From: Candidatus Iainarchaeum sp.
Lineage (GTDB): Archaea > Iainarchaeota > Iainarchaeia > Iainarchaeales > JAAZKV01
Assembly: GCA_026397015.1 (NCBI GenBank)
Contig: JAPLVR010000003.1
Coordinates: 32,001 to 96,000 of the forward strand
Reading direction: 5' to 3'
Length of the DNA stretch: 64,000 nucleotides
The position numbers were made by a program, and so were the translations under genes. Shown here piece after piece: positions 1-64,000 of this stretch. The first letter of the stretch is position 1. The number at the start of each line of letters is the position of its first letter. The notes beneath the pieces were generated by a model. That model was not told the DNA's origin, ran no database searches, and worked only from the letters and a program-made list of their open reading frames with translations.

Positions 1-670
1 GCGCCTTCGCGTTTGGAACATCAAAGACCAAAAGGCTTTTCTTTTCCAGAACTGCATGAGTCTTGATGAAGAATGCGTTTGGATTCGGCAGGTGTTCCAA
101 TATGAATGTGGCGTTCACAACAGCTGCTTTTTTTTTCAGATTGGCCTTGAGATAATCGCCGAACTGGACATCAATACCGTGTTTTTTCGCTATGCGACAG
201 GCATGCTCGCTAAAATCTATCCCCCCCACATCCCAGCCTAACTTGCCCTGACTCTCCAAGAATTCCCCAACGCCTGCCCCAACATCAAAAAGCAGGCCAT
301 TCCTAAAAGGTATTATCCTATTCCCGCTGAGCTTTGTGTATGCAAAATAAAGCTCGGACTTTAGCAAGTCTTTGAAAGAACTTTCCACCTTCAAGTGAGA
401 ATAGGAATAGTGTCTCTTAAGGGCAAGCTTTTTGTAGTTCGGAAGATCTTTTGTCTTATACGCATAGTAAGCAGTGTAATCTTCTGGATAGTACTTTAAG
501 AGTTTCTCAGGAAATGGGAATATTCGCATAAGCCCGCATGAACGACAACCACAAACATCCCACTCGCCGGCTATTCCATGCCGCATCTCGGTTGATTTGA
601 AAAGAAATTTCCATTTGTCTGAGTCGCAGGCAGCGCACCTGCCAATCCCAAAAGCGATTTTTTTCTTCAT
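1..670 (-). CDS. Class I SAM-dependent methyltransferase with N-terminal Zn ribbon (3' end runs off window)
   Basis: Not in the ORF track. My translation from ATG at 670 gives MKKKIAFGIGRCAACDS...CRSCGLM...LFDVGAGVGEF...FILEHLPNP...FDVPN, open to position 1. Confidence 0.88.
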   Translation of the reverse strand, partial: MKKKIAFGIGRCAACDSDKWKFLFKSTEMRHGIAGEWDVCGCRSCGLMRIFPFPEKLLKYYPEDYTAYYAYKTKDLPNYKKLALKRHYSYSHLKVESSFKDLLKSELYFAYTKLSGNRIIPFRNGLLFDVGAGVGEFLESQGKLGWDVGGIDFSEHACRIAKKHGIDVQFGDYLKANLKKKAAVVNATFILEHLPNPNAFFIKTHAVLEKKSLLVFDVPNAKA

Positions 671-684
671 TTAAAACACCCAAA

Positions 685-1332
685 TCATTTCTTCTTAATC
701 AAAAATATGAACCCTCTTTTTATCCAGAAAGGCTTGTCCCCAAGGAGCCTATATGAGAATCCTGTTTCCTCAAAGAGTCTCAAAAGCTCAAAATAGGAAT
801 ACATCCCTAGACACTCGGGATTTATTTTTAGCAACTGCTTAAGGTGTCCCACAACAGAATTGTGCCCGCTATTAAATGAACTTATCATTAACTTGTTTGG
901 AGTGCTCACAATCCCCATTCCTCCCTTCTTCAATATCCTGTTCAGTTCAAGCAGGGAAGACTTTGGATCATTGAGATGCTCAAGAACCTCAAATGCAACA
1001 AAAGAATTGAATGTTTTGTTTTTGAACGGAAGCCTCTTGCCGTCATAGTTAACAAGATGCTTGAACTTTCCGGTTACAACCAAATCGACACCGGTTCCGT
1101 GTGAAGAAGTTGTTTTGTTTACCAATTCAGTAAATAATCCATAAAGGCAACCAAATTCAAGAATCTTCGAGCCTTTGAAAAGAAGGTGCTTTTTTGCAAG
1201 CTCGACATTGTTCTTGACAATGGCAATTTTGGAAGGGTGGGAAAATTCATCTTCGCCGGAGGAAGAGAAAAGTAAATCATTATCCCTGATATAATTTTTA
1301 GAATGCATATTTTTGCGCCCAAATTTTTTCAT
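685..1332 (-). CDS. Class I SAM-dependent methyltransferase (Methyltransf_11-like)
   Basis: ILEFGCLYG motif I, LPFKNKTFN, FEVLEHL, VSTPN. ATGA overlap with the upstream gene. Confidence 0.88.
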   Translation of the reverse strand: MKKFGRKNMHSKNYIRDNDLLFSSSGEDEFSHPSKIAIVKNNVELAKKHLLFKGSKILEFGCLYGLFTELVNKTTSSHGTGVDLVVTGKFKHLVNYDGKRLPFKNKTFNSFVAFEVLEHLNDPKSSLLELNRILKKGGMGIVSTPNKLMISSFNSGHNSVVGHLKQLLKINPECLGMYSYFELLRLFEETGFSYRLLGDKPFWIKRGFIFLIKKK

Positions 1333-1976
1333 TTATCCATTTTCTTTTTTAACTTCGCCCTATTCTCCAAAGTATTCCAAAAATCTTTCAGACCGCTAAC
1401 TTTTTTACCACGCTTTTTTGATTTTTTCCATTCTTCTAAACCAAAATTCAGTATCAAATGCAATTCCAGTTTATTACTATTTAATATGGATTTTTTATTT
1501 ACCACATTTAATATTTTTTCGCACACGTCCGCCCATTCAAATATGATTATTTTTTTGTTTGTTATTTGCAACATGTTTTCTATCGCTTTTTGGATTTGTT
1601 CTTCGTTGAAATACATTAATACGCCATAACAAAAAAGCACGTCGTATTTTTTTATGGCTGGCACCCCTTTAACGACGTCCCATTCAAAAACGTTTAACCC
1701 TTCTTTTTTTGCCATCTCTAAATAGTCTTTTTGTATATCGCATCCTGCTAAATTGAATTCGCTTTTTATCGGTTTCATTAGCCTGCCCCAGCCGCACCCG
1801 ACTTCAAGAACGCTCTGCGGATTATACTGTTTTAACGCATTTCGTAATTCGCCTACTGTCGGTTCTGTTATTTGCGCGCCTTCTTGCCCTTTATACACTT
1901 CAGCCACGTAGCGTTTATTGTCAATCCAATCTTGCGCGTAATTTCTTTTCTTTTTAAACATCATTTCGCCCGCCAT
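1329..1976 (-). CDS. Class I SAM-dependent methyltransferase
   Basis: VLEVGCGWG, GCD, YDVLFCYGVLMY motifs. Confidence 0.88.
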   Translation of the reverse strand: MAGEMMFKKKRNYAQDWIDNKRYVAEVYKGQEGAQITEPTVGELRNALKQYNPQSVLEVGCGWGRLMKPIKSEFNLAGCDIQKDYLEMAKKEGLNVFEWDVVKGVPAIKKYDVLFCYGVLMYFNEEQIQKAIENMLQITNKKIIIFEWADVCEKILNVVNKKSILNSNKLELHLILNFGLEEWKKSKKRGKKVSGLKDFWNTLENRAKLKKKMDK

Positions 1977-2213
1977 TTTTGTTTAACTTGGCGCACCACT
2001 TGCAAACTCATTAATGGAAACTTTTTTATCCCTTCTCAAAAGAGCACAATTATTTTTTGAATACGCAAAATAACTTTTGCGCAAAGTCATGTCTTTTGTA
2101 CCAGCATCACTTATAAAAACGTGGCAAATACATAAATTGGTAGAGAGCCGCATTAAAACAGCACAATTCAATAAGCTGCGCGGCTGCCTTTACAATTTTA
2201 TAAAAGTGAAAAT

Positions 2214-3572
2214 ATGCATCAAAAAATAATTTTCATCGAAATGAGATATCCCGAAAAGCCGGCGGTGCCAGCTGAAATAATGAATGACGGGTCCTTTTTT
2301 GTGCGCTTTAGAAAACAAAGCCCTCTCGACCTGCTTTTTCCCGCAACGATGCTTGAAAAGAAAAAAATCAAAGTAAAAATAGTGGACCTTAATATTGAAT
2401 CTTTTGATTTCCTGAAAAAGCAAATCGTCGAATTTAAGCCGACCATTGCACTGGTTTCAACGGCGTATGTCGGCGCTTGGCAGTGCCCTCTTCCTCCTCA
2501 CTCGATAAAAGAAACAATGCAAAATATTCGCGACACATTCAAAGGCACGGTCGGAATTTTCGGCCCGCACGCAACCGCCCTTCCCGAAACAATGCTGCGA
2601 ATGAGCGGGGCCGATTTCGCAATAATCGGAGAGCCTGAAAATTCAATTATTGAAGTAATAGAAAAGGGATATGAAAAGGCAAAAGGCACTGCGTTTTTCT
2701 GGAAAAAAGAGAAACTTAAAATAAACGCGCCGCCCGCGCCGGTTGATTTCAAGAAAATACCAAATCCAAATTATAATTTAGTGAATTTGAAAAGATACGG
2801 CGAAATCGTTGTTCAGTCGAGCAGAGGGTGCCCTGGAAACTGTCTTTTTTGCAACAAAACCATGTATGGCGCAGGATACAGAGCGAGAAAATTAGACAAT
2901 GTAATTGAAGAGATAAAGGATTTGAAAAAAAGAGGGTTTAACAAAATTTATTTTCAGGACCTTGAATTCTTGTTCAACAAAGAAAGAATTACAAAATTTT
3001 GCAACGCGCTTATCAAATCAGGCCTTAAGATAGAATGGAGCTGCACCGCACGGGTAAATTCCGTTACCGATTTGGAAACATTTAAACTTATGAAGCGCGC
3101 GGGATGCAAAACAATAAACTTCGGGCTTGAAAGCGCGGCAGAAAAAGTCATTGCGCAATCCGGGAAAGGGGCGACTGTATATGACGTCGAAAAATCGATG
3201 GATATGTGCTCAAGGTCAGGAATAATCGGTGCATACAATATAATTTTCGGCCTTCCCGGCGAGGACAGGGAAACGATAAACGAAACGCTGAAATTCATAG
3301 AAAAACATTATGGACAAAAAAACATACAGATAGACAGGGGTTTTAGGACAATCTACTTTCCGGGAAGCAGGCTTTTTGAATTAGGAGTAAGAGACGGAAA
3401 AATAAACCGCAGCGACCCATTTGAAGATATCTACTTGAAAAGTGGAACAATCAGAACCGCATTTAAGACAAAAAATGAATTCGACGCCGCGTTCCAGGAA
3501 ATGAGAATAAAACTTTTTATTTTTAAAAAATTTAAAACAACAAAATCAAAAATAGAAAAAATTTTCCATTAG
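2214..3572 (+). CDS. Cobalamin-binding (class B-like) radical SAM protein
   Basis: SRGCPGNCLFC (CX3CX2C), N-terminal B12-binding region GPHAT...GEPE, FGLES, IFGLPGE. Confidence 0.92.
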   Translation: MHQKIIFIEMRYPEKPAVPAEIMNDGSFFVRFRKQSPLDLLFPATMLEKKKIKVKIVDLNIESFDFLKKQIVEFKPTIALVSTAYVGAWQCPLPPHSIKETMQNIRDTFKGTVGIFGPHATALPETMLRMSGADFAIIGEPENSIIEVIEKGYEKAKGTAFFWKKEKLKINAPPAPVDFKKIPNPNYNLVNLKRYGEIVVQSSRGCPGNCLFCNKTMYGAGYRARKLDNVIEEIKDLKKRGFNKIYFQDLEFLFNKERITKFCNALIKSGLKIEWSCTARVNSVTDLETFKLMKRAGCKTINFGLESAAEKVIAQSGKGATVYDVEKSMDMCSRSGIIGAYNIIFGLPGEDRETINETLKFIEKHYGQKNIQIDRGFRTIYFPGSRLFELGVRDGKINRSDPFEDIYLKSGTIRTAFKTKNEFDAAFQEMRIKLFIFKKFKTTKSKIEKIFH

Positions 3573-3588
3573 CCCATTATTTTTGCCT

Positions 3589-5070
3589 TCAACTTTTTTT
3601 CTTTTCAGCTTTCTTTTCTCTTCCGGGCAAATCCCTCAAATCCTTGGCGACAAGCATCGTAAGCGCCCTATTTACGCCCCAAATAAGGTCGCCCGGAGAC
3701 TCAATCTTTTTCAAAAACTTCACTATGTTCTTCGGGGCAAACACGCTGCGCCGCATCATCGCATTTATTTCATTCACAGCCATCTCATAGGCAACCTTTC
3801 TTTCTTCCGCCGTAAATTCAGGCGTCTCAAAAATCGGAACATTGCCCTTTCCGTACCCTAAAAAGTTTTTATAATCCACAACATCCTCATACTCAACTAA
3901 AATCTTTCCATTTTTATTTACATAATCCCAAAGCCTTGTGCTCGGAAACGGAACGGCGTGATTGAAACCGGCAAGATCAAGCTTGAGGCTTTTCATGAAA
4001 GCAATTGTTTCCTTCGCTTTTTCAAGCGTCTCATTCGGCAACCCTATTATGAAATGCCCTGCGACCATTGGAATTCCGACTTCCTTTGAGGCTTTCACAG
4101 CTTCGCGTATTTTCGGAAGCGTCGTTGCTTTTCCAATTTCACTCAACAAAACCGGATTTCCTGTCTCCATCCCGAACCAGAGCTCGCTGCATCCCGCAAG
4201 TTTCATTTTATCCAACAACTCTTTTGAAACGGTATTCACATGTATCCCGGTTGCGCAAGTCATATTTATTCCAAGATCTCTTTTGATAAGTTCGTCACAA
4301 ATTCCAATCGCCCTATTTTTATCTATGGTGAAATTGTCATCCGATATTCCAACTGTTCTATTTGCTCTCTTTGCAAGATGAGGGTATTTTTCAAAAGACT
4401 GCTGGATTTCATCAACTGTATTTTTCGGCGACCTTGAACGCCAAGTGGTATTTGTAACCGGCTTTGAGCAGTAAACGCAATTGTACGGGCAGCCTCTGCT
4501 TGACATTACATTGAAAGGGGAGTGATATGATTCCAACTCCAAAATATCGCGCGCGGGAAAAGGAATTTCATCGAGATTTGAAATAAGCCCGGCCGGCCCG
4601 TTAACCCTGATTTTTTTTCCTTCCCTGAAACAAATTCCTTTCACTTTTGCCAAGGATTTTTCTTTTACAAGCGCGTCAATAAGAGAAACTATTGTGTTTT
4701 CTGCTTCGCCGACCACAACAACATCCACTTCAGGAACTTTTTCGAGCAATTTTTCCCTAAAAATTGTCGCATGAGGCCCACCCAAAATTATTTTTCCCGC
4801 ATATTTTCTGGCTTCTTTTATGGCCGGAAGGCAGTAATAAAAGGAAGGAGTTGTCGCAGTAAATGCAACCACCTTTGGATATTTTTTCAACTCCTGCAAA
4901 AAATATTCATGAGAACGCTTGAAATATTTGTTGCCCGCAACATCGGAGGAAACATCCACAATATTTACGCTAAAGCCGTTGTCCCTAAGTATTGATGCAA
5001 GAGTCGTTATTCCAAGACGTATCTGACCGCTGCCATACGGTTCGACAAAAAGACAATCCATGCAAATCAT
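3589..5070 (-). CDS. Cobalamin-binding (class B-like) radical SAM protein
   Basis: SRGCPYNCVYC, GGPHAT, VVGEAE, DDNFT, FGMET, FIIGLPNET. Confidence 0.93.
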   Translation of the reverse strand: MICMDCLFVEPYGSGQIRLGITTLASILRDNGFSVNIVDVSSDVAGNKYFKRSHEYFLQELKKYPKVVAFTATTPSFYYCLPAIKEARKYAGKIILGGPHATIFREKLLEKVPEVDVVVVGEAENTIVSLIDALVKEKSLAKVKGICFREGKKIRVNGPAGLISNLDEIPFPARDILELESYHSPFNVMSSRGCPYNCVYCSKPVTNTTWRSRSPKNTVDEIQQSFEKYPHLAKRANRTVGISDDNFTIDKNRAIGICDELIKRDLGINMTCATGIHVNTVSKELLDKMKLAGCSELWFGMETGNPVLLSEIGKATTLPKIREAVKASKEVGIPMVAGHFIIGLPNETLEKAKETIAFMKSLKLDLAGFNHAVPFPSTRLWDYVNKNGKILVEYEDVVDYKNFLGYGKGNVPIFETPEFTAEERKVAYEMAVNEINAMMRRSVFAPKNIVKFLKKIESPGDLIWGVNRALTMLVAKDLRDLPGREKKAEKKKS

Positions 5071-5616
5071 TTAAGAAAAATTGTAAAACAGGCCGCGAAC
5101 AAAATCCGCAACTTTATCGTCCTGAAGCACTTTGCTTTCAACGACATATCTGTCAATCAAAGGTGTTATTGTGAAAATATAAATGCTCACAGTGAACAAA
5201 TGCATTAATGTAAATGGAATCTGCCCCAATAATGCCTGCTCAAACGACATCCCAAACATAAGAGGAGTCGCCAAAACACCTGTAATAAAATCGAATATCA
5301 GAACGCCTGCAACTCCGGAAAAGAAATATTTTTTCAACCCGACTTTTTTCTCCTTACCGTAAATAAACGCGAAAAGCAGCCCGAGACCGCCGTAAGTGAG
5401 TGAAGTAACAACGGTCCAAATACCTACGTAACCAGTTATTATGTCAAAAGAAACCATCGTCAAAAAAGGGAACAGAAAAGCGGCAACAAAATTTCTTTTC
5501 TTCGAAACCGGAAGCATCATTGCCATAATCGGATCGTTGTTCGGAATGAACCTCAAAAGACGCACCGCATTTGCCGCCAAAACCGCCAAAACAAATTTGA
5601 TTGCTCCGAAACGCAT
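5071..5616 (-). CDS. ECF transporter S-component, CbrT/BtuM-like (probable cobalamin uptake)
   Basis: About 180 aa with ~6 TM helices. RLLRFIPNNDPIMA resembles the CbrT PNxxP motif, and there is a C-terminal IPFTLMH. Start chosen at ATG 5616, ~22 nt after a TTATAAA box (ORF track starts at 5694). Confidence 0.72.
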   Translation of the reverse strand: MRFGAIKFVLAVLAANAVRLLRFIPNNDPIMAMMLPVSKKRNFVAAFLFPFLTMVSFDIITGYVGIWTVVTSLTYGGLGLLFAFIYGKEKKVGLKKYFFSGVAGVLIFDFITGVLATPLMFGMSFEQALLGQIPFTLMHLFTVSIYIFTITPLIDRYVVESKVLQDDKVADFVRGLFYNFS

Positions 5617-5732
5617 AATGATTAATTTCTCAGAATAATTTATAATTGCTTCTTTTCGATTCCTCAAACCAAACAAAATTTTCGCACCAAACATGACCCG
5701 TAAAGTTAATATTTAACAAAACGCAATGAATA

Positions 5733-6560
5733 GTGGAACGCCGGGGTTCCTACATGCGCGCACCAACTGTCCTGCTTGGAATAGATGACTTTAATCCGGG
5801 TGTAATCGACGAAGATTCAGACGAACTGAAAAGGCTATTGAAATTTTTTAGGGAATTTCCGAAAGTCAGGGCGACCTGCTTTTGCGCCGCAAAATACAGT
5901 TACACAAACGATCCTGTAAGAAATCTTGCGATTAAAAATATTCAAAAATTGGTTAATCTCAAAGTAGAAAATGATTCCAACTTGCTTTCAAAAAATAAAG
6001 GGTGGGCGAAAAAAATCAGCGATATAAAAAATATTTCCCTTGAGTTGCACGGCTACACTCACTTCAACCCTTTGTTGGGAACGTGCGAGGAATTTAGGGG
6101 AATCGCAAAAGATGAAACTTACAAAAAAATTTTAGATGCGCAGGCAGAGTTTGCATCAATTGGAATTAAACCGAAAGTATTTGCCCCCCCCGGATGGGCT
6201 ATGAACGAACACATCTATTCTTTTTGCAGCACGAATCACATTTCAATCGCAAATTCATTCTACAATATAAAAACAAAAAAATATTCGGGAGAAAAAATAA
6301 ACCCGATGAAACAATCTGTTCACAACAGAGTGCTCTGCATACCGCGAAATGTTGATATTCACAACGGAAGCACGAGCGACATTAAGCATATAATAAAAAA
6401 CAACGGATTGGTTTCATTCCACAGTCACGCGAAAAACATAGGCGTTTCAAACGGGCTAACGGAAGAAAATGTTGGAAATTTAAGGGAACTCATTCTTTGG
6501 ATAAATAAAAATTACAAGCCAAATTTCAAATTTTTTCGCGAAATAAAAAGGGGCTTTTAA
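5733..6560 (+). CDS. Polysaccharide deacetylase family (DUF2334/NodB-like)
   Basis: IDD, ELHGYTH, FAPPGW and FHSH carbohydrate-esterase-4 motifs. Confidence 0.85.
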   Translation: MERRGSYMRAPTVLLGIDDFNPGVIDEDSDELKRLLKFFREFPKVRATCFCAAKYSYTNDPVRNLAIKNIQKLVNLKVENDSNLLSKNKGWAKKISDIKNISLELHGYTHFNPLLGTCEEFRGIAKDETYKKILDAQAEFASIGIKPKVFAPPGWAMNEHIYSFCSTNHISIANSFYNIKTKKYSGEKINPMKQSVHNRVLCIPRNVDIHNGSTSDIKHIIKNNGLVSFHSHAKNIGVSNGLTEENVGNLRELILWINKNYKPNFKFFREIKRGF

Positions 6561-6561
6561 A

Positions 6562-7743
6562 TTGGAAAAAATAAGGGTTTGCAGATTTGTCGGGGAGAAT
6601 TTTCCAAGCTTCGAAAAAATAAATTCTGGGCTGGCGCCGAACTATTACAATTTGTCAAAGGAGCTCGCCAAATTAGGGGTTGAAACATCTATCGTTTGCC
6701 CGAAAGAGAAAGGGCAAAAGTATTTCGAGGAAACCGAAGGATTCACTGTGCACAGATTTGACGCCCCGAAGTGGAAATTGGCGGAGCTTTTTTTCAACCT
6801 CCCGCTAAATTTGGCGGCTTGGAAAAAAATAAACAGCGGGATCGAAAGGGATCTGTTTCAGTTCCACAATTTCTATGCGTACTGGGTTCAAAAATTTGCA
6901 AAGGAACCGAATGTGCTAACTGTTCACGGGTGCGATATTGAAATATACAATAATGTTCCGCCGTGGCCGATTCAGATGCCGTATAAGCACTTCAAATCCA
7001 AATGGGACATAACGAGAACGCTTATTTTATCAAAAAAAATGTGTGGGAACGCCACACGTGTTGTCGGTGTAGCCAAAGCGGTAACAAAGGAAGTGAAAGA
7101 AGACTTCGGCGTTGAAAACGCAATTACAATATACAATGGCATAGACAGTAAAATATTCTTCAAAAGAAAGGAAAACCCGTTTGAAAAAAATTCTGAAACA
7201 TTCAACATACTTTTTGTCGGGCGCATAACTCCTCTGAAGGGCATTGAATACTTATTTGAGGCAGTGGATGGAATAAAAAACGCCAAATTGTTTATGATTG
7301 GCGACATGAACAAAACTGAAGAGACTTATATGAAAATTATTCTCAGCAAAATAAAAAACAAAGAAAACATAATTTTTCTTGGAAAAGTGCCGAACATGGA
7401 ACTGCCAAAGTATTATTCCGGCGCGGATTGCATGATTTTGCCGTCGCTCGCGGAAGGATTTCCGAAGGTTGTTATTGAGGCAATGGCTTGTGGGTGCCCG
7501 GTAATCGCAACAAATGTTTCCGGAAATCCGGAAGTGGTGAATGAAAAAACAGGTTATCTTGTGGAACCGAAAAACAGCGCGCAACTAAGAGCAAAAATAT
7601 TGCACGTAATGCAGAATAGAGAAGAGGCAAAGAAAATGGCGCAGACTGCCTGCAAAATGATTCTTGAAAAATTTACGTGGGAAAATTCTGCAAAAGATTA
7701 CGCAAAACTTTACAAAAAGATGATGGCAGAGAAAAGCAGATAG
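6562..7743 (+). CDS. Glycosyltransferase family 4
   Basis: IYNGID, FVGRITPLKG, PSLAEGFPKVVIEAMACGCPV. Confidence 0.95.
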   Translation: MEKIRVCRFVGENFPSFEKINSGLAPNYYNLSKELAKLGVETSIVCPKEKGQKYFEETEGFTVHRFDAPKWKLAELFFNLPLNLAAWKKINSGIERDLFQFHNFYAYWVQKFAKEPNVLTVHGCDIEIYNNVPPWPIQMPYKHFKSKWDITRTLILSKKMCGNATRVVGVAKAVTKEVKEDFGVENAITIYNGIDSKIFFKRKENPFEKNSETFNILFVGRITPLKGIEYLFEAVDGIKNAKLFMIGDMNKTEETYMKIILSKIKNKENIIFLGKVPNMELPKYYSGADCMILPSLAEGFPKVVIEAMACGCPVIATNVSGNPEVVNEKTGYLVEPKNSAQLRAKILHVMQNREEAKKMAQTACKMILEKFTWENSAKDYAKLYKKMMAEKSR

Positions 7744-7766
7744 AGAATTATTTTTCACACAAAAAA

Positions 7767-8390
7767 TTATTTTTTGCACAAAAAAGTAAGCCCGGTTGCA
7801 AACACTGAAGGAAAAAGTTTCTTGCCAGTATACGATTCCTTTATCACTTTCAATTCTGAATCGGAAATCATTTGAATTATTTTTTTTCTGTTAAAGAAGC
7901 GAATGTGCGCCGCCCTGCCGCTGAAAACGTCGGGCATATTTCCCAACAAAAAATTAATTCTGAAACGCCAATATGAATGATTTGGAACATTAATTATGAC
8001 AAACTTATTTGAAACGCGCTTCATCTCGACAAGCAAACCTTCTGGATTAAAAACATGCATCAAAACTTGAACACAAATAACACAATCAAAGCTGTTTTCC
8101 TTGAAGGGGAGACGCCCGTCCAAATCGACTTTCTTTACCATTAAGCCGTTTTTAGCGGCCTCTTTTAACGCCACATCTGAAATATCAATTCCTGTTACAT
8201 CAATTCCTTTGCTTTTTAGGCTTGACATTAGTTCGCCTCTGCCACAGCCGACGTCGAGAACACTTGAAACTTCAGGCAGGATGGAAATCACAGACATATT
8301 TGCACTATTTGGGGCCCGTTTTGAATCTTTATTGCGTGAAATCTTGACCGCCCAATTGTCATTGTGCAACCTTTCCCTCACCGAATTCAT
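7767..8390 (-). CDS. Class I SAM methyltransferase (MetW-like)
   Basis: VLDVGCGRG, LPFKENSFD, VPNHSYWRFR, HIRFF. Confidence 0.9.
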   Translation of the reverse strand: MNSVRERLHNDNWAVKISRNKDSKRAPNSANMSVISILPEVSSVLDVGCGRGELMSSLKSKGIDVTGIDISDVALKEAAKNGLMVKKVDLDGRLPFKENSFDCVICVQVLMHVFNPEGLLVEMKRVSNKFVIINVPNHSYWRFRINFLLGNMPDVFSGRAAHIRFFNRKKIIQMISDSELKVIKESYTGKKLFPSVFATGLTFLCKK

Positions 8391-8461
8391 AAAATAAGCT
8401 AAACCAAAAGTGTTAATAAATTCTTTGAATACGACTGAATCAAAAGCCTTTTATATGCTCA

Positions 8462-9646
8462 ATGCTGATTTATTTCATGAAACTGCTTGACAGCGCATAT
8501 AGAAAAAGAAAATCATACTTTTACAAGATGATTAACGGAAAGGCGCTTGAAAAAGAGTTGGAAAAGGATGAAACGACCGAAGAAAAGGAAAAGAAGTTTG
8601 AAAAAAAATTCGCCAAATTTATGGGGGTAAAACATGCATCACTTTTTGGCTCTGGCAACCACGCATTGATTACTGGGCTGGAGATGTCAAAGCTTGAAAA
8701 AGAAAGCGATATTTTAATCCAGGCGTTTACATGCAAACAGGTTCCGAGAATTATTTCAACAATTTATAACAGCCAATTGGCAGACATTGATGAAAGTTAC
8801 AATATTGACCTTTCCAAAGCGCAAGTATTGACTGGAAAAAAAACCAAAGCCATTCAGGCGATTTATTCGTACGGCAAGGCGATTAACTCAAAAAAAATCC
8901 AAGAGTTTTGTAAAAAAAATGAATTGATTCTTATCGAGGATTGCGCGCATTCATTGGGTGCGAAAAACGGAAAAAAAGCCGGTTCCATTGGAGAGTTCAG
9001 CATATTCAGCCTGCGAAAAAACCTGCCGGTGGGAAGCGGTGGGGTTCTCTGCACCAGCAACAACGAGTTTTACGATGAAATACTGCGCGAAAAAGAGGAT
9101 TCGAGCAGAAAGTTTGGAATAAAAAAGAAACTACTTGAAAAGCCGATAGTTTTTTTCAGAAAAAACTTTCCGCATGCGGGCGCACCATATGTTTTTTTGA
9201 GTAAATTGGGATACGGCAAGGAAGAAATGAATAAAGAACTGCTCGACAGGTTTGAAATCTCACTTGCAACACATTCTCTCACAATTCTGCCAGAAATAAT
9301 AAATAAAACGGTTGCAAATTCAAAGCTTTTGATGGATGAGCTCGGAACGGAAAAGTTTATTTTTCCGCGCGAAGAAAAAAAAGAAATCAATGTTTACACG
9401 CGCGTGCCGATTTTTTTCAAACGCCCAAACAAAGCGGTCGAAAAAATATGGTGGAAACTGCAGCAGGAGGGCTTCGAAACAGGGCTTTTTTACAAAACCG
9501 ATTTTGAAATTACCGCCGGCGGGAAAAAAGAAAACTTTCTTTTTTCAGTTAAAGCGGCGGAACATATGGTTCCAGTCGGTGTCCAGGGCTTGGACGAAAA
9601 ACAAATAATAGAGCTTGCTGAAAGGATAAAGAGCTTTTCAAAATAG
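8462..9646 (+). CDS. DegT/DnrJ/EryC1/StrS-family PLP-dependent sugar aminotransferase (divergent)
   Basis: LIEDCAHSLG and FSLRKNLPVGSGG (PLP lysine). True start is probably ATG 8477. Confidence 0.88.
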   Translation: MLIYFMKLLDSAYRKRKSYFYKMINGKALEKELEKDETTEEKEKKFEKKFAKFMGVKHASLFGSGNHALITGLEMSKLEKESDILIQAFTCKQVPRIISTIYNSQLADIDESYNIDLSKAQVLTGKKTKAIQAIYSYGKAINSKKIQEFCKKNELILIEDCAHSLGAKNGKKAGSIGEFSIFSLRKNLPVGSGGVLCTSNNEFYDEILREKEDSSRKFGIKKKLLEKPIVFFRKNFPHAGAPYVFLSKLGYGKEEMNKELLDRFEISLATHSLTILPEIINKTVANSKLLMDELGTEKFIFPREEKKEINVYTRVPIFFKRPNKAVEKIWWKLQQEGFETGLFYKTDFEITAGGKKENFLFSVKAAEHMVPVGVQGLDEKQIIELAERIKSFSK

Positions 9647-9678
9647 CCCAGATTCAAAGTATTGCAAAAAAAATGAAG

Positions 9679-10632
9679 CTACTTTTTCAACTTTGAGAGA
9701 ATTTTTGCGACACCTAATCTTTTTTTGTACGCGTGATACTCAACAACTTTCCCGAATTTTTTCTTGAAACGATTAACATTGAATTTCTTTGAGCCCTCTT
9801 TGGCGTCAACCGCGATGTTGCTCAAATCGAACTGAACAAAGCCGTTTGAATTTGCCCACTTCATTGCATGCCATTTCAAAATATCATTAGGGAATAAACT
9901 CCTTTTTTCCCAATTGCTGGAAATGCTCAATTCGTAAACGCTTTTGCCGAAAGAACCGACCATAAGACCGGCTGCAAAAACACCATCTGAATCGCGCAAA
10001 ACAAAAAATTTTCCAACCTTATTTTCAATTATTTCTTCGTAAAGCGCATCAAAAAATTTTTTTGGATAAACTTCCAACCCCTCGGATTCATGGTGTTTTT
10101 TATAATACAGATAATAATCCCCCAAATCAGTTTTCCCACCCTCTGAAACAGCTTCCGAAAAGGCCCTGCATTTAGTCAGATTTTTTCTTGCTGCATGCCC
10201 AAGTGAACCAAACAGGTCTGCCTCGGGCATTTCGAGGCGTGCAACGACATTCTGCATTTTTATCGATTCAAATCCATTGAATAATTCCGGCTTATTCCAC
10301 ACAGTTGAACCCCAAATGGTAATTGAAATAATTCTGCGCCTGCGGCATTCTTCCTCAACCGCTGCCAAAAGTTCGGGCAAAAAGCTCTCATTTGAAATCA
10401 CTGGCGGCGCAAATGCCACAAATCCAGTGCCTAATTTTGAAGCAACTCCTTTCAGCGGTTGTTCGAAGCCGAGAAGCATTGAATCATTGGAACAAAAAAA
10501 AATCGGTTTGAAGCCGAAAGATTTTTGCATCACACGAGCATACTCTTTTGTGGAATAGATATGCGCCGCCCCAAACTTTAGAAGTCTCTCATCCCAGAAT
10601 TCAGGCGCAGGTTCGGTTATGCTAATTGCCAT
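9679..10632 (-). CDS. FemAB/FemX-like GNAT peptidoglycan-bridge-type acyltransferase
   Basis: ARKNLTK, YPKKFF, PNDILKWHAMKWA, FDL...FKKKFG are typical of the FemAB fold. Confidence 0.85.
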   Translation of the reverse strand: MAISITEPAPEFWDERLLKFGAAHIYSTKEYARVMQKSFGFKPIFFCSNDSMLLGFEQPLKGVASKLGTGFVAFAPPVISNESFLPELLAAVEEECRRRRIISITIWGSTVWNKPELFNGFESIKMQNVVARLEMPEADLFGSLGHAARKNLTKCRAFSEAVSEGGKTDLGDYYLYYKKHHESEGLEVYPKKFFDALYEEIIENKVGKFFVLRDSDGVFAAGLMVGSFGKSVYELSISSNWEKRSLFPNDILKWHAMKWANSNGFVQFDLSNIAVDAKEGSKKFNVNRFKKKFGKVVEYHAYKKRLGVAKILSKLKK

Positions 10633-10665
10633 AAAAATAACCGTAAGAACTAATCATTCAACAAA

Positions 10666-11808
10666 TCATTTTGAAAACTTTTTCAGCCCTTCCAAAAGAA
10701 CCTCGACGACTTTTTTGCACTCGCTATCTTTTAGACGCAGATGAATTGGGAGAGTTATTAACTGCTCTGATTTTTTATGCGCATTAGGGCAAGAGCCTTT
10801 TGCATAAGAATACATCTTATATTCGGTGTTGTCCGTGTAATGCACACCCGGGTAAATATCATTATCATAAAAGTACTGCATTATTTCATCACGGTTATTA
10901 ACGCATATCTGGTAAAGGTGCCGCGAACTTACGCAGTCGGGTGCAGTTCTGACTATTTCGACTCCTTTAACACCTTCAAGAAGCTTATCATAAAGCGCGG
11001 CGATTTCTCTACGCCTGGAATTGTCTTCCTCCAAATATTTAAGTTGCACGAGGGCGATAGCTGCGGCAACCGCATTGCCGTGATATTTAAATCCGACATC
11101 TTCAACGTCATATTTCCACTTATAACCGCCTTTATTATTGTTGAAACGCTTATAAGTGTCTTTACTTATGCCCATCCAGCTAAGTTTCCATGCTTTTTTG
11201 TCAAGCCCATCGTCGGCAAAACAAATCATTCCGGAATCCGATGTCGGCAGATTTTTTATAGCCTGAAAACTGAAAACCGCGACATCCGCTTCGGAACCGA
11301 CATGCTTTCCATTTATTTTTGTTCCAGCCATGTGCGCGGCGTCAAGTATTAACTTCAATCCGTGTTTCTTACACAACTTAACAATTTCAAGATATTTTCC
11401 GGTGTTGCCGCCGATTCCGACAAACATCACCGCTTTTGTTTTTTTTGTTATTTTAGATTCAACCGATTTCGGATCAAGGCATAAGTATTGGTCAACGTCG
11501 GCAAAAACGGGCTTTAGATTTTCGTATAATATTGCGTGATTGGTGGAAACAAATGTAAGAGGCGTAGTTATTATTTCATCGCCGTTTTTCCACCCGAACT
11601 TTTTTTTAAGCACGCGAACAGCCAGATGCAAACCTGCCGTATTTGAGTTCAAAAAGTGCGCATTTTTAATGCCGACATATTCCTTCCATTTTTCTTCAAA
11701 TTCAACTGTTTTGAAGCCGACGCCGGTCCACCCCTTATCTAAGCACTGCCTTATTTCTTCGAGCACTTCTTCAGTATGGAATTTTGGAACAAAAACATTT
11801 ATCAACAT
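10666..11808 (-). CDS. DegT/DnrJ/EryC1/StrS sugar aminotransferase
   Basis: NSNTAGLHLA, TPLTFVST, LDAAH, FSFQAIKNLPTSDSG, GVHY, TLPIH. Start at 11808 avoids overlap with the upstream gene. Confidence 0.95.
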   Translation of the reverse strand: MLINVFVPKFHTEEVLEEIRQCLDKGWTGVGFKTVEFEEKWKEYVGIKNAHFLNSNTAGLHLAVRVLKKKFGWKNGDEIITTPLTFVSTNHAILYENLKPVFADVDQYLCLDPKSVESKITKKTKAVMFVGIGGNTGKYLEIVKLCKKHGLKLILDAAHMAGTKINGKHVGSEADVAVFSFQAIKNLPTSDSGMICFADDGLDKKAWKLSWMGISKDTYKRFNNNKGGYKWKYDVEDVGFKYHGNAVAAAIALVQLKYLEEDNSRRREIAALYDKLLEGVKGVEIVRTAPDCVSSRHLYQICVNNRDEIMQYFYDNDIYPGVHYTDNTEYKMYSYAKGSCPNAHKKSEQLITLPIHLRLKDSECKKVVEVLLEGLKKFSK

Positions 11809-11821
11809 AAAACCACATGCC

Positions 11822-12283
11822 CTAATAATTTTTTCTCTCCCAGTTATACGGAATAGATTTGTCGTCAAAAGGCAAACGAAATTCATCTGGATTTTTATAG
11901 TTGTATATCTGTGTTGGAATATTCAGCACCATTGCCTCGGTTTCAGAAATGCATTTGAAACCGTGATATACAAAAGGAGGAATTTGAAGCAATTTGTTGT
12001 TCTGCTCGCCCAAAAAAAATTCATTCAGCAACCCTTTGGTTTTTGAATCTACTCTGCTATCATAAATTACAATTTTCATCATTCCTTTAAGCACCACAAA
12101 ATTGTCATATTGCCCCTTATGAAAATGCCATGCTTTTACAACCCCGGGATAGGCGGCCGTGACATATGCTTGCCCGAATCCTTTGAAAACAGGATCGTCG
12201 GAACGCAAAATTTCCATTAATCTACCGCGCTCGTCCGGAAAAACTTTTAAATCCTTCAATATCACCCCATCAATCAATTCCAT
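11822..12283 (-). CDS. rfbC: dTDP-4-dehydrorhamnose 3,5-epimerase-like cupin
   Basis: PDERGRLME, PGVVKAWHFH, IPPFVYHGF, IPYNW. Confidence 0.88.
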   Translation of the reverse strand: MELIDGVILKDLKVFPDERGRLMEILRSDDPVFKGFGQAYVTAAYPGVVKAWHFHKGQYDNFVVLKGMMKIVIYDSRVDSKTKGLLNEFFLGEQNNKLLQIPPFVYHGFKCISETEAMVLNIPTQIYNYKNPDEFRLPFDDKSIPYNWERKNY

Positions 12284-12451
12284 CAAAGCCGCCCCCAAAA
12301 TTAATTTCTTAAAAACATTCGTAGTCAAAAAATTGATGCATCACCAACTATTACAAAAAGAATTACCTATAATTATTATAAATCAACCGAGAATTAGTAC
12401 AGTTTTCGTTTGTACCATAAACACTTAAAAAGCAAGGAAACTTTTTATATC

Positions 12452-13435
12452 ATGCCTAAAAGCATTCTTGTTACGGGCGGAGCCGGATACGTCGGCTACA
12501 CTGTGGTCGAGCGACTGGCAAAAAAATATCCAAGGGCAAAAATAATTATTTTTGACAATTTTTCCAAGGGAAAAATAGAGGGAGTTTCGGTTCTAAAAAA
12601 AAGGCACAAAAATATTGTATTAATCCCTTGGGAAAAGGCAGATATAAGGAGTTCCGAAAACGTCGAAGCCGTTTTCAGGCAGTATAAACCGGATGTTGTT
12701 GTGCACCTGGCGGCAATAGTTGACGCTTTCGCCACCAATTTGCGGGGCAAAGATCTCGAGTGCAGAATGGTGAACCAAAATGCGGCGATAGAGCTGGCAA
12801 AAATAGCAAAACGCAACGGCACAAAAATATTTGTCTTCCAATGCAGTGTCAGCATATACAGCAGGGGGGTTGAATTAAAGGAACCGGCTGAAAAGGCGCC
12901 GCTTTCAACTTACGGCAAAACAAAAATGATTGCCGAAAGGAAAATAATTTCACTCAGCGACGATTCATTCAAAGTTATTTCACTGAGGCCCGCGACTGTT
13001 GTCGGCTTTAACCCGTGCTTCAGATTTGAAACGATAATAAATTTGGTATGCGCGAGATCGGTTTATGGCGTTCCAACAAGGGTCTTTGAAAGCGCCCTGC
13101 GGGGGGACAAAACATATTTGCACTTGAAGGACAATGCTGCGGCGATCCTCTTTGCAATAGAACACAAGGACACAATGAATGGCAGGTGCTTCAATGTCAC
13201 TTCTTTCCACACGAATCTTGAAGAGGTGCTTAAAATCGTAAAAAAATATCTGAAAGAGGATTTCGCATACGAGATAGTTAGGGAAAAATCAATCAACCAG
13301 CAGGTATACACAATCAATTCGGACAAAATAAAGGGCGAAGGATTTAAGCCGAAAGGAAACCTTGATGAAGCGGTAAAAGAAATGATTCAAAATCTGAAAA
13401 AAATAAGAAATTTTTACAACAATCTAGCCAAATAA
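12452..13435 (+). CDS. NAD-dependent epimerase/dehydratase (extended SDR)
   Basis: VTGGAGYVG, VHLAAI, YGKTK (YxxxK), LRPATV. Confidence 0.92.
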   Translation: MPKSILVTGGAGYVGYTVVERLAKKYPRAKIIIFDNFSKGKIEGVSVLKKRHKNIVLIPWEKADIRSSENVEAVFRQYKPDVVVHLAAIVDAFATNLRGKDLECRMVNQNAAIELAKIAKRNGTKIFVFQCSVSIYSRGVELKEPAEKAPLSTYGKTKMIAERKIISLSDDSFKVISLRPATVVGFNPCFRFETIINLVCARSVYGVPTRVFESALRGDKTYLHLKDNAAAILFAIEHKDTMNGRCFNVTSFHTNLEEVLKIVKKYLKEDFAYEIVREKSINQQVYTINSDKIKGEGFKPKGNLDEAVKEMIQNLKKIRNFYNNLAK

Positions 13436-13489
13436 ATCGCCTTCCAACCAAAAAAATTCAAACAAAACAAAAAATTTACTCAAAATATT

Positions 13490-14497
13490 CTACGCGCGCA
13501 ATTCCAAAACAAGGTTCTCAAACTTTTCACAGAAGGGCACAATGTCATACTGCTTCACAAGCCTACGCCCCATTTTTCCCGCTTTGCCCCTAAATGATTT
13601 ATTTTTAACGAGACGGTGCAACGCATTGAACCACTCATCTTCATTGTTGTTTGTTGAAATCAGGAAGCCGCTCCTTTCGTTTTCTATTAACTTTTTATTT
13701 ACGCCGACTGCGGTGGCAACACATGGAATTCCTGCGGCCATATACTGCAATAACTTGTAACCGCCTTTGCCCCTGTTCTCAGTATCATCCCTTATTGGCA
13801 TTACTCCAATATCAAATTCGGCCAAGTCTTTGCGTTCTTTTTCAAGGCTCCACTGCCTGTACTCAACCTGTATATTTTTGAATTCGTGATTTACCCTTTC
13901 TGTCGTTCCACCAATAATGACAAATCTAACTTTTGAACCCACTTTTTTTCCAATCCTTTCAAGGGCATTTGCAATAAGATTAATATTTTTGCTTGTGTTT
14001 GGGCTTCCAATCCAACCAATAGTAACCAAAGAAGATTTTTTTCTAAAATTCAAACATTTGGAATAATATGCAAAATTAATAGGGCCCAGAAGAATTTCAA
14101 CCCTTGCTTTCGGATTGACTTTTTTGCAATGCACCCTGTTGAATTCGTTTTCAACCAGAACCAAATCCGCGAGTTTCACAAATTCATCAACTTCGGGCCA
14201 CTTCATGTAGGACGGGTCATCAAGGTCGTAAATAATTTTTTTCCCGATGGATTTCATCAACTTCACAATAAATAGGATGCGCCTTGAAACGCTTTTCTGG
14301 ACAAAAAGAATATCAAAAAAAGGCGCCTTGAGAATGAATTCAAGCTCTCTTCCCCTGAATCCAAGGCCTGCGCCGGTGCATATTGTTGAATGGATTCTTT
14401 TATTTTTGAGCCGTGGAAGAATCTCATATACCCGCGTCCTCGAACTTGCAAGATTGTAATTTCCAAGAGGGAGGGCAAGAATTTTTATTTCAGCCAT
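13490..14497 (-). CDS. Glycosyltransferase family 4
   Basis: ASSRTR, IYDLDD, IGWIGS, DIGVMP, KLLQYMAAGIPCV. GGGTGA RBS before ATG 14497. Confidence 0.92.
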   Translation of the reverse strand: MAEIKILALPLGNYNLASSRTRVYEILPRLKNKRIHSTICTGAGLGFRGRELEFILKAPFFDILFVQKSVSRRILFIVKLMKSIGKKIIYDLDDPSYMKWPEVDEFVKLADLVLVENEFNRVHCKKVNPKARVEILLGPINFAYYSKCLNFRKKSSLVTIGWIGSPNTSKNINLIANALERIGKKVGSKVRFVIIGGTTERVNHEFKNIQVEYRQWSLEKERKDLAEFDIGVMPIRDDTENRGKGGYKLLQYMAAGIPCVATAVGVNKKLIENERSGFLISTNNNEDEWFNALHRLVKNKSFRGKAGKMGRRLVKQYDIVPFCEKFENLVLELRA

Positions 14498-14577
14498 ACT
14501 TTCACCCAAAACAGACAAACAAGCCTAGCTACTGACAGTACCAATAGGTTTAAAATACTAAAAAAGCTTTTTGGTTT

Positions 14578-15507
14578 ATGCATAAGCTCTCAATGATAGT
14601 AAACGCCTACAACGAGGAAAAGAATTTGCCCTCGTGCATCGCGTCGCTCAAAGACCAATCCGTAAAACTTTTTGAAATAATTGTAGTGGACAACGGGAGC
14701 ACCGATAAAACTGCGGAAGTGGCAAAAAAAGCCGGCGCAAAGGTTTTCAGCATAAAACCGCGAAGCAGGGGACTTGCAAGGGACTACGGATTGAGAAAAG
14801 CAAAAGGAAACATAATTGCCTATCTTGATTCAGACATGGTCGTTAACAGAGACTGGACAAAGGAAATTTTAAAAAAATTTGACGAGGGCACAAATTTTGT
14901 TGTCGATAGAATTCATGTTTGGAAGCCTGACAACCCCTACACAAAGAGTCTTGACACCTTCTACACTTTCAGAATAGACAACGATTACAAGCCCTTTACT
15001 GCATGGGCATACAGAAAAGATTTGTTAAAAAAAATTGGCGGGTACAAGGATGTTTGGCTTGAAGACGCGGAATTGGCGCAGCGCATATTCAAAGCAGGGT
15101 ACAAAATAGTGCTTGCGGATAAGGCCATAAGGTATCACAAGGGCTCGCCTCGAACTTTTTATGATACAATAAAAAGGAATTATTTCTTCGGCTTTCATGA
15201 TGCAAAAAGCGTTTACACCAAATATCCTGGAACACTTCCAAAAAAGAGGCTTGCGGCATATCTGCTGTTCATGGGCTTTGAAGCAGCTGCAATAATTTCC
15301 TCGCTCGCTCTTTGGAATACCACCTTCCTGCTTTGGATTCCAATATCGATTTTGCTTCTTTATTTCGCCCTGCTGGCGAAATTTTTATTCATAAATAAGG
15401 CATTCGGAAAAATTTCTTTCACAAACTGCATACTGATAAGTTATGCCTCGCTAATCCGCGCCCTCATCTGGCCGGCGGGGATAATAAGGGGATACTTTTT
15501 CAACTGA
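14578..15507 (+). CDS. Glycosyltransferase family 2 with C-terminal TM helices
   Basis: AYNEE, VDNGSTD, LDSD (DxD), ED motif and 2-3 C-terminal TM segments. Confidence 0.93.
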   Translation: MHKLSMIVNAYNEEKNLPSCIASLKDQSVKLFEIIVVDNGSTDKTAEVAKKAGAKVFSIKPRSRGLARDYGLRKAKGNIIAYLDSDMVVNRDWTKEILKKFDEGTNFVVDRIHVWKPDNPYTKSLDTFYTFRIDNDYKPFTAWAYRKDLLKKIGGYKDVWLEDAELAQRIFKAGYKIVLADKAIRYHKGSPRTFYDTIKRNYFFGFHDAKSVYTKYPGTLPKKRLAAYLLFMGFEAAAIISSLALWNTTFLLWIPISILLLYFALLAKFLFINKAFGKISFTNCILISYASLIRALIWPAGIIRGYFFN

Positions 15508-15613
15508 AAAAAACCTTAATCACTTTTTTCTTTTTTGTCGAATCTTCTTTTGCAATTCCAACAAAAACTGGTTCGCCGATTTCCCCGGACCCTATTATAG
15601 TCGTCATTTTCAT
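15500..15613 (-). pseudogene. 37-codon remnant resembling the N-terminus of a nucleotide-sugar dehydrogenase
   Basis: My translation is MKMTTIIGSGEIGEPVFVGIAKEDSTKKKKVIKVFFS*, with a GxGxxG Rossmann start. It follows the epimerase gene on the same strand. Confidence 0.4.
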
Positions 15614-15639
15614 CACCCGCAGGCAAAGATCAAAAAAAT

Positions 15640-16629
15640 TTAGAGCTGGTTCAGCGCCGAGCCCTTGTCTTCGAATACACCGTAATATTTTCTGAACCAG
15701 TCAATCGTTCTCTTCAATCCATCGTCAAAAGAAACTTTCGGTTCCCAGCCGAGAATTTTTTTGGCTTTTGAGGAATCGGAATACATCCTCCATATCTCAT
15801 TCGGCCTGTATGGCAAGTCACCTATTCCAAGCGCAGATTTTGAGCCCGAGAACTTAACTATCTTTTTCGCCAAGTCTGCGATTGAAACCTCGTGGCTTTT
15901 CCCGCTGCCCACATTTATTACTTTTCCAACGGCCTCCTCTTTTTGCGCGGCCAGGATGAAACCTTCGATTGTATCATCGACAAAATTAAATTCGCGGGTT
16001 TGCTCGCCCTTCGTAGTGCTTATTCTTTCATTTTTAAACGCCTTCAGAATAAGCTCGGGAATAACGGCTGAGGGACTTTGGTATGGACCAAACACATTAA
16101 ACGGGCGCAGAACAACAATCGGATCATTTTTTACGCGCTGTTTCATTCTTACATAAAGTTCGCCGGCATATTTTGTAACAGAGTAGGGGCTTGACGGATT
16201 CGGACAGGCTGTTTCGATAAAGGGTTGAGTTTCCTGTAGACCGTAAACTTCGCTTGTCGAAGTGTACACAAACCTTTCATACCCTTCGCAGGATTCAAGC
16301 AAATTTGCCGTGCCTTTCGCATCCACGTCGAAGCATTCCTGCACATGGCTAAAGCTTCTTCCCACATGGTTGAAAGCGGCAAGATGAAAAATTATTTCGG
16401 GCGCGAGCTTCTTTATCTGCTGCATCGAGTCAAAATTTCTTATGTCGCCCTCAATAATGTTCAATTTTTCCCAGACCGGGCTGAGCCTAATGTTTACCAC
16501 CTTTTCCTGGTATTGGACTAAAACGGAAACTTTCGCGCCTTCGTTCAAGAGCCGCTTTGTCAAGTGGCTGCCTATAAATCCTGCACCGCCCGTAACGAGA
16601 ACATTTTTTCCCTTAAAAAAATTTGCCAT
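15640..16629 (-). CDS. NDP-sugar 4,6-dehydratase/epimerase (extended SDR)
   Basis: VTGGAGFIGSH, FHLAA, STSEVYG, SPYSVTK, RPFNVFGP. GGAGGAG RBS before ATG 16629. Confidence 0.95.
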   Translation of the reverse strand: MANFFKGKNVLVTGGAGFIGSHLTKRLLNEGAKVSVLVQYQEKVVNIRLSPVWEKLNIIEGDIRNFDSMQQIKKLAPEIIFHLAAFNHVGRSFSHVQECFDVDAKGTANLLESCEGYERFVYTSTSEVYGLQETQPFIETACPNPSSPYSVTKYAGELYVRMKQRVKNDPIVVLRPFNVFGPYQSPSAVIPELILKAFKNERISTTKGEQTREFNFVDDTIEGFILAAQKEEAVGKVINVGSGKSHEVSIADLAKKIVKFSGSKSALGIGDLPYRPNEIWRMYSDSSKAKKILGWEPKVSFDDGLKRTIDWFRKYYGVFEDKGSALNQL

Positions 16630-16664
16630 TAAACCAACTCCTCCAAATCTACTCAAACCCGAAT

Positions 16665-17360
16665 TTATCCAAATACATAACTAAAAACTTTTATCTTGCT
16701 TTCGGCTTCCTTTTTTTCGTGTTCGGTATTGAAAGTTATGTGCTCCCCTCTGTGTTTGTGGGCAAACATTTTTCCACTGGAAACCACCATGTCAAGAAAT
16801 GGAATCCATTCGAAGCGATTCGCCCCCTTCAAAACCTTTTTTTCGAAAACATAAAATCCAATATTAAACCAAAACGGCAGCAGCGGCTTTTCCTTGAAAC
16901 ATGTTACTTTCGCGCCTTTTGTTTCCATTAATCCGAATGGGCTCGCCATCTGATAAAGAACGTTTGTTATAAGAGCCTTTTTCCTTTTATGAAGCGCAAC
17001 CAATTTATTCAAATCAACATCCGCAACTGTATCGCCGTAACAAACAACAAACCGTTCCCCGCAAAATTTGCTCGCATCCATTATCCTTTCAAGCATCGAG
17101 GCGGCTGGGCCTGAATTCACAAATTTTACCTTCCATTTCTTTCTGGAAAAATTCTTGACCGAACTTTCAATCAGTTTTGCCTTATACCCTGTACAGACAA
17201 TAAAATCGTCGAACCCTTGGGAGGCGCAAAGCTGCATCAAGTACTGCAAAACGGGCTTGTTCTTTAACTCAACCAGCGGCTTTGGGATCTCTTTTGTCAG
17301 GGGCATCAGGCGCACGCCCTTTCCGCCGCAAAGAATCACAATTTTCGTGCTTCCCATCAT
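16665..17360 (-). CDS. Sugar-1-phosphate nucleotidyltransferase (cytidylyltransferase-like)
   Basis: ILCGGKGVRL, PKPLV, CYGDT, FKEKP. Confidence 0.9.
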   Translation of the reverse strand: MMGSTKIVILCGGKGVRLMPLTKEIPKPLVELKNKPVLQYLMQLCASQGFDDFIVCTGYKAKLIESSVKNFSRKKWKVKFVNSGPAASMLERIMDASKFCGERFVVCYGDTVADVDLNKLVALHKRKKALITNVLYQMASPFGLMETKGAKVTCFKEKPLLPFWFNIGFYVFEKKVLKGANRFEWIPFLDMVVSSGKMFAHKHRGEHITFNTEHEKKEAESKIKVFSYVFG

Positions 17361-18961
17361 CTTACTACCTTGTAGATTTTAGCGCACCCTTGTTCAAAAA
17401 CCTTTTGGATCAATCCGGTTTCCTCAAGAAGCGGCAATTTTTCAGACAGCGAATCGCTGTAGCACGTCGACGCGACAAACAAAGCGCCCTTTGATTTGAG
17501 CTCCGTAGAAAGTTCACTCACGGAAAAATTTTCAGCCAAATCCAATTGAATAATTTCCTGCCCGCTGTAATAATTCAGTTCCCTTGCCTTTCCAACCGAA
17601 GCAATTTTGCTTATTTCAGGATGCGCATCCAAATATGTGAATAATGGCGCGTCTTTTTCTTGAACAGAATAATAAAAAAGCGCGCTCCCTGAAGTCAGAG
17701 CAAAAGAAAACAGAGAAAAAAGAATTAGCGAGGAAATCAAAATAAATTTCGTTCTGCCCTGCAAACGCAAAAAACCTGCGCCTAGCAGAATCCCGAAAAA
17801 AGGGAAGAACGGAACGAAATACCTTATGTACCAGTCGCCGCGTATTACGTGAACTACGGGGATGAGCCCGAGCAGCATCGAAAATATTATTACAAGAAAG
17901 AAAATTCGCAATGGGGCAATCGGCTTTGTTTTACGCAAAAATTCACCTATTCTTTTAGCCCCTGAAATAATTTCCAAAATAATTTGTCGCGTTGCAACAA
18001 AAAAAATCGGAAAAACCATCACTGCAAAAAGGGCCGCAATCAAAAATATTGGCAAAGCGGAAATCAGCGGAATTTTTGAAGCAGCCATGGAAGGGGGAAA
18101 ATCAAAAAAACTCAGATATGCCCTAAACAAAATTTCAGGATTAAAAGCATTCAGCAAATTTATCGAAGTTACTTTGTCAATCGGCAGATAACTTTCTGTT
18201 ACAGATGCAGAAGCACCTGAATTTAAATATGAAAAAATAAAAAAGCTGGCTGACAAAAGGATTGCAACAAAAAACAACACAATAAACAAAAGAAACTTTT
18301 TCGGGATTATTTCGCGCTTGGAACCGCTCTTACACAGGAAATGCGCCGGACCGTACTTCCAAAACAGAACAATTAATACTCCTACAAGCATCGCCGGCAG
18401 CGCAACGGCGATTGTGAGTTTTGAAAAAGAAACAAGGAGCAACGCGAAAAAAGTTAGTGCCAAGTATTTAATTTCAGAAGACTTATTTGTTGATTCAACC
18501 CATGAATAAAAAGAATAGACAAAAAAAAGCAAAACAGTTGCGGCGAAAGACTCAACCATATTGACAGAACCGATTCTGGTCAGCCATGGATATGCCAAGA
18601 CAAACAATAACGGAATCTGGTATGTCTTCGGAAAAATTTTTTTGAAAAGCAGAAAAGCAAGGGCTGCTTGGACAATCATTACCAGAAGCGGAATGACTTT
18701 TACGAACGGCCAAACCATTGGAAGGCCTGTGAGGCCAAAAAAAGCGGCAAGTACGAAATGATAAAGGAGCGGTGGTGCATTGGATGGAAGGGGATTCCCC
18801 TCAATCAAATCTTTTGCCAAATTCAAGTGATAAACAGAATCATTGTACGCCGGCTCCGGCACAACAAAAATTGAAAAAATTCTGCAAAACAATGCGATTA
18901 AAATAAGCAAAAAAAGGATTTTTTCCGAGTTTTGAACCAAAACCCTTGATATGCGAAGCAT
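17357..18961 (-). CDS. Multi-pass GT-C-fold glycosyltransferase-like membrane protein
   Basis: About 11-12 TM helices. First loop YNDSVYH, PPLLYH, RYFVP and a soluble C-terminal domain. Confidence 0.72.
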   Translation of the reverse strand: MLRISRVLVQNSEKILFLLILIALFCRIFSIFVVPEPAYNDSVYHLNLAKDLIEGNPLPSNAPPLLYHFVLAAFFGLTGLPMVWPFVKVIPLLVMIVQAALAFLLFKKIFPKTYQIPLLFVLAYPWLTRIGSVNMVESFAATVLLFFVYSFYSWVESTNKSSEIKYLALTFFALLLVSFSKLTIAVALPAMLVGVLIVLFWKYGPAHFLCKSGSKREIIPKKFLLFIVLFFVAILLSASFFIFSYLNSGASASVTESYLPIDKVTSINLLNAFNPEILFRAYLSFFDFPPSMAASKIPLISALPIFLIAALFAVMVFPIFFVATRQIILEIISGAKRIGEFLRKTKPIAPLRIFFLVIIFSMLLGLIPVVHVIRGDWYIRYFVPFFPFFGILLGAGFLRLQGRTKFILISSLILFSLFSFALTSGSALFYYSVQEKDAPLFTYLDAHPEISKIASVGKARELNYYSGQEIIQLDLAENFSVSELSTELKSKGALFVASTCYSDSLSEKLPLLEETGLIQKVFEQGCAKIYKVVR

Positions 18962-19038
18962 AAAGCATTTATATAATTGAAGCTTTTAATAGTTATTGAT
19001 ACAAACGCAAAAGCCGTTTGAAACCTCGGGTGAAATTG

Positions 19039-20013
19039 ATGCAAAAAATAAACTGCCTTGTCGTAATGGTGCCGTGCTACAACGAGGAAAAAACAATCGG
19101 AACGCTGATTAAACTTGTTCCAAAAAGAATTCAAGGCGTTGGAAAAATAAAAATATTGATAATTAATGACGGAAGTTCAGACGGAACTGTTGAAGAGGCA
19201 AAAAAAGCCGGCGCAACCAAAGTTCATTCGCATTACCCAAACAGGGGATTGGGAATAACTTTCAGGGAAGGAATCTGGGAAGCACTGAAAATGGGCGCTG
19301 ATGTTGTTGTGAACATTGACGCGGATTTGCAATTCAATCCGAAAGATATTCCCGCGCTCATAAAGCCGATTCAAGAAGGAAAGGCAGAGGTTGCAACATG
19401 CACAAGATTTGGAAAAGAAGAATTTGCTCCGAAAATGCCCTTCATGAAAAAAATAGGAAATAGCTTTTTTACAAAAACGGTTTCAATTATTTTAAAACAA
19501 AAATTCACCGATACACAATGCGGCTTCAGGGCATACACAAAGGAAGCATGCCTGAGAATGAACCTGTTCGGAAAATTCACTTACACCCAAGAAGTATTTC
19601 TTGACCTCGTGAACAAGGGCATGAAAATTGTGGAGGTTCCGCTTAAAGTTAAAGGGGAAAGGGACGGAAAAAGCAGGATAGTGAAAAGCTGGTACTCCTA
19701 CGGAATAAGATCTATGCTTATTATTGTAAGGTCAATAAGAGATAACTACCCGCTAAAATTTTTCGGAAGCATCGGCACAATTGTTTTCTTGTCAGGTTTC
19801 CTGCCCGGCGCATGGCTTTTTGCAAGATGGGTTCTCATTGGAAAAACCTCGCCGTATCAATCGCTCATATTGGTTTCCGCGACGCTTATGATTTTAGGTT
19901 TCCTCCTTTTGATTCTGGCGCTGTTGGCAGATTTGCAGGACAGGCAGAGAAAAATGATGGAGGAAATAATTTACAACCAGAAAAAAGAGATTTTAGAAAA
20001 ACAAGCAAAATAA
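19039..20013 (+). CDS. GT2 polyprenol-phosphate glycosyltransferase (DPM-synthase-like) with 2 C-terminal TMs
   Basis: PCYNEE, DGSSDGT, IDADLQF, TDTQCGFRAY. Confidence 0.93.
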   Translation: MQKINCLVVMVPCYNEEKTIGTLIKLVPKRIQGVGKIKILIINDGSSDGTVEEAKKAGATKVHSHYPNRGLGITFREGIWEALKMGADVVVNIDADLQFNPKDIPALIKPIQEGKAEVATCTRFGKEEFAPKMPFMKKIGNSFFTKTVSIILKQKFTDTQCGFRAYTKEACLRMNLFGKFTYTQEVFLDLVNKGMKIVEVPLKVKGERDGKSRIVKSWYSYGIRSMLIIVRSIRDNYPLKFFGSIGTIVFLSGFLPGAWLFARWVLIGKTSPYQSLILVSATLMILGFLLLILALLADLQDRQRKMMEEIIYNQKKEILEKQAK

Positions 20014-20037
20014 AAATCAAAAATAAAAGGTAACCAG

Positions 20038-21195
20038 ATGAAAATTCTTGTTTTGACAACTTCGTTTCCAAGATGGAGGGGCGACTGGGCGGGCAGCTTC
20101 GTTCTCGACCTTGCAAAGAGCCTGTCAAAAAGAAATGATGTTACCGTTTTAACTCCCAATTTTCCGGGTGGCAAAAAAAACGAAAAGATCGGAAAAATTG
20201 CAGTCAAGAGATTTGATTATTTCTTTCCAAAAGGAATACAAAAAGTAATCTACCCAGATGGTTTGCCAAATCAAGTTAAAAAGAGCATCCTCGCAAAAAT
20301 AGAACTGCCTTTTTTCTTCCTTGCATTCATCATCCATGCAATAAAAGAAACAAAAAACTCGGATTTTCTACTTTGCAACTGGTCCCTGACAGGAATGGCC
20401 GCTGAAAACGCGAAACATTTCACCGGAAAAAAATTCGGAGTAATTTTGAGAGGCATCGATATGAAAATTATTGAAGGAAAGGGCATGCTTTCGGAACTGT
20501 TCATAAATAACCTGAAAAAATCCAACGCCGTTTTTGTTGTCACCACCGAATTTCTTAATCCTCTAAAAAAATTAGGGGTGAGAAATGTTTTTTACGCACC
20601 GAACGGAATTGAAAAGGAAATTTTTGACATCCCAAAAAAGAAGGCAAAAAAAGAGCTTGGATTCGGAAAAGAAAAAATAATCCTCTTTGTAGGAAGCCTG
20701 ATTGAAAGGAAGGGCGTGAAATATCTTATCGAGGCAATGCAGGGAATCAACGCAAAACTGATTATAGTGGGGGAGGGTGAAGAGAGAGAAATACTTGAAA
20801 AGCTTGCAAAAAAAGAAAATGTGAACGCTGCCTTTTTTGGGCGGATTGAAAAGGAAAAAATTCCTTTGTGGTTTTCCGCATGCGATATTTTTGTGCTCCC
20901 CTCGCTTTACGAGGGCAGGCCGAATGCGCTTCTTGAAGCGCTTGCCTCAGGCAAGGCATGCATTGCCACCGAAATAAACGGGGCAAAAGAGCTTGTGAGA
21001 AACGGCCACAACGGCATTCTGGTACAGCCAAAAAATTCCAAAGAAATAAACCAAAAAATAAAACTTTTATTAAAAAACAAAAAATTGCGCGCTAAATTTG
21101 AAAAAAATGCGAAGGACAGCGTTAGAAAAAACATTTTAACGTGGGATGAATCTGCAAAAAGATACGAAAGACTGATTGGACAAATCATTCAATAA
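20038..21195 (+). CDS. Glycosyltransferase family 4
   Basis: TTSFPR, PNGI, FVGSLIERKG, PSLYEGRPNALLEALASG. Confidence 0.95.
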   Translation: MKILVLTTSFPRWRGDWAGSFVLDLAKSLSKRNDVTVLTPNFPGGKKNEKIGKIAVKRFDYFFPKGIQKVIYPDGLPNQVKKSILAKIELPFFFLAFIIHAIKETKNSDFLLCNWSLTGMAAENAKHFTGKKFGVILRGIDMKIIEGKGMLSELFINNLKKSNAVFVVTTEFLNPLKKLGVRNVFYAPNGIEKEIFDIPKKKAKKELGFGKEKIILFVGSLIERKGVKYLIEAMQGINAKLIIVGEGEEREILEKLAKKENVNAAFFGRIEKEKIPLWFSACDIFVLPSLYEGRPNALLEALASGKACIATEINGAKELVRNGHNGILVQPKNSKEINQKIKLLLKNKKLRAKFEKNAKDSVRKNILTWDESAKRYERLIGQIIQ

Positions 21196-21228
21196 AAAAG
21201 AACAAAAAAGTTGCCACCTATCAAAAAG

Positions 21229-22524
21229 TTATACAATTTTTTTTAATTTTGCAATAAACACATTTTTTTGGCAGAACCTTGAAGGAAATCCTTTCGATTC
21301 AAATTTTTCAAAAAAATTTAAGAAATGCAATTTTTTAAGAACACGCCAAATGGTAGAAAACCCTTTTGGAACCCTTACGTACTCAAATGAATCAAATGAC
21401 GGAAACAGGGAAAATCCTTTCTCGCCAACAATATCGTAACCTGCTTTTTTAAAAATTTCAATCACCTGCGCTCTGCTTCTTGGAATTTCCGGGCCGAATC
21501 TTCTGCCAAAGCCATTTCTAAAAATAACCCCAATCATAGAAAGAGAATTCAAATTAGACAAACAAATTTTCCCATTTTTTCCAAGTGCCTTCTTGAGCTG
21601 CAACAAAATTTCAAGAACACGTTCTTTTGGAAGTCTGTTTAATGTATTTGGAAGAAAAATGGAATCAAAACCAGGCTGCCCGAAAGCACCTAAATCACCA
21701 CTCAAAATCTTAACATTTTTCAGACCAAGTGAATGACGCCTTTTTTCAAACCATCTTTTCAGCCCTTCTGAATAAACAACGCAAAAAAAATCTTTCTGCC
21801 TGTTTGCCGAAGCAATGGCAAAAGGAATATTGCCGTCAATATCATAAACGAAAAGATTTTTCGCCCCAAGAAGAGTTTCAAAAAAATGCAGTTCGTTTTT
21901 GAACTCGTATAAGAAAAGCGGCTTGTAACCAATCTCAGGGGATTTTGCAAAAACCGCCTTCTCCGAAAATTTTGCTATTTCCTCAAATTGCCAATCATCA
22001 GGGTTTTTGCTGGAACTTGAGGACAAAAAAAAATTATTGTAAACCGAATCATTAAGCACAGGTTTTGATGGTTTCAACGGCTTCTCAAATGGAAAGCCGA
22101 AGCCGACACAGGAAACAATCGAAAAGTTTGCAGGAATTTTTAACAATTCGGCAATTTTTTTTCCGTCACCGAAACTGTTTATCCACCACGACCCGATGCC
22201 GATTGAATGCGCATAGAGAAGCATGTTTTCTATTGCAGCCGAAGCGCTCTGAAAATTTGCATAGTTTCTGCTGTTGAAGCAATTGTCACACACAACAAAA
22301 ACCGGCGAAGGAATTTTTTGAATAGACACAAACCCGGCTTCCTTACAAATTTTTTCTTTTAACGCCAAATCAGAGATTACTATGAATTTTGTGAGCGGCT
22401 GATTGCAGGCGGAAGGCGCTTGAAGCCCCGCTTCGATTATCCTCAAAATAGTTTGTTCAGGCACTTCTTTCTGCTTAAACCGTCTAACCGTTCGGCGTTC
22501 CCATATGACTTCTTTAACATCCAT
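21229..22524 (-). CDS. Nitroreductase-family domain fused to a degenerate class I methyltransferase-like domain
   Basis: N-terminal ERRTVRRF, APSACNQP and ENMLLYAHSIGIGSWW. C-terminal FDSIFLPNTL...LGKNGKICLS...FIAKLKK. Confidence 0.8.
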   Translation of the reverse strand: MDVKEVIWERRTVRRFKQKEVPEQTILRIIEAGLQAPSACNQPLTKFIVISDLALKEKICKEAGFVSIQKIPSPVFVVCDNCFNSRNYANFQSASAAIENMLLYAHSIGIGSWWINSFGDGKKIAELLKIPANFSIVSCVGFGFPFEKPLKPSKPVLNDSVYNNFFLSSSSSKNPDDWQFEEIAKFSEKAVFAKSPEIGYKPLFLYEFKNELHFFETLLGAKNLFVYDIDGNIPFAIASANRQKDFFCVVYSEGLKRWFEKRRHSLGLKNVKILSGDLGAFGQPGFDSIFLPNTLNRLPKERVLEILLQLKKALGKNGKICLSNLNSLSMIGVIFRNGFGRRFGPEIPRSRAQVIEIFKKAGYDIVGEKGFSLFPSFDSFEYVRVPKGFSTIWRVLKKLHFLNFFEKFESKGFPSRFCQKNVFIAKLKKIV

Positions 22525-22569
22525 AAAAAAACCGTTCAATTTTATTTATCCTTTTTTACTCTCCTTTTT

Positions 22570-23967
22570 TTATCTGTCCCTCAATAATTCATTCATGAAA
22601 GGGCTATTTATTTTGTTGCCTTTTGCCATCTCTTCAATTGCAATAAAAACCTTTAGAAGAAGAAACAAAAATTTTGTTTCAACAACGAAATTCTCCGGTT
22701 TGCCCGTCTTGATATTATAATATTCAACAAATAAATTTTTGAATGAGTGCGCGCCCAATATGCCTTCCAAAATTTTGGCTGCGCCCCTTGCATATTTTTT
22801 GTTCCCTGAGAGTTCGGAAAGTTTCAACAGAACAACAAGAAAATCGGTCTGGGAATCGAGGCGCGAAATAAACTTTTTTTCCATTGAGGGATTAGAAATT
22901 TTCAGCGGAGAGGAGTATTCAAAAAAAATTTCTGGAATAAGCCCTGACTTATCCGCCTTGGAAAGCCATGCACTCGCAACCGACTCCGCAAGGTTAAGCG
23001 CCTCTTTTTTTCCTGTTACCTTATAAATTTCCAAAAGAGCGTCAATGACAGCGTGGTCGCCGCCCAAATAATGCACTTTCCAGTCGCCGGGCCAAAGCGC
23101 CCTGAAAACTCCTTCACCCATTAACATTTTTTGTTCAAGCGCATTAACCCACTTCTCAAAAACATTTTCAAGAAAATCGCTTTTTGAAGAATCATAAACC
23201 TTCACCAGCCCGAATATCAAATTTACATTGCTTTTGGTAAGCATAACACTGTCAATCGGCAGACCGGTTTCTTTCTTAAAAATCAAGCCAATAACGGGTT
23301 TTAAAATCCTTGAAGTAGAGGCAAACGAAAATAACCCATTTTCTTTGAAAAAACTGTTTTCAATCCAAGGTTCAGAACTTTTTTCTGCGAATTCAAAATA
23401 CTTTTTGTTTTTAGAATAATTTGAAAGATTAACTGCTTCTTCAATGTAGAGCCCGGTAAATTTTCCGTTAGAAACAGGCCACTTAATCCAATTCGATTTT
23501 TTGTAACAAATAAAATTATTACTAATCATTTCCGAAGAAAGCCCGTCGAAAAAATCTGCGCATGATTTCAAATAAAATTCGTCTTTGGTAAGTTGATACA
23601 TCAGGTTTAACCCTAAAGAGACGTCCGACATTTTGTCCGCATCAAAATAATTTTTTTTTGCCTCAAAATCGCGTTCGCCAAACTTTGTTAAAAATAATCC
23701 ATTGCCGGCTTGAAACTGACGAATTGAAATTTTTGAAGTGCTTTCAGCCCATTCGACAAAATCATTTCGCCCGCGTACTTTCCCCCAATACCAAACAAAA
23801 GGAAAACAATCCCCGAAATCGCTAACCGTCGGCTGCCCGAAATTTTTACCTGATTTTACATCAATGAAACAGCGCGGCACCTCGCCGCTTTCAAAGGATT
23901 CCAATAATGTTTCAAGCATTTTGTCCATTCTTTTTTCAAAAAAAAGAAGACGATTTTTGGCAAACAT
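22570..23967 (-). CDS. Helical-repeat, probable (alpha/alpha)6-barrel protein (AGE/glycoside-hydrolase-like)
   Basis: Recurrent LYxxTGxxxYL-type helical repeats (MYQLTKDEFYL, IYKVTGKKEAL, LSELSGNKKYA). No signal peptide. Confidence 0.6.
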   Translation of the reverse strand: MFAKNRLLFFEKRMDKMLETLLESFESGEVPRCFIDVKSGKNFGQPTVSDFGDCFPFVWYWGKVRGRNDFVEWAESTSKISIRQFQAGNGLFLTKFGERDFEAKKNYFDADKMSDVSLGLNLMYQLTKDEFYLKSCADFFDGLSSEMISNNFICYKKSNWIKWPVSNGKFTGLYIEEAVNLSNYSKNKKYFEFAEKSSEPWIENSFFKENGLFSFASTSRILKPVIGLIFKKETGLPIDSVMLTKSNVNLIFGLVKVYDSSKSDFLENVFEKWVNALEQKMLMGEGVFRALWPGDWKVHYLGGDHAVIDALLEIYKVTGKKEALNLAESVASAWLSKADKSGLIPEIFFEYSSPLKISNPSMEKKFISRLDSQTDFLVVLLKLSELSGNKKYARGAAKILEGILGAHSFKNLFVEYYNIKTGKPENFVVETKFLFLLLKVFIAIEEMAKGNKINSPFMNELLRDR

Positions 23968-23996
23968 AATAGCATATTTTTAGGTGCCAAAACTAT

Positions 23997-25430
23997 TTAA
24001 TAGTGAATTATTCTGTTGAAATCGATTTCGCCGAACAAAAACAAAATGAGCACAAACCCGATTGAAAGGACAGCGCCCTTAATAACGAAGAGAATTCCTT
24101 GGAAAGGAAAGGCAGCTGAAATCAGAAAAACCACCGCGCCCGCGAATAAAATTTTTGTAAGAGTTTTGAAACTGAAAAATCCGCCGACCTTCGCACCGTA
24201 AAAAAACCCAAACAAAATGAATCCGAAGATTGAGGAAATTGCAGTGGCGGCGGCCGCCCCTTCAATCCCAAACAAAGGAATCAAAAATAAATTGAGAATC
24301 ACATCCAAAAGAAGCATCAAAAACATTATTCCAACAGAAAGCCCAAGTTTTTTTGCAGAGGTGGCGATAGAATTCAAAATCATGCACAGTGCAAAAAAAG
24401 CCATGCCCACCGAAAGAATTATCAGTGCGTTCGCCCCAATTGCATACCCTTGGTTAAATAAAAGCAATAATATTTCTTTTGGGGAAGAGGCGACAACTGA
24501 AATGCACAACACGAGAAACATGGTTGAATATTTCAGGGAGTTTCTCGAAATTTTCCCGATTGAATGAACATCTTTTTCGCTCGCTGCCGCCGAAACGAAA
24601 GGGAAAAGCAAAAACGGAATTGCAAGCACCACCATGTGAGGCAGTTTGGAAATCGTCTGCACAGCAACATAAATCCCTGAAAAATAATTATCCTTCAATA
24701 TTGCTTTTATGAGAAACAGATCAGCCGTTTCAAAAAGCTGAATAAATATTGCAATCATTATCAATGGGGCGGAATAGTAAATAACCTGTTTGAAAGAAAT
24801 ATTTGATTGCTGTTTTGAATCCCTGTTTTTAAAGACAAAAAAAATGGAGAGAAGCGCGGCAACAACGCTGGCGAGCACAAAGCCCGCAACCGAGCCAAAA
24901 ACTCCAAAGCCGACAACCGCCAACAAAAGAACAAGAACCGTTTTTGAAAAATTATAAACTATCTGAAGAATTGATTCTTCTTTGAATTTTTTCATCCCGT
25001 TCAGATAGCCCCAACCGAGGGCATAAAGCGCGCTGAAAGGAAACACAAAAGAAATCAGGCGTATGTAATGCGCAAATGAAGCGTCATTAAAAAAGGCAGC
25101 GACATTTTCCGCCCAAACAAAGAAAACAACAAATAAAAAAAGCGAAAAAGAGAATTGAACGAAAAAAACCTTCTTCACTACTGAAAAACGCCCTTTTTTC
25201 TCAACCGCTACGAAGTGGGAAAGCGTCTGCAAAAAAGAATTTTTGAATATTGTGGTGAAAACCGTTGCCAGCGAAATTATTATCCCGTAAACTCCGAATT
25301 CAGCCGGTGAAAAAAAATACTTTCCGAGAATTATGTAAACTAAAAAACCGGAAACAAAAAGAGCCAAATTTCCAAGGACAAGCCAAAAAAGCCCTTTTCG
25401 TATCTCCCGTAAATTAAATTCTTTCACCAT
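23997..25430 (-). CDS. Wzx/MOP-family oligosaccharide flippase
   Basis: About 14 TM helices. EFGVYG, LFPFVS and LNLFLIPLFGIEGAAAAT. Confidence 0.92.
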   Translation of the reverse strand: MVKEFNLREIRKGLFWLVLGNLALFVSGFLVYIILGKYFFSPAEFGVYGIIISLATVFTTIFKNSFLQTLSHFVAVEKKGRFSVVKKVFFVQFSFSLFLFVVFFVWAENVAAFFNDASFAHYIRLISFVFPFSALYALGWGYLNGMKKFKEESILQIVYNFSKTVLVLLLAVVGFGVFGSVAGFVLASVVAALLSIFFVFKNRDSKQQSNISFKQVIYYSAPLIMIAIFIQLFETADLFLIKAILKDNYFSGIYVAVQTISKLPHMVVLAIPFLLFPFVSAAASEKDVHSIGKISRNSLKYSTMFLVLCISVVASSPKEILLLLFNQGYAIGANALIILSVGMAFFALCMILNSIATSAKKLGLSVGIMFLMLLLDVILNLFLIPLFGIEGAAAATAISSIFGFILFGFFYGAKVGGFFSFKTLTKILFAGAVVFLISAAFPFQGILFVIKGAVLSIGFVLILFLFGEIDFNRIIHY

Positions 25431-25587
25431 TCAAAAAAACCTTCAATTAATGCGCTTCAAAATCGAGCATATACTAATTTGTTTTTATCTCTTTAAAAAA
25501 GATTTGGTATAGTATAAAGTTCATAAGGCAATCAAAATCAGCGAAACATTAATTCAGGGAAAAAAATAAATTTGTTGCTTTGTTGAA

Positions 25588-27174
25588 GTGAGCGGTTTGA
25601 AGGACAAACAATCACAGTTGCCAAGAAAATTGTGGACCTGGCTGCCTGCAATGGCAATAATCTTTGCAGTCATTTTTATACTTCTGCAGCTGCAAAAACC
25701 CATAGCCGCGGACGAATTCTGGTATTTTGACAGTGCAAAATCTCTTCTACAAACAGGAAAGCCGCTTTTGCAATTCTGCTCAAACAGCGTGCCAGTTCTC
25801 TTTGAAGGCCATCCGCCGACATACATCTACTATCTCTCAATTTTTTTTGCACTCTTACCGGAACAGCTGATAAGATTTTCCGGAATTCCGGTCTTTCTGG
25901 CGCTCATATTTTTAACATACCTTGTCAGCCTGAAAGTCTTTTCGGAAAAAAGGAAAGCGATTTTTGTCACGGCACTTTATGCAATAAACCCGCTTGCAAT
26001 ACAGGGCGCGCTGCTGCTCGACATAGACAACACAATTCTTGCAATCGCAATAACTTTTTTCGTGCTTATTTTATTACACATTCAGGAGCAAAAAAATTTT
26101 AGGACAAGGATTGTTCTTGCCTCAGCGTGTTTCGCCTTAATTTTATGGGCAAAAACAACTGTGATTTTTATAATTTCAGTCGGGCTCGTTGCGTACGCAG
26201 TTCTTTTCGACAGGAAAAAAATAAAGGAAAATTTTGTGATGGCTCTCGGCGGGATAATTTTGTTTTGTGCAAGCTGGGCAGTATTTTGCGCCATCAGCGG
26301 AATTGAATTCTTAAGCGTTTTCGGATACATCGCAAGCACATTTGCAAGCAAATCAACATTGAGCGTCTCCGACAAAATTGTAACAATTTTATACTCAGGA
26401 TTAAAACAAAATATCCTGTGGATAACGATTCCGCTTTCGATTTTTTTCTTCTTGGGCGCAAAGAACACGAAAAACAAAAATCTGAAGCTTTTCGCGCTCG
26501 TGTCAATAATTGCTTTCATCCAGTACCTCCTTTCAATACCTTCAGGATACAGATTTCCAAAGTATATGGCGGCCTTTTTGCCGATGATAATAATTGTTGC
26601 GGGGGATGAAATAATAAAAATAGATTTCGAAAAGGCAAAAAAATTAATTCCAATTATTCTTTTTCCGGGCGCAGTATTTTTCGCGCTCCTAAGAGATCCT
26701 CTGGTGCACGTCAAAACATTTGCAGACGCCGTTTTTGTTGCCATAATAAACACACTTGCTGCCATGCCTGCGCTTTTTGTAAAAAGAAAAAAAGAGGTGC
26801 TGCTACTGCTTTACATCGGCACGTGTATCTATATAAACATTTTCCAATTGACCACTGACAGTTCAACGCTTTACAATTACAGCGAAAGGGGCCTTGTCGA
26901 CACAGCGCAATATTTGAAAGCTATGCTGCCAGCCGACTCAAACATATACACCTCCGGAAAAGAAATTGCATATTATTCCGGAACGAACAAGTATTGCTTC
27001 AAAACGCAAAACTTCACTGAGGAAATAGAGAAAAATTGCGTAAAAATGATTGTGTTGAAAAGGTATTGGGAGGAAAAAAATAATCCCGAGCTTGAGGAAA
27101 TTACAAAAAGCAATTTCTCGTTCCAAAAAGAATTCGGAGATTACAGCATTTATTCGACAAATGCGTGCAAATAA
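25588..27174 (+). CDS. ArnT/PMT-like GT-C glycosyltransferase
   Basis: AADEFWY (DE motif), GHPPTY, LYAINP, multiple TM helices and a C-terminal soluble domain. Confidence 0.85.
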   Translation: MSGLKDKQSQLPRKLWTWLPAMAIIFAVIFILLQLQKPIAADEFWYFDSAKSLLQTGKPLLQFCSNSVPVLFEGHPPTYIYYLSIFFALLPEQLIRFSGIPVFLALIFLTYLVSLKVFSEKRKAIFVTALYAINPLAIQGALLLDIDNTILAIAITFFVLILLHIQEQKNFRTRIVLASACFALILWAKTTVIFIISVGLVAYAVLFDRKKIKENFVMALGGIILFCASWAVFCAISGIEFLSVFGYIASTFASKSTLSVSDKIVTILYSGLKQNILWITIPLSIFFFLGAKNTKNKNLKLFALVSIIAFIQYLLSIPSGYRFPKYMAAFLPMIIIVAGDEIIKIDFEKAKKLIPIILFPGAVFFALLRDPLVHVKTFADAVFVAIINTLAAMPALFVKRKKEVLLLLYIGTCIYINIFQLTTDSSTLYNYSERGLVDTAQYLKAMLPADSNIYTSGKEIAYYSGTNKYCFKTQNFTEEIEKNCVKMIVLKRYWEEKNNPELEEITKSNFSFQKEFGDYSIYSTNACK

Positions 27175-27603
27175 ATGGTGAATTTTATGAGTGGAAGAAT
27201 GAGCAATTTCGCGGACAGAATTATTAAATGGAAATTTTTCAGATATTGCTTTTGCGGCGGAATAGCCGCGCTTGTGGACATGACGGTGTTTTTTTCTGCA
27301 AATGAAATTTTCAAGCTGCACTACCTAATAGCGCTTGCGATTTCATTCACCGTCGCAGCGGGTGTTAATTATTCCCTGCAAAGAAAGATAACTTTCAAAA
27401 ACACCTACAAAAAAATGCACAAACAATTCCCAGTATTCGTGGCAGTAGAATTAGTCGGGCTTCTGATCGCAGGGGTAAGCATGACGGCGCTTGTGGAAAT
27501 CTTCCGCCTCTGGCCGACATTGGCAAGGTTCATTTCAATATTTATCGCGCTGGCGTACAATTACACGGCAAATAAAAAAATAACTTTCAACATGATGAAA
27601 TAA
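27175..27603 (+). CDS. GtrA-family flippase-like protein
   Basis: FFRYCFCGGIAALVD, NYSLQRKITF, NYTANKKITF and 4 TM helices. Confidence 0.9.
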   Translation: MVNFMSGRMSNFADRIIKWKFFRYCFCGGIAALVDMTVFFSANEIFKLHYLIALAISFTVAAGVNYSLQRKITFKNTYKKMHKQFPVFVAVELVGLLIAGVSMTALVEIFRLWPTLARFISIFIALAYNYTANKKITFNMMK

Positions 27604-27647
27604 AAAAAGGCGGCAAAAGAATAAAATAAAAAAAAGGTGGCAACAAA

Positions 27648-28469
27648 GTGAAAAAATACAAAAATATAGAAGGAAGTTATTACGAGGAGGCGCACGGCGG
27701 CCGAAACGGGGTGCAGCAGTTTTTCTACAAATCAAGGGAAGATTATTTCATAGAATTCATGGGATTGAGAGGAAACGAGAAAATAGCGGACATTGGATGC
27801 GGATCTGGAACGTTTACACGCGCACTTGCAAAGAAATATCCAAATATAGAAATGACAGGAATTGACATATCGGAAGACGCAGTTACGTTCGCGAAAAAAA
27901 CCGCAAAATTTGAAAAAATCAAAAACGCGAATTTCACGCAAGGCGCTTTGGAAAAAATTCCGGCAAAAGACAATTCTTTTGATGCAATAATCGCATCCCA
28001 TGTAATTGAACACATCCCGAGCCCGAAAAAGGCATTAATTGAAATTAGAAAGAAGCTTCGCAGCGGCGGAACGCTTTATTTAACAACTCCAAATTACATC
28101 TCACTCTGGCCGCTCGCCGAACTTGTTTTTGACAAAGCAATGGCGAAAAAAGGTTATAGCCTGGATGAACAACACATCTCACGCTTTAATTTTTTGACGA
28201 TAAAAAAATCTGTTGAAGGGGCGGGGTTTGAAATTGAAAAAATCAAAACACTTTACATATTTTCTCTTGAAGGGGAAATTCTTTCGCAAACGCTCGGCAA
28301 GATTTTATTTTGGTTTGATAAAAAACTTGACTTTTTGCCTTTTGGAATGATAATTTACATCAAAGCAAAAAAAAAACCAGTGAAAAAATTTAATTCTAAT
28401 AAATTCAAATCAAATATTCGAAACTCAACTAAAAAATCTCAATCTCAAAATTCAGCCAAAAAATCTTAA
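27648..28469 (+). CDS. Class I SAM-dependent methyltransferase
   Basis: IADIGCGSG, SFDAIIASHVIEH, LTTPN. The C-terminal tail may result from an A10 homopolymer indel. Confidence 0.9.
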   Translation: MKKYKNIEGSYYEEAHGGRNGVQQFFYKSREDYFIEFMGLRGNEKIADIGCGSGTFTRALAKKYPNIEMTGIDISEDAVTFAKKTAKFEKIKNANFTQGALEKIPAKDNSFDAIIASHVIEHIPSPKKALIEIRKKLRSGGTLYLTTPNYISLWPLAELVFDKAMAKKGYSLDEQHISRFNFLTIKKSVEGAGFEIEKIKTLYIFSLEGEILSQTLGKILFWFDKKLDFLPFGMIIYIKAKKKPVKKFNSNKFKSNIRNSTKKSQSQNSAKKS

Positions 28470-29147
28470 TCTCAAAAGAGTGAATGGAAATTTTACTATT
28501 TCCATCTTTCTTAATTTCGATTTGCCCGAAGTCCTGTCGGCGAAAAATATAGGCACTTCTTTTATTTTCGCGCCTTTTTTGTGACAATGATAAATCAGCT
28601 CTTCCAAAAAAGAATAGCTCGTTGATTTTATCTTTGAAAAATCAATTTTTTTTAGAAGTGATATTTTGTAACAGCGAAAACCGGAAGTAAGATCATTTGC
28701 AGGAACTCCCAAAATAAGGCGCGCCAAAAAATTTGCGCCGCCGCTGATTATTTTTCTTGAAATAGCCCAGTTAGTTCCCCCGCCGGCAACATAGCGAGAG
28801 CCTATCACCACACCAGCGCCAGCTTGGATTTCACGTATAAAATCTTTTGAATAATCAAAATCATGGGAAAGGTCAGCATCCATCGAAAAAACAACATCCG
28901 CGTTCAGCTCAAATGCTTTTTTGAATCCCGCAAGATAGGCGGAACCAAGCCCCATTTTGCACGGCCTGGAAACCAAAAAAACTTTCCTGAATTTTTTTGC
29001 AGCCTTGGCGGTGCCATCCGGCGAATTGTCATCTACAACTATTGCCTTAAATTCGACGCCCTTTATTTTCTGGGAAAGGATTTTCGGAAGAAGACGTTCA
29101 AGATTTTTCTTTTCATTATAAGTCGGAATCACTACTGCAGCAATCAA
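28452..29147 (-). CDS. Polyprenol monophosphomannose synthase (DPM1-like GT2)
   Basis: IPTYNE, VDDNSPDGT, GLGSAY, MDADLSH, IGSRY, DLTSGFRCY. Confidence 0.95.
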   Translation of the reverse strand: MIAAVVIPTYNEKKNLERLLPKILSQKIKGVEFKAIVVDDNSPDGTAKAAKKFRKVFLVSRPCKMGLGSAYLAGFKKAFELNADVVFSMDADLSHDFDYSKDFIREIQAGAGVVIGSRYVAGGGTNWAISRKIISGGANFLARLILGVPANDLTSGFRCYKISLLKKIDFSKIKSTSYSFLEELIYHCHKKGAKIKEVPIFFADRTSGKSKLRKMEIVKFPFTLLRLRFFG

Positions 29148-29241
29148 ATTACCACATAAACGAATGGAACCGTTCAGAATAAAAAGAATAACTACAAAAA
29201 ATAGGTTGATGGATTTAAAATTTTTTTGAAGTGGTAATTAA

Positions 29242-29985
29242 ATGATAGGAATAATAGGCGGCTCGGGATTGGAAGACCCGAAACTACTACATAACGTTAG
29301 GGGGGTTAAAATCAAAACCCCCTTTGGAAAGCACACGCCGATAAAAAAAGGAAAAATAAACGGAATTGAGGTTGCAGTGCTTTCAAGGCACGGATACAAA
29401 CATGAACATTCGCCCACTGCGGTGCCTTACAAGGCAAACATGTGGGCGCTGAAAAAACTGGGTTGCAAGGCAATAATTGCGACGAGCGCATGCGGCTCGC
29501 TCAAAGAAGAAATAAAACCAAACACATTTTCGCTGCCTTCACAATTTCTAGATAGAACGCATCACCGCGACCAGAGCTATACAGAGCATGGAAAAGTGTT
29601 GCACATTTCAATGGCGGAACCTTTCTCGGCTGAACTGAGAAAAATACTTTTAAAAAAATGCAAAGAACTTGGATATGCTTGCACGGCAGAAACAACAGTT
29701 GTGACAATTGAAGGGCCGAGATTTTCAACGAAGGCGGAGAGCAAATTTTACCGCTTGCTCGAATGCGACCTCATCAATATGACTACTGTGCCAGAAGTCT
29801 GCCTGGCGAAGGAAATTGAAATCCCCTACCAAGTAATAAACCTTGTAACAGATTATGACTGCTGGCGCGAGGGAACGGCACCGGTTTCATTTGAAAAAGT
29901 GATGAAAGTGATGCGGGAAAATGCCGAGAAAGTGAAAAAACTTATTGTCGAAACTCTTCCTGAAATAGACGAAGAATTTCGCTAA
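29242..29985 (+). CDS. mtnP: S-methyl-5'-thioadenosine phosphorylase
   Basis: IGIIGGSGL, SRHG, ACGSL, EGPRFSTKAES, NMTTVPE, VTDYDCW. Confidence 0.95.
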   Translation: MIGIIGGSGLEDPKLLHNVRGVKIKTPFGKHTPIKKGKINGIEVAVLSRHGYKHEHSPTAVPYKANMWALKKLGCKAIIATSACGSLKEEIKPNTFSLPSQFLDRTHHRDQSYTEHGKVLHISMAEPFSAELRKILLKKCKELGYACTAETTVVTIEGPRFSTKAESKFYRLLECDLINMTTVPEVCLAKEIEIPYQVINLVTDYDCWREGTAPVSFEKVMKVMRENAEKVKKLIVETLPEIDEEFR

Positions 29986-30028
29986 TCAAATTTTATATTA
30001 CCAGAAATCCAATATTACCAGTTAGTTT

Positions 30029-30544
30029 CTATATCGCGCCGAACAGGGAAAAAACCCCCACTGTTAAAATTGTGACAATTATTCCGGCGATTGTGACGCC
30101 GATTGCATCTGCTATGAAAAACTTTTTGTACCCCAACCCCAAAAGATTTCCTATAAGCGCGCCTGTCCACGCGCCCGTTCCGGGCAACGGAACTGCAATG
30201 AAGAGCGCCAAGCCAATCACCCCATATTTTTCAATCAAATTATGGGATTTTTTTTGGGCGCGCACCACAATTTTATTGTAAATTTTTTTTATCCACCCTA
30301 CTTTTAAAAAAATAAAAAGAATTTTGTCGACAAAAAAATAAACAACCATTCCCGCGGCGATGTTTGCCAGCACACACACCATAAAAACAAGCGGAACAGG
30401 AAGGCCAAACCCCTGGACAGTCCCAAGCAGGGGCACATTTTCAACCGTTTTGAAAACCCCTATCGGAATGCTCCACCTGAGTTCGAGAAAAGGCACTGCT
30501 GACAGTAAAACCAGCAAAACAATTTTATCAAGCATCAAAAACAT
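30029..30544 (-). CDS. Putative small multidrug export protein (COG2426-like)
   Basis: PFLELRWSIP and FIAVPLPGTGAWTG signature. Confidence 0.88.
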   Translation of the reverse strand: MFLMLDKIVLLVLLSAVPFLELRWSIPIGVFKTVENVPLLGTVQGFGLPVPLVFMVCVLANIAAGMVVYFFVDKILFIFLKVGWIKKIYNKIVVRAQKKSHNLIEKYGVIGLALFIAVPLPGTGAWTGALIGNLLGLGYKKFFIADAIGVTIAGIIVTILTVGVFSLFGAI

Positions 30545-30619
30545 TGAGAAGTAAAACTATAAAAACTAGTTTGTTCTAATTAATACGCGGAAAAATGCCT
30601 TTTACAAAGATGATTATTA

Positions 30620-33400
30620 ATGGGAAAAACACTGAAAGCGCCGATTTTTTTATTTTTAATACTTATTTTTTTAATCCCGGGAATTTTTGCCGGCAGCGCA
30701 TCCATAAACACTTTTGATTTGAATGTCGCTTCTGCGACAACACTCTCGGGAGTCAAAGCAACTTTGACATATTTGAACACGGGCGATTTTAATGCGCTCT
30801 GCTTCAACACATCGGATAGCAGTTCGGGCAGCACATGCCAAGAAGGAGATTTTGGGGCTTTTCCAAGTTTAACTTTGGATTACTCTCTGATAAGCGGGAT
30901 GTCTTCTAATGCACAAGAAGGAAGCCACACAATTTACGCATTTGTAAAACAGGATGACGGCGGTTATTCAGCATCGACATCCAAAGGGCTGGTAATTGAT
31001 GCAAGCGCCCCGACATATACTGTTTTTCCGGCAAATAATTCAGACCATAATGTAGGCACATTAACTTTTGATATTAATTTTACCGATTCGTCTACCCCTG
31101 TTGTTTCGCTGATAAAATTGAACGGAACCACAACAATAACTGACGGATCCTCATTGAGCCCCAGTGACGGAACGCACACAATTACAATTGATGCAAACGA
31201 CGCGCTCGGAAACGCCATGGCAACAGCTACAATTACTTTCAGAGTAGATACTAACGCACCGACATCCGCGAGCGTCAGTTCGGCAAATTCTTCTTCATAC
31301 ACAAATAGCAGCACACCCACAATTACCGCGAGCGCCACGGACACAGTTTCGGGAGTCGACGGCGGGCAAATAGCGCTTTCGTGCAAGCCGACCGGCGCAT
31401 GGTATGTAAGGTCGTATGCAACGACGATTACTGATTTCAACATAGTTTTAAGCAGCTACGACTGCAACACGAGCGATGGAAATAAATTGATTTATGTTAA
31501 GTTCAAAGATGCCGCTGGCAACTGGACAACAAGTTCTGTTATTACGAACGCACTTATTGACAGGACTGTGCCGAGCGCGCCAAGCGGATTAAGTGCGACT
31601 GTTGGAAACGCACAGGTTGAATTGAGTTGGAGCGCTCCGGCTGCGGACAGCCTTCCAGGATCGGGAAACGCAGGATATAAAGTGTATAAAGACAATGCTC
31701 TTTACGCCACAGTTACTAGCGCAACAACCAAAACAGTTACAGGACTAACGAACGGCACAAGTTATGGTTTCAAAGTTAGAACTTATGATAATGCGGGAAA
31801 CTTGAGCGAAGCAACCGCGGATGTAAATGCGACGCCTTCGGCTGGGCCTGTTGCGAACGCAACCATCACAGTGAAAAGAGGAACTGCGGCGCCGAGTTAT
31901 GTGAAAAACGGTGACGCTTTAACAGTAACATGCTCTTTCAGCTACGACGTTAATTCCGCAAGAATTTATTACAAATACAGAAATCCTGACCAGGCACAGG
32001 AAATCCTCGAAGGGCCGACAAGCAATGTATCTTCAATAGAGGATACGATAACTCTTGCAAGCGGGTACACAAGCATTGACTTCTGGTGCAATGGAACACA
32101 ATACAGCGCAACGGTTTCTTCCTCAACAAATTCAATTTCTTTCGACAACACCGGACCGACAATTGCATGGTCGGATGCGAATGACACCAATGCAGAGTGG
32201 AGCGGCACGAAAATCGCAGTTGTTACTGCAACGGACGACAAAGGAATGGACACCGTTGAATTCGAACTGAACGGCATAAAATACGGCGCGACAAAAGAAA
32301 CAGGCACCACAAAATATTCTTACAGCTTCAACACAAAGGATTACAACAACACTTCATACACCCTAAAGGCAATCGGCAAAGACATGGCGGGAAACACAAC
32401 CACAATAACAAAATCAATAACGATTCACAACATACTTAATGCAACGCAAATGGCAGAAGAGGCAATTGCGCAGGCAAAGGCAAAAAAAATTATTGTGGAG
32501 GATTTGATGAAGTTTTTTGCAACAGAAGGGCTGGTTTTCCCGGTGAATCTGGTGACAGAAAAGAGTGCGGCAGACCTGCTGTTGAAGGATGCGGAAGCGA
32601 TAAAAAACAGCGACAGCAACAAGGCGACCGAAAAAGCGAATTCCGCAAAAGTTAAGTATTCAGAAATAAATAGCGCCGCTGCAATATCCTCAGACGAAAC
32701 AAAAACAAAATTTTATGAATATGACTCAAACAATCTGGTTGAAATACTTTTGAAAGCAGGTTTGAATCAGGACCAGGCCGACGAAGCCAACAAGCTGATA
32801 ACCGGGACAAAAGCAACCAGAAAATTAGTAATAGTAAAAGTTGGAAATGATGCAAACGCGGGATATCAGGCAAAAATAGAAATAACTTTTACGAGCGATA
32901 CAAACGACAGCACGCTGAAAATTGTTGAAATTATTCCGAAAGAGTTTGCGCAAAAAGCCACGCAGATTTTCTCCGACTATAATTTTGTAATAATCAACAA
33001 TGACCCGATAATAGAATTCACCGTTCCGGTAACAAAAGGCAAGAGCGTAAAAATTTCCTACGGAATAGGAAACATAACAAAAGAACAGGCGGAAGGAATG
33101 ATTTCAAATAATCTTGTCGCAAAATTTTCCAGCCCGCCGATAATAATTTCGGCAAGAACAAATGTTGCCGGCACACTGGGCGGTTTTCCTGACATAGTCG
33201 GAATACTTATGTGGGTCGGGATAATACTCATCGTTTTGATTGTTGCCGGCGGGATAATTTACTTCTTAATGCAAAAAAAATCGCCGCCTCTGGGAAAGGA
33301 CAGTTCGATAGCGGGCACGGTAAAAGACGCTGTTGTCGATAAAATAATCGCCCCTGAAAACAAAAAAAGCGAAGAAAACCAAATATGGGAGCACAAGTAA
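30620..33400 (+). CDS. Cell-surface glycoprotein: signal peptide, Ig-like/fibronectin-III domains, helical stalk, C-terminal TM anchor
   Basis: Signal peptide, DxAGN Ig-like repeats, an FN3 domain (LSWSAP...VTGLTNGTSYGFKV), many NxS/T sequons and a TM followed by KK near the C-terminus. Confidence 0.9.
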   Translation: MGKTLKAPIFLFLILIFLIPGIFAGSASINTFDLNVASATTLSGVKATLTYLNTGDFNALCFNTSDSSSGSTCQEGDFGAFPSLTLDYSLISGMSSNAQEGSHTIYAFVKQDDGGYSASTSKGLVIDASAPTYTVFPANNSDHNVGTLTFDINFTDSSTPVVSLIKLNGTTTITDGSSLSPSDGTHTITIDANDALGNAMATATITFRVDTNAPTSASVSSANSSSYTNSSTPTITASATDTVSGVDGGQIALSCKPTGAWYVRSYATTITDFNIVLSSYDCNTSDGNKLIYVKFKDAAGNWTTSSVITNALIDRTVPSAPSGLSATVGNAQVELSWSAPAADSLPGSGNAGYKVYKDNALYATVTSATTKTVTGLTNGTSYGFKVRTYDNAGNLSEATADVNATPSAGPVANATITVKRGTAAPSYVKNGDALTVTCSFSYDVNSARIYYKYRNPDQAQEILEGPTSNVSSIEDTITLASGYTSIDFWCNGTQYSATVSSSTNSISFDNTGPTIAWSDANDTNAEWSGTKIAVVTATDDKGMDTVEFELNGIKYGATKETGTTKYSYSFNTKDYNNTSYTLKAIGKDMAGNTTTITKSITIHNILNATQMAEEAIAQAKAKKIIVEDLMKFFATEGLVFPVNLVTEKSAADLLLKDAEAIKNSDSNKATEKANSAKVKYSEINSAAAISSDETKTKFYEYDSNNLVEILLKAGLNQDQADEANKLITGTKATRKLVIVKVGNDANAGYQAKIEITFTSDTNDSTLKIVEIIPKEFAQKATQIFSDYNFVIINNDPIIEFTVPVTKGKSVKISYGIGNITKEQAEGMISNNLVAKFSSPPIIISARTNVAGTLGGFPDIVGILMWVGIILIVLIVAGGIIYFLMQKKSPPLGKDSSIAGTVKDAVVDKIIAPENKKSEENQIWEHK

Positions 33401-33487
33401 ATTCAAAACCCAACTATTTAAGCACCACAAACCATTTCCCGACAAAAGCAAAAATATTAATTAGAGTCGCATCTTATATTACTCGAA

Positions 33488-34636
33488 ATGGACACTATTG
33501 CAATAATAGGCGGCGGGCCGGCAGGGCTCCAGGCGGCGGTGCGGCTGCGGGAACTCGGCTTCGAAGCGACTGTTTTTGAAGAACATGAAGCGATAGGCCT
33601 GCCCGAGAATTGCGGCGGCCTGATTTCAAGGAGCGGAGTGAAAGCGCTTGGGCTTGATTTGGGAGAATGCCTCCAGAATGAAATAAGGGGTGCAAAAATA
33701 TTTTCTCCGAACGGAACGATGCTGAAAATTTTATGCCCGAAGCCGGTCGCATACGTCATTGAAAGAAAAGAATTCGACCAGATGCTTGCGCGCAAGGCAA
33801 AAGAAAAAGGGGTAAAAATCGCCCCGCACTCAAGGTTGATTGATATTCACGGGCAAAGCCTTTTTTTCAAGTCGAAGGAAAGGGGCGAGCTAAAAAAGGC
33901 GGAGTATGTTATCGGAGCAGACGGAGTAAATTCAGCCGTGCGGCAGCTCATGGGAACAAGCATTTCGGGCCAAAATTTTATTCACACCGCACAGGCCACC
34001 TGCACCGGCAATTTTGAAAAAGAAACGGTGGAAGTTTACCTCGGAAATTTTGCAGAGGGCTTTTTCGGATGGATGGTCCCAGTCTCAAATGAAAAAGCGC
34101 GAATCGGCCTGGGATGCAGGCTTGGGAAAAATCCGGCGGAAAATCTGCAAAAATTTATTTCGCAGAAATACCCCGACGCGAAATCTTATGGCACAAAATC
34201 TTCGCTAATTCCATGCGGCGCACCTCTTACCGGCACACAGCTGCAAAAAGGAAACATGATGCTTCTCGGTGACGCCGCCTTCCAAACAAAAGCCACCACC
34301 GGCGGGGGAATAATTTTCGGGATGAAGGCGGGAAATATTTTGGCGGAAACGATTGCGGAACACTTAAAACACAAAAAACCTTTGAGTCAGTACGAAAAAA
34401 ATTTAGCGCCGCTGAACAAGGAATTGAGAATGCACTGGAAAATAAGAAAATATTTTGACGGAATGAAAAATGGGGAAATTGACGCGCTGATTGCAAAACT
34501 GAAGGCGAAGGGGATTGAAGAATTTTTGGAGAAGGAAGGCGATATGGACAATCCCTCAAAATTCGTCGGAAAACTTGCAGGCAGGCCGAAGTTCTGGTTC
34601 ATGGCAAGGACGCTGCTGGACATCGCGAGAAGCTAA
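33488..34636 (+). CDS. Geranylgeranyl reductase family flavoprotein
   Basis: IIGGGPAG, CGGLIS, RKEFD, IGADG, LLGDAA...TGGGI. Confidence 0.92.
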   Translation: MDTIAIIGGGPAGLQAAVRLRELGFEATVFEEHEAIGLPENCGGLISRSGVKALGLDLGECLQNEIRGAKIFSPNGTMLKILCPKPVAYVIERKEFDQMLARKAKEKGVKIAPHSRLIDIHGQSLFFKSKERGELKKAEYVIGADGVNSAVRQLMGTSISGQNFIHTAQATCTGNFEKETVEVYLGNFAEGFFGWMVPVSNEKARIGLGCRLGKNPAENLQKFISQKYPDAKSYGTKSSLIPCGAPLTGTQLQKGNMMLLGDAAFQTKATTGGGIIFGMKAGNILAETIAEHLKHKKPLSQYEKNLAPLNKELRMHWKIRKYFDGMKNGEIDALIAKLKAKGIEEFLEKEGDMDNPSKFVGKLAGRPKFWFMARTLLDIARS

Positions 34637-34697
34637 AAAGACCATTTCACGATTATAAATCCGCTTAAAAATATTGCGCTTTCTAACTTTTTCTAAT

Positions 34698-34855
34698 AGC
34701 CCCATCGTCTAGTGGCCAAAGAAATTCAGGCGCAAAGCGTTGACTGATTTCTGCCAAAAGGATGCAAGCCTCTGGCTTTCATCGCAAAAGACGAAAGTTT
34801 GAAGCGAGTTGAAAGAAGCTAGCTTGAGACCCCAGTTCAAATCTGGGTGGGGCTA
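34698..34855 (+). tRNA. tRNA-Gln(CTG) with two introns (34719-34758 in the D-loop; 34776-34820 at 37/38)
   Basis: Acceptor stem AGCCCCA/TGGGGCT, anticodon arm CAAGC-CTCTGG|A-GCTTG, T arm CCCAG-TTCAAAT-CTGGG. Removing both BHB-flanked inserts gives a 73-nt cloverleaf. Confidence 0.92.
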
Positions 34856-34943
34856 TTATTTTTTTATTTCAAATTTCTTAGGAGTTACAATTATCACATC
34901 TTTCACAATATCCAAAAAGAATAACCAAAAAAAAGATTCTTAT

Positions 34944-35639
34944 TTACTTCCCAAATCTTCTTCCACGTGAATTGTACCCCTCAATTATTTTATCGATGTC
35001 CTGTTCCGTGAGCGCGGGCCAATACTTGTCAATGAAAGCCAATTCAGAATAAGAGCTTTGGAATGTGAGGAAACCCGAAAGGCGCTGTTCATTCGAGGTG
35101 CGCACAATCAAATCCGGCTCCTTGAAATCCGCATACAAATATTTTTTGAAAGAATCAATTGAAAGCGCTTCCGGATTTGTTTTCCCAAGCTTTGCATCGA
35201 GGGCGAACTTCTTCGTAGCGTCAACTATTTCTGTTTGGCCGTCATAGCCGAGGGCGAGATTGATTGTTTTCTCATTGAATTGGGAAGTGTATTTTTCAGC
35301 TTCGAGCATTTTTTTCTGTATAATCTTTGGAAATTTTTCCCTCTGGCCGATAAAATTCAGCTTTATCCCATTCTCCCGAATTATTTTCCTTTCTTTTACT
35401 TTATCCAATTCTTTCTCAAAAATTTTCATTAAAACGCTCAGTTCAACCCTGCTTCGCTCAAAATTTTTCAAAGAAAAAGTGTAGAAGGTTCCTGTTTTTA
35501 TTCGCGGGTACTTTGTGAGCCAACCCAAAACATCCCACGCCTTTTGGGTGCCGAGATAATAGCTCTCAGCCAATGTTACTCCCGCCTGCTGGGCGTAACG
35601 CCTATTGCCATCGGGAATAAAGGCTATTGATTCAAGCAA
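34944..35639 (-). CDS. uppS: cis-prenyltransferase (polyprenyl diphosphate synthase)
   Basis: IPDGNRRYA, YTFSLKN, ALGYDG, PDLIVRTS..QRLSGFL. GGTGA RBS before TTG. Confidence 0.95.
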   Translation of the reverse strand: MLESIAFIPDGNRRYAQQAGVTLAESYYLGTQKAWDVLGWLTKYPRIKTGTFYTFSLKNFERSRVELSVLMKIFEKELDKVKERKIIRENGIKLNFIGQREKFPKIIQKKMLEAEKYTSQFNEKTINLALGYDGQTEIVDATKKFALDAKLGKTNPEALSIDSFKKYLYADFKEPDLIVRTSNEQRLSGFLTFQSSYSELAFIDKYWPALTEQDIDKIIEGYNSRGRRFGK

Positions 35640-35771
35640 CAATCTCACCAAACAAAATAACAAATTGTTAAGTATTAAAAGGTTCTGTTACTCTTAAAAA
35701 TTTGAGCCAATAAAACCGTTCGAAGATTGTACCAATCCACGACTTAAATACTGGGGACACGCTGCATTATA

Positions 35772-35805
35772 TGAAACTTTTACCGCATGTGAAACTTTTA
35801 CCACA
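35772..35805. promoter_or_regulatory. Direct repeat TGAAACTTTTACC(G/A)CA x2 upstream of a promoter
   Basis: Copies at 35772-35787 and 35790-35805 (18-bp period), just upstream of the TATA-like CATATAAAA preceding ATG 35848. Confidence 0.5.
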
Positions 35806-35847
35806 ACAGAAAACCATATAAAACCCAAAAGCGGACTATTTATTGAT

Positions 35848-37629
35848 ATGAAAAAGCTGTTAATCGCATTGTTTCTAACAGTAACAATGCTTTTTTTTCT
35901 CGGGTGCACCCAACCACCTGTTTGCGGCAACGGGTTTTGTGAAACAGGAGAAACACCTGAAAACTGTCCTGCGCAAAATGGGGGAGATTGTCCGCCAATT
36001 AGCTTGTGCGGAAACGGAACGTGTGATGCCGGAGAAACTTACCAAACCTGCCCAGAAGACTGCGGACAGCCGCCTGAATGCAGAACAAATGATGACTGCC
36101 CGACAATATGTGATGGCAATATCACACTACTAACCAATTGTGTCAATGGCATGTGTGAGGAACCCCAGATACACATTGGATGCAAAATTGGAAGCTGCGA
36201 CGCACAATGCGGAACCGACGCGGACTGCAACGAAGGGCAAAAATGCGACACACACAAATGCACGTGCGGACTTGACACCAACGGCGTAAAAGCGGTTGTA
36301 CTCGTGGACAAGAGGCTTTATTCGCTTTTGAAAAGCGAAATCGACAGGTATGTGGAACTTGCAAAAAGCAGGAGGCAATTCGGCATACTTTTGGACAATA
36401 ATAAGAACTTAGACGATTATGCTTTCGAGGAAGTCCGAGGGCTCATTAAGAAATACAAAAAAGAAAACCCTTACATGGAGGGGGCGCTATTCATTGGAAA
36501 TATTAAATTGCCCTCATTTTACAGTTCCAGAGGGGACAACGAACAAATAAGACTCTGGCCGGCATATTACGAAAGTTTGAATTTGCAATTAGATAAATTT
36601 TATCAAGATAATGCCACCGTGCCCCCCTGTGCACCGGACATCTTGGAATTTTCCCAAGAATGGTGCGAAACCACCCAGCCAAAACCAGTTCCAAAACACG
36701 ACTTTGATTATATAAAAAATTATCCTGCAGCGCCAGATATTTGGACAGCTTACATTCCAGTTGGCGAAATTGGGGCCAATTCTTACCAAGACTTTGCAAA
36801 CCAGTTGAAACCATACTTTTCAAAAGTTTTAAAATTTTACAACAGGCAATATGCCCCAAATGAAAAAATGTACGAATTATCAAGCGACCTGTTCGGTGGA
36901 GACCTGAACTGGTGGCAAATGTATAGCCCGATAACAAAAATGGACTTTTATGCGATGAATCCGGACAAAAAAGACCAAAATTTGCCGTACATTGGCTGCT
37001 GCAGAAGGCTGCCGGAAGAAGGCTGTGACAAATGCAGGCGGCCAATTTCAGAGTGCCTTGTAAGGGCACCCCTCGAAAACTACTCAAATTTTGAGGCATT
37101 CAAAAAAGATTACGACAGCAGAGCTGGCATGGACACAGATTGCTGGATGGGCGACGGGTCAATTTACATAGAACATATGCAACAAAACAGCTACGAATTC
37201 GTTCTCGTGAATCAGCACAGCTATGGAGGATACTCAGTAATTTCTAGCGAACAGGCAAAAAACCTTACCAATGGCGGAATGATAATGATCGGTGAGGGCT
37301 GCTCGGTTGCAGAATTCAGGCAGCCGAACTCGTCTTCGTATGTTGATTCGGGCTTTACTGCAGCTGACAACATTTTATTGAGCTATATATATGGCTCATC
37401 AAATTTTCTTGCAGCAATGGGTTCCCCGTTTAACAGGGGCCATTCGTCACAGCCAGAAATATTAATTGACGCAATGAAAAACAACGGAGATTATTTGGGA
37501 AAAGCACATTTCAAAAGAATGCAACGCTTATACGTTCTTGCAACTAATGCATACGAGCAAAAAGAACAAATGAACGAAATGCTGCTTGGGGACCCTTTCC
37601 TTGACACTGAATCATCCTTATCAAACTGA
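35848..37629 (+). CDS. Lipoprotein with Cys-rich CGNGxC repeats and a C-terminal peptidase C25 (gingipain)-like domain
   Basis: Lipobox FLGC, CGNGFCETGE/CGNGTCDAGE and CxxDxDC repeats. GALFIGN, PDIW, candidate dyad NQHS...GEGCS and terminal LLGDP. Confidence 0.75.
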   Translation: MKKLLIALFLTVTMLFFLGCTQPPVCGNGFCETGETPENCPAQNGGDCPPISLCGNGTCDAGETYQTCPEDCGQPPECRTNDDCPTICDGNITLLTNCVNGMCEEPQIHIGCKIGSCDAQCGTDADCNEGQKCDTHKCTCGLDTNGVKAVVLVDKRLYSLLKSEIDRYVELAKSRRQFGILLDNNKNLDDYAFEEVRGLIKKYKKENPYMEGALFIGNIKLPSFYSSRGDNEQIRLWPAYYESLNLQLDKFYQDNATVPPCAPDILEFSQEWCETTQPKPVPKHDFDYIKNYPAAPDIWTAYIPVGEIGANSYQDFANQLKPYFSKVLKFYNRQYAPNEKMYELSSDLFGGDLNWWQMYSPITKMDFYAMNPDKKDQNLPYIGCCRRLPEEGCDKCRRPISECLVRAPLENYSNFEAFKKDYDSRAGMDTDCWMGDGSIYIEHMQQNSYEFVLVNQHSYGGYSVISSEQAKNLTNGGMIMIGEGCSVAEFRQPNSSSYVDSGFTAADNILLSYIYGSSNFLAAMGSPFNRGHSSQPEILIDAMKNNGDYLGKAHFKRMQRLYVLATNAYEQKEQMNEMLLGDPFLDTESSLSN

Positions 37630-37747
37630 ACCTATTTAAAATAGAAAAAAATTTTCACAAAACTATCCTATTTAAAAAAACTTTTTAAGAAGTATTTTAA
37701 GAAAGTCATTAATTTTATTTGAACTTTATTTTTAGGGGGGAAATGCC

Positions 37748-38290
37748 ATGAAAAAAGTCGATAAATATCCTGAAACGAAAAAAAATTTGTGGGCGGCTTT
37801 TGCCGGCGAAAGCCAGGCGAGGAACAAATATGATTATTTCGCAAAGGAATTCAGGAAGGCGGGCTACGAACAAATTGCTGCTATTTTCGAGGAAACCGCG
37901 CTGAACGAAAAGGAACATGCGAAAATGATTTGGAAACTCCTCGGAGAGAATGAAAGAGGACTTGAAGCATTTTTAGATGCGGCAATCGCGGGCGAGCACT
38001 ATGAAACAAGTCAGATGTATCCTTCATTTGAAAAGGTTGCGAAAAAGGAAGGGTGCGAGGATACGGCAACATTCTTCAAAGAAGTCGCGGAAGTCGAAGC
38101 GCAGCACGAAAAGAGGTATAAGGCATTAGCGGAACATTTGAAGGGAAAGAAAACTTTCAGGGAAGAGAAAGAAATAAAATGGAAGTGCAGAAACTGCGGT
38201 TACATTCACACTGGAAAAGAAGCACCTGAAAACTGTCCGTGCTGCAAACATCCGAAGGCTTACTTTGAAAGGCTCTGCACAAATTACTAA
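37748..38290 (+). CDS. rbr: Rubrerythrin
   Basis: AFAGESQARNKY, NEKEHA, EAQHE and a C-terminal rubredoxin-like CRNCG...CPCC. Confidence 0.95.
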   Translation: MKKVDKYPETKKNLWAAFAGESQARNKYDYFAKEFRKAGYEQIAAIFEETALNEKEHAKMIWKLLGENERGLEAFLDAAIAGEHYETSQMYPSFEKVAKKEGCEDTATFFKEVAEVEAQHEKRYKALAEHLKGKKTFREEKEIKWKCRNCGYIHTGKEAPENCPCCKHPKAYFERLCTNY

Positions 38291-38338
38291 CTAATAAAAA
38301 ATACCAAAAATAATTTCCAACTACAAAAAGGGAATAAG

Positions 38339-38977
38339 ATGGGAAAGCCTAAGCTCTGCATTCCGACTAATATTGAAATTAGGCGAAATATTTCAAGCGC
38401 ACTGCGCAGTTTCAAAAAAACATGGAACTCGGATGAGAAGATTTTTGAGGAACTGTGCTTCTGCCTTTTGACGCCGCAGAGCTCGGCGAAGCAGGCGCTC
38501 AAAACAATCGAGCTGCTCAAGGAGCACAAACTTCTTTTTAGGGGAAGCGCAAAGCAGAAGGAAAAATTCCTTAAGAATGTGAGATTTTACAAAACAAAGG
38601 CGGTGCGGTTGGAGGAGGCGCAGAAAAAATTCCCGAAAAACAAAATCAAAAAAATCTTAATGCAAAATGGGCTCCCTTCGAACCCCCTGAAGTGCAGGGA
38701 ATTTCTGGTGCGGGAAGTGAATGGCTACGGTATGAAGGAAGCGTCGCATTTTTTGCGGAATATCGGCTTCGGCGAGGAGGTGGCAATACTTGACAGGCAC
38801 ATTTTAAAAAATTTAAAAAGCTGTGGCATCATTGGGGAATTGCCGAAAACGCTTGCACCGAAAAAATACCTTGAAACCGAGCTGAAGATGAAAAGGTTTT
38901 GCAAAAGGCACGCAATTGATTTTGGCGAACTGGATTTGGTTTTTTGGAGCAATGAAACTGGAAAAGTATTAAAGTAA
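38339..38977 (+). CDS. ogg: 8-oxoguanine DNA glycosylase/AP lyase (Ogg2 type)
   Basis: ELCFCLLT, GYGMKEASHFLRN, AILDRHIL, LDLVFW, terminal KVLK. Confidence 0.93.
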   Translation: MGKPKLCIPTNIEIRRNISSALRSFKKTWNSDEKIFEELCFCLLTPQSSAKQALKTIELLKEHKLLFRGSAKQKEKFLKNVRFYKTKAVRLEEAQKKFPKNKIKKILMQNGLPSNPLKCREFLVREVNGYGMKEASHFLRNIGFGEEVAILDRHILKNLKSCGIIGELPKTLAPKKYLETELKMKRFCKRHAIDFGELDLVFWSNETGKVLK

Positions 38978-38980
38978 GAA

Positions 38981-39469
38981 TCACTTAATTTCTTGGAATT
39001 CGCCCAATTTCTTATTTTTTTTAACATTGTTCCATGGAAAAATTTTTCCGTTCATTATCACGTAGATTCCTTTTCTGAGTGACTGAACCGCTATCACTCC
39101 CCCCCCCAAATTAAACAAGGCGTCCGAATTATCTTGATTATACGGGGCCATCGCGCCCAAAAGAACCACTGTTTTTCCCTTCAAATTTTTCCCCAAAATT
39201 TTTGCGGTTTCACACATTGTATCGGTCCCGTGCGTTATTATGATCTTTTTATTTGCGCAGGACTTGCACCTTTTCAAAATTTTCTCCCTGTCTTTGCCAG
39301 TCATGTACAAAGAATCTTTCATCATCAAAACTTCCCTGTCAATCTTAACTTTGCACCTTCCTTGCTTCAGCATGGCGGGCAGGTGCGATTTTGAAAAAAC
39401 ATATTTGTTGCCTTTTTTTATTTGCTCGCAGTCAATAGTCCCGCCCGTGGCGAACAATTTAATTTTCAT
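38981..39469 (-). CDS. Short asparaginase-domain protein
   Basis: ATGGTID and ITHGTDTM catalytic motifs. The C-terminal asparaginase domain is absent. Confidence 0.88.
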   Translation of the reverse strand: MKIKLFATGGTIDCEQIKKGNKYVFSKSHLPAMLKQGRCKVKIDREVLMMKDSLYMTGKDREKILKRCKSCANKKIIITHGTDTMCETAKILGKNLKGKTVVLLGAMAPYNQDNSDALFNLGGGVIAVQSLRKGIYVIMNGKIFPWNNVKKNKKLGEFQEIK

Positions 39470-39541
39470 AGGAATGAAAGGCTGCAAAACGCTTTAATAT
39501 CCTATATGCTAATTTTGGGGCAACGAAACGGGGGGTTTGTT

Positions 39542-40506
39542 TTATTTCCTTTGCCCGTAATACTCATTAAACCAGCAAATAAATTTTTCTATCCCTTCCT
39601 CAATCGAGGTTTTTGGCGCGTAGCCGAGAAGCCTTTGCGCTTTTGAAATGTCGGCAAAGGTTTTTGGAACGTCCCGGGCTGCATCGGAAGCATTTTCTTC
39701 TCCGCTTTCCTTCCAATATTTTTTTCGATGATTGAAATGAAATCCGTCAGCCTTCTTGATTCTCCGCGGCCGAGGTTGAACACTTCGCACCTGAAGGGCT
39801 TGTCAACCGAAGCGACGACGCCTGAAATAATGTTATCAATGTAAGTGAAGTCGCGTTCCATGTTTCCGTTGTTATAAACCTCAATCGGCTTCCCATTCTT
39901 TGCGCTGCTGGCGAATTTGAAAAGCGCCATGTCCGGCCTTCCCCACGGGCCGTAAACGGTGAAAAAGCGCAAACCGGTGCAGTTGAGCCCGAAAAGGCGG
40001 GAATAAGCGTGTGCCATCAATTCGTTTGATTTTTTTGACGCGGCATAAAGGGAAATCGGCGTATCTGTAAAATCGCTTTCCGAGAATGGGATTTTTTTGT
40101 TGGCGCCGTAGACGCTTGATGATGACGCATAAACCAAATTCTTGGCGCCGAAGTTGCGGCAGCATTCCAAAATTGTGAGAAACCCTTTTATGTTTGCATC
40201 TTCATAAACCATTGGCTTTTCAATCGAATAGCGGACTCCCGCCTGCGCCGCAAGATTTACGGCGCAATCAAATTTTTGCTTCTTGAAAATTTTTTCCATT
40301 TTTTTCTGATTCGAAATGTCGCAGACTATTTCCGAAAAATTTCTGGATTTTTTGAGGATTTTTGCCCTGTCTTTTTTTATTTTCACATCATAATAGGGCG
40401 AATAGTTGTCGATGCCGGTTATTTCATCGCCGCGTTCAAGAAGGGCTTTGCATAAATGAAACCCGATAAAACCGGCTGAACCGGTTACAAGAATCTTCAT
40501 TTTCAC
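39542..40506 (-). pseudogene. UDP-glucuronate 4-epimerase-like SDR with a 1-nt frameshift near the 3' end (or sequencing error)
   Basis: VTGSAGFIG, LAAQAGVRYS, YAASKK, RFFTVYGPWGRPDMA. The conserved MQPG|[10 protein letters not shown]...WF tail continues in another frame, with one G missing at ~39673-39675. Confidence 0.85.
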
Positions 40507-40624
40507 TCACCAAAAAATTTTTCGAACAAACCGCGAAAAGTTTATTTAAAAAAATGGTTGCGAAATGCTTTAATATTCCAATATGTTAATAGTATTGCTG
40601 CGATGTCAGCCGGAAGACGGTATT

Positions 40625-40825
40625 ATGAGCGCGAACGAAACCCCTGAAGAAGTTAGAGATGAGATGAACAGAATACTTGTGAACCTGCAGGACAAAATCG
40701 ACGAGATTAACAGGCTAACTAGGGAATTGAAGAAAAAAAGGAAAGAATTTGACGGCATTTCGCCCTCAAGAACCGAGAAAATCCTTGAAGAGATAAAGGT
40801 GCCCGCCCTCGAACTGTTGAAATAA
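40625..40825 (+). CDS. Small coiled-coil hypothetical protein
   Basis: Heptad-like LQDKIDEINRLTRELKK. Follows a TTTAATAT box and lies upstream of the DUF192 gene. Confidence 0.6.
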   Translation: MSANETPEEVRDEMNRILVNLQDKIDEINRLTRELKKKRKEFDGISPSRTEKILEEIKVPALELLK

Positions 40826-40867
40826 CGCTGCCAAACCTTAATTTTACTTTTTTATGAGGGTGTTTTT

Positions 40868-41209
40868 TTGTTAAAGAGCAATGGGAAACAAATAATGAAA
40901 AATGTAAGGACGGCGAAAACCTCCTTCGAGAGGACGAAGGGATTGATGTTTGAGGAAACCAGGAAATTCAATTATGCCCTCGTACTGGAGATGCCGAAGG
41001 AAGCAAGAATTGAAAGCTCAATTCATATGATATTCGTTTTTTTCCCAATAGATGTGCTCTTTTTGAACAAGGAAAAAGAAGTGGTGGATAAAGCGACTGT
41101 CCAGCCATTCTCGCCGAACTACACCCCTAAAAAACCCTCAAAATATGTTGTGGAACTGCCGGCTGGAAGGGCCAAGGGAATAAGGTTTGGGAGCAAAATC
41201 AGCTGGTAA
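40868..41209 (+). CDS. DUF192 family protein
   Basis: RTKGLMF, IHMIFVFFPIDVLFL, YVVELPAG. Confidence 0.9.
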   Translation: MLKSNGKQIMKNVRTAKTSFERTKGLMFEETRKFNYALVLEMPKEARIESSIHMIFVFFPIDVLFLNKEKEVVDKATVQPFSPNYTPKKPSKYVVELPAGRAKGIRFGSKISW

Positions 41210-41286
41210 ATTCGGCACATGACAGCGACAAATAACCCAATAAAACCGCAAGCAAAGCAGGGAAATTCTGAGGGCTACAGAGTTTT

Positions 41287-41390
41287 AAAAAAAAAGAGGA
41301 AATAGAAAGCGAGAAATCAGGTTGCTTTCCATTCCTCCTTTGCCTCTTTGCCTTCTACCTAGAGAAATCGGGGTGATAACCCGAAACTAG
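41287..41390 (-). ncRNA. Candidate structured ncRNA (two hairpins, TATA upstream, T9 downstream)
   Basis: On the minus strand: TTTTTATAGG at 41412-41403, hairpin CTAG..TCGGG/CCCGA..CTAG, a purine linker, hairpin GAGGAA.GAAAGC/GCTTTC.TTCCTC, then T9. Confidence 0.35.
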
Positions 41391-41547
41391 TTAGTCAAAA
41401 CACCTATAAAAATTTGTCAGGTTTGAAAACCAAACCACCCACCTTGTTTTTGGCTTAACCGCCAATTATTCCACAAAAAACGCCCCCATTACCACAATCG
41501 ACGAAGTTTTAGGAGTTTTTTTAAAAGGAGGAAAAAAAAGCTATTTT

Positions 41548-42969
41548 ATGCTAAGGGAAGATAGCGCGCTTAAAGGGGCTGATTTTGAGTCAAAAAAAAT
41601 CGAATATTCGAAGAAGATTAGTGAGTGCTACAGCGGGGAAATAGTTTCACGCAGGGACGAACTTTTTCTCCTATTGAACCTTCCTGAAATGAGTGAAAAG
41701 GAAAAAAATTTGTCCGGAAAAATCCTTGAAGAATTGAAACAATCCAGCGCAAAAATAGAATCAAAAAAGGACGTTTATTTTTTTCTAAAAAACTATTGCA
41801 TGGAAAATCTCATCCTCCTCAATAGGACGCAAAGGGAAAAAATAATTCTTCTGCTGGAATGGGAATCGCTCGGGCAAAGCATACTGACCCCTCTGCTAAG
41901 GGACCCGGATTTTGAGGAAATAATAATCAACGGGCCGAATAAGGAAGTGATGGTTTATCATTCCACATTCGGGTGGCTTAAAACAAATGTTCTTTTCGGG
42001 TCTGAGGAAAAGATAAAGAGCATCGTGAATAAGATGGCGGCACCGCTCGGAAGGCAGCTTAGTTTTCATACGCCGATGGTGAATGCGGTTTTGGCAGACG
42101 GTTCAAGGCTGAATGCCTCAATTTATCCGATTGCGTTCACGGGAATAAACGTGACAATAAGAAAATTCAAGGAAAATCCGTTGACGCCGCTGAATATAAT
42201 AAATTCTGAAACAATAAGCCGCGATGCGATGGCTTTTTTATGGTTGGCGATGCAAACCTCATCCTCGATTCTCATTTGCGGGAACACCGGTTCGGGAAAA
42301 ACAACGACCCTTAATTCTCTTTTCTGTTTTCTTCCGCCGAAGGAGAGAATAATAATTGTGGAAGAAACGCCGGAGCTGGCGCCGCCCCAGCACCACTTAA
42401 TAAAAATGAATACCGCGGAAAAACTGAAAATCGGTTTGGAGAAACTGATTGAAAACACTTTCAGGATGCGGCCGGACAGAGTAATTGTGGGCGAGATAAG
42501 GGGGCGGGAGGAAGCGAAAGCTTTTATCGACACGATGCTTGCCGGACAGGCAAGGGGAAGCTACTGCACCTTTCACGCCGAGAGCGCGAAAGAAGCGATT
42601 GAAAGGCTGCTTTCATTCGGCATAGAGGAAAGGGCGCTGGCTTCCCTTGATTTGATAATTGTGCAAAAAAGGCAGGAAAAAATAGGAAAAAACGGGGCAA
42701 GGAAAGAGGAAAGAAAAGTTACGGAAATAAGCGAGGTTGCAATCGGAGAAACAGGAACACAGCTTAACACCCTTTACTCTTTTTCCTATGAAAAAAACCG
42801 GCTTGAAAAGAAAAACGATTCAAAAAGGGTTTTAGAAAAAATAAAACGCACGTTTTCAACAAGCGAAAGTGGAGTGAAAAAACTGCTAAAAGAAAAAGAA
42901 AGGCTCCTGAAAAATCTGCATCCTGAAACGCCCTTTAAGGAATTTTTTGAAATAATTGGAAGGGAATGA
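41548..42969 (+). CDS. CpaF/TadA (VirB11-like) type IV pilus assembly ATPase
   Basis: Walker A GNTGSGKTT, RMRPDRVIVGEIRG (Walker B), TFHAES. Confidence 0.95.
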   Translation: MLREDSALKGADFESKKIEYSKKISECYSGEIVSRRDELFLLLNLPEMSEKEKNLSGKILEELKQSSAKIESKKDVYFFLKNYCMENLILLNRTQREKIILLLEWESLGQSILTPLLRDPDFEEIIINGPNKEVMVYHSTFGWLKTNVLFGSEEKIKSIVNKMAAPLGRQLSFHTPMVNAVLADGSRLNASIYPIAFTGINVTIRKFKENPLTPLNIINSETISRDAMAFLWLAMQTSSSILICGNTGSGKTTTLNSLFCFLPPKERIIIVEETPELAPPQHHLIKMNTAEKLKIGLEKLIENTFRMRPDRVIVGEIRGREEAKAFIDTMLAGQARGSYCTFHAESAKEAIERLLSFGIEERALASLDLIIVQKRQEKIGKNGARKEERKVTEISEVAIGETGTQLNTLYSFSYEKNRLEKKNDSKRVLEKIKRTFSTSESGVKKLLKEKERLLKNLHPETPFKEFFEIIGRE

Positions 42970-42983
42970 AAAATTGAAAAGGA

Positions 42984-43802
42984 ATGAGAAAAATGAAATC
43001 TCCTTTGGAAAAAATATTGAAAAAAAATGCGGCGATGAGAGAAAGGGAGCTGGAAGCGCACAAATCGCGGAGCATGCGGCTCAGCATTTTCATCAGCCTG
43101 TTTATATGGCTCATAATAGGCGTGGTTGAAAAAAATATTCTAAAATCCGGAGCAATCGCGCTGATTGCCGCAATCTTGCTGTTTGCAACATTTCTCTCTC
43201 TTCCTGTTTTGAAGAAAAGGGCGCACGCAAAAAAAGTCGAGGCAGAACTTCCCCTTTTTCTCCTTCAACTCTCAACCGAAATAAAAATAGGAAAAAGCTT
43301 TCTGGAAGCGCTCAAGGACTGCACGGCACAAAACCTGAATGAGAAAAGAACGAGAAAAAATCTCTGCGTTGCGGATGAATTCGGAAAAGTTGTCGCAGAC
43401 ACGGAAAAGGGAGCAACATTCCAGGAAGCATTGAACAATATGAACAACAGGATGGAATCGCTTACGATAAGGCGGGCGTGCAGCAGCCTTTCAAACCTTC
43501 ACCTGCAGGGAAAAAAGGATGTTGATGGATTGAAAAAGCTCGCGCAGGAACTCCTGTTGAAGCAAAAAATCGAGAGCCGCGAATTTTCAAGCAAAATGGT
43601 TGTTTACGCGCTGGTTTTTGTGGCGGTTTCGGCGATTGTGCCGGCGATGTTCCAAAGCTTCATACTTATCGGAAGTTATTTCATGAAAATTTCCTTCACC
43701 CCCGAACAGGTTTTTGCAATAATTGTGGTTTTTTTCCCTGCGGTCGACATTGCAATACTTTCAATAATAAACTCAAAGACGCCCGCATTTCTTCGACAAT
43801 AA
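42984..43802 (+). CDS. Type II secretion system F (TadB-like) platform protein
   Basis: EAELPLFL, GKSFLEAL, EF..V..D...GATFQEAL, TM helices, directly after the ATPase. Confidence 0.88.
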   Translation: MRKMKSPLEKILKKNAAMRERELEAHKSRSMRLSIFISLFIWLIIGVVEKNILKSGAIALIAAILLFATFLSLPVLKKRAHAKKVEAELPLFLLQLSTEIKIGKSFLEALKDCTAQNLNEKRTRKNLCVADEFGKVVADTEKGATFQEALNNMNNRMESLTIRRACSSLSNLHLQGKKDVDGLKKLAQELLLKQKIESREFSSKMVVYALVFVAVSAIVPAMFQSFILIGSYFMKISFTPEQVFAIIVVFFPAVDIAILSIINSKTPAFLRQ

Positions 43803-43833
43803 TTCCGAGACTCAAAAAGTCTGAGGCTTAAAA

Positions 43834-44766
43834 ATGGACGCGAATGTTTTTTTCAAACGGGCGATTTTATTTTTCTTCGAAAAAAACAGGGTTAAAAATT
43901 TTGAAGAAAAACTTTTCATGAATAATTCAAAAATGAAAAGCCTCACGGGATTTATCGAATACTCTTTGGTTGAAGGAATATTCCTGATGATTGCGGCGAT
44001 GGCGCTGGGCGCAAAATTTTTCGGCACAGCGAGCATTGCGCTCGGCCCATTTGCTTTTTTTCTGCCATTTGCTTTGAACTACCTGTTTCAGGACATAAAA
44101 TTTGAAAAAAGAAAACTTGCGAAGGAAAAGCTGCTTCCTGATTTGCTGCTGGAGGCGAGCGTCTTCTGCGACGAAACATCCTTTATTGGAACAATAAAAC
44201 GCCTTGCAAAACAGGATTTTCCGCTGCTAAGAGAAGATTTTGAACGCGCGGCAGCGGAAATATCCAACGGGGCGAGCGCCGAAGAAGCGCTTGAAAGAAT
44301 GAAGGCGCTTAACAAGAGCGAAGCATATTCAAGAGTGATAGGGCTTTTGCTGCAAGGGTACCATAGCGGAGCAGAAATGTCAAAAATTTTCAAGGAAACG
44401 GCAGAGGACCTGCTTGAAACGCACGCGATACTGCGCGAACGCCAGGCTGTGATGCTGGTAAACAAGTACACGCTCATACTCGCTTCAGGAATAATTGTCC
44501 CCGCTGTAATCGGTTTGATTGTCGGGCTCGTTTCAGGATTGAATTTTGATTCCATGGGCGAACTGAGCCTCGGGCTCTCGATTGAAACCAGGAAAAAAAT
44601 GCTCTCATTCGCGACGCTCGGGACAACAATTTACCTCGGCGAATATGCCCTGCTGAGCTCTTTTTTCCTGGCGCTTCAGGAGGGAAACAAAAAACAGTTC
44701 TGGGTTTATGCGCTCATACTTTTGCCGACAGCGCTGGGAGTCTTTTATTTTGCAAAAGGCTTGTGA
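43834..44766 (+). CDS. Type II secretion system F (TadC-like) platform protein
   Basis: EKLLPDLL, EISNGASAEEAL, GYHSGAEMS and C-terminal TMs. Confidence 0.88.
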   Translation: MDANVFFKRAILFFFEKNRVKNFEEKLFMNNSKMKSLTGFIEYSLVEGIFLMIAAMALGAKFFGTASIALGPFAFFLPFALNYLFQDIKFEKRKLAKEKLLPDLLLEASVFCDETSFIGTIKRLAKQDFPLLREDFERAAAEISNGASAEEALERMKALNKSEAYSRVIGLLLQGYHSGAEMSKIFKETAEDLLETHAILRERQAVMLVNKYTLILASGIIVPAVIGLIVGLVSGLNFDSMGELSLGLSIETRKKMLSFATLGTTIYLGEYALLSSFFLALQEGNKKQFWVYALILLPTALGVFYFAKGL

Positions 44767-44882
44767 AATACCCTTGTGAAATGATAAAACTCGCTGTCGG
44801 TGCTGTCGCCACCACCGCCGCCGCAAAAGATTTATTAAGAACCTAAATCATTCTAATATTGCAAAAAATCTGGGTGAAAAAA

Positions 44883-45638
44883 TTGAAGGCAAAAAAAAAT
44901 CTTTGCGGCTGCAATTGCGGCGAAAGAGCTGAGTTTGTTGAAACGAAAAATGTTTCGCTGAAAGGGTACACACTGCTCGAAGGTTTCCCTGGGCTCGGGC
45001 TCGCTGGAACGATAGGCGCGAAATATATCGTGGAAAAATTAAAATTTGAGCAAATAGGCTACGTCGATTCAAATCATTTTGCGCCTGTAGTAAGGATAGA
45101 GTCGGGCGTGCCGATGCACCCCGTTAGAATTTATGCAAGCAAAAAAAATAAGCTGGTGGTAATCCTTTCAGAACAGATAATTCAAAAAGAGATGATGGCG
45201 CCGATTGCAAGGGCGCTTGTCGAGTGGATAAAAAACAAGGGAATAAAAAGAGTAATTTCAACTTCCGGAATAAAAACTGAAGAGCCGACAAAAGTTTATG
45301 CGTTTGCAAGCAACGAAGCGTCAAAAAAAACCATAAAAAAAGGCGAGATAAAAATAATAAAAAACGGGATAACTTCGGGCGTCACGGCGCTGATAATGCT
45401 TTACCTGAAAGACAACAACATTGACGCTTTCTGCATTCTCGGCAACACAAAAACCAGCACGGATTACAACGCGGCGGTCGAACTGATAAAAACAATAAGC
45501 AAATTAACAAATTTGAAAATAGATGTTGAACCGCTGTCGAGGGAAGCGAAAGTTGTAAGGGAGTCGCTTGTTGAGCACATCAAAATGGCCGAGGAAAAAT
45601 CGGGCTCTGGCGACGACCAGGCGCCGATGTACATTTAA
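44883..45638 (+). CDS. PAC2-family proteasome assembly chaperone
   Basis: EGFPGLGLAGTIG, HPVRIY, GITSGVTAL, IDVEPL, C-terminal PMYI. Confidence 0.9.
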   Translation: MKAKKNLCGCNCGERAEFVETKNVSLKGYTLLEGFPGLGLAGTIGAKYIVEKLKFEQIGYVDSNHFAPVVRIESGVPMHPVRIYASKKNKLVVILSEQIIQKEMMAPIARALVEWIKNKGIKRVISTSGIKTEEPTKVYAFASNEASKKTIKKGEIKIIKNGITSGVTALIMLYLKDNNIDAFCILGNTKTSTDYNAAVELIKTISKLTNLKIDVEPLSREAKVVRESLVEHIKMAEEKSGSGDDQAPMYI

Positions 45639-45774
45639 CCTTTAATCAAACCTGAGTTTTTGAAATTGAACCGCCTTTATTCGACGAAAAATTAAAAAAA
45701 CAATTGCTGCGTTCGCCGTATGCATTTCTTCTTACCGAAAAGTTTATTTAGCCAAAAGCACTTCCATGTAGCAA

Positions 45775-46203
45775 ATGAAGCCGAAAGTATATTGGGCTGT
45801 TGCGCTAATAGTGCTGGTGCTGTTTGCCTTATTTAATTTTTTGAACGCAGAGACAAATATACCCATCGACGAATTGGTATTATTAAGCTATATCGAACTA
45901 ATAATTCTTGTAATTGGCATTGCCCTTTTTTCTTTGAAAAATAAGTTTGGATTTTACTTGGCTTTACTTTTTGTAGCATGCCACATAACTGTTACTGCTT
46001 TTGCTTTGACAACATTCTTTTTTAACCTTCCAGACATTTTGGGGGTTGTACAACTGTATCATTCAGGCCCAGTTTCAGAATGGATTTTTTCTACTCTTGC
46101 GCCGCTTGTTTCCTTGAACATAGGAGGTAGCATAATCCTGCTCGTGACCACATTAAAGAGCAAATCTGTTTTTGGTATAAAAAAGATTCTCCATTTTAAA
46201 TAA
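45775..46203 (+). CDS. Hypothetical 4-TM membrane protein
   Basis: Four hydrophobic segments and its own TTTATTTA promoter. Confidence 0.7.
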   Translation: MKPKVYWAVALIVLVLFALFNFLNAETNIPIDELVLLSYIELIILVIGIALFSLKNKFGFYLALLFVACHITVTAFALTTFFFNLPDILGVVQLYHSGPVSEWIFSTLAPLVSLNIGGSIILLVTTLKSKSVFGIKKILHFK

Positions 46204-46293
46204 ACAAACCAAAAAAACTTACAAATCCAAAAAAATTTTAGACATTACAAAAGAAGCCATTTTCACTAACTAAAATTTGGAAACTGCAATTAA

Positions 46294-49200
46294 TTAGACT
46301 TTTCTGTATTTTTTTGTTCTTCTGCCGGCGCCGGCCTTTCTCGTGAATATGAACGAAACCAGCAGGAATACTGAAACGAAAATTATTAGGCCTGCCGCCG
46401 TTCCCGGAACGGAAGGAATATTCATTCCGGAACCCGTTGAAGAGCCGACATTGAATGTCATCGGGTTCTTTCCCTCTCCTGTTATTTTTCCGTCTGTTCC
46501 GCTGAAATAAACTCCGTTGTCCTTGAAACCCTGATTTAGAGGAATTATGTTTCCATTTTCAGGGTACCACTTGCCCGTATTTGGGTCATACCAAAATGAG
46601 CCGTTTGTGCCCTGGGCTGAGAGCAGAGTTTCCGGAGTGCCGTTGTTGTAAGTTAACTTCGGAACGCCATTCTCGGCATCGAATTTCAAAGTATGGCTTT
46701 TTCCGTCAACAGTATCAAACACGAGCGTTCCATCATCCAGTTGTTTTATGCCATCAACGCCGCCGACGATTTCGGAATCCTCAAGGATTTTTCCTGTTGC
46801 CTTATCCCTTCTCCTGAAATAATCTTTACATTCGCCGGACACCGGGTCAACCTTTGAGTAGAATTCGTAAATGTATTTGTCGGTAGTGAATTGTGTGAAA
46901 GGGCCGAGTTTGTCCATTGATAGGTTGAAGTTGCTTACTTTCATCTGGCCCAAATCGTCGTTAGGGTAAGCCAGCGCTTTAAAATCTATTGCGGGAACAG
47001 GGCATTGCGTTTCCGGGTCGATGACCGATGTTTTCGTTGCTGTCAACCCCGCAACGTCTTTTGAATCAAGAACAGAGTCCTTGTGCTGTCTCAGCCAAAC
47101 AATCAGCTCGTTTGTTTCAGGCTTCAGGACAATTACTCCGTGTTCGAAATTCATTGAAACGAATTTTCCAATCTGGCTTAATTGTCCGTTGGTAGAAAGT
47201 TTTGTCTGCCAAAATCCGTCTATCAAAATTTTTGAATCGGAGCCCTGTGCTGCTTGTCTCGGCGCCAATCCTTCAAGGCTAATCTGCCCGTTTTCTATAA
47301 AAATTCCGCTGTAGTCAGCGGTTTTCAAACTCTCAAGTTTTCCGAACACCTGCGTGAGCTCGTCGCCCGAAAAAGGGATTCCAACCTGTTCCTCGACAGC
47401 TTTTTGGATACAGCTAAGCACATCCGCATAAGTTACTTTCACTTCGCCGTTTATATTTATTTCAAATACTATGGCATCCGTTTCTGGCGCGCCGACTCTT
47501 GTAACGGTTTTTGGCACGACGATTCCAGGAATCCTGGCGTCGGGCGGATTTGTGGCAAGCCTTACATTATCCGCCTTTGTTGAGGGAACAATAACTTTTC
47601 CGTTGTATGTTATTTCCCCTGTTTTGTTGTCGATTCCCACTGCATTGTTCCCATCAGTATAAACCAGTTTTCCTTCAGTCGGGTACCCTGCAGCCATCGT
47701 AAAATCTTTATACCAAATGTAAAATACGTCCTTCCCAAGAAGGCTTCCCTTGTTCGGCGGAGCAAGCAGCATGGACGCCTGCAACAGGTTTGCCTTTTTC
47801 GCCTGTTCGGAAAAGTTTGCAAACTGGTTTTTCAGCTTGTCCATCGCCTGTGAAACAAGATTTCCGCCCGATGCAGCATCGGTTGATTTTTTTGAAACGG
47901 CGTCGTTAATATTTTCGGCAAATTTTGAAACTGTATCCGTAAGTGTTTCATTTGAAATGAGTTCTTTTGTTTTTCCGGCAACATATTTTTCTGTTGGCGG
48001 CATATAAAAATGAATGTAGTACCCTTCGGCATCGTCTACGCAGTCTTTCAATTTTGGCGCTAACGCCAGCTGCTGAATTCCCGACATTAAAAGCCCGGCG
48101 CCGGGATGTATGAAGTATGCAAGATTTTCCGCGCCCGCAAGAACCCCGCCCGAAGCAGTGCCAAACATCCCCAAATTCGCCCAGCCGATTCCGATTTCCC
48201 TCAATTTTTGGTCGCAGGTTTCGCTCTTTGTCCTGCCGTCAACCAAATTTATCTGACCGCCTTCTATATCTCCGCTCTGCCCTTTTATGTTTGAGTGATG
48301 GGTGTATGCAACTATGGTTGAACCGTCCTTTGATTTTTGTTCCGAATCAACAGCTTCAACCAAAAATGCCTGTAATTTTTCAGGCGCCCTAAAGCCGCCG
48401 AACATCAAATAATCACCTTCGGACTGCATGTTTGAGACACAATCGACGCAGTTCTCGTTGTGGGAGAAGAAAGCGAGGTCCTTTACTGAGTCGCGCATTA
48501 TTGCGTTCTTGCCGAACAAACTGGCGCCAAGCCCGCCTTCACCGGAGATGGACGAAACTATTTGGCTTGTCGTCTTGTTATTTGCGGCAAGCTTATCAAC
48601 AGCCATGCTCTTCCAAGGCAGCCAGTTTATTACTTTTGCAAACATATCCCCCTGGTCGGAGCCTTCATTCGCGAAAAAGTCGATGAACGAATCCCTATAA
48701 ATTTTATCTACTCCCTGAACAATATCCATTTTTGTCCATGTGTCGGGAAGCATGTATGCTGAAATATCTTCGTACCCGAAACCGCGTTTCGCATTCCAAT
48801 AAACTATGGGAAGCAGCGTTCCCTTATAGAGCCCTCCCGTGAGAGGCTGTGTGAAATATTCTGTCAGCATGTTTTCCTGCGCGGCAAATTGTTTGTCCAG
48901 CCAGCTCGCGGACCTGCGCGGCTTGAAATTCTTTTCCGCCATCGCGTTCATAAGCTCCTTCATGTTGTTTTCCGCTGCGTTGTAACGCTTCATCATTCTG
49001 CCTTGCGCAATACTGTTTGCGAATTGTTCAGGCGTGAGCTTCTGAGCCGGCACATATCCAGCGCCATAAACCGTAATTGAAGGGGGAAGCTGCGGATTGG
49101 TTGCAAGAGTTTTAAGTGAATCTTCGGTCAGTGGGTATAATGTCCCATCATTTAGTCTTATTGCGGTTTGATTTGCACCCTGTGTTTTGACCCATCTTTC

Positions 49201-50985
49201 CAGATCTGTAAGAGGCACATTTTCCTTCAAAACTTTTTCGGGAGATATTTTATACAACTGCAATGCGCCGTCCTGTGTCGCTTCAAATGTGGCAGAACTT
49301 GGATTTTTATACCAGCTCGCCCAGTTTCCTGTTCCATCTTTGTAACCAAACTGTTTCGTAATTTCTTTCATGTTAAAGGACTCGGAATCCGCCACCGAAA
49401 TAAATCCTTGATCGGGTAAGGAACCGTTCTTTCTCAATGACACCCCCTCAAAGCCAAAAAGAGAAGCCCTTTCTTGTGTCCACTCCGGGACATCGAGCCT
49501 CACATAATCATCCCACGCGTTGCCCATATCGGCAAGCCGCCTTCCAACATCAACCACTGCATCTTCGTACTGCTTTTTCAGCATTGCATCGGCAGGATTC
49601 GCCATATGCGCGGCATTTAATACATCAAGGGTTTTTCTCCACTCCGTTGCCGAAACATTGCTTGTCTTAACGTAAGAGTAAAGCGGCTGCAAATCATCAA
49701 AGAGCTTTTCTTTTTGCGTGGCGGTAAGCTTCATTATCGGCGAACCATCCTGCATTGCTTCGCTCACAAATCCGCCGGCACCGTTTGAAAATAATTTCTT
49801 GTTGATTGTCAAATCCTCAAGGATTTTTCCGAAGCCGTCCCTCTGAACATTAGGATAATATTGACTCATCTTTTCTATCCCGACTAATTGCGCAGGCGTT
49901 TCTTTTATTCCGCTTACCGTTTTTGAATACAAATTGTTGAGCTTGCTGAAAATGGTTTTTCCCTGAAGCTCGGGGAAAGTTCTTATTCCGACCGCTTTCA
50001 TCAGCTTTCCAGCCTGGCTCACGAGGGTCGGGCCGATATTGAAAACAACCAAGTCGGTTGAGAACCACGCGTTATAATATTTGTCAAATCTTGAATATGT
50101 GCTTATGGTACAATTGCTGTTGGTGCAACTGGTAGCGCTTTTTGCGGCGTAGCTCTCGGTCGCGATTGAATTTTTTATCTGATTGGAGGCAAGCACTTTT
50201 CCGACGGTAAAACCGTCCGCATTTACATCATCAATATTGCTCATTATCTTGGTTTGATCTTCGCTCGACAGATTCGCCTTAATTTTTTCAACCGGGTCTA
50301 AGATGGATTCTCCCGCACTCTTAAAATAAGAAGTGAAGCCGACGCCGCTTGTTCTGTACATTAATCCTTCACCATATATCTTGCAGTCCGCGGTCTTCAA
50401 ATCCTTGCATCTTCCAACCCTCAAAGTATCATCCAGAACAAATCCAATTCCCCACGGACCCTTTATGATATGGTTGGAAAAAAAGTTGAATCTGTCAGCA
50501 GGAGTCATCTCATTGTGCGGCTTGTTCGACACTGCATTCTTTCCGTCACTGCTTTCTCCAATAAGCATGAGGTCGTCAAGCTTCTTGCCCGGCTCATTAA
50601 CATCCTGGCCGTCGCCTATTTTTTTTCCGTTAAATCCGTCACTAGTAATGTTCATTATTGCCTTGGATTCTTTCGGCGTAAGGGAAGACATGACACATGC
50701 TTTGCCGTTCGAGTAATCGATTCCTTCAATATTTGAGGAACCCGGAGTGTTCGTGTCTGTTATAGGCACGTTGGTGTCGCTGGCGAGTGACGCCTTTTCC
50801 GCCAAAAAAGAATTCGAAATATCACTGCCATTTGTGCTATTTTCTTTTATACCGCCATAGTCACTGAAATCGCGCGCATACGCCGCGAATGCCGGCGAGC
50901 TCATGAAAAGTATCATTACAACGAATGCGGCGAAGAAGCCGCCGAAGAAATGTTTTGCGTTGCCTTCACGAACCATTACCCGCAC
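46294..50985 (-). CDS. Giant (1563 aa) secreted, C-terminally anchored protein of unknown function
   Basis: Signal peptide ...SSPAFA-AY, paired cysteines, an internal Gly-rich hydrophobic segment, and C-terminal PSVPG + TM + basic tail. Confidence 0.9.
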   Translation of the reverse strand: MRVMVREGNAKHFFGGFFAAFVVMILFMSSPAFAAYARDFSDYGGIKENSTNGSDISNSFLAEKASLASDTNVPITDTNTPGSSNIEGIDYSNGKACVMSSLTPKESKAIMNITSDGFNGKKIGDGQDVNEPGKKLDDLMLIGESSDGKNAVSNKPHNEMTPADRFNFFSNHIIKGPWGIGFVLDDTLRVGRCKDLKTADCKIYGEGLMYRTSGVGFTSYFKSAGESILDPVEKIKANLSSEDQTKIMSNIDDVNADGFTVGKVLASNQIKNSIATESYAAKSATSCTNSNCTISTYSRFDKYYNAWFSTDLVVFNIGPTLVSQAGKLMKAVGIRTFPELQGKTIFSKLNNLYSKTVSGIKETPAQLVGIEKMSQYYPNVQRDGFGKILEDLTINKKLFSNGAGGFVSEAMQDGSPIMKLTATQKEKLFDDLQPLYSYVKTSNVSATEWRKTLDVLNAAHMANPADAMLKKQYEDAVVDVGRRLADMGNAWDDYVRLDVPEWTQERASLFGFEGVSLRKNGSLPDQGFISVADSESFNMKEITKQFGYKDGTGNWASWYKNPSSATFEATQDGALQLYKISPEKVLKENVPLTDLERWVKTQGANQTAIRLNDGTLYPLTEDSLKTLATNPQLPPSITVYGAGYVPAQKLTPEQFANSIAQGRMMKRYNAAENNMKELMNAMAEKNFKPRRSASWLDKQFAAQENMLTEYFTQPLTGGLYKGTLLPIVYWNAKRGFGYEDISAYMLPDTWTKMDIVQGVDKIYRDSFIDFFANEGSDQGDMFAKVINWLPWKSMAVDKLAANNKTTSQIVSSISGEGGLGASLFGKNAIMRDSVKDLAFFSHNENCVDCVSNMQSEGDYLMFGGFRAPEKLQAFLVEAVDSEQKSKDGSTIVAYTHHSNIKGQSGDIEGGQINLVDGRTKSETCDQKLREIGIGWANLGMFGTASGGVLAGAENLAYFIHPGAGLLMSGIQQLALAPKLKDCVDDAEGYYIHFYMPPTEKYVAGKTKELISNETLTDTVSKFAENINDAVSKKSTDAASGGNLVSQAMDKLKNQFANFSEQAKKANLLQASMLLAPPNKGSLLGKDVFYIWYKDFTMAAGYPTEGKLVYTDGNNAVGIDNKTGEITYNGKVIVPSTKADNVRLATNPPDARIPGIVVPKTVTRVGAPETDAIVFEININGEVKVTYADVLSCIQKAVEEQVGIPFSGDELTQVFGKLESLKTADYSGIFIENGQISLEGLAPRQAAQGSDSKILIDGFWQTKLSTNGQLSQIGKFVSMNFEHGVIVLKPETNELIVWLRQHKDSVLDSKDVAGLTATKTSVIDPETQCPVPAIDFKALAYPNDDLGQMKVSNFNLSMDKLGPFTQFTTDKYIYEFYSKVDPVSGECKDYFRRRDKATGKILEDSEIVGGVDGIKQLDDGTLVFDTVDGKSHTLKFDAENGVPKLTYNNGTPETLLSAQGTNGSFWYDPNTGKWYPENGNIIPLNQGFKDNGVYFSGTDGKITGEGKNPMTFNVGSSTGSGMNIPSVPGTAAGLIIFVSVFLLVSFIFTRKAGAGRRTKKYRKV

Positions 50986-51558
50986 CTATAAAACTGCGCC
51001 CGAAGTAATTAATATTACTAACGGAATAGCCTTAATCTTGCCGTAAAACGTAAAAATGAACATGCCAAGCAAAGCCCAGTCGAAAAAGAACAAAACGAGG
51101 ACCAAAAACAGCGCCGCCGCGCCGAAAATTCCTATCAATTGCTTCAGCAATTTTGGGGAACGCGTTTTCTCCTGTACCGAAATTATCAGGCTTGCGACAA
51201 ACTCAAAGAACAAAAGCGCAAGCGCAATTACTACCGCTGAAAAAGCTATTCTTGCGCCGTCAAACAAAACAATCCCCATGTTTTCGAAAATAGTCAGTTG
51301 CGCTTCTTCGTCAACAGGAACTCCTCCGGCGGCGCCGATAAAAAGAAAGTAAAAATAAAAGAACATGAGCCACAGGAACACAACCGCAAAATTCAGCACA
51401 ACGCATGCCTTTATCCAGCTAAGGGAATGCTTTTTCATGAGCCTTTCAAGAAGCGGCTGGCCGAGTTTGTAAGCCACAAAGCCGATTACTCCGAGCGGAA
51501 CCAGCAGCACAAAAAAGTCTATAACCGCCTGAAAAAGGTTCATTGACAGGGGATCCAT
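50986..51558 (-). CDS. Hypothetical 4-5 TM membrane protein, abutting the giant-protein gene
   Basis: Strongly hydrophobic. Its stop codon is adjacent to the GTG at 50985. Confidence 0.8.
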   Translation of the reverse strand: MDPLSMNLFQAVIDFFVLLVPLGVIGFVAYKLGQPLLERLMKKHSLSWIKACVVLNFAVVFLWLMFFYFYFLFIGAAGGVPVDEEAQLTIFENMGIVLFDGARIAFSAVVIALALLFFEFVASLIISVQEKTRSPKLLKQLIGIFGAAALFLVLVLFFFDWALLGMFIFTFYGKIKAIPLVILITSGAVL

Positions 51559-51727
51559 CGTTCTCAAAAAAATTAATGCATATAGTAATATATAAGCGTT
51601 CCTTTGAGAGCCTGCGCTGTTTCAATTCGGGCGGATTTGCCGCGGCTCCGAAGGAAAAAACCAACAAAAAGTAATAAATACTCGCGCGCCCAAATAGTAT
51701 CAAAGTTTATTGTCCCAAAACAATTGA

Positions 51728-52375
51728 GTGGTTGCGTTGATTGATCTTTTGGTTTACTTGGTTTCTATTACAGGAAGCTTTTCGATAGGGTACTCCGTTT
51801 TGAGAATCGGCTGGCCGAAAACACAGGACAATTCGGCAATGGAAAAAATATGTTATGGTTTCGCACTCGGATTGCCGATTGTCGCAATCTCTGCCGCGGT
51901 TTCATTTAACTTTGGAATCAAATATTTCTTTTTTATGTTCGGTTCGCTTTACGCCCTCTTTGTCGCAGTCGCCCTTACAAGAAGGCTTTCCTTCGGGGAA
52001 AAGGATTCGGCAAAATTGCAGAAGAAAAAAAGAATCGAAACAATCCCTGAAAAAATACTTTCGAGCGACCAAAAATTTGAGCATTCAAAATACGGGGCGG
52101 GGGGGAAGGAACAGGTTTTTAAAGAAGAAAAAACAAATATATTCGCGGACTTGAAGCAGCGTGTCAGGAACTTCCAGCACGCGAGGGAAGAGGAGAAAAA
52201 AAAGGCGTTGGCGCGGCTGAAAGAAGCGGCAATGGAAACACTGAAAAGAGATGAGGCGGCGAACAAAAAAATGAAAAACAGCGGAAGCAAAAAAGTTGGC
52301 ATGGGAGAGGACGACGAAACCATTGGAGAGGACATCAACGTGGCTGAATTGGAAAAAATCAACGACTTTGAATAA
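51728..52375 (+). CDS. Hypothetical protein: 3 N-terminal TMs plus a charged cytoplasmic tail
   Basis: Hydrophobic first ~85 aa, then K/E-rich coiled coil. Confidence 0.75.
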   Translation: MVALIDLLVYLVSITGSFSIGYSVLRIGWPKTQDNSAMEKICYGFALGLPIVAISAAVSFNFGIKYFFFMFGSLYALFVAVALTRRLSFGEKDSAKLQKKKRIETIPEKILSSDQKFEHSKYGAGGKEQVFKEEKTNIFADLKQRVRNFQHAREEEKKKALARLKEAAMETLKRDEAANKKMKNSGSKKVGMGEDDETIGEDINVAELEKINDFE

Positions 52376-52422
52376 ATTTTGCAAAAATTTTTATTGGTAT
52401 TTTTTGTTGGCAGGATTGATTT

Positions 52423-53316
52423 GTGATGGACAGGGTTCCGAGAAGGTTGCGCAGGTTTTACAGGCCTGTTGAAAAAAAATATGGGGATGGGGGGCACAGG
52501 CAGGGCTCCGGCCGGGATGAAAATGATTATTACGGAATCGATGCGGATTACAAAGATGTTTCATCATACACTTCGCCTGAAAGGCAGCAACTGGGGAGCA
52601 TTCCTACTATGAATTATGAAGATTTGGAAATAGACCCGAAAAATTACCGCGAACTCAAAAAATTTGAGCAGAAAAAAAAGGAAGAGGAACTGGCGCTTCT
52701 GGAAATAAACAGGTTCAAGGAAACTCACAACAGGCTTCCAAGCAAGGAGGAGGCGGAGCAGATAGCGGAAAACATTTATTCGCAGCTGAAGGAAAGTGAT
52801 GTGTCGGAACTCTATCCTGCAAGCGAAGAGGAAAACGGGGGAGAATCAAATGAGGCGGGCGGAAGAAAGGGCTGGCGCGAGAGAAGACTTAGAAAGGACA
52901 GACAGAAGAGAGATTCAAAAGAAGCTGAAGGAGAAGAAATGAAAATACCTATGGCGCTGCAAACACCGCAGTCGGCTGAGCCGATAAAAAATATAAAGGC
53001 TTTGCTTGAAGACGAATCGTTTGACTTAAAAGAAAAAGGCGGTCCAAAAAAAGGCGGCAAAAAAAGCGTGGAAGAATTCGATTTGGATGAAGATTTTGGG
53101 GAGGAAAGCGACGAACTTGATTTGGGAGAAGCCGAAGAGGCGGTATCGATAGAAAAGCTTGACAAGAAAGGAAGTTCCTGCCCGAACTGCAAAGCAAAAA
53201 CGGAAAAAATAATTTATTGCCCGAAATGCGGAAAGGCTTACTGTTCAAAATGCGCGGCTTCATGCGCGGAAGGAAAATATTCCTGTCCGGACTGCGGAAC
53301 AAAAACAAAAATCTGA
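52423..53316 (+). CDS. Acidic, largely disordered protein with C-terminal zinc ribbons
   Basis: E/D-rich middle. CPNC, CPKC, CSKC and CPDC at the C-terminus. Confidence 0.8.
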   Translation: MMDRVPRRLRRFYRPVEKKYGDGGHRQGSGRDENDYYGIDADYKDVSSYTSPERQQLGSIPTMNYEDLEIDPKNYRELKKFEQKKKEEELALLEINRFKETHNRLPSKEEAEQIAENIYSQLKESDVSELYPASEEENGGESNEAGGRKGWRERRLRKDRQKRDSKEAEGEEMKIPMALQTPQSAEPIKNIKALLEDESFDLKEKGGPKKGGKKSVEEFDLDEDFGEESDELDLGEAEEAVSIEKLDKKGSSCPNCKAKTEKIIYCPKCGKAYCSKCAASCAEGKYSCPDCGTKTKI

Positions 53317-53331
53317 TTCAAAAAAATCTAT

Positions 53332-54120
53332 TTACTCATAATCAGTTTTAGGAATCAGCGCACAATTGAAATCGGCTTTGTTGGCTGCTGAATCCAAGCC
53401 CCACAAATTGTTTACGTCCTTTGAAATCCACAAATCCAGCGACATTATGTAATTAGCGCCAACTCCGGTGACTGCGCTTAGGTCTTTGCTCGTTCCCTTG
53501 TCCAGAAAAACTTTGCTTGTTGCAGAATCAACCTTTCCAACGTATGGAAAAACCTTGTCTTTTAGTATGCCTGGCGAAGCTGGAATGCAATAATACATTC
53601 TTCTCTCGCTCCCGACAATATTTCCGGAACTATCTTTCTCGCATTCAGTTCCGGACTTCTTGCATTCATGAACCCCCATAAGCAGAAATAAAAATTTCTG
53701 CGAATCTTCCTGAAACAAATAAAATGCATAATCGACGGAGTGCTCGAAAGGTTTCATTACGGAATGAACAGTATTGGCAATCGCCTTTCTTGTGGCGCTG
53801 TTCAGCGACGGGTTCTGATTGCCGCTGCTCTCCGCGTAATCCTCCTTTATCATGGCCAACAAATAATCATATTGGGGGTTATCGCCGGTTAGCGAATAGA
53901 TGCTTGTACCGTCGCGCATCACATTTACATAAGCAATTACTTTCAGCGTGTCCATCGCAAAATCGCCGGAATAAAAAGAATTTATCTGCTCTTCGACTGT
54001 CGCACCGTAATTAATCAAAAAATAAAATAAGAGCGTGCAAATCATCGAAACTATTGCAAGAAAAAATAAGGAATCCGTAAGAGCAGCCTGCCCGCCCTCA
54101 TCCCTTCCAAAATAAGTCAT
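53332..54120 (-). CDS. Minor pilin-like protein (class III signal peptide)
   Basis: GG|QAALTDSLFFLAIV hydrophobic helix after a GQ cleavage motif. ATGA-coupled to the upstream gene. Confidence 0.75.
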   Translation of the reverse strand: MTYFGRDEGGQAALTDSLFFLAIVSMICTLLFYFLINYGATVEEQINSFYSGDFAMDTLKVIAYVNVMRDGTSIYSLTGDNPQYDYLLAMIKEDYAESSGNQNPSLNSATRKAIANTVHSVMKPFEHSVDYAFYLFQEDSQKFLFLLMGVHECKKSGTECEKDSSGNIVGSERRMYYCIPASPGILKDKVFPYVGKVDSATSKVFLDKGTSKDLSAVTGVGANYIMSLDLWISKDVNNLWGLDSAANKADFNCALIPKTDYE

Positions 54121-54743
54121 TCCCAAACCACCATCGCCATTATCGCGGGCGCAATCACGCTGTGATTTCCAATGATTTTAGTCTGAACCGCAACAGGATA
54201 AAAACGGACTATGTAATTTTTTTGGGAACAGCTGAATTTCTTGGAGCCAAATTTTACATAATCACAAAAATATCTGCACTTCGGATCCGCGCCCGGCCCT
54301 ACGACGCTGCTTTCACAACCCGCATATTCCGAATCCACAAGAAGGTCTTCTTCGTTGAAAGATTCGTCTGTTCCGCTTTCACAATTTATTATGTTTGAAA
54401 GCTCGTCACCGGGGGAATTTCCTTTTATAAGATAAATGCCGACCATGAAATTGTACGGGCTTTGCTGAACCCTTATCCTGTCACACCTCGTTTTGAACTG
54501 GCTCAAACTCAGGAGGAGCGAATCGCCTTTCAACTGTCTTGAAATCGAAATAAGATTTATTTTCTCGTTAAGAATTTCGTTTTTTGTTTCATAGTTGTTG
54601 AGCGTCGCGGAAAAAACCGTGAAAAAAAGCAGAAGTGCGAAAACAATCGGAATCAGCGAAGGAAGGTCATCGCCTATCGCACCGATAAACCCCCTGCACG
54701 GGGAAAAAAATTTTTTAAAAAAACCTCTTTCCAATTTTTCCAT
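54117..54743 (-). CDS. Minor pilin-like protein (class III-like signal)
   Basis: CRG|FIGAIGDDLPSLIPIVFALLLFF followed by a Cys-containing globular domain. Confidence 0.7.
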   Translation of the reverse strand: MEKLERGFFKKFFSPCRGFIGAIGDDLPSLIPIVFALLLFFTVFSATLNNYETKNEILNEKINLISISRQLKGDSLLLSLSQFKTRCDRIRVQQSPYNFMVGIYLIKGNSPGDELSNIINCESGTDESFNEEDLLVDSEYAGCESSVVGPGADPKCRYFCDYVKFGSKKFSCSQKNYIVRFYPVAVQTKIIGNHSVIAPAIMAMVVWE

Positions 54744-54800
54744 CTACATCGCCCACATAACCAAAATTTTTTATAATTTTTTTCATTCGTTTTTGCCAGA

Positions 54801-54898
54801 CTTTTTTATTCCATCCATTCCCTATTTTTTTATCCAACCAACCGCCTATTTTTTGTTTGTTTCACCTTTCATCTTTTTTATCCCACCAGGCCCCTATC
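54801..54898. repeat. Three degenerate ~25-bp copies of the 3' end of the 54878-55612 gene
   Basis: Minus strand: ATAGGGGCCTGGTGGGATAAAAAA / ATAGGCGGTTGGTTGGATAAAAAA / ATAGGGAATGGATGGAATAAAAAA. Confidence 0.55.
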
Positions 54899-55612
54899 AA
54901 TGCATTTCTGAAAATTATTAGCTTTCTGCACAGCTTCGTCTTCAAGCAGGGAATTTACAAAACATCCCGAAATCGGGGTGTTGGGTGCAGGATTTTGTCC
55001 GCTAGAATTTATTTTATAGCAGCCGACTTTCAGCACAGCTAACTCGCAATCCATGTTTATCGAGCTGGTGCAAGGGATTATATAAATGGTTTTATTTTTG
55101 TTTGAAACTTCTTTTACTATTGCATACGCATCCATCGGTATTTCCGCACGCGAAAAAATTGTTATTGAATCAAGGCCGTAATCCGCCGCGCTGAGATTTC
55201 TTCTTTCGGTGGAAACATCAGGGCCCACAAGAATTATTTCCGCGTCAGTCACAACACTTTGGGAGGCAATAACGGTTTTACTCTTCCTTTTGTTGATTGA
55301 CAAAACAAGCTCGTTTTTTTTGGGAACATTTGCAGAGCCCTCAAAAATCTGCACCTTTGTAAAATTGATTTCATAAAGAATGCTTTCCTTCAAACCGTAC
55401 CTTAAATAATCGGGGATTCCTACTGATTTGGTCGAGCACATCCCTTCCTGTTCAATTTGTTGCTGGATTGTTAATGCGTTCTTCTGAAGAAGATTTGTGG
55501 CCGCAACTGTCATGTCCCTGTACTCGATGAAGTTCATGAATGCCAGCGCTATTACGAAAATGCCCGTGGCAAAAAGAAGCATATTCATTTTGCTTAAAAT
55601 AAAGCTGAGCAT
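54878..55612 (-). CDS. Pilin-like protein with an uncleaved N-terminal TM helix
   Basis: MLSFILSKMNMLLFATGIFVIALAF followed by an amphipathic helix and a Cys-rich C-terminus. Lies within the pilin run. Confidence 0.7.
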   Translation of the reverse strand: MLSFILSKMNMLLFATGIFVIALAFMNFIEYRDMTVAATNLLQKNALTIQQQIEQEGMCSTKSVGIPDYLRYGLKESILYEINFTKVQIFEGSANVPKKNELVLSINKRKSKTVIASQSVVTDAEIILVGPDVSTERRNLSAADYGLDSITIFSRAEIPMDAYAIVKEVSNKNKTIYIIPCTSSINMDCELAVLKVGCYKINSSGQNPAPNTPISGCFVNSLLEDEAVQKANNFQKCIDRGLVG

Positions 55613-55618
55613 TTTTTA

Positions 55619-56248
55619 TCACGGCCTGTAATAAATGCACACTCTCGGAGTTTCTTCCCCCACAGTTGAAACATTCTTGAAAATGTAAGTGCCTGATTTA
55701 AGCAGCGGCTGCCCCTCGTTCACAATAGTTGAGCCCGGACGAATGCTTGTAAGCTCGGGAGACACAAGTGTATATGGAATGCCGCCTTCGGTAACAACTG
55801 GGCAGGGATCTCCCAAGTTAGTTTCAAAACTTGTGAATTCCGGAATGTTGATGCATTTTCTTATCAGGCCGTCCGGAATGTCCGCCGTGTAAAAAACCAT
55901 TATGTGACAACGCTCGGATGGTGTTCCACAAACCGCGTTGCAATTGGCTGAACTGCTCGCGCTGGCCTTCTCGACCTGAATTCCGATTGTGGCTTTGTTT
56001 TCATTGAAACATTTGTCAAGGGTGAACGCAAATTTGCTGTTGCTTCTGTAATCGGCGGTGTTGTGAAGGTTTGAAATAAATTTTTCAATCTCCTTATCGT
56101 TATTATTTTTGCACACCTGCATTTGAATCTGCCCAAGAAGGGATGTTCCAATAATTACCACAAATCCCATTATTACAACCGCGACAAGGAGTTCAAAGGG
56201 CGCGCTCACCTGACCGCGCTGGCTTTTTTTCTTAGAGCAGTTTTTCAA
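55619..56248 (-). CDS. Type IV pilin-like protein (class III signal peptide)
   Basis: KKKSQRG|QVSAPFELLVAVVIMGFVVIIG. Confidence 0.85.
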   Translation of the reverse strand: MKNCSKKKSQRGQVSAPFELLVAVVIMGFVVIIGTSLLGQIQMQVCKNNNDKEIEKFISNLHNTADYRSNSKFAFTLDKCFNENKATIGIQVEKASASSSANCNAVCGTPSERCHIMVFYTADIPDGLIRKCINIPEFTSFETNLGDPCPVVTEGGIPYTLVSPELTSIRPGSTIVNEGQPLLKSGTYIFKNVSTVGEETPRVCIYYRP

Positions 56249-56256
56249 TAAACCAC

Positions 56257-56442
56257 CTAACTTGAATTTGTGCCCGTATTTGTAGTCTTTGGAATATTTT
56301 TCTGCGCCTGCTGGAACATCGGCTTTGCAATTAAAATCAGGAGCAGCGCGACTATCGCGAAAACAAGTATCAAATAAACGGCGCCAAAATCCGAGGAAGC
56401 GCCTTCCTCGCGGAACAATTCCTTAATCCTCTTGAAGCCCAT
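56257..56442 (-). CDS. Small Flp-like pilin (61 aa)
   Basis: LFREEG|ASSDFGAVYLILVFAIVALLLIL and a very short tail. Confidence 0.7.
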   Translation of the reverse strand: MGFKRIKELFREEGASSDFGAVYLILVFAIVALLLILIAKPMFQQAQKNIPKTTNTGTNSS

Positions 56443-56456
56443 GAAAAAACAATGGA

Positions 56457-56486
56457 GAAAGAAGTATATAAGTTTATACTTCTTTC
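56457..56486. promoter_or_regulatory. Perfect 12-bp inverted repeat overlapping a TATA box
   Basis: GAAAGAAGTATA-N6-TATACTTCTTTC. Minus-strand TTATATA lies ~23 nt before ATG 56442. Confidence 0.6.
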
Positions 56487-56501
56487 AAAAAGCAATTTGA
56501 T

Positions 56502-57005
56502 TTAAGCGCGCTTTATCATTACTAAACAACACGGCTGATGTTCTGATTCTGTGCAAAGTTCAATAGGGTCCACACTCGTTGCAGTGCCCAAAACCTCTAA
56601 ACTTTCTTTCAAAGAAGCCCCCGTAGTTTCACAGTTTACAAGGGCTTTAAATTCCATTTCTGTTACACCAAGATACTTGAAATAAGACCAATCGGCACCA
56701 ACAATTTTAGCTTCAATTAACGCTTCTCCAACCGACTTATCAACATCAAAAACTATCGAGTGTTGATCGGTGGGTGCAAATTGTTTACTTGTAAGACTCA
56801 CATCTTTGTCTAACCAAAAATTTTGGCTGGTTTGCGAACCGCCAGTTTTAGCAGCTTCCAATGCATTTGATATTGATTTTTTTGCTTCCATTCCTAGTTT
56901 ATCTCCGCCAGTAATCATCGGCAGCAAAACAAAAAGAATAGCAACCGCTACAATCGCGGCTATTAACAATTCGAACACACTAAAAGCTTGCCCTTTGTTG
57001 TTCAT
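56502..57005 (-). CDS. Type IV pilin (probable major pilin, paralog 1)
   Basis: MNNKG|QAFSVFELLIAAIVAVAILFVL and C-terminal QPCC..KRA. Confidence 0.88.
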   Translation of the reverse strand: MNNKGQAFSVFELLIAAIVAVAILFVLLPMITGGDKLGMEAKKSISNALEAAKTGGSQTSQNFWLDKDVSLTSKQFAPTDQHSIVFDVDKSVGEALIEAKIVGADWSYFKYLGVTEMEFKALVNCETTGASLKESLEVLGTATSVDPIELCTESEHQPCCLVMIKRA

Positions 57006-57015
57006 CCAAACACCT

Positions 57016-57546
57016 TTATGCCCTCTTCAATATCACAATGCAACATGGCTGGTAATCGCCTTCGGTGCAAAGATCGACCGGCGTGCCAGGCGCGTAGTAG
57101 TCAAGCCCTGAACTAACAAGTGGTTCGAGAGTTTCTTCAAGCGACAGTCCGGTTGACTCACAGTAAACAGTTGCTTTTGCTTTCATTTGAACAGCCTGCT
57201 TGTAAACGAATTGTGAAAATCCATTTGAAAAAGTGTCGGGTATGTCTATTATCGCATCATCTATAGAGGTAATTTTTGCAAAAATAACCGAATGAGGATC
57301 GAAGCCTTCCTTTTGGAATTGCTTGCTTGTCAATGTCTCATCTTTTTTCAACGCGAAATCCTGGCTGGTTTGCGAACCACCGTTCTTTACCGCGTTCAAA
57401 GTGTTCGCAATGTTGTCCCTCGCAGAACCCGTAGGGGTAATAAGATTGTTAATAATCGGCAATAAAACGAATAAAATGGCAACCGCAATTATTGCGGCAA
57501 TCATCAGCTCAAAAACACTAAATGCCTGTCCTCTCTGGTTCAACAA
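57016..57546 (-). CDS. Type IV pilin (probable major pilin, paralog 2)
   Basis: NQRG|QAFSVFELMIAAIIAVAILFVL. Shares GGSQTSQ, LTSKQF and QPCC..KRA with paralog 1. Confidence 0.88.
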   Translation of the reverse strand: MLNQRGQAFSVFELMIAAIIAVAILFVLLPIINNLITPTGSARDNIANTLNAVKNGGSQTSQDFALKKDETLTSKQFQKEGFDPHSVIFAKITSIDDAIIDIPDTFSNGFSQFVYKQAVQMKAKATVYCESTGLSLEETLEPLVSSGLDYYAPGTPVDLCTEGDYQPCCIVILKRA

Positions 57547-57587
57547 AAACCACCACCTGAACTAAGAAACGACTAAGTAATATTTAA

Positions 57588-57658
57588 ACCTTGCTTTCAA
57601 CTCTTTGGATGGCAATAACGACACCTTGCCTTCAACTTTTTGGGCGGACAATAACGAC
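57588..57658. repeat. Tandem 35/36-bp direct repeat abutting the pilin promoter
   Basis: ACCTTGCTTTCAACTCTTTGGATGG-CAATAACGAC / ACCTTGCCTTCAACTTTTTGGGCGGACAATAACGAC (31/36 identical). The minus-strand TTTAAATA box lies immediately downstream. Confidence 0.8.
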
Positions 57659-57673
57659 TCATTCAAAAAATGT

Positions 57674-58231
57674 TTAACCGCAGTAGCCGTCAACGGTGTC
57701 GGTTTCTTTTTTCAATGCCTTTCCAAAGGAAATTCTGCAGCAGATTTCAACGCACCCCTGCGGCTGGCAGATATCGGAACCGTCAACGCTCACCATATCC
57801 TGACCGCAACCTGTCTGGCATGGAACGTCAGGATGATATGGTTTGCAAAGCGCATAAACTTCTGCTTCTACCGGTTGCTCAAATGTGATGGAAGACTTAT
57901 CATCGGAAATTTTTGCACCTGCCAAATTGGATTCGAAGTTGAAAGAAGCGGGGTCTTTTCCGGTGAGGGCTGAAAGGGCAGTTGACGTGTAACCCTTTCC
58001 GCTCGGAAAAAAAAGCGCCCGCGAAGATTCTATTACTTCTCCGCTCGGAGTATTGATTGCGGAGAGCACGAGCTCGTTAAATTCCTTGGTTGAAATGCTT
58101 GTTCTCATTTGCTGGAACTGATAAATTGCGGCAACAATTATTACGAGGACAACGAACATTATTATTGAGTCAACCATAAGTCTGAAAACGGCGCCGGCCT
58201 GCGCTTTTTCTTCAAAAAACAATTCCCTCAT
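57674..58231 (-). CDS. Type IV pilin-like protein with Cys-rich C-terminus
   Basis: EEKA|QAGAVFRLMVDSIIMFVVLVII and C-terminal C...ICC like the two paralogous pilins. Confidence 0.85.
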   Translation of the reverse strand: MRELFFEEKAQAGAVFRLMVDSIIMFVVLVIIVAAIYQFQQMRTSISTKEFNELVLSAINTPSGEVIESSRALFFPSGKGYTSTALSALTGKDPASFNFESNLAGAKISDDKSSITFEQPVEAEVYALCKPYHPDVPCQTGCGQDMVSVDGSDICQPQGCVEICCRISFGKALKKETDTVDGYCG

Positions 58232-58266
58232 AAAAGCACCGACCATTGTTTCCAAATTTTCTCCAT

Positions 58267-60699
58267 TCAGCCCTGCGTGAGTATCATCGAAATCATCGTA
58301 TTCCCTGCGTAAACCGTTGCAACGAAAACGAGCACCGCGATTGGCAGCGCCTTTGCCAGATTTATCTTGAAAAGCAAATCGTTGTCCTCCTGTATTTTTG
58401 TGGTAAAGTAAATCATTATTATCACAATTTCGGCGACATAAATTCCTATTATCAGGAGGAATGCCAGCGGCGTTGCAAAGGTTTTGAAAACCGCGGGCTT
58501 AATGTCAAACATCGCCCCGATATTTGTGAGCGAGGTAACGTTGCTGCCCGCAACATTTGTAGTAGCATCCGTGGCGATGTTTGGCGCAACCGGATCCGAT
58601 ACCAAACCCGCAAGAGTATTAAGCACAACTTTTTGAAGCGCAACAGTTATTCCAAGAACGATTGGCGCAATAAAAATCGCCATGGTCTGCATGGTCGTTG
58701 TAACTTCCGAAACAAGGTCCTTCAAACCCTTATTTACCTTGTCAATGTTGTCCATCTGCAATGAGAGGCTCATCAGCGTACGCGAAGCGACTTCAACACC
58801 GAGTGAAACCGAATCAACAAGCAGGCGCATCGCAGTATTCAGTGTGTCGGAAGGAATGCCTTTCATCGCGCCGTAAACAGGGCTGAATACCGCGGTTTCA
58901 AGCGGCATCCCCATAAGTTCAATATTTTCAAGCGTTTTTGCAAAAATCCTTTCGCTCACTTTTAAATTAGGAAGAAAATTTTTTGCATGCTTCAGGGCAT
59001 TTTCAACCGGCTTATTTTCACCCATTCTCGAAGCGATGAGATACATGGATTCCTTGAATTCGTCCTCCATCTGCATTATTTCCAGCTGGGCCTTCCTTTT
59101 GTAAATATTTCTGTAATAGAGGAGGAAGGACGCGCCGCACGCAATTGTAATCATTGCGCCGAGCCAAAAAACGTATTTGGTAGGATCGTTTTTCGGATTG
59201 CTTGTTAATGTCAGGAAGCTTTTCGCGACCATCGCATCCGCCATATCATCTTCGAATCCGTTTTGTTTCAGCTGGGCAAAATATGCTCCCTTGGTAGAAT
59301 CCGAAATATCGAAAAAATAAAGGTCGATTACTTTTTTGCCGTAATAATCAGGCGACTTGTTCTCCGCCGCCAAAACCTCTTCAAGCGTTTTATCGGCGGG
59401 AATTATCTGAAAGTTCGTTCCCTCTTCGTTTGTTGATAAAAATAAAAATTTTGGCGGAAGCCCCTGCGTCGAAACAAAAAAAGAAATTCCCAACCCGATT
59501 ACAAGAATTAAAACAAAAACCAATCTTGTGTCGATTGAGCCGCCGCTTGTTCTCATGTGCCACTTCTTCGGCAGGCCCATATAGTCGTCATTTATTATGG
59601 GAGGCTCGTATGTCGGCGGCCTTCGCTGAACAACCCCTTTCGCAAAACTGAATGCAACAAAAGGAAGGACTCCGCAAAAAGCTATGAGCAAAATTTCCGG
59701 GCGCGAAAAGGGCTGTCCGGAAAAAGCCGAGCCGACTGGCAGAATTATTATGAGCAAAAGCGGAAGCAATACGCCCATATAGAAAAGCATTATTGAAGGC
59801 TGGTTGAGGCTTCGCGCGTAATCCTCCATTTTGCCTTTTACACTGTCCAAAACCTGCGACATTGTTTTGTCCAGCAGCTGGTATCTGCGCGATTCGCTCG
59901 GCTCCATTACGGAGGCGCGTATCCTCATCAGTGCCTCCTTCAACTCGGAAGAATATTTCCCCCAATTGTAAGCCAACGCATCAAGTCCTTCGCTAACGGA
60001 ACCATAAACCCCAATTTGAAAATCCCACAGCACTTTCTTGAAATCTTTTGCGACTTTTCCCCTTCCGTGTTTTGCGGAAAACTCAATTGATTTTTCCAGA
60101 TTTGGGACGAGCTTCATTGACATTATCATATAGCCGACAATCTGGGGAACGTATGTGAGCGCCTTGTTTTTTTCCGCGTCCGCAATCACAATCGGATAAT
60201 TATAAATGTAATAAATTATCAACCCCGTAAAGCCGAAAAGAACCCCTGCAAGCATCAAAAAAGTTGTGTTAGTATCGCCGCCGAACATTTCGAAAAGCGG
60301 TTGAGAGTATCCTATTATTTGGTAGGTATTGTACTCGGGACTTATTTGGAACCCGACGCCGAAAAGATACGCTAAAACCAGCACAACAATTATCGGAAAA
60401 AGCGCTGTTGTAAAAGTTCCTTTTATTCCCGCCGCAAATTCGCCGGCAGTGAGTCGCCATCCCAAAAAATTTATTGCCTCCTGGTGCTTTTCCGAAAACA
60501 ATGCCCCTTTTCCAAGGGAAGGATTTTTTTTGTACAACTGCTTGCAGTATTTCACAAAATCGTTGTCCTGCTCAACAACGGATTTGCCGCCCTCATCGTC
60601 GAAGGAAATGTCGCCGAGAGAAGTTATTTTGCTGTAAAGCTGGCCGGGGCTGGCCTCCGGCCCGTATTTATCCCTCAACTCTTTTTTTTTCGACGCCAT
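58267..60699 (-). CDS. Large (810 aa) ArlJ/TadC-like pilus platform protein with two T2SSF-like halves
   Basis: LVPNLEKSIEF...GSVSEGL and MGENKPVENAL...MGMPLETA repeats, multiple TMs, directly downstream of the ATPase. Confidence 0.85.
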   Translation of the reverse strand: MASKKKELRDKYGPEASPGQLYSKITSLGDISFDDEGGKSVVEQDNDFVKYCKQLYKKNPSLGKGALFSEKHQEAINFLGWRLTAGEFAAGIKGTFTTALFPIIVVLVLAYLFGVGFQISPEYNTYQIIGYSQPLFEMFGGDTNTTFLMLAGVLFGFTGLIIYYIYNYPIVIADAEKNKALTYVPQIVGYMIMSMKLVPNLEKSIEFSAKHGRGKVAKDFKKVLWDFQIGVYGSVSEGLDALAYNWGKYSSELKEALMRIRASVMEPSESRRYQLLDKTMSQVLDSVKGKMEDYARSLNQPSIMLFYMGVLLPLLLIIILPVGSAFSGQPFSRPEILLIAFCGVLPFVAFSFAKGVVQRRPPTYEPPIINDDYMGLPKKWHMRTSGGSIDTRLVFVLILVIGLGISFFVSTQGLPPKFLFLSTNEEGTNFQIIPADKTLEEVLAAENKSPDYYGKKVIDLYFFDISDSTKGAYFAQLKQNGFEDDMADAMVAKSFLTLTSNPKNDPTKYVFWLGAMITIACGASFLLYYRNIYKRKAQLEIMQMEDEFKESMYLIASRMGENKPVENALKHAKNFLPNLKVSERIFAKTLENIELMGMPLETAVFSPVYGAMKGIPSDTLNTAMRLLVDSVSLGVEVASRTLMSLSLQMDNIDKVNKGLKDLVSEVTTTMQTMAIFIAPIVLGITVALQKVVLNTLAGLVSDPVAPNIATDATTNVAGSNVTSLTNIGAMFDIKPAVFKTFATPLAFLLIIGIYVAEIVIIMIYFTTKIQEDNDLLFKINLAKALPIAVLVFVATVYAGNTMISMILTQG

Positions 60700-60768
60700 T
60701 CAAAAACCCGAAATAATTTTATTTTATTTTTTTTATTTTTTTTTTTGCAAAAATAATTTTTTGTTTAT

Positions 60769-63075
60769 TTATTCTTCTTCTTTTTTCTTTCCTTCTTCTT
60801 TTTCGCTGCTGAACCGCGGAATCGCAACAGTATTTACCCAGTTCTTCCACTGGCCGAGCAATTGCTCGTAGTTCGCCTTGCCTTCTTCCTCAATCATAAT
60901 TTCTTTCATAAGAAGCAATTTGTTGGAACAGAGAGAAGTGCACTCGGCTTCAAGCAGGCTCGGAAGCTTCAATTTGTTTTTTTGCTCCACGAGGAAGAGC
61001 TTTGCATTCCCCCTAAGCCTTATGTCTTCCCAGATTTCATTGACCGTCATGCCCGAAGTTTTTTGGACCTTCTGCAGCAACTCGCTTTCCTTTAAATTGT
61101 CTTCCATTAATTCGAGAGAATCTTTTGCGGCGTCATAGCTCATCAGAGAAAGCAGCCCGCCTTCGCGCTCGGGGTCATCGTTCCAGTGCTTCTTTATTTC
61201 GGTAATTTCAACAACACGCCTGACTCTTTGGGAGCTTCCCTTAAATCTTATCGGCCTTGCAACGACAACCAAATCCGTCGCCTTAAAGGAAGTGGTCGGA
61301 ACTTCCAAATCATTTACAACACGGTCCCAAACGGAGTAAGCGGAATCCGCGTGAATGGTTCCGAGAACAACATTTCCGGCGGCGCCGATTCTCATTGCTT
61401 CGTACAAAACTTTTGCTTCTTTGGACCTTACTTCTCCGATTATCAGCGCGGAATCACCCAGACGCAGCGCCGTTCTCAGCGCTTCTTCCGGCGCAACTTC
61501 TGTTTCGGTTTTTGAAACGCTAATCGGGCTCCTTGTTTTCAGGCGCTGAATATTGAAGCCGACTTCTTTCATGTAATCAATCGGAAGTTCAAGTGTGTCT
61601 TCCTGAACTATTATTCTCGAGTTCATCGGGATTTCAAGCATGACTGCACTGAGAAGGGAAGTTTTTCCCGAACCCCTTGAACCGGCAATAAGTGTTGTCG
61701 CCTGCATATCGGTAAAAAAACTAAGCAACCCTGCCGCAAGAGGGTTGATGTAATTTACATCTACAAATTGTTCAAGCGTCCACGGAGTTATTTTGTGCAA
61801 TCTGAAAGCGAAGGCGGAACCGGAAGGAGAAAGAGGCGGGCCGATTAAAGCGACTCTCGAATCCAAATCAGGAAGGTCGAAATCGAGGACAGGATGCGCC
61901 TCGTCAAAAGGCCTGGCGGACATTGCCCTCATTTTTGAAATCAGCGAATTTGCCTCGTTTTCCGTAAAAGTAACATTTGTCTGGCACTGGCCATAATCCG
62001 CATGAACGACATAAATCGGCTTTCCCCCGATTGGCGCGTCAATATAAATGTCGGTGAGCTTCCTGTCATTCAAAAGAACTTCAAGTATCCCATAACCTAC
62101 CGTGTAGCGCGCAACGACCTGGCCGAGCGCAACCATTTCCTCCGGCGTCAAACGAACTTTATAATATTCCGCGATTTCCTTTATTGTGGATTCGTACATT
62201 CTCTCAAAATATCTGCGCGAAGTCGCAACTGTGCTCAGCGAAGTTTTTCCGGGCTTGTAAGTCGCAACTATTTCACGCGTCTTGCTTAAAACAAAATACT
62301 TGTCGGGCGCAAGCGAATACTCCGGCGGATTTACGAAATAAATTTTTTCAAGTTTATCAGGCTTGGAAAAAATTTGAACTGTTGTGTCCTTTACACCATA
62401 CTCGTCAAGAATTTCGAGGTTCTCCATTCCGGCGAAAGAAAGTTTTGAACCGATGAAACTCGGCTTTATTTCCGCCTCAAAAATTCCTTTGTAAATTACT
62501 TTCGTATCCGGCATTTCCGCCAATTCCGTAAGCAATTTTTTTGCCTTCTGCACAAGCACCGTTTTGTCAAATTCCTGTTTTACCCGCACAAGCGAATCAA
62601 GGTAAGGCTCAGTGCACTCCGCGTATTCTTCGCTGCCCTGCTTTATTTTTTCCTGCTCTTTCCTTAATTCGTTCAACAATGTGAGGTAGGAAAGAATCGG
62701 GTCGAAATTAATGAGGTCATTTGCGATGCGCACCATCACCTGGTGCCTTTCCGGAAAGTACTGTTCGCATTCTTTTGCGGGCTTTCCCAAATGGGAGTAA
62801 CTCCAAACGCTTTCCACGTGAAACTTCTGGGAAAGGTTTGCGATTTCCATCAAAATTTTTGTCGGCTCTTCCTCATAAACCCTTTCATAAACCTCCGCCA
62901 AAACAATCCTGTCTGCCTCAACATCCTGAAGGGTTTTCAAAACGTGAAAGCGGCAGTGATGGTCATCCGCTATTGTCGCGGAATAAACACAATTCTTACA
63001 GTCGAAAATCAGCGCGCGCTTTCCGCCGATATCCCTCACGGTGTATTCTCCAACCTTAAAACCGCCAATCTTCAT
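60769..63075 (-). CDS. Type II/IV secretion (VirB11/ArlI-like) ATPase with a long Cys/His-rich N-terminal extension
   Basis: Walker A GSRGSGKTS, QEDTLE, LRLGDSALIIGEVRS, GTIHADS. N-terminal DCKNC...HHCRFH. Confidence 0.95.
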   Translation of the reverse strand: MKIGGFKVGEYTVRDIGGKRALIFDCKNCVYSATIADDHHCRFHVLKTLQDVEADRIVLAEVYERVYEEEPTKILMEIANLSQKFHVESVWSYSHLGKPAKECEQYFPERHQVMVRIANDLINFDPILSYLTLLNELRKEQEKIKQGSEEYAECTEPYLDSLVRVKQEFDKTVLVQKAKKLLTELAEMPDTKVIYKGIFEAEIKPSFIGSKLSFAGMENLEILDEYGVKDTTVQIFSKPDKLEKIYFVNPPEYSLAPDKYFVLSKTREIVATYKPGKTSLSTVATSRRYFERMYESTIKEIAEYYKVRLTPEEMVALGQVVARYTVGYGILEVLLNDRKLTDIYIDAPIGGKPIYVVHADYGQCQTNVTFTENEANSLISKMRAMSARPFDEAHPVLDFDLPDLDSRVALIGPPLSPSGSAFAFRLHKITPWTLEQFVDVNYINPLAAGLLSFFTDMQATTLIAGSRGSGKTSLLSAVMLEIPMNSRIIVQEDTLELPIDYMKEVGFNIQRLKTRSPISVSKTETEVAPEEALRTALRLGDSALIIGEVRSKEAKVLYEAMRIGAAGNVVLGTIHADSAYSVWDRVVNDLEVPTTSFKATDLVVVARPIRFKGSSQRVRRVVEITEIKKHWNDDPEREGGLLSLMSYDAAKDSLELMEDNLKESELLQKVQKTSGMTVNEIWEDIRLRGNAKLFLVEQKNKLKLPSLLEAECTSLCSNKLLLMKEIMIEEEGKANYEQLLGQWKNWVNTVAIPRFSSEKEEGKKKEEE

Positions 63076-63201
63076 TAAACGACACCAATCGGGCAAGCTG
63101 CCAGAGACGAGGCAAATGCCGTTAGAATATATATTAAAGAAATATAAAAGGTTTCGTAGAGGTTTTTTGGCAAAAAAACATTACTATCAAGTACTAAATA
63201 T

Positions 63202-63828
63202 TTGGGGCGCAAGCATTATTCTGGCACGGTTTATCCAAATTGGATTTTGGCGAAAAAAATCGAAATTTACGGCGTGCCGGCGGCTTACATCATCGAAAAG
63301 GCCGCAAAAAAGCCCGGCAAAAATCAAAATGCCGCCGCACACGAACGGAAAACATTTATAAATACCGCAAGAGAAGAATGTGTTATGCGCGGAAGAAAAA
63401 GAACACAAAGGATGCCGATGGCGGCGGGGCCGCACTCTTTCAGGGGAATTATCAATCCCGCCGTTGCGCGAAAAATGAAATTAAAAAAAGCAATAAAGCT
63501 GCAGAAAAAAAAGATCGGGCGGAAGATTGGGCGCATAATTGCAATGACTGAATACAATCCAACAGTTGAAAAAATGAGGCAAAGACCGGAAAAAAAGCAG
63601 GGCGGGATGGAAAAATTTGAAAAAATCGAGAAGCTGGCCAGGGAAATCGAGGGGGCAAAGGGAGAGCTTGACTATTACAAAAACGCCATGGAAGGGGCGA
63701 AAGAGGATTACGCGGAAATGATGCGCAGGCGGAGGAAGCTTCTGCCCATACGGCTGAGTTTTGCGCCAAAAAAAGTGCGTGCAAGGTACCTCAGAATGGG
63801 GGAGCGCGGCAAAGGGAAAAAAGCGTAA
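63202..63828 (+). CDS. Hypothetical highly basic protein with a coiled-coil segment
   Basis: Long K/R-rich ORF with codon style like its neighbours. The start is uncertain (TTG ~63247 is plausible). Confidence 0.55.
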   Translation: MGRKHYSGTVYPNWILAKKIEIYGVPAAYIIEKAAKKPGKNQNAAAHERKTFINTAREECVMRGRKRTQRMPMAAGPHSFRGIINPAVARKMKLKKAIKLQKKKIGRKIGRIIAMTEYNPTVEKMRQRPEKKQGGMEKFEKIEKLAREIEGAKGELDYYKNAMEGAKEDYAEMMRRRRKLLPIRLSFAPKKVRARYLRMGERGKGKKA

Positions 63829-63906
63829 AAAGGCGCGCAAGAAAGGCCGAAAGGCCCAGAACAGCCGTACGAAAAAAATGCAACAACAAATTAGGCAGTG
63901 AAAAAA

Positions 63907-64000
63907 ATGGGTAGCATTGAAAGGGCGCTTTTTTCCGCCTTTAAAAATGACGGGGTTCTTCCGGAGCACCAAAAGTCAATACTCGGTTTTCTTGAAAGGC
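63907..64000 (+). CDS. 5' fragment of an ORF running off the window
   Basis: MGSIERALFSAFKNDGVLPEHQKSILGFLER..., open to the window end. Confidence 0.4.
   Translation, partial: MGSIERALFSAFKNDGVLPEHQKSILGFLER

Follow-up and report, generated by a model that had tools for sequence, protein, structure and literature searches.

The surface protein at the locus

The window, by which we mean the whole stretch of 64,000 nucleotides analyzed here, is from Candidatus Iainarchaeum sp., a DPANN archaeon of the Iainarchaeota. An ORF at 30620..33400 on the + strand encodes a 926-aa exported surface protein. It begins with a signal peptide or hydrophobic leader at approximately residues 1–24 (30620..30691, +), recognized by reading the sequence and present as a helix at residues 7–18 of the AF2 model. 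A string of Ig-like/fn3 beta-sandwiches follows, and then a C-terminal module ('VEIIPK...DPIIEF'; 32420..33169, +) that combines three long helices with a beta-sandwich (model elements H608–730 and E733–844). The protein ends with a TM anchor at residues 859–884 (33194..33271, +), which is a helix in the model and a hydrophobic stretch in the translation, and a short tail. Pfam matches above the cut-off were Big_13 (108–211), fn3 (319–397), and Big_7 (534–584). The AF2 model (mean pLDDT 79.1) contained strings of beta-sandwiches and the TM helix, and the Foldseek matches were multi-Ig surface, adhesin, and S-layer proteins. With leader, domains, and membrane anchor all present, the protein passes as a multi-domain Ig-like/fn3 surface protein. 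Its C-terminal module matched 290 representative proteins (E ≤ 0.001), was C-terminal in all of them, and recurs in other D-x-N-rich surface proteins, for example those at C3:116438 and C6:73410.

D-x-N in the 926-aa protein

A sequence-only reading of this DNA had counted 19 D-x-N tripeptides in this protein, all of them extracellular and six of them continuing as N-x-S/T, against a hand estimate of about 4. The count was exact, and the tripeptides found were those that had been listed. They span 30716..32983 (+), and 19/19 precede the C-terminal TM helix of the model; 6/19 continue as N-x-S/T. The Asp residues (codon starts in parentheses, all +) are 33 (30716), 56 (30785), 142 (31043), 151 (31070), 191 (31190), 210 (31247), 272 (31433), 281 (31460), 286 (31475), 401 (31820), 443 (31946), 519 (32174), 522 (32183), 574 (32339), 665 (32612), 702 (32723), 744 (32849), 760 (32897), and 786 (32975). 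Composition predicts 4.06 such tripeptides. Whole-protein shuffles (n = 20000) gave a mean of 4.05 with an SD of 1.89, and 0 reached 19; shuffles within 20-aa blocks (n = 3000) averaged 4.7 and never exceeded 14. Among all residue pairs with gaps of 0–3, D-x-N ranked first in this protein (z 7.4).

In an alignment of 18 orthologues, 14 of the 19 sites were common to at least five of them. The other five (401, 443, 519, 574, and 744) were common only to the two closest orthologues, a number close to the chance background of 4. Low-occupancy sites in this alignment held approximately 91 occurrences, with approximately 85 expected by chance; because their number equals chance, they allow no inference of selection. 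In the AF2 model the Asn of D-x-N lay in loops at 12/19 sites, in strands at 5/19, and at helix N-caps at 2/19. This loop/strand distribution was the same as that of the other Asn residues in the model, and the mapping was uninformative.

D-x-N in the proteome

A comparison of secreted with cytoplasmic proteins had been proposed in the sequence-only reading. Proteins of this genome were assigned to exported and cytoplasmic classes by heuristic ORF calling and a hydrophobicity rule rather than by a trained predictor. With these classes, the 234 exported proteins contained 525 D-x-N, and no other spaced residue pair was as strongly over-represented in them; whole-protein shuffling left 239.4 ± 14.1 (z 20.3), and shuffling within blocks of 20 aa left 251.3 ± 14.6 (z 18.7). 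The 560 cytoplasmic proteins had no excess (263 versus 274 ± 15 in shuffles). At Poisson p < 0.05, 35/234 exported and 14/560 cytoplasmic proteins were enriched. These results confirm that D-x-N enrichment in exported proteins is real and is not limited to the gene at 30620..33400.

In the signal-peptide class, D-x-N outranked every other spaced pair (388/159, z 18). None of the related pairs was enriched in this class: the ratios were 0.98 for N-x-D, 0.97 for D-x-D, 0.79 for N-x-N, 0.81 for E-x-N, 0.92 for D-x-Q, 0.69 for D-N, and 0.98 for D-x-x-N. Because the mirror and substituted pairs were at or below expectation, the order of the two residues matters, as does their chemical identity.

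The excess was concentrated, with 20 proteins holding 233 of the 285 excess sites. The D-x-N-rich proteins span fn3/Big_13, Laminin_G_3 with a class III signal, HYR, MopE-like, and proteins of no Pfam family. Of the 20 exported proteins with a length of 800 aa or more, 8 had a ratio of 1.5 or less. One of these is the 1563-aa giant protein of the window (46294–50985, −). The two DTN described near its N-terminus were indeed present, at residues 70 and 77, but the protein as a whole was unenriched (6 versus 6.5). A Cys-rich lipoprotein-like exported protein of no Pfam family (35848..37629, +) had a mild excess, with the 6 D-x-N claimed for it versus 2.8 expected. The motif was also as rare as claimed in the GGR (0 versus 0.5) and in the 775-aa ATPase (1 versus 1.3). 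Seven pilin-like genes at 53332–58255 had 2 D-x-N versus approximately 3.7 expected. In 335 polytopic membrane proteins, by a crude topology call, the predicted outer loops had no excess (75/74.9), and the inner loops had 104/84.2.

Residues surrounding the Asn

In exported proteins, D-x-N-x-S/T was enriched 2.88-fold, and D-x-N followed by a residue other than Ser or Thr at +2 was still enriched 2.07-fold (419/203). The independence from a +2 hydroxyl residue that had been proposed was therefore upheld. The same reading had suggested that D-x-N belongs to a second system, additional to one that uses N-x-S/T. That part was not supported: N-x-S/T lacking Asp at −2 was found 624 times versus 646 expected (0.97-fold) in this genome and left no footprint. 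The relatives followed the same order, with D-x-N-x-S/T highest, D-x-N-x-other next, and N-x-S/T without the Asp lowest; since the pos, mid, and neg groups of relatives were defined by D-x-N itself, only this +2 ordering and the behavior of Pro are usable from that grouping.

Pro was scarce around the motif. At 1440 sites in 30 genomes its ratio was 0.46 at the middle position (25 sites) and 0.35 at N+1 (19 sites), and at control pairs it was 0.7–1.45 and 0.7–1.2, respectively. The half of the sites that is due to chance should by itself contribute approximately 27 with Pro; thus the selected D-x-N sites are nearly Pro-free. The flanking residues were hydrophobic, and the potential partner positions were at expectation (D at N+2, 0.95; G at N+1, 1.09).

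Distribution among relatives and homologues

Thirty-two relatives were sampled, mostly at 60–100 kb each, with approximately 170 kb for G051 and 33–80 kb for a few. In 29 of them, D-x-N observed/expected was 613/316 in large exported proteins, 303/185 in small exported proteins, and 796/916 in cytoplasmic proteins. The excess was seen in most of the Iainarchaeota sampled; samples G034, G036, G038, G039, G083, G049, and G063 had no enrichment. A 2465-aa repetitive protein of one relative (G032), judged by eye to be a beta-helix, had 85 D-x-N versus 13.8 expected. The sister order uses [D/E]-x-N, being also enriched in E-x-N (for example, 21 versus 3.1 and 13 versus 1.7 in two proteins).

The outgroup comparison was made with individual homologous proteins. 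Orthologues of the 926-aa protein (n = 18) had 342/84.6 D-x-N (4.0-fold), whereas its remoter fn3/Ig homologues (n = 102) had 201/255.6 (0.79-fold). Three GLUG paralogues of this genome had 31/11.1, whereas 117 GLUG homologues from elsewhere had 572/626 (0.91-fold). Nine named archaeal homologues among these 117 summed to 43/62 for D-x-N and 238/163 for N-x-S/T. In the family of the C-terminal module, 140 non-redundant representatives had 1374/515.7 D-x-N. The excess thus stands over shuffles and over cytoplasmic proteins, and homologues from other phyla lack it; the corresponding outcomes that the sequence-only reading had named as refuting did not occur. The excess also spans different folds, and it follows the lineage and not the protein family.

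Candidate modifying enzymes

Two orphan GT-C enzymes of the window had been proposed to modify the Asn. One is a 528-aa, 11-TM GT-C (PMT_2-like) glycosyltransferase (25588..27174, +), which matched PF13231 with 29 bits in a six-frame search. The other is a separate orphan protein of 534 aa and 12 TM helices (17357..18961, −) with no Pfam family match. Their occurrence was followed in 41 genomes, the window's own and 40 relatives. The GT-C was in only 3/41 and did not track D-x-N; the 12-TM protein was in 10/41, including motif-less lineages, and was not found in several of the lineages with the strongest motif. The phyletic pattern of both therefore argues against their proposed role.

AglB was found in 40/41 of the same genomes. 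It is the only family of Asn-directed enzymes for exported proteins found in this genome, where the one STT3-family gene (PF02516, 101 bits, G000:C5:19839-20558) lies within a 707-aa ORF (L001:1390-3513). Its motifs are 'EFDSYYH' (first acidic), 'FFEEDS' (second acidic), 'VGEE' (EL5), and WWNQG, which aligns with WWDYG of STT3A; a DK motif was not recognizable. An alteration of WWD, which the sequence-only reading had suggested looking for, is thus present. No AglB feature examined distinguished motif-bearing from motif-less lineages; those compared were the second acidic motif, residues 3/4 of WWDYG, the EL5 Lys, and the residue that follows GH. A search for related loci in other phyla retrieved 80, all of the Iainarchaeota AglB type; 3 carried the names of other phyla in their record titles, which we assumed to be binning labels. 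In 79 Iainarchaeota AglBs, WWDYG occurred in only 14, and the WWD Asp was absent in 21, about a quarter. The D-x-N ratio in 79 AglB-flanking loci was 1.04 for 'GHW' types and approximately 1.56 for the others, but strongly enriched genomes, G032 among them, are of the 'GHW' type. AglBs of genera g3 and g5 have AGAQGDN instead of FFEEDS as the second acidic motif.

According to PMC7226087, the WWD Asp hydrogen-bonds the +2 hydroxyl of the acceptor, and R331 of C. lari PglB, at position E319+12, binds the −2 acid. In the Iainarchaeota AglBs a Lys lies at +11 from the EL5 catalytic Glu in 33/33 examined. The equivalence of this Lys to R331/D362 is placed 2–3 residues differently by two HMMER alignments (STT3A and yeast Stt3), and a search of the PDB with AglB sub-regions for an R331 equivalent returned nothing relevant. 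The AglBs of the seven motif-less samples retain the same EL5 Lys.

Interpretation of the motif

From the motif statistics, the restriction to exported proteins, the independence of fold, the distribution, and the divergent AglB, we infer that D-x-N may be a lineage-specific acceptor signal for Asn modification, most likely N-glycosylation by the single AglB. We assign this reading a probability of about one half. Like bacterial PglB, AglB/STT3 would use the −2 acid to recognize the Asn, and it would dispense with Ser/Thr at +2. In the sister order the acceptor signal would be [D/E]-x-N. On this reading, approximately 20–35 surface proteins would be heavily decorated, among them the 926-aa protein, with roughly 15 of its sites under selection. 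The broader proposal, that the Iainarchaeota re-wired their N-glycosylation signal so that an STT3-type enzyme reads the −2 acid and no longer needs +2 Ser/Thr, falls slightly short of an even chance.

The main rival involves no covalent modification and gives D-x-N a role in the structure or metal binding of extracellular beta-rich proteins, for example as a Ca2+/Mg2+ ligand pair, a side-chain H-bonded turn, or a strand-edge motif, which this phylum would favor for stability. The conservation of approximately 14/19 sites among orthologues fits such a role equally well, as does a loop/strand distribution no different from that of other Asn. Two conserved elements of the 926-aa protein, 'VDTNAP' in a domain linker and the invariant D191-A-N193-D194...N198, resemble Ca2+-binding linkers of Ig-like adhesins. 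The sites occur at the ends of strands, in hairpin turns, and at helix N-caps, and have hydrophobic neighbors, as on a beta-strand; the excess falls mainly in large beta-rich proteins, and pilins and membrane-protein loops lack it. In addition, D and E are both able to ligate metals, which agrees with the [D/E]-x-N order. Against this, no acid or Gly accompanies the motif at N+2 or N+1. In turns and in Ca2+ coordination, D and N can generally replace each other, yet D-x-D, N-x-D, and N-x-N were unenriched. Middle-position Pro is favored in beta-turns and yet is depleted for D-x-N alone. The same folds lack the motif in other phyla, and the motif is present in unrelated folds. The Ca2+ or Asx-turn alternative that the sequence-only reading had raised is weakened but is still the main rival, and we consider a structural or metal-binding role unlikely.

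Alternatively, D-x-N could be read by an agent other than AglB: another Asn- or Asp-directed enzyme (for example a GT-C or a novel transferase), a cross-linking activity, or a binding partner such as a host or virus receptor. Motif strength correlates with no AglB feature, the g3 and g5 enzymes have the altered second acidic motif, and the window encodes a GT-C + GtrA + GT2 module and the orphan 12-TM protein, all of which would suit such an agent. However, both window candidates failed in co-occurrence, AglB is the sole Asn-directed family found, and exclusion of Pro at −1/+1 with a mild +2 S/T preference is the behavior of an oligosaccharyltransferase; a different reader is accordingly distinctly improbable. 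An artefactual origin in composition, local D/N clustering, internal repeats, or ORF and secretion calls has almost no likelihood. Repeat units do supply some counts ('EGNY/EKNLAFV' in a G051 protein, 'DNN' in the G032 protein), and both ORFs and protein classes were called heuristically. The excess nevertheless survives block shuffles that preserve local composition, is missing from the mirror motif, separates exported from cytoplasmic proteins, and holds in the 140 non-redundant family representatives.

If D-x-N is an acceptor signal for Asn modification by AglB, the N-x-S/T rule is not universal for STT3-family enzymes, and surface glycosylation sites of the Iainarchaeota are missed by every current predictor. 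Glycoproteome prediction for uncultured archaea would change, and a new specificity would be available for glyco-engineering. The lineage would also exemplify how acceptor recognition evolves, the WWD Asp being lost in about a quarter of the AglBs. Should the role instead prove to be metal-binding or structural, a two-residue signature with z of approximately 20 that is confined to one phylum's secretome would still be a protein-design rule in need of an explanation. In the literature searched, no earlier report of such a D-x-N motif was found.

Comparison with known systems

The D-x-N pattern resembles the Campylobacter PglB sequon, D/E-X1-N-X2-S/T, in its acid at −2, its avoidance of Pro at −1/+1, the confinement of the excess to exported proteins, and the acceptance of D or E in the sister order. 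It differs in that the enrichment does not need the +2 Ser/Thr and in that Glu does not substitute for Asp in this order. The enzyme is archaeal/eukaryote-like (profile match to STT3A, 2e-31, versus PglB, 1e-6). It has a conserved basic residue, the EL5 Lys, near the stretch that would correspond to that of R331 in PglB (PMC7226087), a correspondence uncertain by 2–3 residues.

Like a canonical archaeal AglB, the enzyme is the product of a single STT3-family gene; it has the WW dipeptide and the EL5 Glu as well as a first acidic motif, and surface proteins would be its targets. It departs from the canonical WWDYG and DK in having WWNQG and no recognizable DK, and only 14/79 AglBs of the phylum are canonical at WWDYG. 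The canonical N-x-S/T sequon is at expectation here unless preceded by Asp, whereas homologues in other archaea have an N-x-S/T excess and no D-x-N excess.

Extracellular beta-sandwich proteins have Ca2+ motifs such as cadherin-type DxNDN linkers and DxDxDG loops. D-x-N resembles these in having Asp and Asn two apart in extracellular Ig-like domains, with some sites at linkers ('VDTNAP', 'DANDALGN'). Unlike them, it lacks partner ligand positions, is not accompanied by enriched D-x-D, is not bound to one fold, and is lineage-specific.

Finally, the S-layer glycoprotein of Halobacterium salinarum reportedly undergoes sequon-independent Asn glycosylation at one site, with no −2 rule known. That case is likewise archaeal, and the +2 hydroxyl residue is likewise dispensable. 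It differs in being a single site, whereas a −2 Asp rule would apply here across the proteome.

Enrichment of D-x-N in exported proteins

The gene at 30620-33400 (+) encodes a 926-aa surface protein with a hydrophobic leader at its N-terminus and Pfam matches to Big_13 (residues 108-211), fn3 (319-397), and Big_7 (534-584). The sequence-only reading had counted 19 Asp-any-Asn (D-x-N) tripeptides in this protein; all were found, against 4.06 expected from composition, and six of them extend to N-x-S/T. Nineteen sites were reached in none of 20000 shuffles, and block shuffles preserving local composition averaged 4.7 and never exceeded 14 (n = 3000). Among all residue pairs with gaps of 0-3, D-x-N was the strongest outlier (z 7.4). 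An AlphaFold2 model (18 orthologues as input; mean pLDDT 79.1) predicts successive beta-sandwiches followed by three long helices (608-730) and one more beta-sandwich, and ends in a transmembrane (TM) helix (859-884) with a short tail behind it. Foldseek matches were multi-Ig surface proteins, including one archaeal S-layer protein.

The genome containing the window (G000; 0.9 Mb, 6 contigs), from the DPANN phylum Iainarchaeota/Diapherotrites, was searched using 906 ORFs called by a greedy longest-ORF rule, with localisation classes assigned by a simple hydrophobicity rule. D-x-N occurred 388 times against 159.3 expected (2.44x) in the 143 proteins of the signal-peptide/anchor class, 137 against 80.4 (1.70x) in 91 other proteins with 1-2 TM segments, 67 against 52.3 (1.28x) in 112 polytopic proteins, and 263 against 276.4 (0.95x) in 560 cytoplasmic proteins. 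The comparison of secreted with cytoplasmic proteins that the earlier reading proposed was made with real shuffles: the 234 exported proteins had 525 sites against 239.4±14.1 (z 20.3), whereas cytoplasmic proteins had no excess (263 against 274±15). With 20-aa block shuffles the exported expectation was 251.3±14.6. D-x-N was also the most over-represented exported pair at gaps of 0-3 (z 18.1; runner-up T-x-T, z 5.6), and Poisson p<0.05 was obtained for 35 of 234 exported versus 14 of 560 cytoplasmic proteins.

The excess was concentrated, with 233 of the 285 surplus exported sites lying within 20 proteins; of the 20 exported proteins that reach 800 aa or more, 8 showed no enrichment. One of these eight is a 1563-aa protein at 46294-50985 (-), matched by no Pfam family; it has 6 sites against 6.5 expected, two of them DTN close to the N-terminus.

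Sequence requirements of the motif

Asp at −2 is the determinant of the motif. In exported G000 proteins, D-x-N-x-S/T was found 106 times against 36.8 (2.88x) and D-x-N followed by x and any residue other than S/T 419 times against 203 (2.07x); N-x-S/T with a residue other than Asp at −2 was at expectation (624/646, 0.97x), and all three classes were near 1 in cytoplasmic proteins. The overall N-x-S/T ratio was 1.05. Related exported pairs stood at or below expectation, with ratios near 1 for N-x-D (0.98), D-x-D (0.97), D-x-x-N (0.98), and D-x-Q (0.92) and lower ones for E-x-N (0.81), N-x-N (0.79), and D-N (0.69).

Context was examined at 1440 D-x-N sites in 729 exported proteins from 30 genomes. 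Pro was scarce between the Asp and the Asn (0.46, 25 sites) and at N+1 (0.35, 19 sites); in the eight pairs used as controls (N-x-D, D-x-D, N-x-N, E-x-N, S-x-N, T-x-N, G-x-N, and D-x-S) it ranged from 0.71 to 1.45 in the middle and from 0.71 to 1.21 after the second residue. Chance background makes up about half of these sites and, at 3.8% Pro, would supply some 27 Pro sites; the selected sites are therefore essentially without flanking Pro. At N+1, hydrophobic or aromatic residues were preferred and Lys was scarce, as it was at N+2, and neither Gly nor a second acid went with D-x-N at the pooled sites.

Distribution in Iainarchaeota

Sampled stretches of 29 relatives (60-100 kb each for most, 33-80 kb for a few) gave pooled D-x-N counts of 613/316 (1.94x) in large exported, 303/185 (1.64x) in small exported, and 796/916 (0.87x) in cytoplasmic proteins. 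Enrichment was strong in nine relatives (G001, G003, G020, G025, G047, G046, G030, G032, and G058) and near 1 in the stretches from seven (G034, G036, G038, G039, G083, G049, and G063); the trait is thus patchy or variable in strength. In a sister order (family f28; G073 L252-L255, G052 L251, G051 L146-L148), Glu, besides Asp, precedes x-N in surface proteins. For E-x-N, two example proteins had 21 against 3.1 and 13 against 1.7; their D-x-N counts were 8 against 2.5 and 8 against 1.5, respectively, repeat units accounting for the count in one of the two. Ser/Thr at +2 was not needed in f28 either (1.75x with, 1.65x without).

The C-terminal module of the 926-aa protein (residues 601-926; 32420-33397) comprises three helices, a beta-sandwich with 'VEIIPK...DPIIEF', and the TM anchor, and has no Pfam family. 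It recurs at G000:C3:116438-119305 and G000:C6:73410-76211 and may be the phylum's surface-protein anchor. Clustered at 50% identity, its family numbers at least 290 representatives; the names on 4 of 10 clusters checked were three Diapherotrites or 'ainarchaeum' and one only 'archaeon'. Among those listed, 140 new representatives had D-x-N 1374/515.7 (2.66x), E-x-N 0.90, and N-x-D 1.05; for those of at least 600 aa, the ratio was 2 or more in 76 of 109 and below 1.3 in 17.

Relation to protein fold

Eighteen full-length orthologues of the 926-aa protein (34-61% identity) had 342 D-x-N against 84.6 (4.0x), and 102 more distant fn3/Ig homologues retrieved together with them had 201 against 255.6 (0.79x, median 0.55). 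The fold does not account for the enrichment; enriched G000 proteins carry unrelated domains: a Laminin_G_3/GLUG protein (13 against 4.1) and a MopE-like protein (14 against 3.6), each with a class III signal, a HYR protein (27 against 11.6), and two proteins without a Pfam family (37 against 5.7; 33 against 4.7). In relative G032 a 2465-aa repetitive protein (G032:C1:25920-33317; L101+L102), which by eye reads as a beta-helix, has 85 against 13.8, with 'D-N-N-hydrophobic' in most repeats. Three G000 GLUG paralogues had 31/11.1 (2.8x), and 117 GLUG homologues of other organisms 572/626 (0.91x). Added up, nine of the 117, from named archaea (Methanolobus, Thermoplasmata/Thermoplasmatota, Saliniplasma, Methanohalarchaeum, Woesearchaeota) had D-x-N 43/62 and N-x-S/T 238/163, so elsewhere this family has the classical sequon in excess, not D-x-N.

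Interpretation

D-x-N is a short motif whose direction and exact residues both matter. It is confined to exported proteins and independent of fold; Pro is excluded on both sides of Asn, the acid switches between orders, and the classical sequon replaces D-x-N in the same families of other archaea. These features point to a motif that behaves as an enzyme recognition signal, not a folding or metal-binding element. We give a probability of about one half to acid-x-Asn being an N-glycosylation sequon read by AglB.

Several results do not help that reading. In the 926-aa protein, the excess sites are mostly the conserved ones. Of the 87 separate D-x-N columns in its orthologue alignment, those of low occupancy contain about 91 occurrences, close to the 85 or so expected by chance, and the excess sits in about 27 columns common to at least 4 of the 18 sequences. 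In the model, 12 of 19 D-x-N Asn and 31 of 45 other Asn are predicted in loops. By a crude topology call on 335 polytopic proteins, predicted outer loops had 75/74.9 and inner loops 104/84.2. Seven small pilin-like genes at 53332-58255 (-) had 2 sites against about 3.7, the pilins here not being enriched; the two class III-signal proteins with excess are, by contrast, larger adhesins encoded elsewhere in the genome. A structural or metal site is the next most credible explanation, though an improbable one: in a folding or metal-binding element, D and N could mostly replace each other. The Ca2+ sites of cannulae (PMC12518558) are not relevant to D-x-N.

A signal for another enzyme or partner is less probable still. 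The two orphan GT-Cs that the sequence-only reading proposed as modifying enzymes fail by co-occurrence: the 528-aa PMT_2-like protein (25588-27174, +) is found in 3 of 41 genomes and the 534-aa protein (17357-18961, -) in 10 of 41, including G034, G036, G038, and G039, where D-x-N is near 1, but not in G003, G020, G025, or G032, where it is strong. The former lies in a three-gene module (25588-29147) with GtrA (27175-27603) and, on the opposite strand, a GT2 (28452-29147), which looks like a unit for outer-face glycosylation dependent on lipid-phosphate sugars. An artefact is hardly credible beside the shuffle counts.

AglB as candidate enzyme

In favour of the reading as an AglB sequon, AglB is the only Asn-directed machinery present throughout, and its +2-reading motif is degenerate in the phylum. 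It was found in 40 of 41 genomes. The single STT3-family gene of G000 (PF02516 match G000:C5:19839-20558; ORF G000:C5:19728-21848) lies about 10 kb upstream of the window. A relative's AglB (G005:C1:96014-98107; L019) has one in-frame TAA within the match; the gene may be broken or the assembly wrong. No feature compared among AglBs splits lineages with the D-x-N motif from those without, and no DK motif was recognised. In genera g3 and g5, the second acidic motif 'FFEEDS' is replaced by 'AGAQGDN'.

Full-text searches of the main text of open literature gave no paper with a D-x-N or extended sequon for Archaea, and 'extended sequon' was absent from the AglB papers among the matches listed. In excerpts of PMC7226087, the −2 acid is bound by R331 of PglB (E319+12), and yeast has D362 (E350+12) there. 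'VGEE..G..F..K[YF]' was kept in 33 of 33 AglBs examined, with an invariant Lys at EL5 Glu +11; two HMMER alignments put this Lys 2-3 residues off the R331/D362 position and do not agree with each other, so the equivalence counts only as a lead.

At the other end of the sequon, the hydroxyl of Ser/Thr at +2 is hydrogen-bonded by WWD, through its Asp and both of its Trp, according to the same excerpts (PMC7226087). WWNQG of the G000 AglB aligns to WWDYG of human STT3A/B, and G051 has WWGLG. WWDYG is unusually degenerate in Iainarchaeota AglB (G000:C5:19728-21848, L002-L031, L152-L231). Across 79 loci there were 58 WWD, 10 WWN, 6 WWS, and 5 WWG, with canonical WWDYG in only 14. Nitrososphaerota, in excerpts of PMC12153357, have N-x-S/T and WWDYG.

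Follow-up and report, generated by a model that had tools for sequence, protein, structure and literature searches.

Among the described archaeal type IV filament systems, two types come closest to the locus analysed here. System 1, the type of the Epd pilus of Methanococcus maripaludis, consists of an ATPase and two separate platform genes and is given in the available text of PMC13705601 as the commonest type in DPANN archaea. System 2, for example the PilB3/PilC3 loci of Haloferax volcanii, is described in the same text mainly from Methanobacteriati, and its loci contain large adhesin-like proteins (PMC13705601). According to PMC4858521, pilins may be shared by ATPase/TadC copies that lack their own, and T4P loci often contain S-layer-like genes.

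The gene block covers 21.5 kb (positions 41548-63075) of a 64,000-nucleotide stretch of DNA, the window, from a small-genome (ca. 0.9 Mb) DPANN archaeon of the Iainarchaeota (Diapherotrites) with an 85% complete assembly. All genes named in an initial annotation of this DNA are present (Table 1). Gene calls and family searches agree with its description of the minus strand as carrying an ATPase, a double platform protein and eight pilin-like genes, and the second ATPase with TadB-like and TadC-like proteins was found on the plus strand, likewise without pilins of its own beside it. The giant protein lies between the two motors, together with three small conserved genes. The ATPase and platform matches and the source labels of the homologs (Diapherotrites or Iainarchaeum) bear out that this DPANN locus is one for a type IV filament (T4F), and judged from its sequence the block is a variant of the archaeal type IV filament systems.

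Table 1. Coordinates (positions in the window) and characteristics of the genes in and next to the block; the arrow marks the predicted cleavage site.
Feature	Coordinates	Strand	Length (aa)	Characteristics
DUF192/COG1430 small protein	40868..41209	+	113	PF02643 E=2.2e-16
ATP2	41548..42969	+	473	minimal FlaI/GspE2/CpaF-type secretion ATPase; T2SSE (PF00437) E=8.8e-38
TadB-like	42984..43802	+	272	single-domain platform; T2SSF E=4.9e-8; four hydrophobic segments
TadC-like	43834..44766	+	310	single-domain platform; T2SSF E=1.8e-10
PAC2 family	44859..45638	+	259	proteasome-assembly-chaperone-like; PF09754 E=2.6e-42
Membrane ORF	45775..46203	+	142	four segments; no Pfam match
Giant surface protein	46294..50985	-	1563	Sec-type signal; PSxPE motif, TM and basic tail
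Membrane protein	50986..51567	-	193	four segments; abuts giant ORF upstream, same direction
215-aa protein	51728..52375	+	215	three N-terminal membrane segments, charged tail; position conserved in most loci
297-aa protein	52423..53316	+	297	acidic/basic low complexity; C-terminal double CxxC zinc-ribbon (cysteine pattern)
pil8	53332..54126	-	264	(K/R)G↓QAALTDS N-terminus; position conserved
pil7	54117..54743	-	208	KG↓FIGPIGDDLPSL N-terminus
pil6	54878..55612	-	244	start MLGF(I)LSKMN, almost leaderless
pil5	55619..56248	-	209	(K/R)GQ.SAPFEL N-terminus; 9 Cys
pil4	56257..56442	-	61	Flp/Epd-sized, globular domain absent; orthologs 51-66 aa
pil3	56502..57005	-	167	KG↓QAFSVFEL; pil2 paralog
pil2	57016..57546	-	176	RG↓QAFSVFEL
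pil1	57674..58255	-	193	KA↓QAGAVFRL; 8 Cys
PLAT	58267..60699	-	810	fused platform; two divergent T2SSF-like repeats, variable central insert
ATP1	60769..63075	-	768 (from Met8)	N-extended secretion ATPase; T2SSE (PF00437) E=9.5e-19

The first motor consists of ATP1 and PLAT. The solved relatives of ATP1 are 2oap, CpaF and FlaI; its N-terminal extension of ca. 330 amino acids is conserved (271 homologs), and the protein is 57-91% identical across the order. An upstream TTG is an alternative start (775 amino acids, 60769-63096), the stored database protein having 768 amino acids from Met8. Inteins occur in 17 ATP1 orthologs among the 120 matches listed. For PLAT itself the Pfam search at E<=0.01 found no T2SSF, and a match with E=0.0024 (17.2 bits versus a cut-off of 25.2) is sub-threshold. 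Because PF00482 is found in seven PLAT homologs among the 120 matches listed and in the first or second half of five of ten distant homologs sampled (two above the Pfam cut-off), and because two separate PLAT regions weakly match the TadB profile in hhalign, we regard PLAT as a platform protein, by transitive homology a double T2SSF protein. It has nine hydrophobic segments and is present in 195 of the 215 genomes of the phylum, including all 58 high-quality ones; in other orders it measures 670-751 amino acids and residues 411-505 are unmatched.

Each of the eight pilin-like proteins has a single N-terminal hydrophobic segment, preceded in seven by a conserved (K/R/E/G)(G/A)↓(Q/F/A) site. These N-terminal motifs fall into (K/R)G↓Q, KA↓Q and KG↓F types, and orthologs in up to ten relatives share them. 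The seven class III-like signals, the Flp-sized protein and the paralogous pair of the initial annotation were thus all recovered, the last being pil2 and pil3 (49% identical). Since no cleavage site is evident in the N-terminus of pil6 in the orthologs compared, this is the weakest pilin call. Cysteines number 4-9 in seven of the eight proteins. Neither PF04021 nor PF07790 matches any of the eight, and none is recognised by a Pfam or NCBIfam family model. From ATP1 through pil8 the genes are co-directional with short gaps. Many further proteins with class III signals are encoded in the genome, some of 682-816 amino acids.

In the second motor, the ATP2, TadB-like and TadC-like genes are adjacent and run in the same direction; both platform proteins score above the Pfam T2SSF cut-off and keep their position beside ATP2 in relatives. 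The best solved relatives of ATP2 are again 2oap, FlaI and CpaF, and Walker A, Walker B and His-box motifs are readable in its translation. ATP2 shares 27% identity with ATP1 and 35-39% with the two further split-platform ATPases that the genome encodes. Each of these other ATPase-TadB-TadC sets is adjoined by PF04021-type pilins; beside the ATP2 set there is neither a pilin nor an A24 gene, and among the three sets it alone lacks adjacent pilins. In three genomes (G026, G215 and G216) a true ATP2 ortholog may be absent, since the best ATP2-like matches there are only longer frames of 580-626 amino acids with 40-43% identity.

A PilT-like motor was rejected for both ATPases, which score 41-44 bits with the PilT family (cut-off 319). 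The archaellum test rested on archaellin (PF01917) and the FlaI equivalog (NF058587). PF01917 had no match in the 85%-complete genome, the same search being positive in five of 14 control genomes, and the ATPases reach 157 and 231 bits with NF058587 against a cut-off of 550. As no archaellin was found and both ATPases fall far below the FlaI cut-off, the locus is not an archaellum, as the initial annotation had held. The 64-kb window has no A24 prepilin peptidase gene, again as first described; two PF01478 matches above cut-off, representing the class III signal peptidase, are located on contig C1.

The giant protein is built of a Sec-type signal, a helical and mixed middle part and a beta-rich C-terminal region. 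It has no Pfam or NCBIfam match, including none to vWA. Its gene occurs in 77 species loci, and none of its 64 homologs has an assigned name. Sec-type N-termini are conserved among the homologs; the PSxPE motif, TM segment and basic tail are found in all 11 giant proteins compared and are nearly invariant in a 65-row alignment. AF2 models have pLDDT values of 75.9 and 72.5, the C-terminal 430 residues being confidently all-beta (pLDDT >90). Beta-propeller chains head the 50 Foldseek rows shown (E 3.8e-5 to 1e-3), but a propeller fold is not established since PilY1 is missing from these rows and no TM-score exceeds 0.14.

Exosortase/archaeosortase substrates typically end in a short conserved motif, a TM segment and a basic tail, and the genome encodes an enzyme of this family. 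The gene (G000:C5:96465-97391) is located 1.4 kb beyond ATP1, outside the window, and lies beside ATP1 in nine of 12 loci with flank. Its product, which scores 35.5 bits with TIGR04178 (cut-off 23), probably handles the giant protein. The enzyme is short and divergent and reaches the signature-domain model only. The archaeosortase-processed S-layer glycoprotein of Haloferax volcanii (ArtA/PGF-CTERM) carries a Sec signal and a C-terminal sorting signal. The giant protein is similar in its Sec signal, large extracellular body, motif, TM segment and basic tail, and in having a family gene nearby, but the motif is PSxPE rather than PGF and the enzyme differs in its shortness and divergence.

The DUF192 gene adjoins ATP2 in genomes of one family (f1) and in one genome of another order (G214), as well as in many loci among the 77; its product is a possible associate at the outer edge of the block. 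The PAC2 gene has a fixed position between TadC and the giant gene. Its product matches TIGR00161 (2e-44, under the equivalog cut-off) and ends in Met-Tyr-X in ten of the 11 sequences compared and in Met-Phe-Ser in the other; we take the Met-Tyr-X ending (hydrophobic-Tyr-X) to be of the proteasome-binder type. By its family the protein is probably a passenger, and as a gene of chaperone type is equally conserved in place, position alone is no proof of membership. The 142-aa ORF had no tblastn match in any relative fetched and may be lineage-specific or no gene. The position of the 193-aa protein is conserved; it has a sub-threshold Acyl_transf_3 match only. The 215-aa protein has no family match above cut-off, and the 297-aa protein has a sub-threshold match to Zn_ribbon_3 and a C-terminal part that is conserved out to other orders.

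Dozens of genomes from different families and orders of Iainarchaeota preserve the order of the block, and since both the proteins and their order are conserved the pattern is beyond chance. It was maintained in nine of ten relatives from six families and in three genomes of other orders. Among the 43 species loci with enough flank, the second motor comes after the giant gene in 36 and does not adjoin it in the other seven; pilin-like genes precede the giant gene in 32 of 40 species loci, with fewer than two detected upstream in the remaining eight; and both are in place in 16 of 20. Two rearranged loci (L111 and L121) still have all parts together. A collinearity control took 381 kb of one genome (G039, ca. 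31% of it, crude ORF calls) together with the block; no other collinear run was as long as the block, which had 11 crude ORFs over 21 kb, and the next had six ORFs over 8.9 kb. ATP1 is found away from PLAT in genus g3 (128 kb or on another contig) and in G026 (370 kb). Loss of linkage in related genomes had been named beforehand as speaking against the initial annotation; it did not occur, the motors, pilin genes and giant gene being linked phylum-wide. The further claim that all this is one machine is an inference, with the PAC2 gene equally fixed and ATP1 unlinked in places.

By architecture, the ATP2 module has the split-platform build of the System 1/Epd pilus. An ATPase with two platform genes defines that system, so the locus cannot be called distinct from Epd as originally proposed, at least for the second motor. 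A very short pilin without globular domain (pil4) amid larger pilin-like genes is another likeness. System 1 loci have their own Epd-type pilins (arCOG06620) and a dedicated peptidase, neither of which adjoins the split-platform motor here; the pilins are located in the presumed operon of another, fused-platform motor, and none matches PF04021. ATP1 and PLAT resemble System 2, also by architecture only. Shared with that system are the N-terminal extension of the ATPase, the use of one platform gene, the extra membrane proteins, a large adhesin-like protein and several pilins, not all of them with a clear class III site. Unlike in System 2, the block has a second motor as a fixed part, and among the 120 matches listed the homologs of the ATP1 N-domain are labelled Diapherotrites, Iainarchaeum or 'archaeon' except for one Micrarchaeota.

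The bacterial type IVa pilus has a minor-pilin/PilY1 module and PilB/PilT motors. The block shares with it a minor-pilin-like gene set beside a very large protein with a beta-rich C-terminal region, as well as two ATPases of one superfamily. However, each ATPase here has its own platform and neither is PilT-like, whereas bacterial PilB and PilT share PilC. PilY1-like tip adhesins have a C-terminal beta-propeller, an N-terminal vWA-like domain and no membrane anchor, whereas the giant protein is C-terminally membrane-anchored and has no sequence match to PilY1.

We consider the block to be, with a probability of about 0.55, a core cell-surface T4F cluster of the Iainarchaeota with two motor modules, pilins common to both and a giant envelope partner. 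A clearly weaker but serious contender is that two independent T4F systems and an unrelated envelope gene are merely neighbours. ATP1/PLAT would then build a pilus from the eight pilins, the ATP2 set would serve other class III-signal proteins encoded elsewhere, such as the large QGTIEY-type ones, and the archaeosortase would act on the giant protein, which would form the S-layer or be the main protein of the envelope. The separate platforms, unlike the PilB/PilT arrangement, fit this, as do the other class III-signal proteins of the genome, including those of 682-816 amino acids, and the archaeosortase-handled S-layer pattern of the giant protein with a family gene adjacent. The PAC2 passenger also shows that unrelated genes can become fixed in the block, and ATP1 and the second motor are each unlinked or missing in some genomes. 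Mere neighbourhood is harder to reconcile with four transcription units in alternating directions that keep their order from family to class at 25-45% identity, with rearranged loci that retain all parts, with a block that outranked every other collinear run of the sampled control and with an ATP2 set that alone among three lacks adjacent pilins.

It is unlikely that the block encodes a host-contact or invasion machine in which ATP1/PLAT extends, ATP2/TadBC retracts or remodels and the giant protein is a PilY1-like adhesin gripping the host. The phylum-wide linkage of motors, pilins and giant gene would suit such a machine, and the minor-pilin-like set beside a very large protein recalls the bacterial module, with propeller matches to the all-beta C-terminal region. 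Against it stand the Foldseek TM-scores and the absence of PilY1 among the rows shown, the C-terminal anchor that PilY1 does not have, the separate platform for each motor and a lineage without known host. T4P do drive episymbiosis in Saccharibacteria, according to the available parts of PMC9894109 and PMC11623550, but PMC13705601 notes that archaea have no known retraction ATPase and that Aap pilus retraction proceeds without such an enzyme.

For the two-module cluster with common pilins that we favour, the following mechanism is proposed. The minus-strand genes for ATP1 (hexameric-type), PLAT and seven or eight prepilins would form one operon, module 1. The prepilins would be cut by an A24 peptidase, two of which the genome encodes elsewhere, and polymerisation from the membrane would then yield a cysteine-rich filament of several pilins. 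The bulk subunit would likely be pil4 or of the pil2/pil3 type, with the larger pilins as minor or tip components. Module 2 (ATP2, TadB and TadC) would most likely draw on this pool of pilins, too, as a second motor for assembly or disassembly. The giant protein would be exported by Sec, held at the membrane through its PSxPE, TM and basic C-terminal signal, and may serve as an S-layer-like or adhesin-like envelope partner of the filament, possibly with a role in adhesion, rather than as a subunit. We think it improbable that the fused-platform and split-platform motors both use one set of seven or eight pilins and extend, and retract or remodel, one and the same filament that, with the archaeosortase-anchored giant protein, forms an obligatory cell-contact organ; if true, such a two-motor pilus would be the first in archaea and the cell-contact organ of an entire DPANN phylum.

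Open reading frame listing and translation gave the gene set collected in the table below, and all parts described in the initial annotation were found at the places assigned to them. The block from ATP2 to ATP1 is a phylum-wide, ordered type IV filament (T4F) cluster, in which a System-2-like module with its pilins (the ATPase ATP1, the platform protein PLAT and the pilin-like genes pil1 to pil8) is combined with a System-1-like motor without pilins (the ATPase ATP2 with TadB and TadC) and an archaeosortase-type giant surface protein. The genome, G000, comprises 0.9 Mb on 6 contigs and is 85% complete, and the window spans C5:32001-96000 of it; genomes of this kind occur in communities of freshwater sediment or groundwater. 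Homologs of the window proteins carry the source names Diapherotrites, Iainarchaeum, ainarchaeum or Forterrea.

Features of the T4F block (window positions), of the adjoining stretch L135 beyond the window and of contigs C1, C3 and C5 of the genome
Feature	Position	Strand	Size or remark
ATP2	41548-42969	+	473 aa
TadB-like gene	42984-43802	+	
TadC-like gene	43834-44766	+	
PAC2-family gene	44859-45638	+	
Membrane ORF	45775-46203	+	non-conserved
Giant gene	46294-50985	-	1563 aa
Membrane protein gene preceding the giant gene	50986-51567	-	193 aa
Membrane protein gene	51728-52375	+	215 aa
Zinc-ribbon protein gene	52423-53316	+	297 aa
Eight small genes, pil8 to pil1	53332-58255	-	
PLAT	58267-60699	-	810 aa, polytopic
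ATP1	60769-63075 or 63096	-	
Exosortase/archaeosortase-family gene	G000:C5:96465-97391 (L135:465-1391)	divergent from ATP1	1.4 kb beyond ATP1
2984-aa protein	L135:2219-11173		CarboxypepD_reg and Big_1-like (Ig-like) domains, N-terminal TM
531-aa protein	L135:11230-12825		class III signal
2461-aa protein	L135:13011 onward		Ig-like domains similar to those of the 2984-aa protein
Class-III protein clusters at the other split-platform motors	C1:124965-136835 and C3:2711-5583		regex scan

PLAT was found in 38 of 41 relatives; across the phylum, 195 of 215 genomes have it, and so do all 58 of high quality. A tblastn comparison of the window proteins with the 30-kb PLAT neighbourhoods of ten relatives, which represent six families, recovered the order ATP2-TadB-TadC-PAC2-giant-TM-TM-Zn ribbon-pil8..pil1-PLAT with the same orientations in nine of them, ATP2 being cut by the edge of the compared region in G005 and G036. 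In G026, the pilins and the giant gene are all that remains of the block near PLAT. ATP1 adjoins PLAT in 6 of the 10 relatives; in the genus g3 (G006, G024 and G003) and in G026 its ortholog, with 57-78% identity, is located at a distance from PLAT. A true ATP2 ortholog may be absent from G026, G215 and G216, because the best matches there are long frames (580-626 aa) with 40-43% identity. G214, G208 and G200, all from other orders, have the block as well. A scan for the giant family, with one genome per species, gave 77 loci. Among the 43 loci flanked by 5 kb or more, 36 have the second motor downstream of the giant gene; two or more pilin-like genes are found upstream of it in 32 of 40, and 16 of the 20 loci with 8 kb or more on both sides show both features, so that the pilins, the second motor and the giant gene are linked in related genomes. 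The gene order is rearranged in L111 and L121, with all parts still together. Two giant-bearing records, L113 and L128, carry the titles 'Chloroflexi bacterium' and 'Thaumarchaeota archaeon'; these contigs are probably mis-binned, since their gene content is that of the Iainarchaeota block.

Ordinary background synteny as an explanation of this conservation was rejected on the evidence of the species loci and of a rough control covering about a third of one genome, in which crude ORFs of the own genome were set against the block and 381 kb of G039. No collinear run was longer than the block, with its 11 ORFs in 21 kb; the next comprised 6 ORFs in 8.9 kb. The position of the PAC2 gene is as fixed in the species loci as that of any other block part, and the gene follows TadC throughout the phylum. 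Its product has a strong PAC2 domain and a conserved C-terminal Met-Tyr-X (10 of 11 sequences), which we take to be a proteasome-docking motif, so the gene is probably a passenger in the block; it could instead have an unexpected tie to the motor.

Pfam assigns both ATPases to T2SSE and the TadB and TadC proteins to T2SSF. For both ATPases the nearest NCBIfam model is FlaI, with 157 and 231 bits far under the cut-off of 550, and the closest solved structures are the Archaeoglobus GspE-like protein 2oap, FlaI and CpaF. Within the genome, ATP1 and ATP2 share only 27% identity, and ATP2 shares 35-39% with the ATPases of the two other split-platform sets. There are five T2SSE ATPases in G000, three with split T2SSF pairs and a fourth that is ATP1 with PLAT; this small genome thus holds four motor sets and, at C1:144164-145783, a fifth ATPase that stands alone. 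Two A24 prepilin peptidases are encoded, both on contig C1, and a search of the incomplete (85%) genome gave no archaellin match. Inteins or LAGLIDADG domains (PF14528, PF14890) occur in 17 of the 120 ATP1 orthologs listed, each of ca. 1270 aa (P0188, P0191 and P0209 among them), and the ATP1 of the window has no intein. Conservation of ATP1 is strong enough for inteins to settle in.

PLAT matches T2SSF with only 17.2 bits, and its hhalign alignment to the TadB/TadC profiles is weak. PF00482 is present in 7 of the 120 close PLAT homologs listed. A scan of 1.84 billion representatives gave 293 proteins at E<=1e-30, many of which have 580-750 aa and 26-32% identity and align over two stretches; PF00482 was detected in 5 of 10 sampled distant matches, in some in the first half and in others in the second. 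The occurrence of this domain in close and distant homologs, in either half, argues for PLAT being a divergent fused double T2SSF platform and bears out the double-domain platform suggested initially. The distant PLAT-like representatives, about 250 in number, would lie outside the phylum, because the phylum genomes give one strong match each; with a single distant homolog as query, no confirmed relative was found.

Each of pil1 to pil8 has a single N-terminal hydrophobic segment. Comparison of the orthologs from ten relatives revealed conserved N-termini in pil1 (KA|QAGAVFRL, the bar marking the predicted cleavage site), pil2 and pil3 ((K/R)G|QAFSVFEL), pil5 ((K/R)G|Q.SAPFEL), pil7 (KG|FIGPIGDDLPSL) and pil8 ((K/R)G|QAALTDS), and pil6 begins MLGF(I)LSKMN and lacks a clear leader. 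The single Flp-sized pilin and the pair of paralogs noted initially correspond to pil4, which is Flp/Epd-sized with 51-66 aa in all orthologs, and to pil2 and pil3, which share 49% identity. None of the eight genes matches PF04021, a model that finds 16 other places in the genome. Two more complete T4F loci, at G000:C1:121073-136835 and C3:2711-10070, consist of an ATPase, a split platform and PF04021-type pilins, and the one on C1 includes pilins of 52 and 60 aa together with an A24 peptidase. According to a regex scan, the other class-III proteins of the genome group beside the two other split-platform motors; hence, of the three split-platform sets, only the ATP2 set is without neighbouring pilins.

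The giant protein has no match in Pfam or NCBIfam, an ESM Atlas search gave no usable match, and its family profile found nothing under E=0.45 among PDB sequences; its 64 homologs are all unnamed. The orthologs have Sec-type signal peptides and a conserved C-terminus made up of (N/D)(I/L)PSxPE, a hydrophobic segment and a basic tail. Two AF2 models, one of residues 471-1563 and one of residues 1-1075 (mean pLDDT 75.9 and 72.5, respectively), show long helices near residues 300-500, domains of mixed type and a region confidently predicted as all-beta (model residues ca. 600-1035, pLDDT above 90). Foldseek matched the 471-1563 model to beta-propeller chains with E 3.8e-5 to 1e-3, and a beta-propeller assignment of the all-beta region was withheld in view of the very low TM-scores (at most 0.14). 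The 1-1075 model had no match at E<=0.001; the helical-bundle proteins at the top of its list (components of alpha-pore-forming toxins, the tip protein of a type III secretion system and a flagellar hook-associated protein) were dismissed as noise (E 0.48-2.3, probability at most 0.14).

The archaeosortase-family gene beyond ATP1 reaches 35.5 bits with signature TIGR04178 (cut-off 23) and 16.6 bits, below the cut-off, with Pfam. A homolog lies beside ATP1 in 9 of the 12 relatives' loci with flank, and in genus g3 it is relocated together with ATP1 and the 2984-aa gene. That it adjoins and travels with ATP1 points to its product as the likely handler of the PSxPE signal of the giant protein. 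A second family member is found at C5:301152-301736. The genes for the 2984-, 531- and 2461-aa proteins (together G000:C5:98219-116396) follow directly beyond the archaeosortase gene. Because several relatives have the 2984-aa gene in synteny and it moves with ATP1 and the archaeosortase gene, the window block belongs to a larger island of surface-protein genes. Elsewhere in G000, a tandem of three genes at C3:25532-30146 encodes proteins of 151, 569 and 779 aa that all end with (I/V)PDSN, a TM segment and a basic tail; this is another candidate for a C-terminal sorting signal in the genome.

Among archaeal T4F classes, System 2 is described as pairing an N-extended ATPase with a single platform gene, alongside several pilins and large adhesin-like proteins (PMC13705601), to which the ATP1/PLAT module with its pilins can be likened. 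System 1, or Epd, has one ATPase, two platform genes and a short pilin (PMC13705601) and resembles the ATP2/TadB/TadC motor, except that the latter has no pilins. Where duplicated ATPase/TadC operons lack pilins of their own, sharing of pilins has been suggested, and archaeal pilus loci of this kind often contain S-layer-like genes (PMC4858521). The DPANN 'dark matter' islands are reported to hold T4P components and predicted pilins, in passages that do not contain this arrangement (PMC6393860), and type IV pili are stated, in the passage concerned, only as present in Diapherotrites reference genomes (PMC8561730). No published text on the two-motor block was found; S10 Fig and S4-S5 Tables of PMC13705601, on DPANN loci, may already show it. 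Ordered T4F loci are described as rare in DPANN, with scattered pilins (PMC13705601), and Iainarchaeota are a clear exception to this rule, their T4F cluster being complete and ordered. Of the initial reading, a single assembly system distinct from Epd and other known pili, the ordered and linked T4F cluster stands throughout the phylum; the separation from Epd does not, because the second motor is System-1/Epd-like. That the block parts form one machine is plausible, with a probability that we put close to one half; a role of such a machine in host contact would be a further, hypothetical step. The initial interpretation is thus supported in part.

Presence in all high-quality genomes, an intein-hosting ATPase and a share of more than 2% of the genome mark the block as a core organ of Iainarchaeota cells. 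To our knowledge, this phylum has no cultured member and its way of life is unsettled. For proteomics, cryo-ET and heterologous tests the cluster poses specific questions, namely which pilin forms the filament, whether pilins are shared by the motors and whether the giant protein acts as lattice or adhesin. Control of filament dynamics in archaea, which have no known retraction ATPase, can likewise be studied in this natural case.
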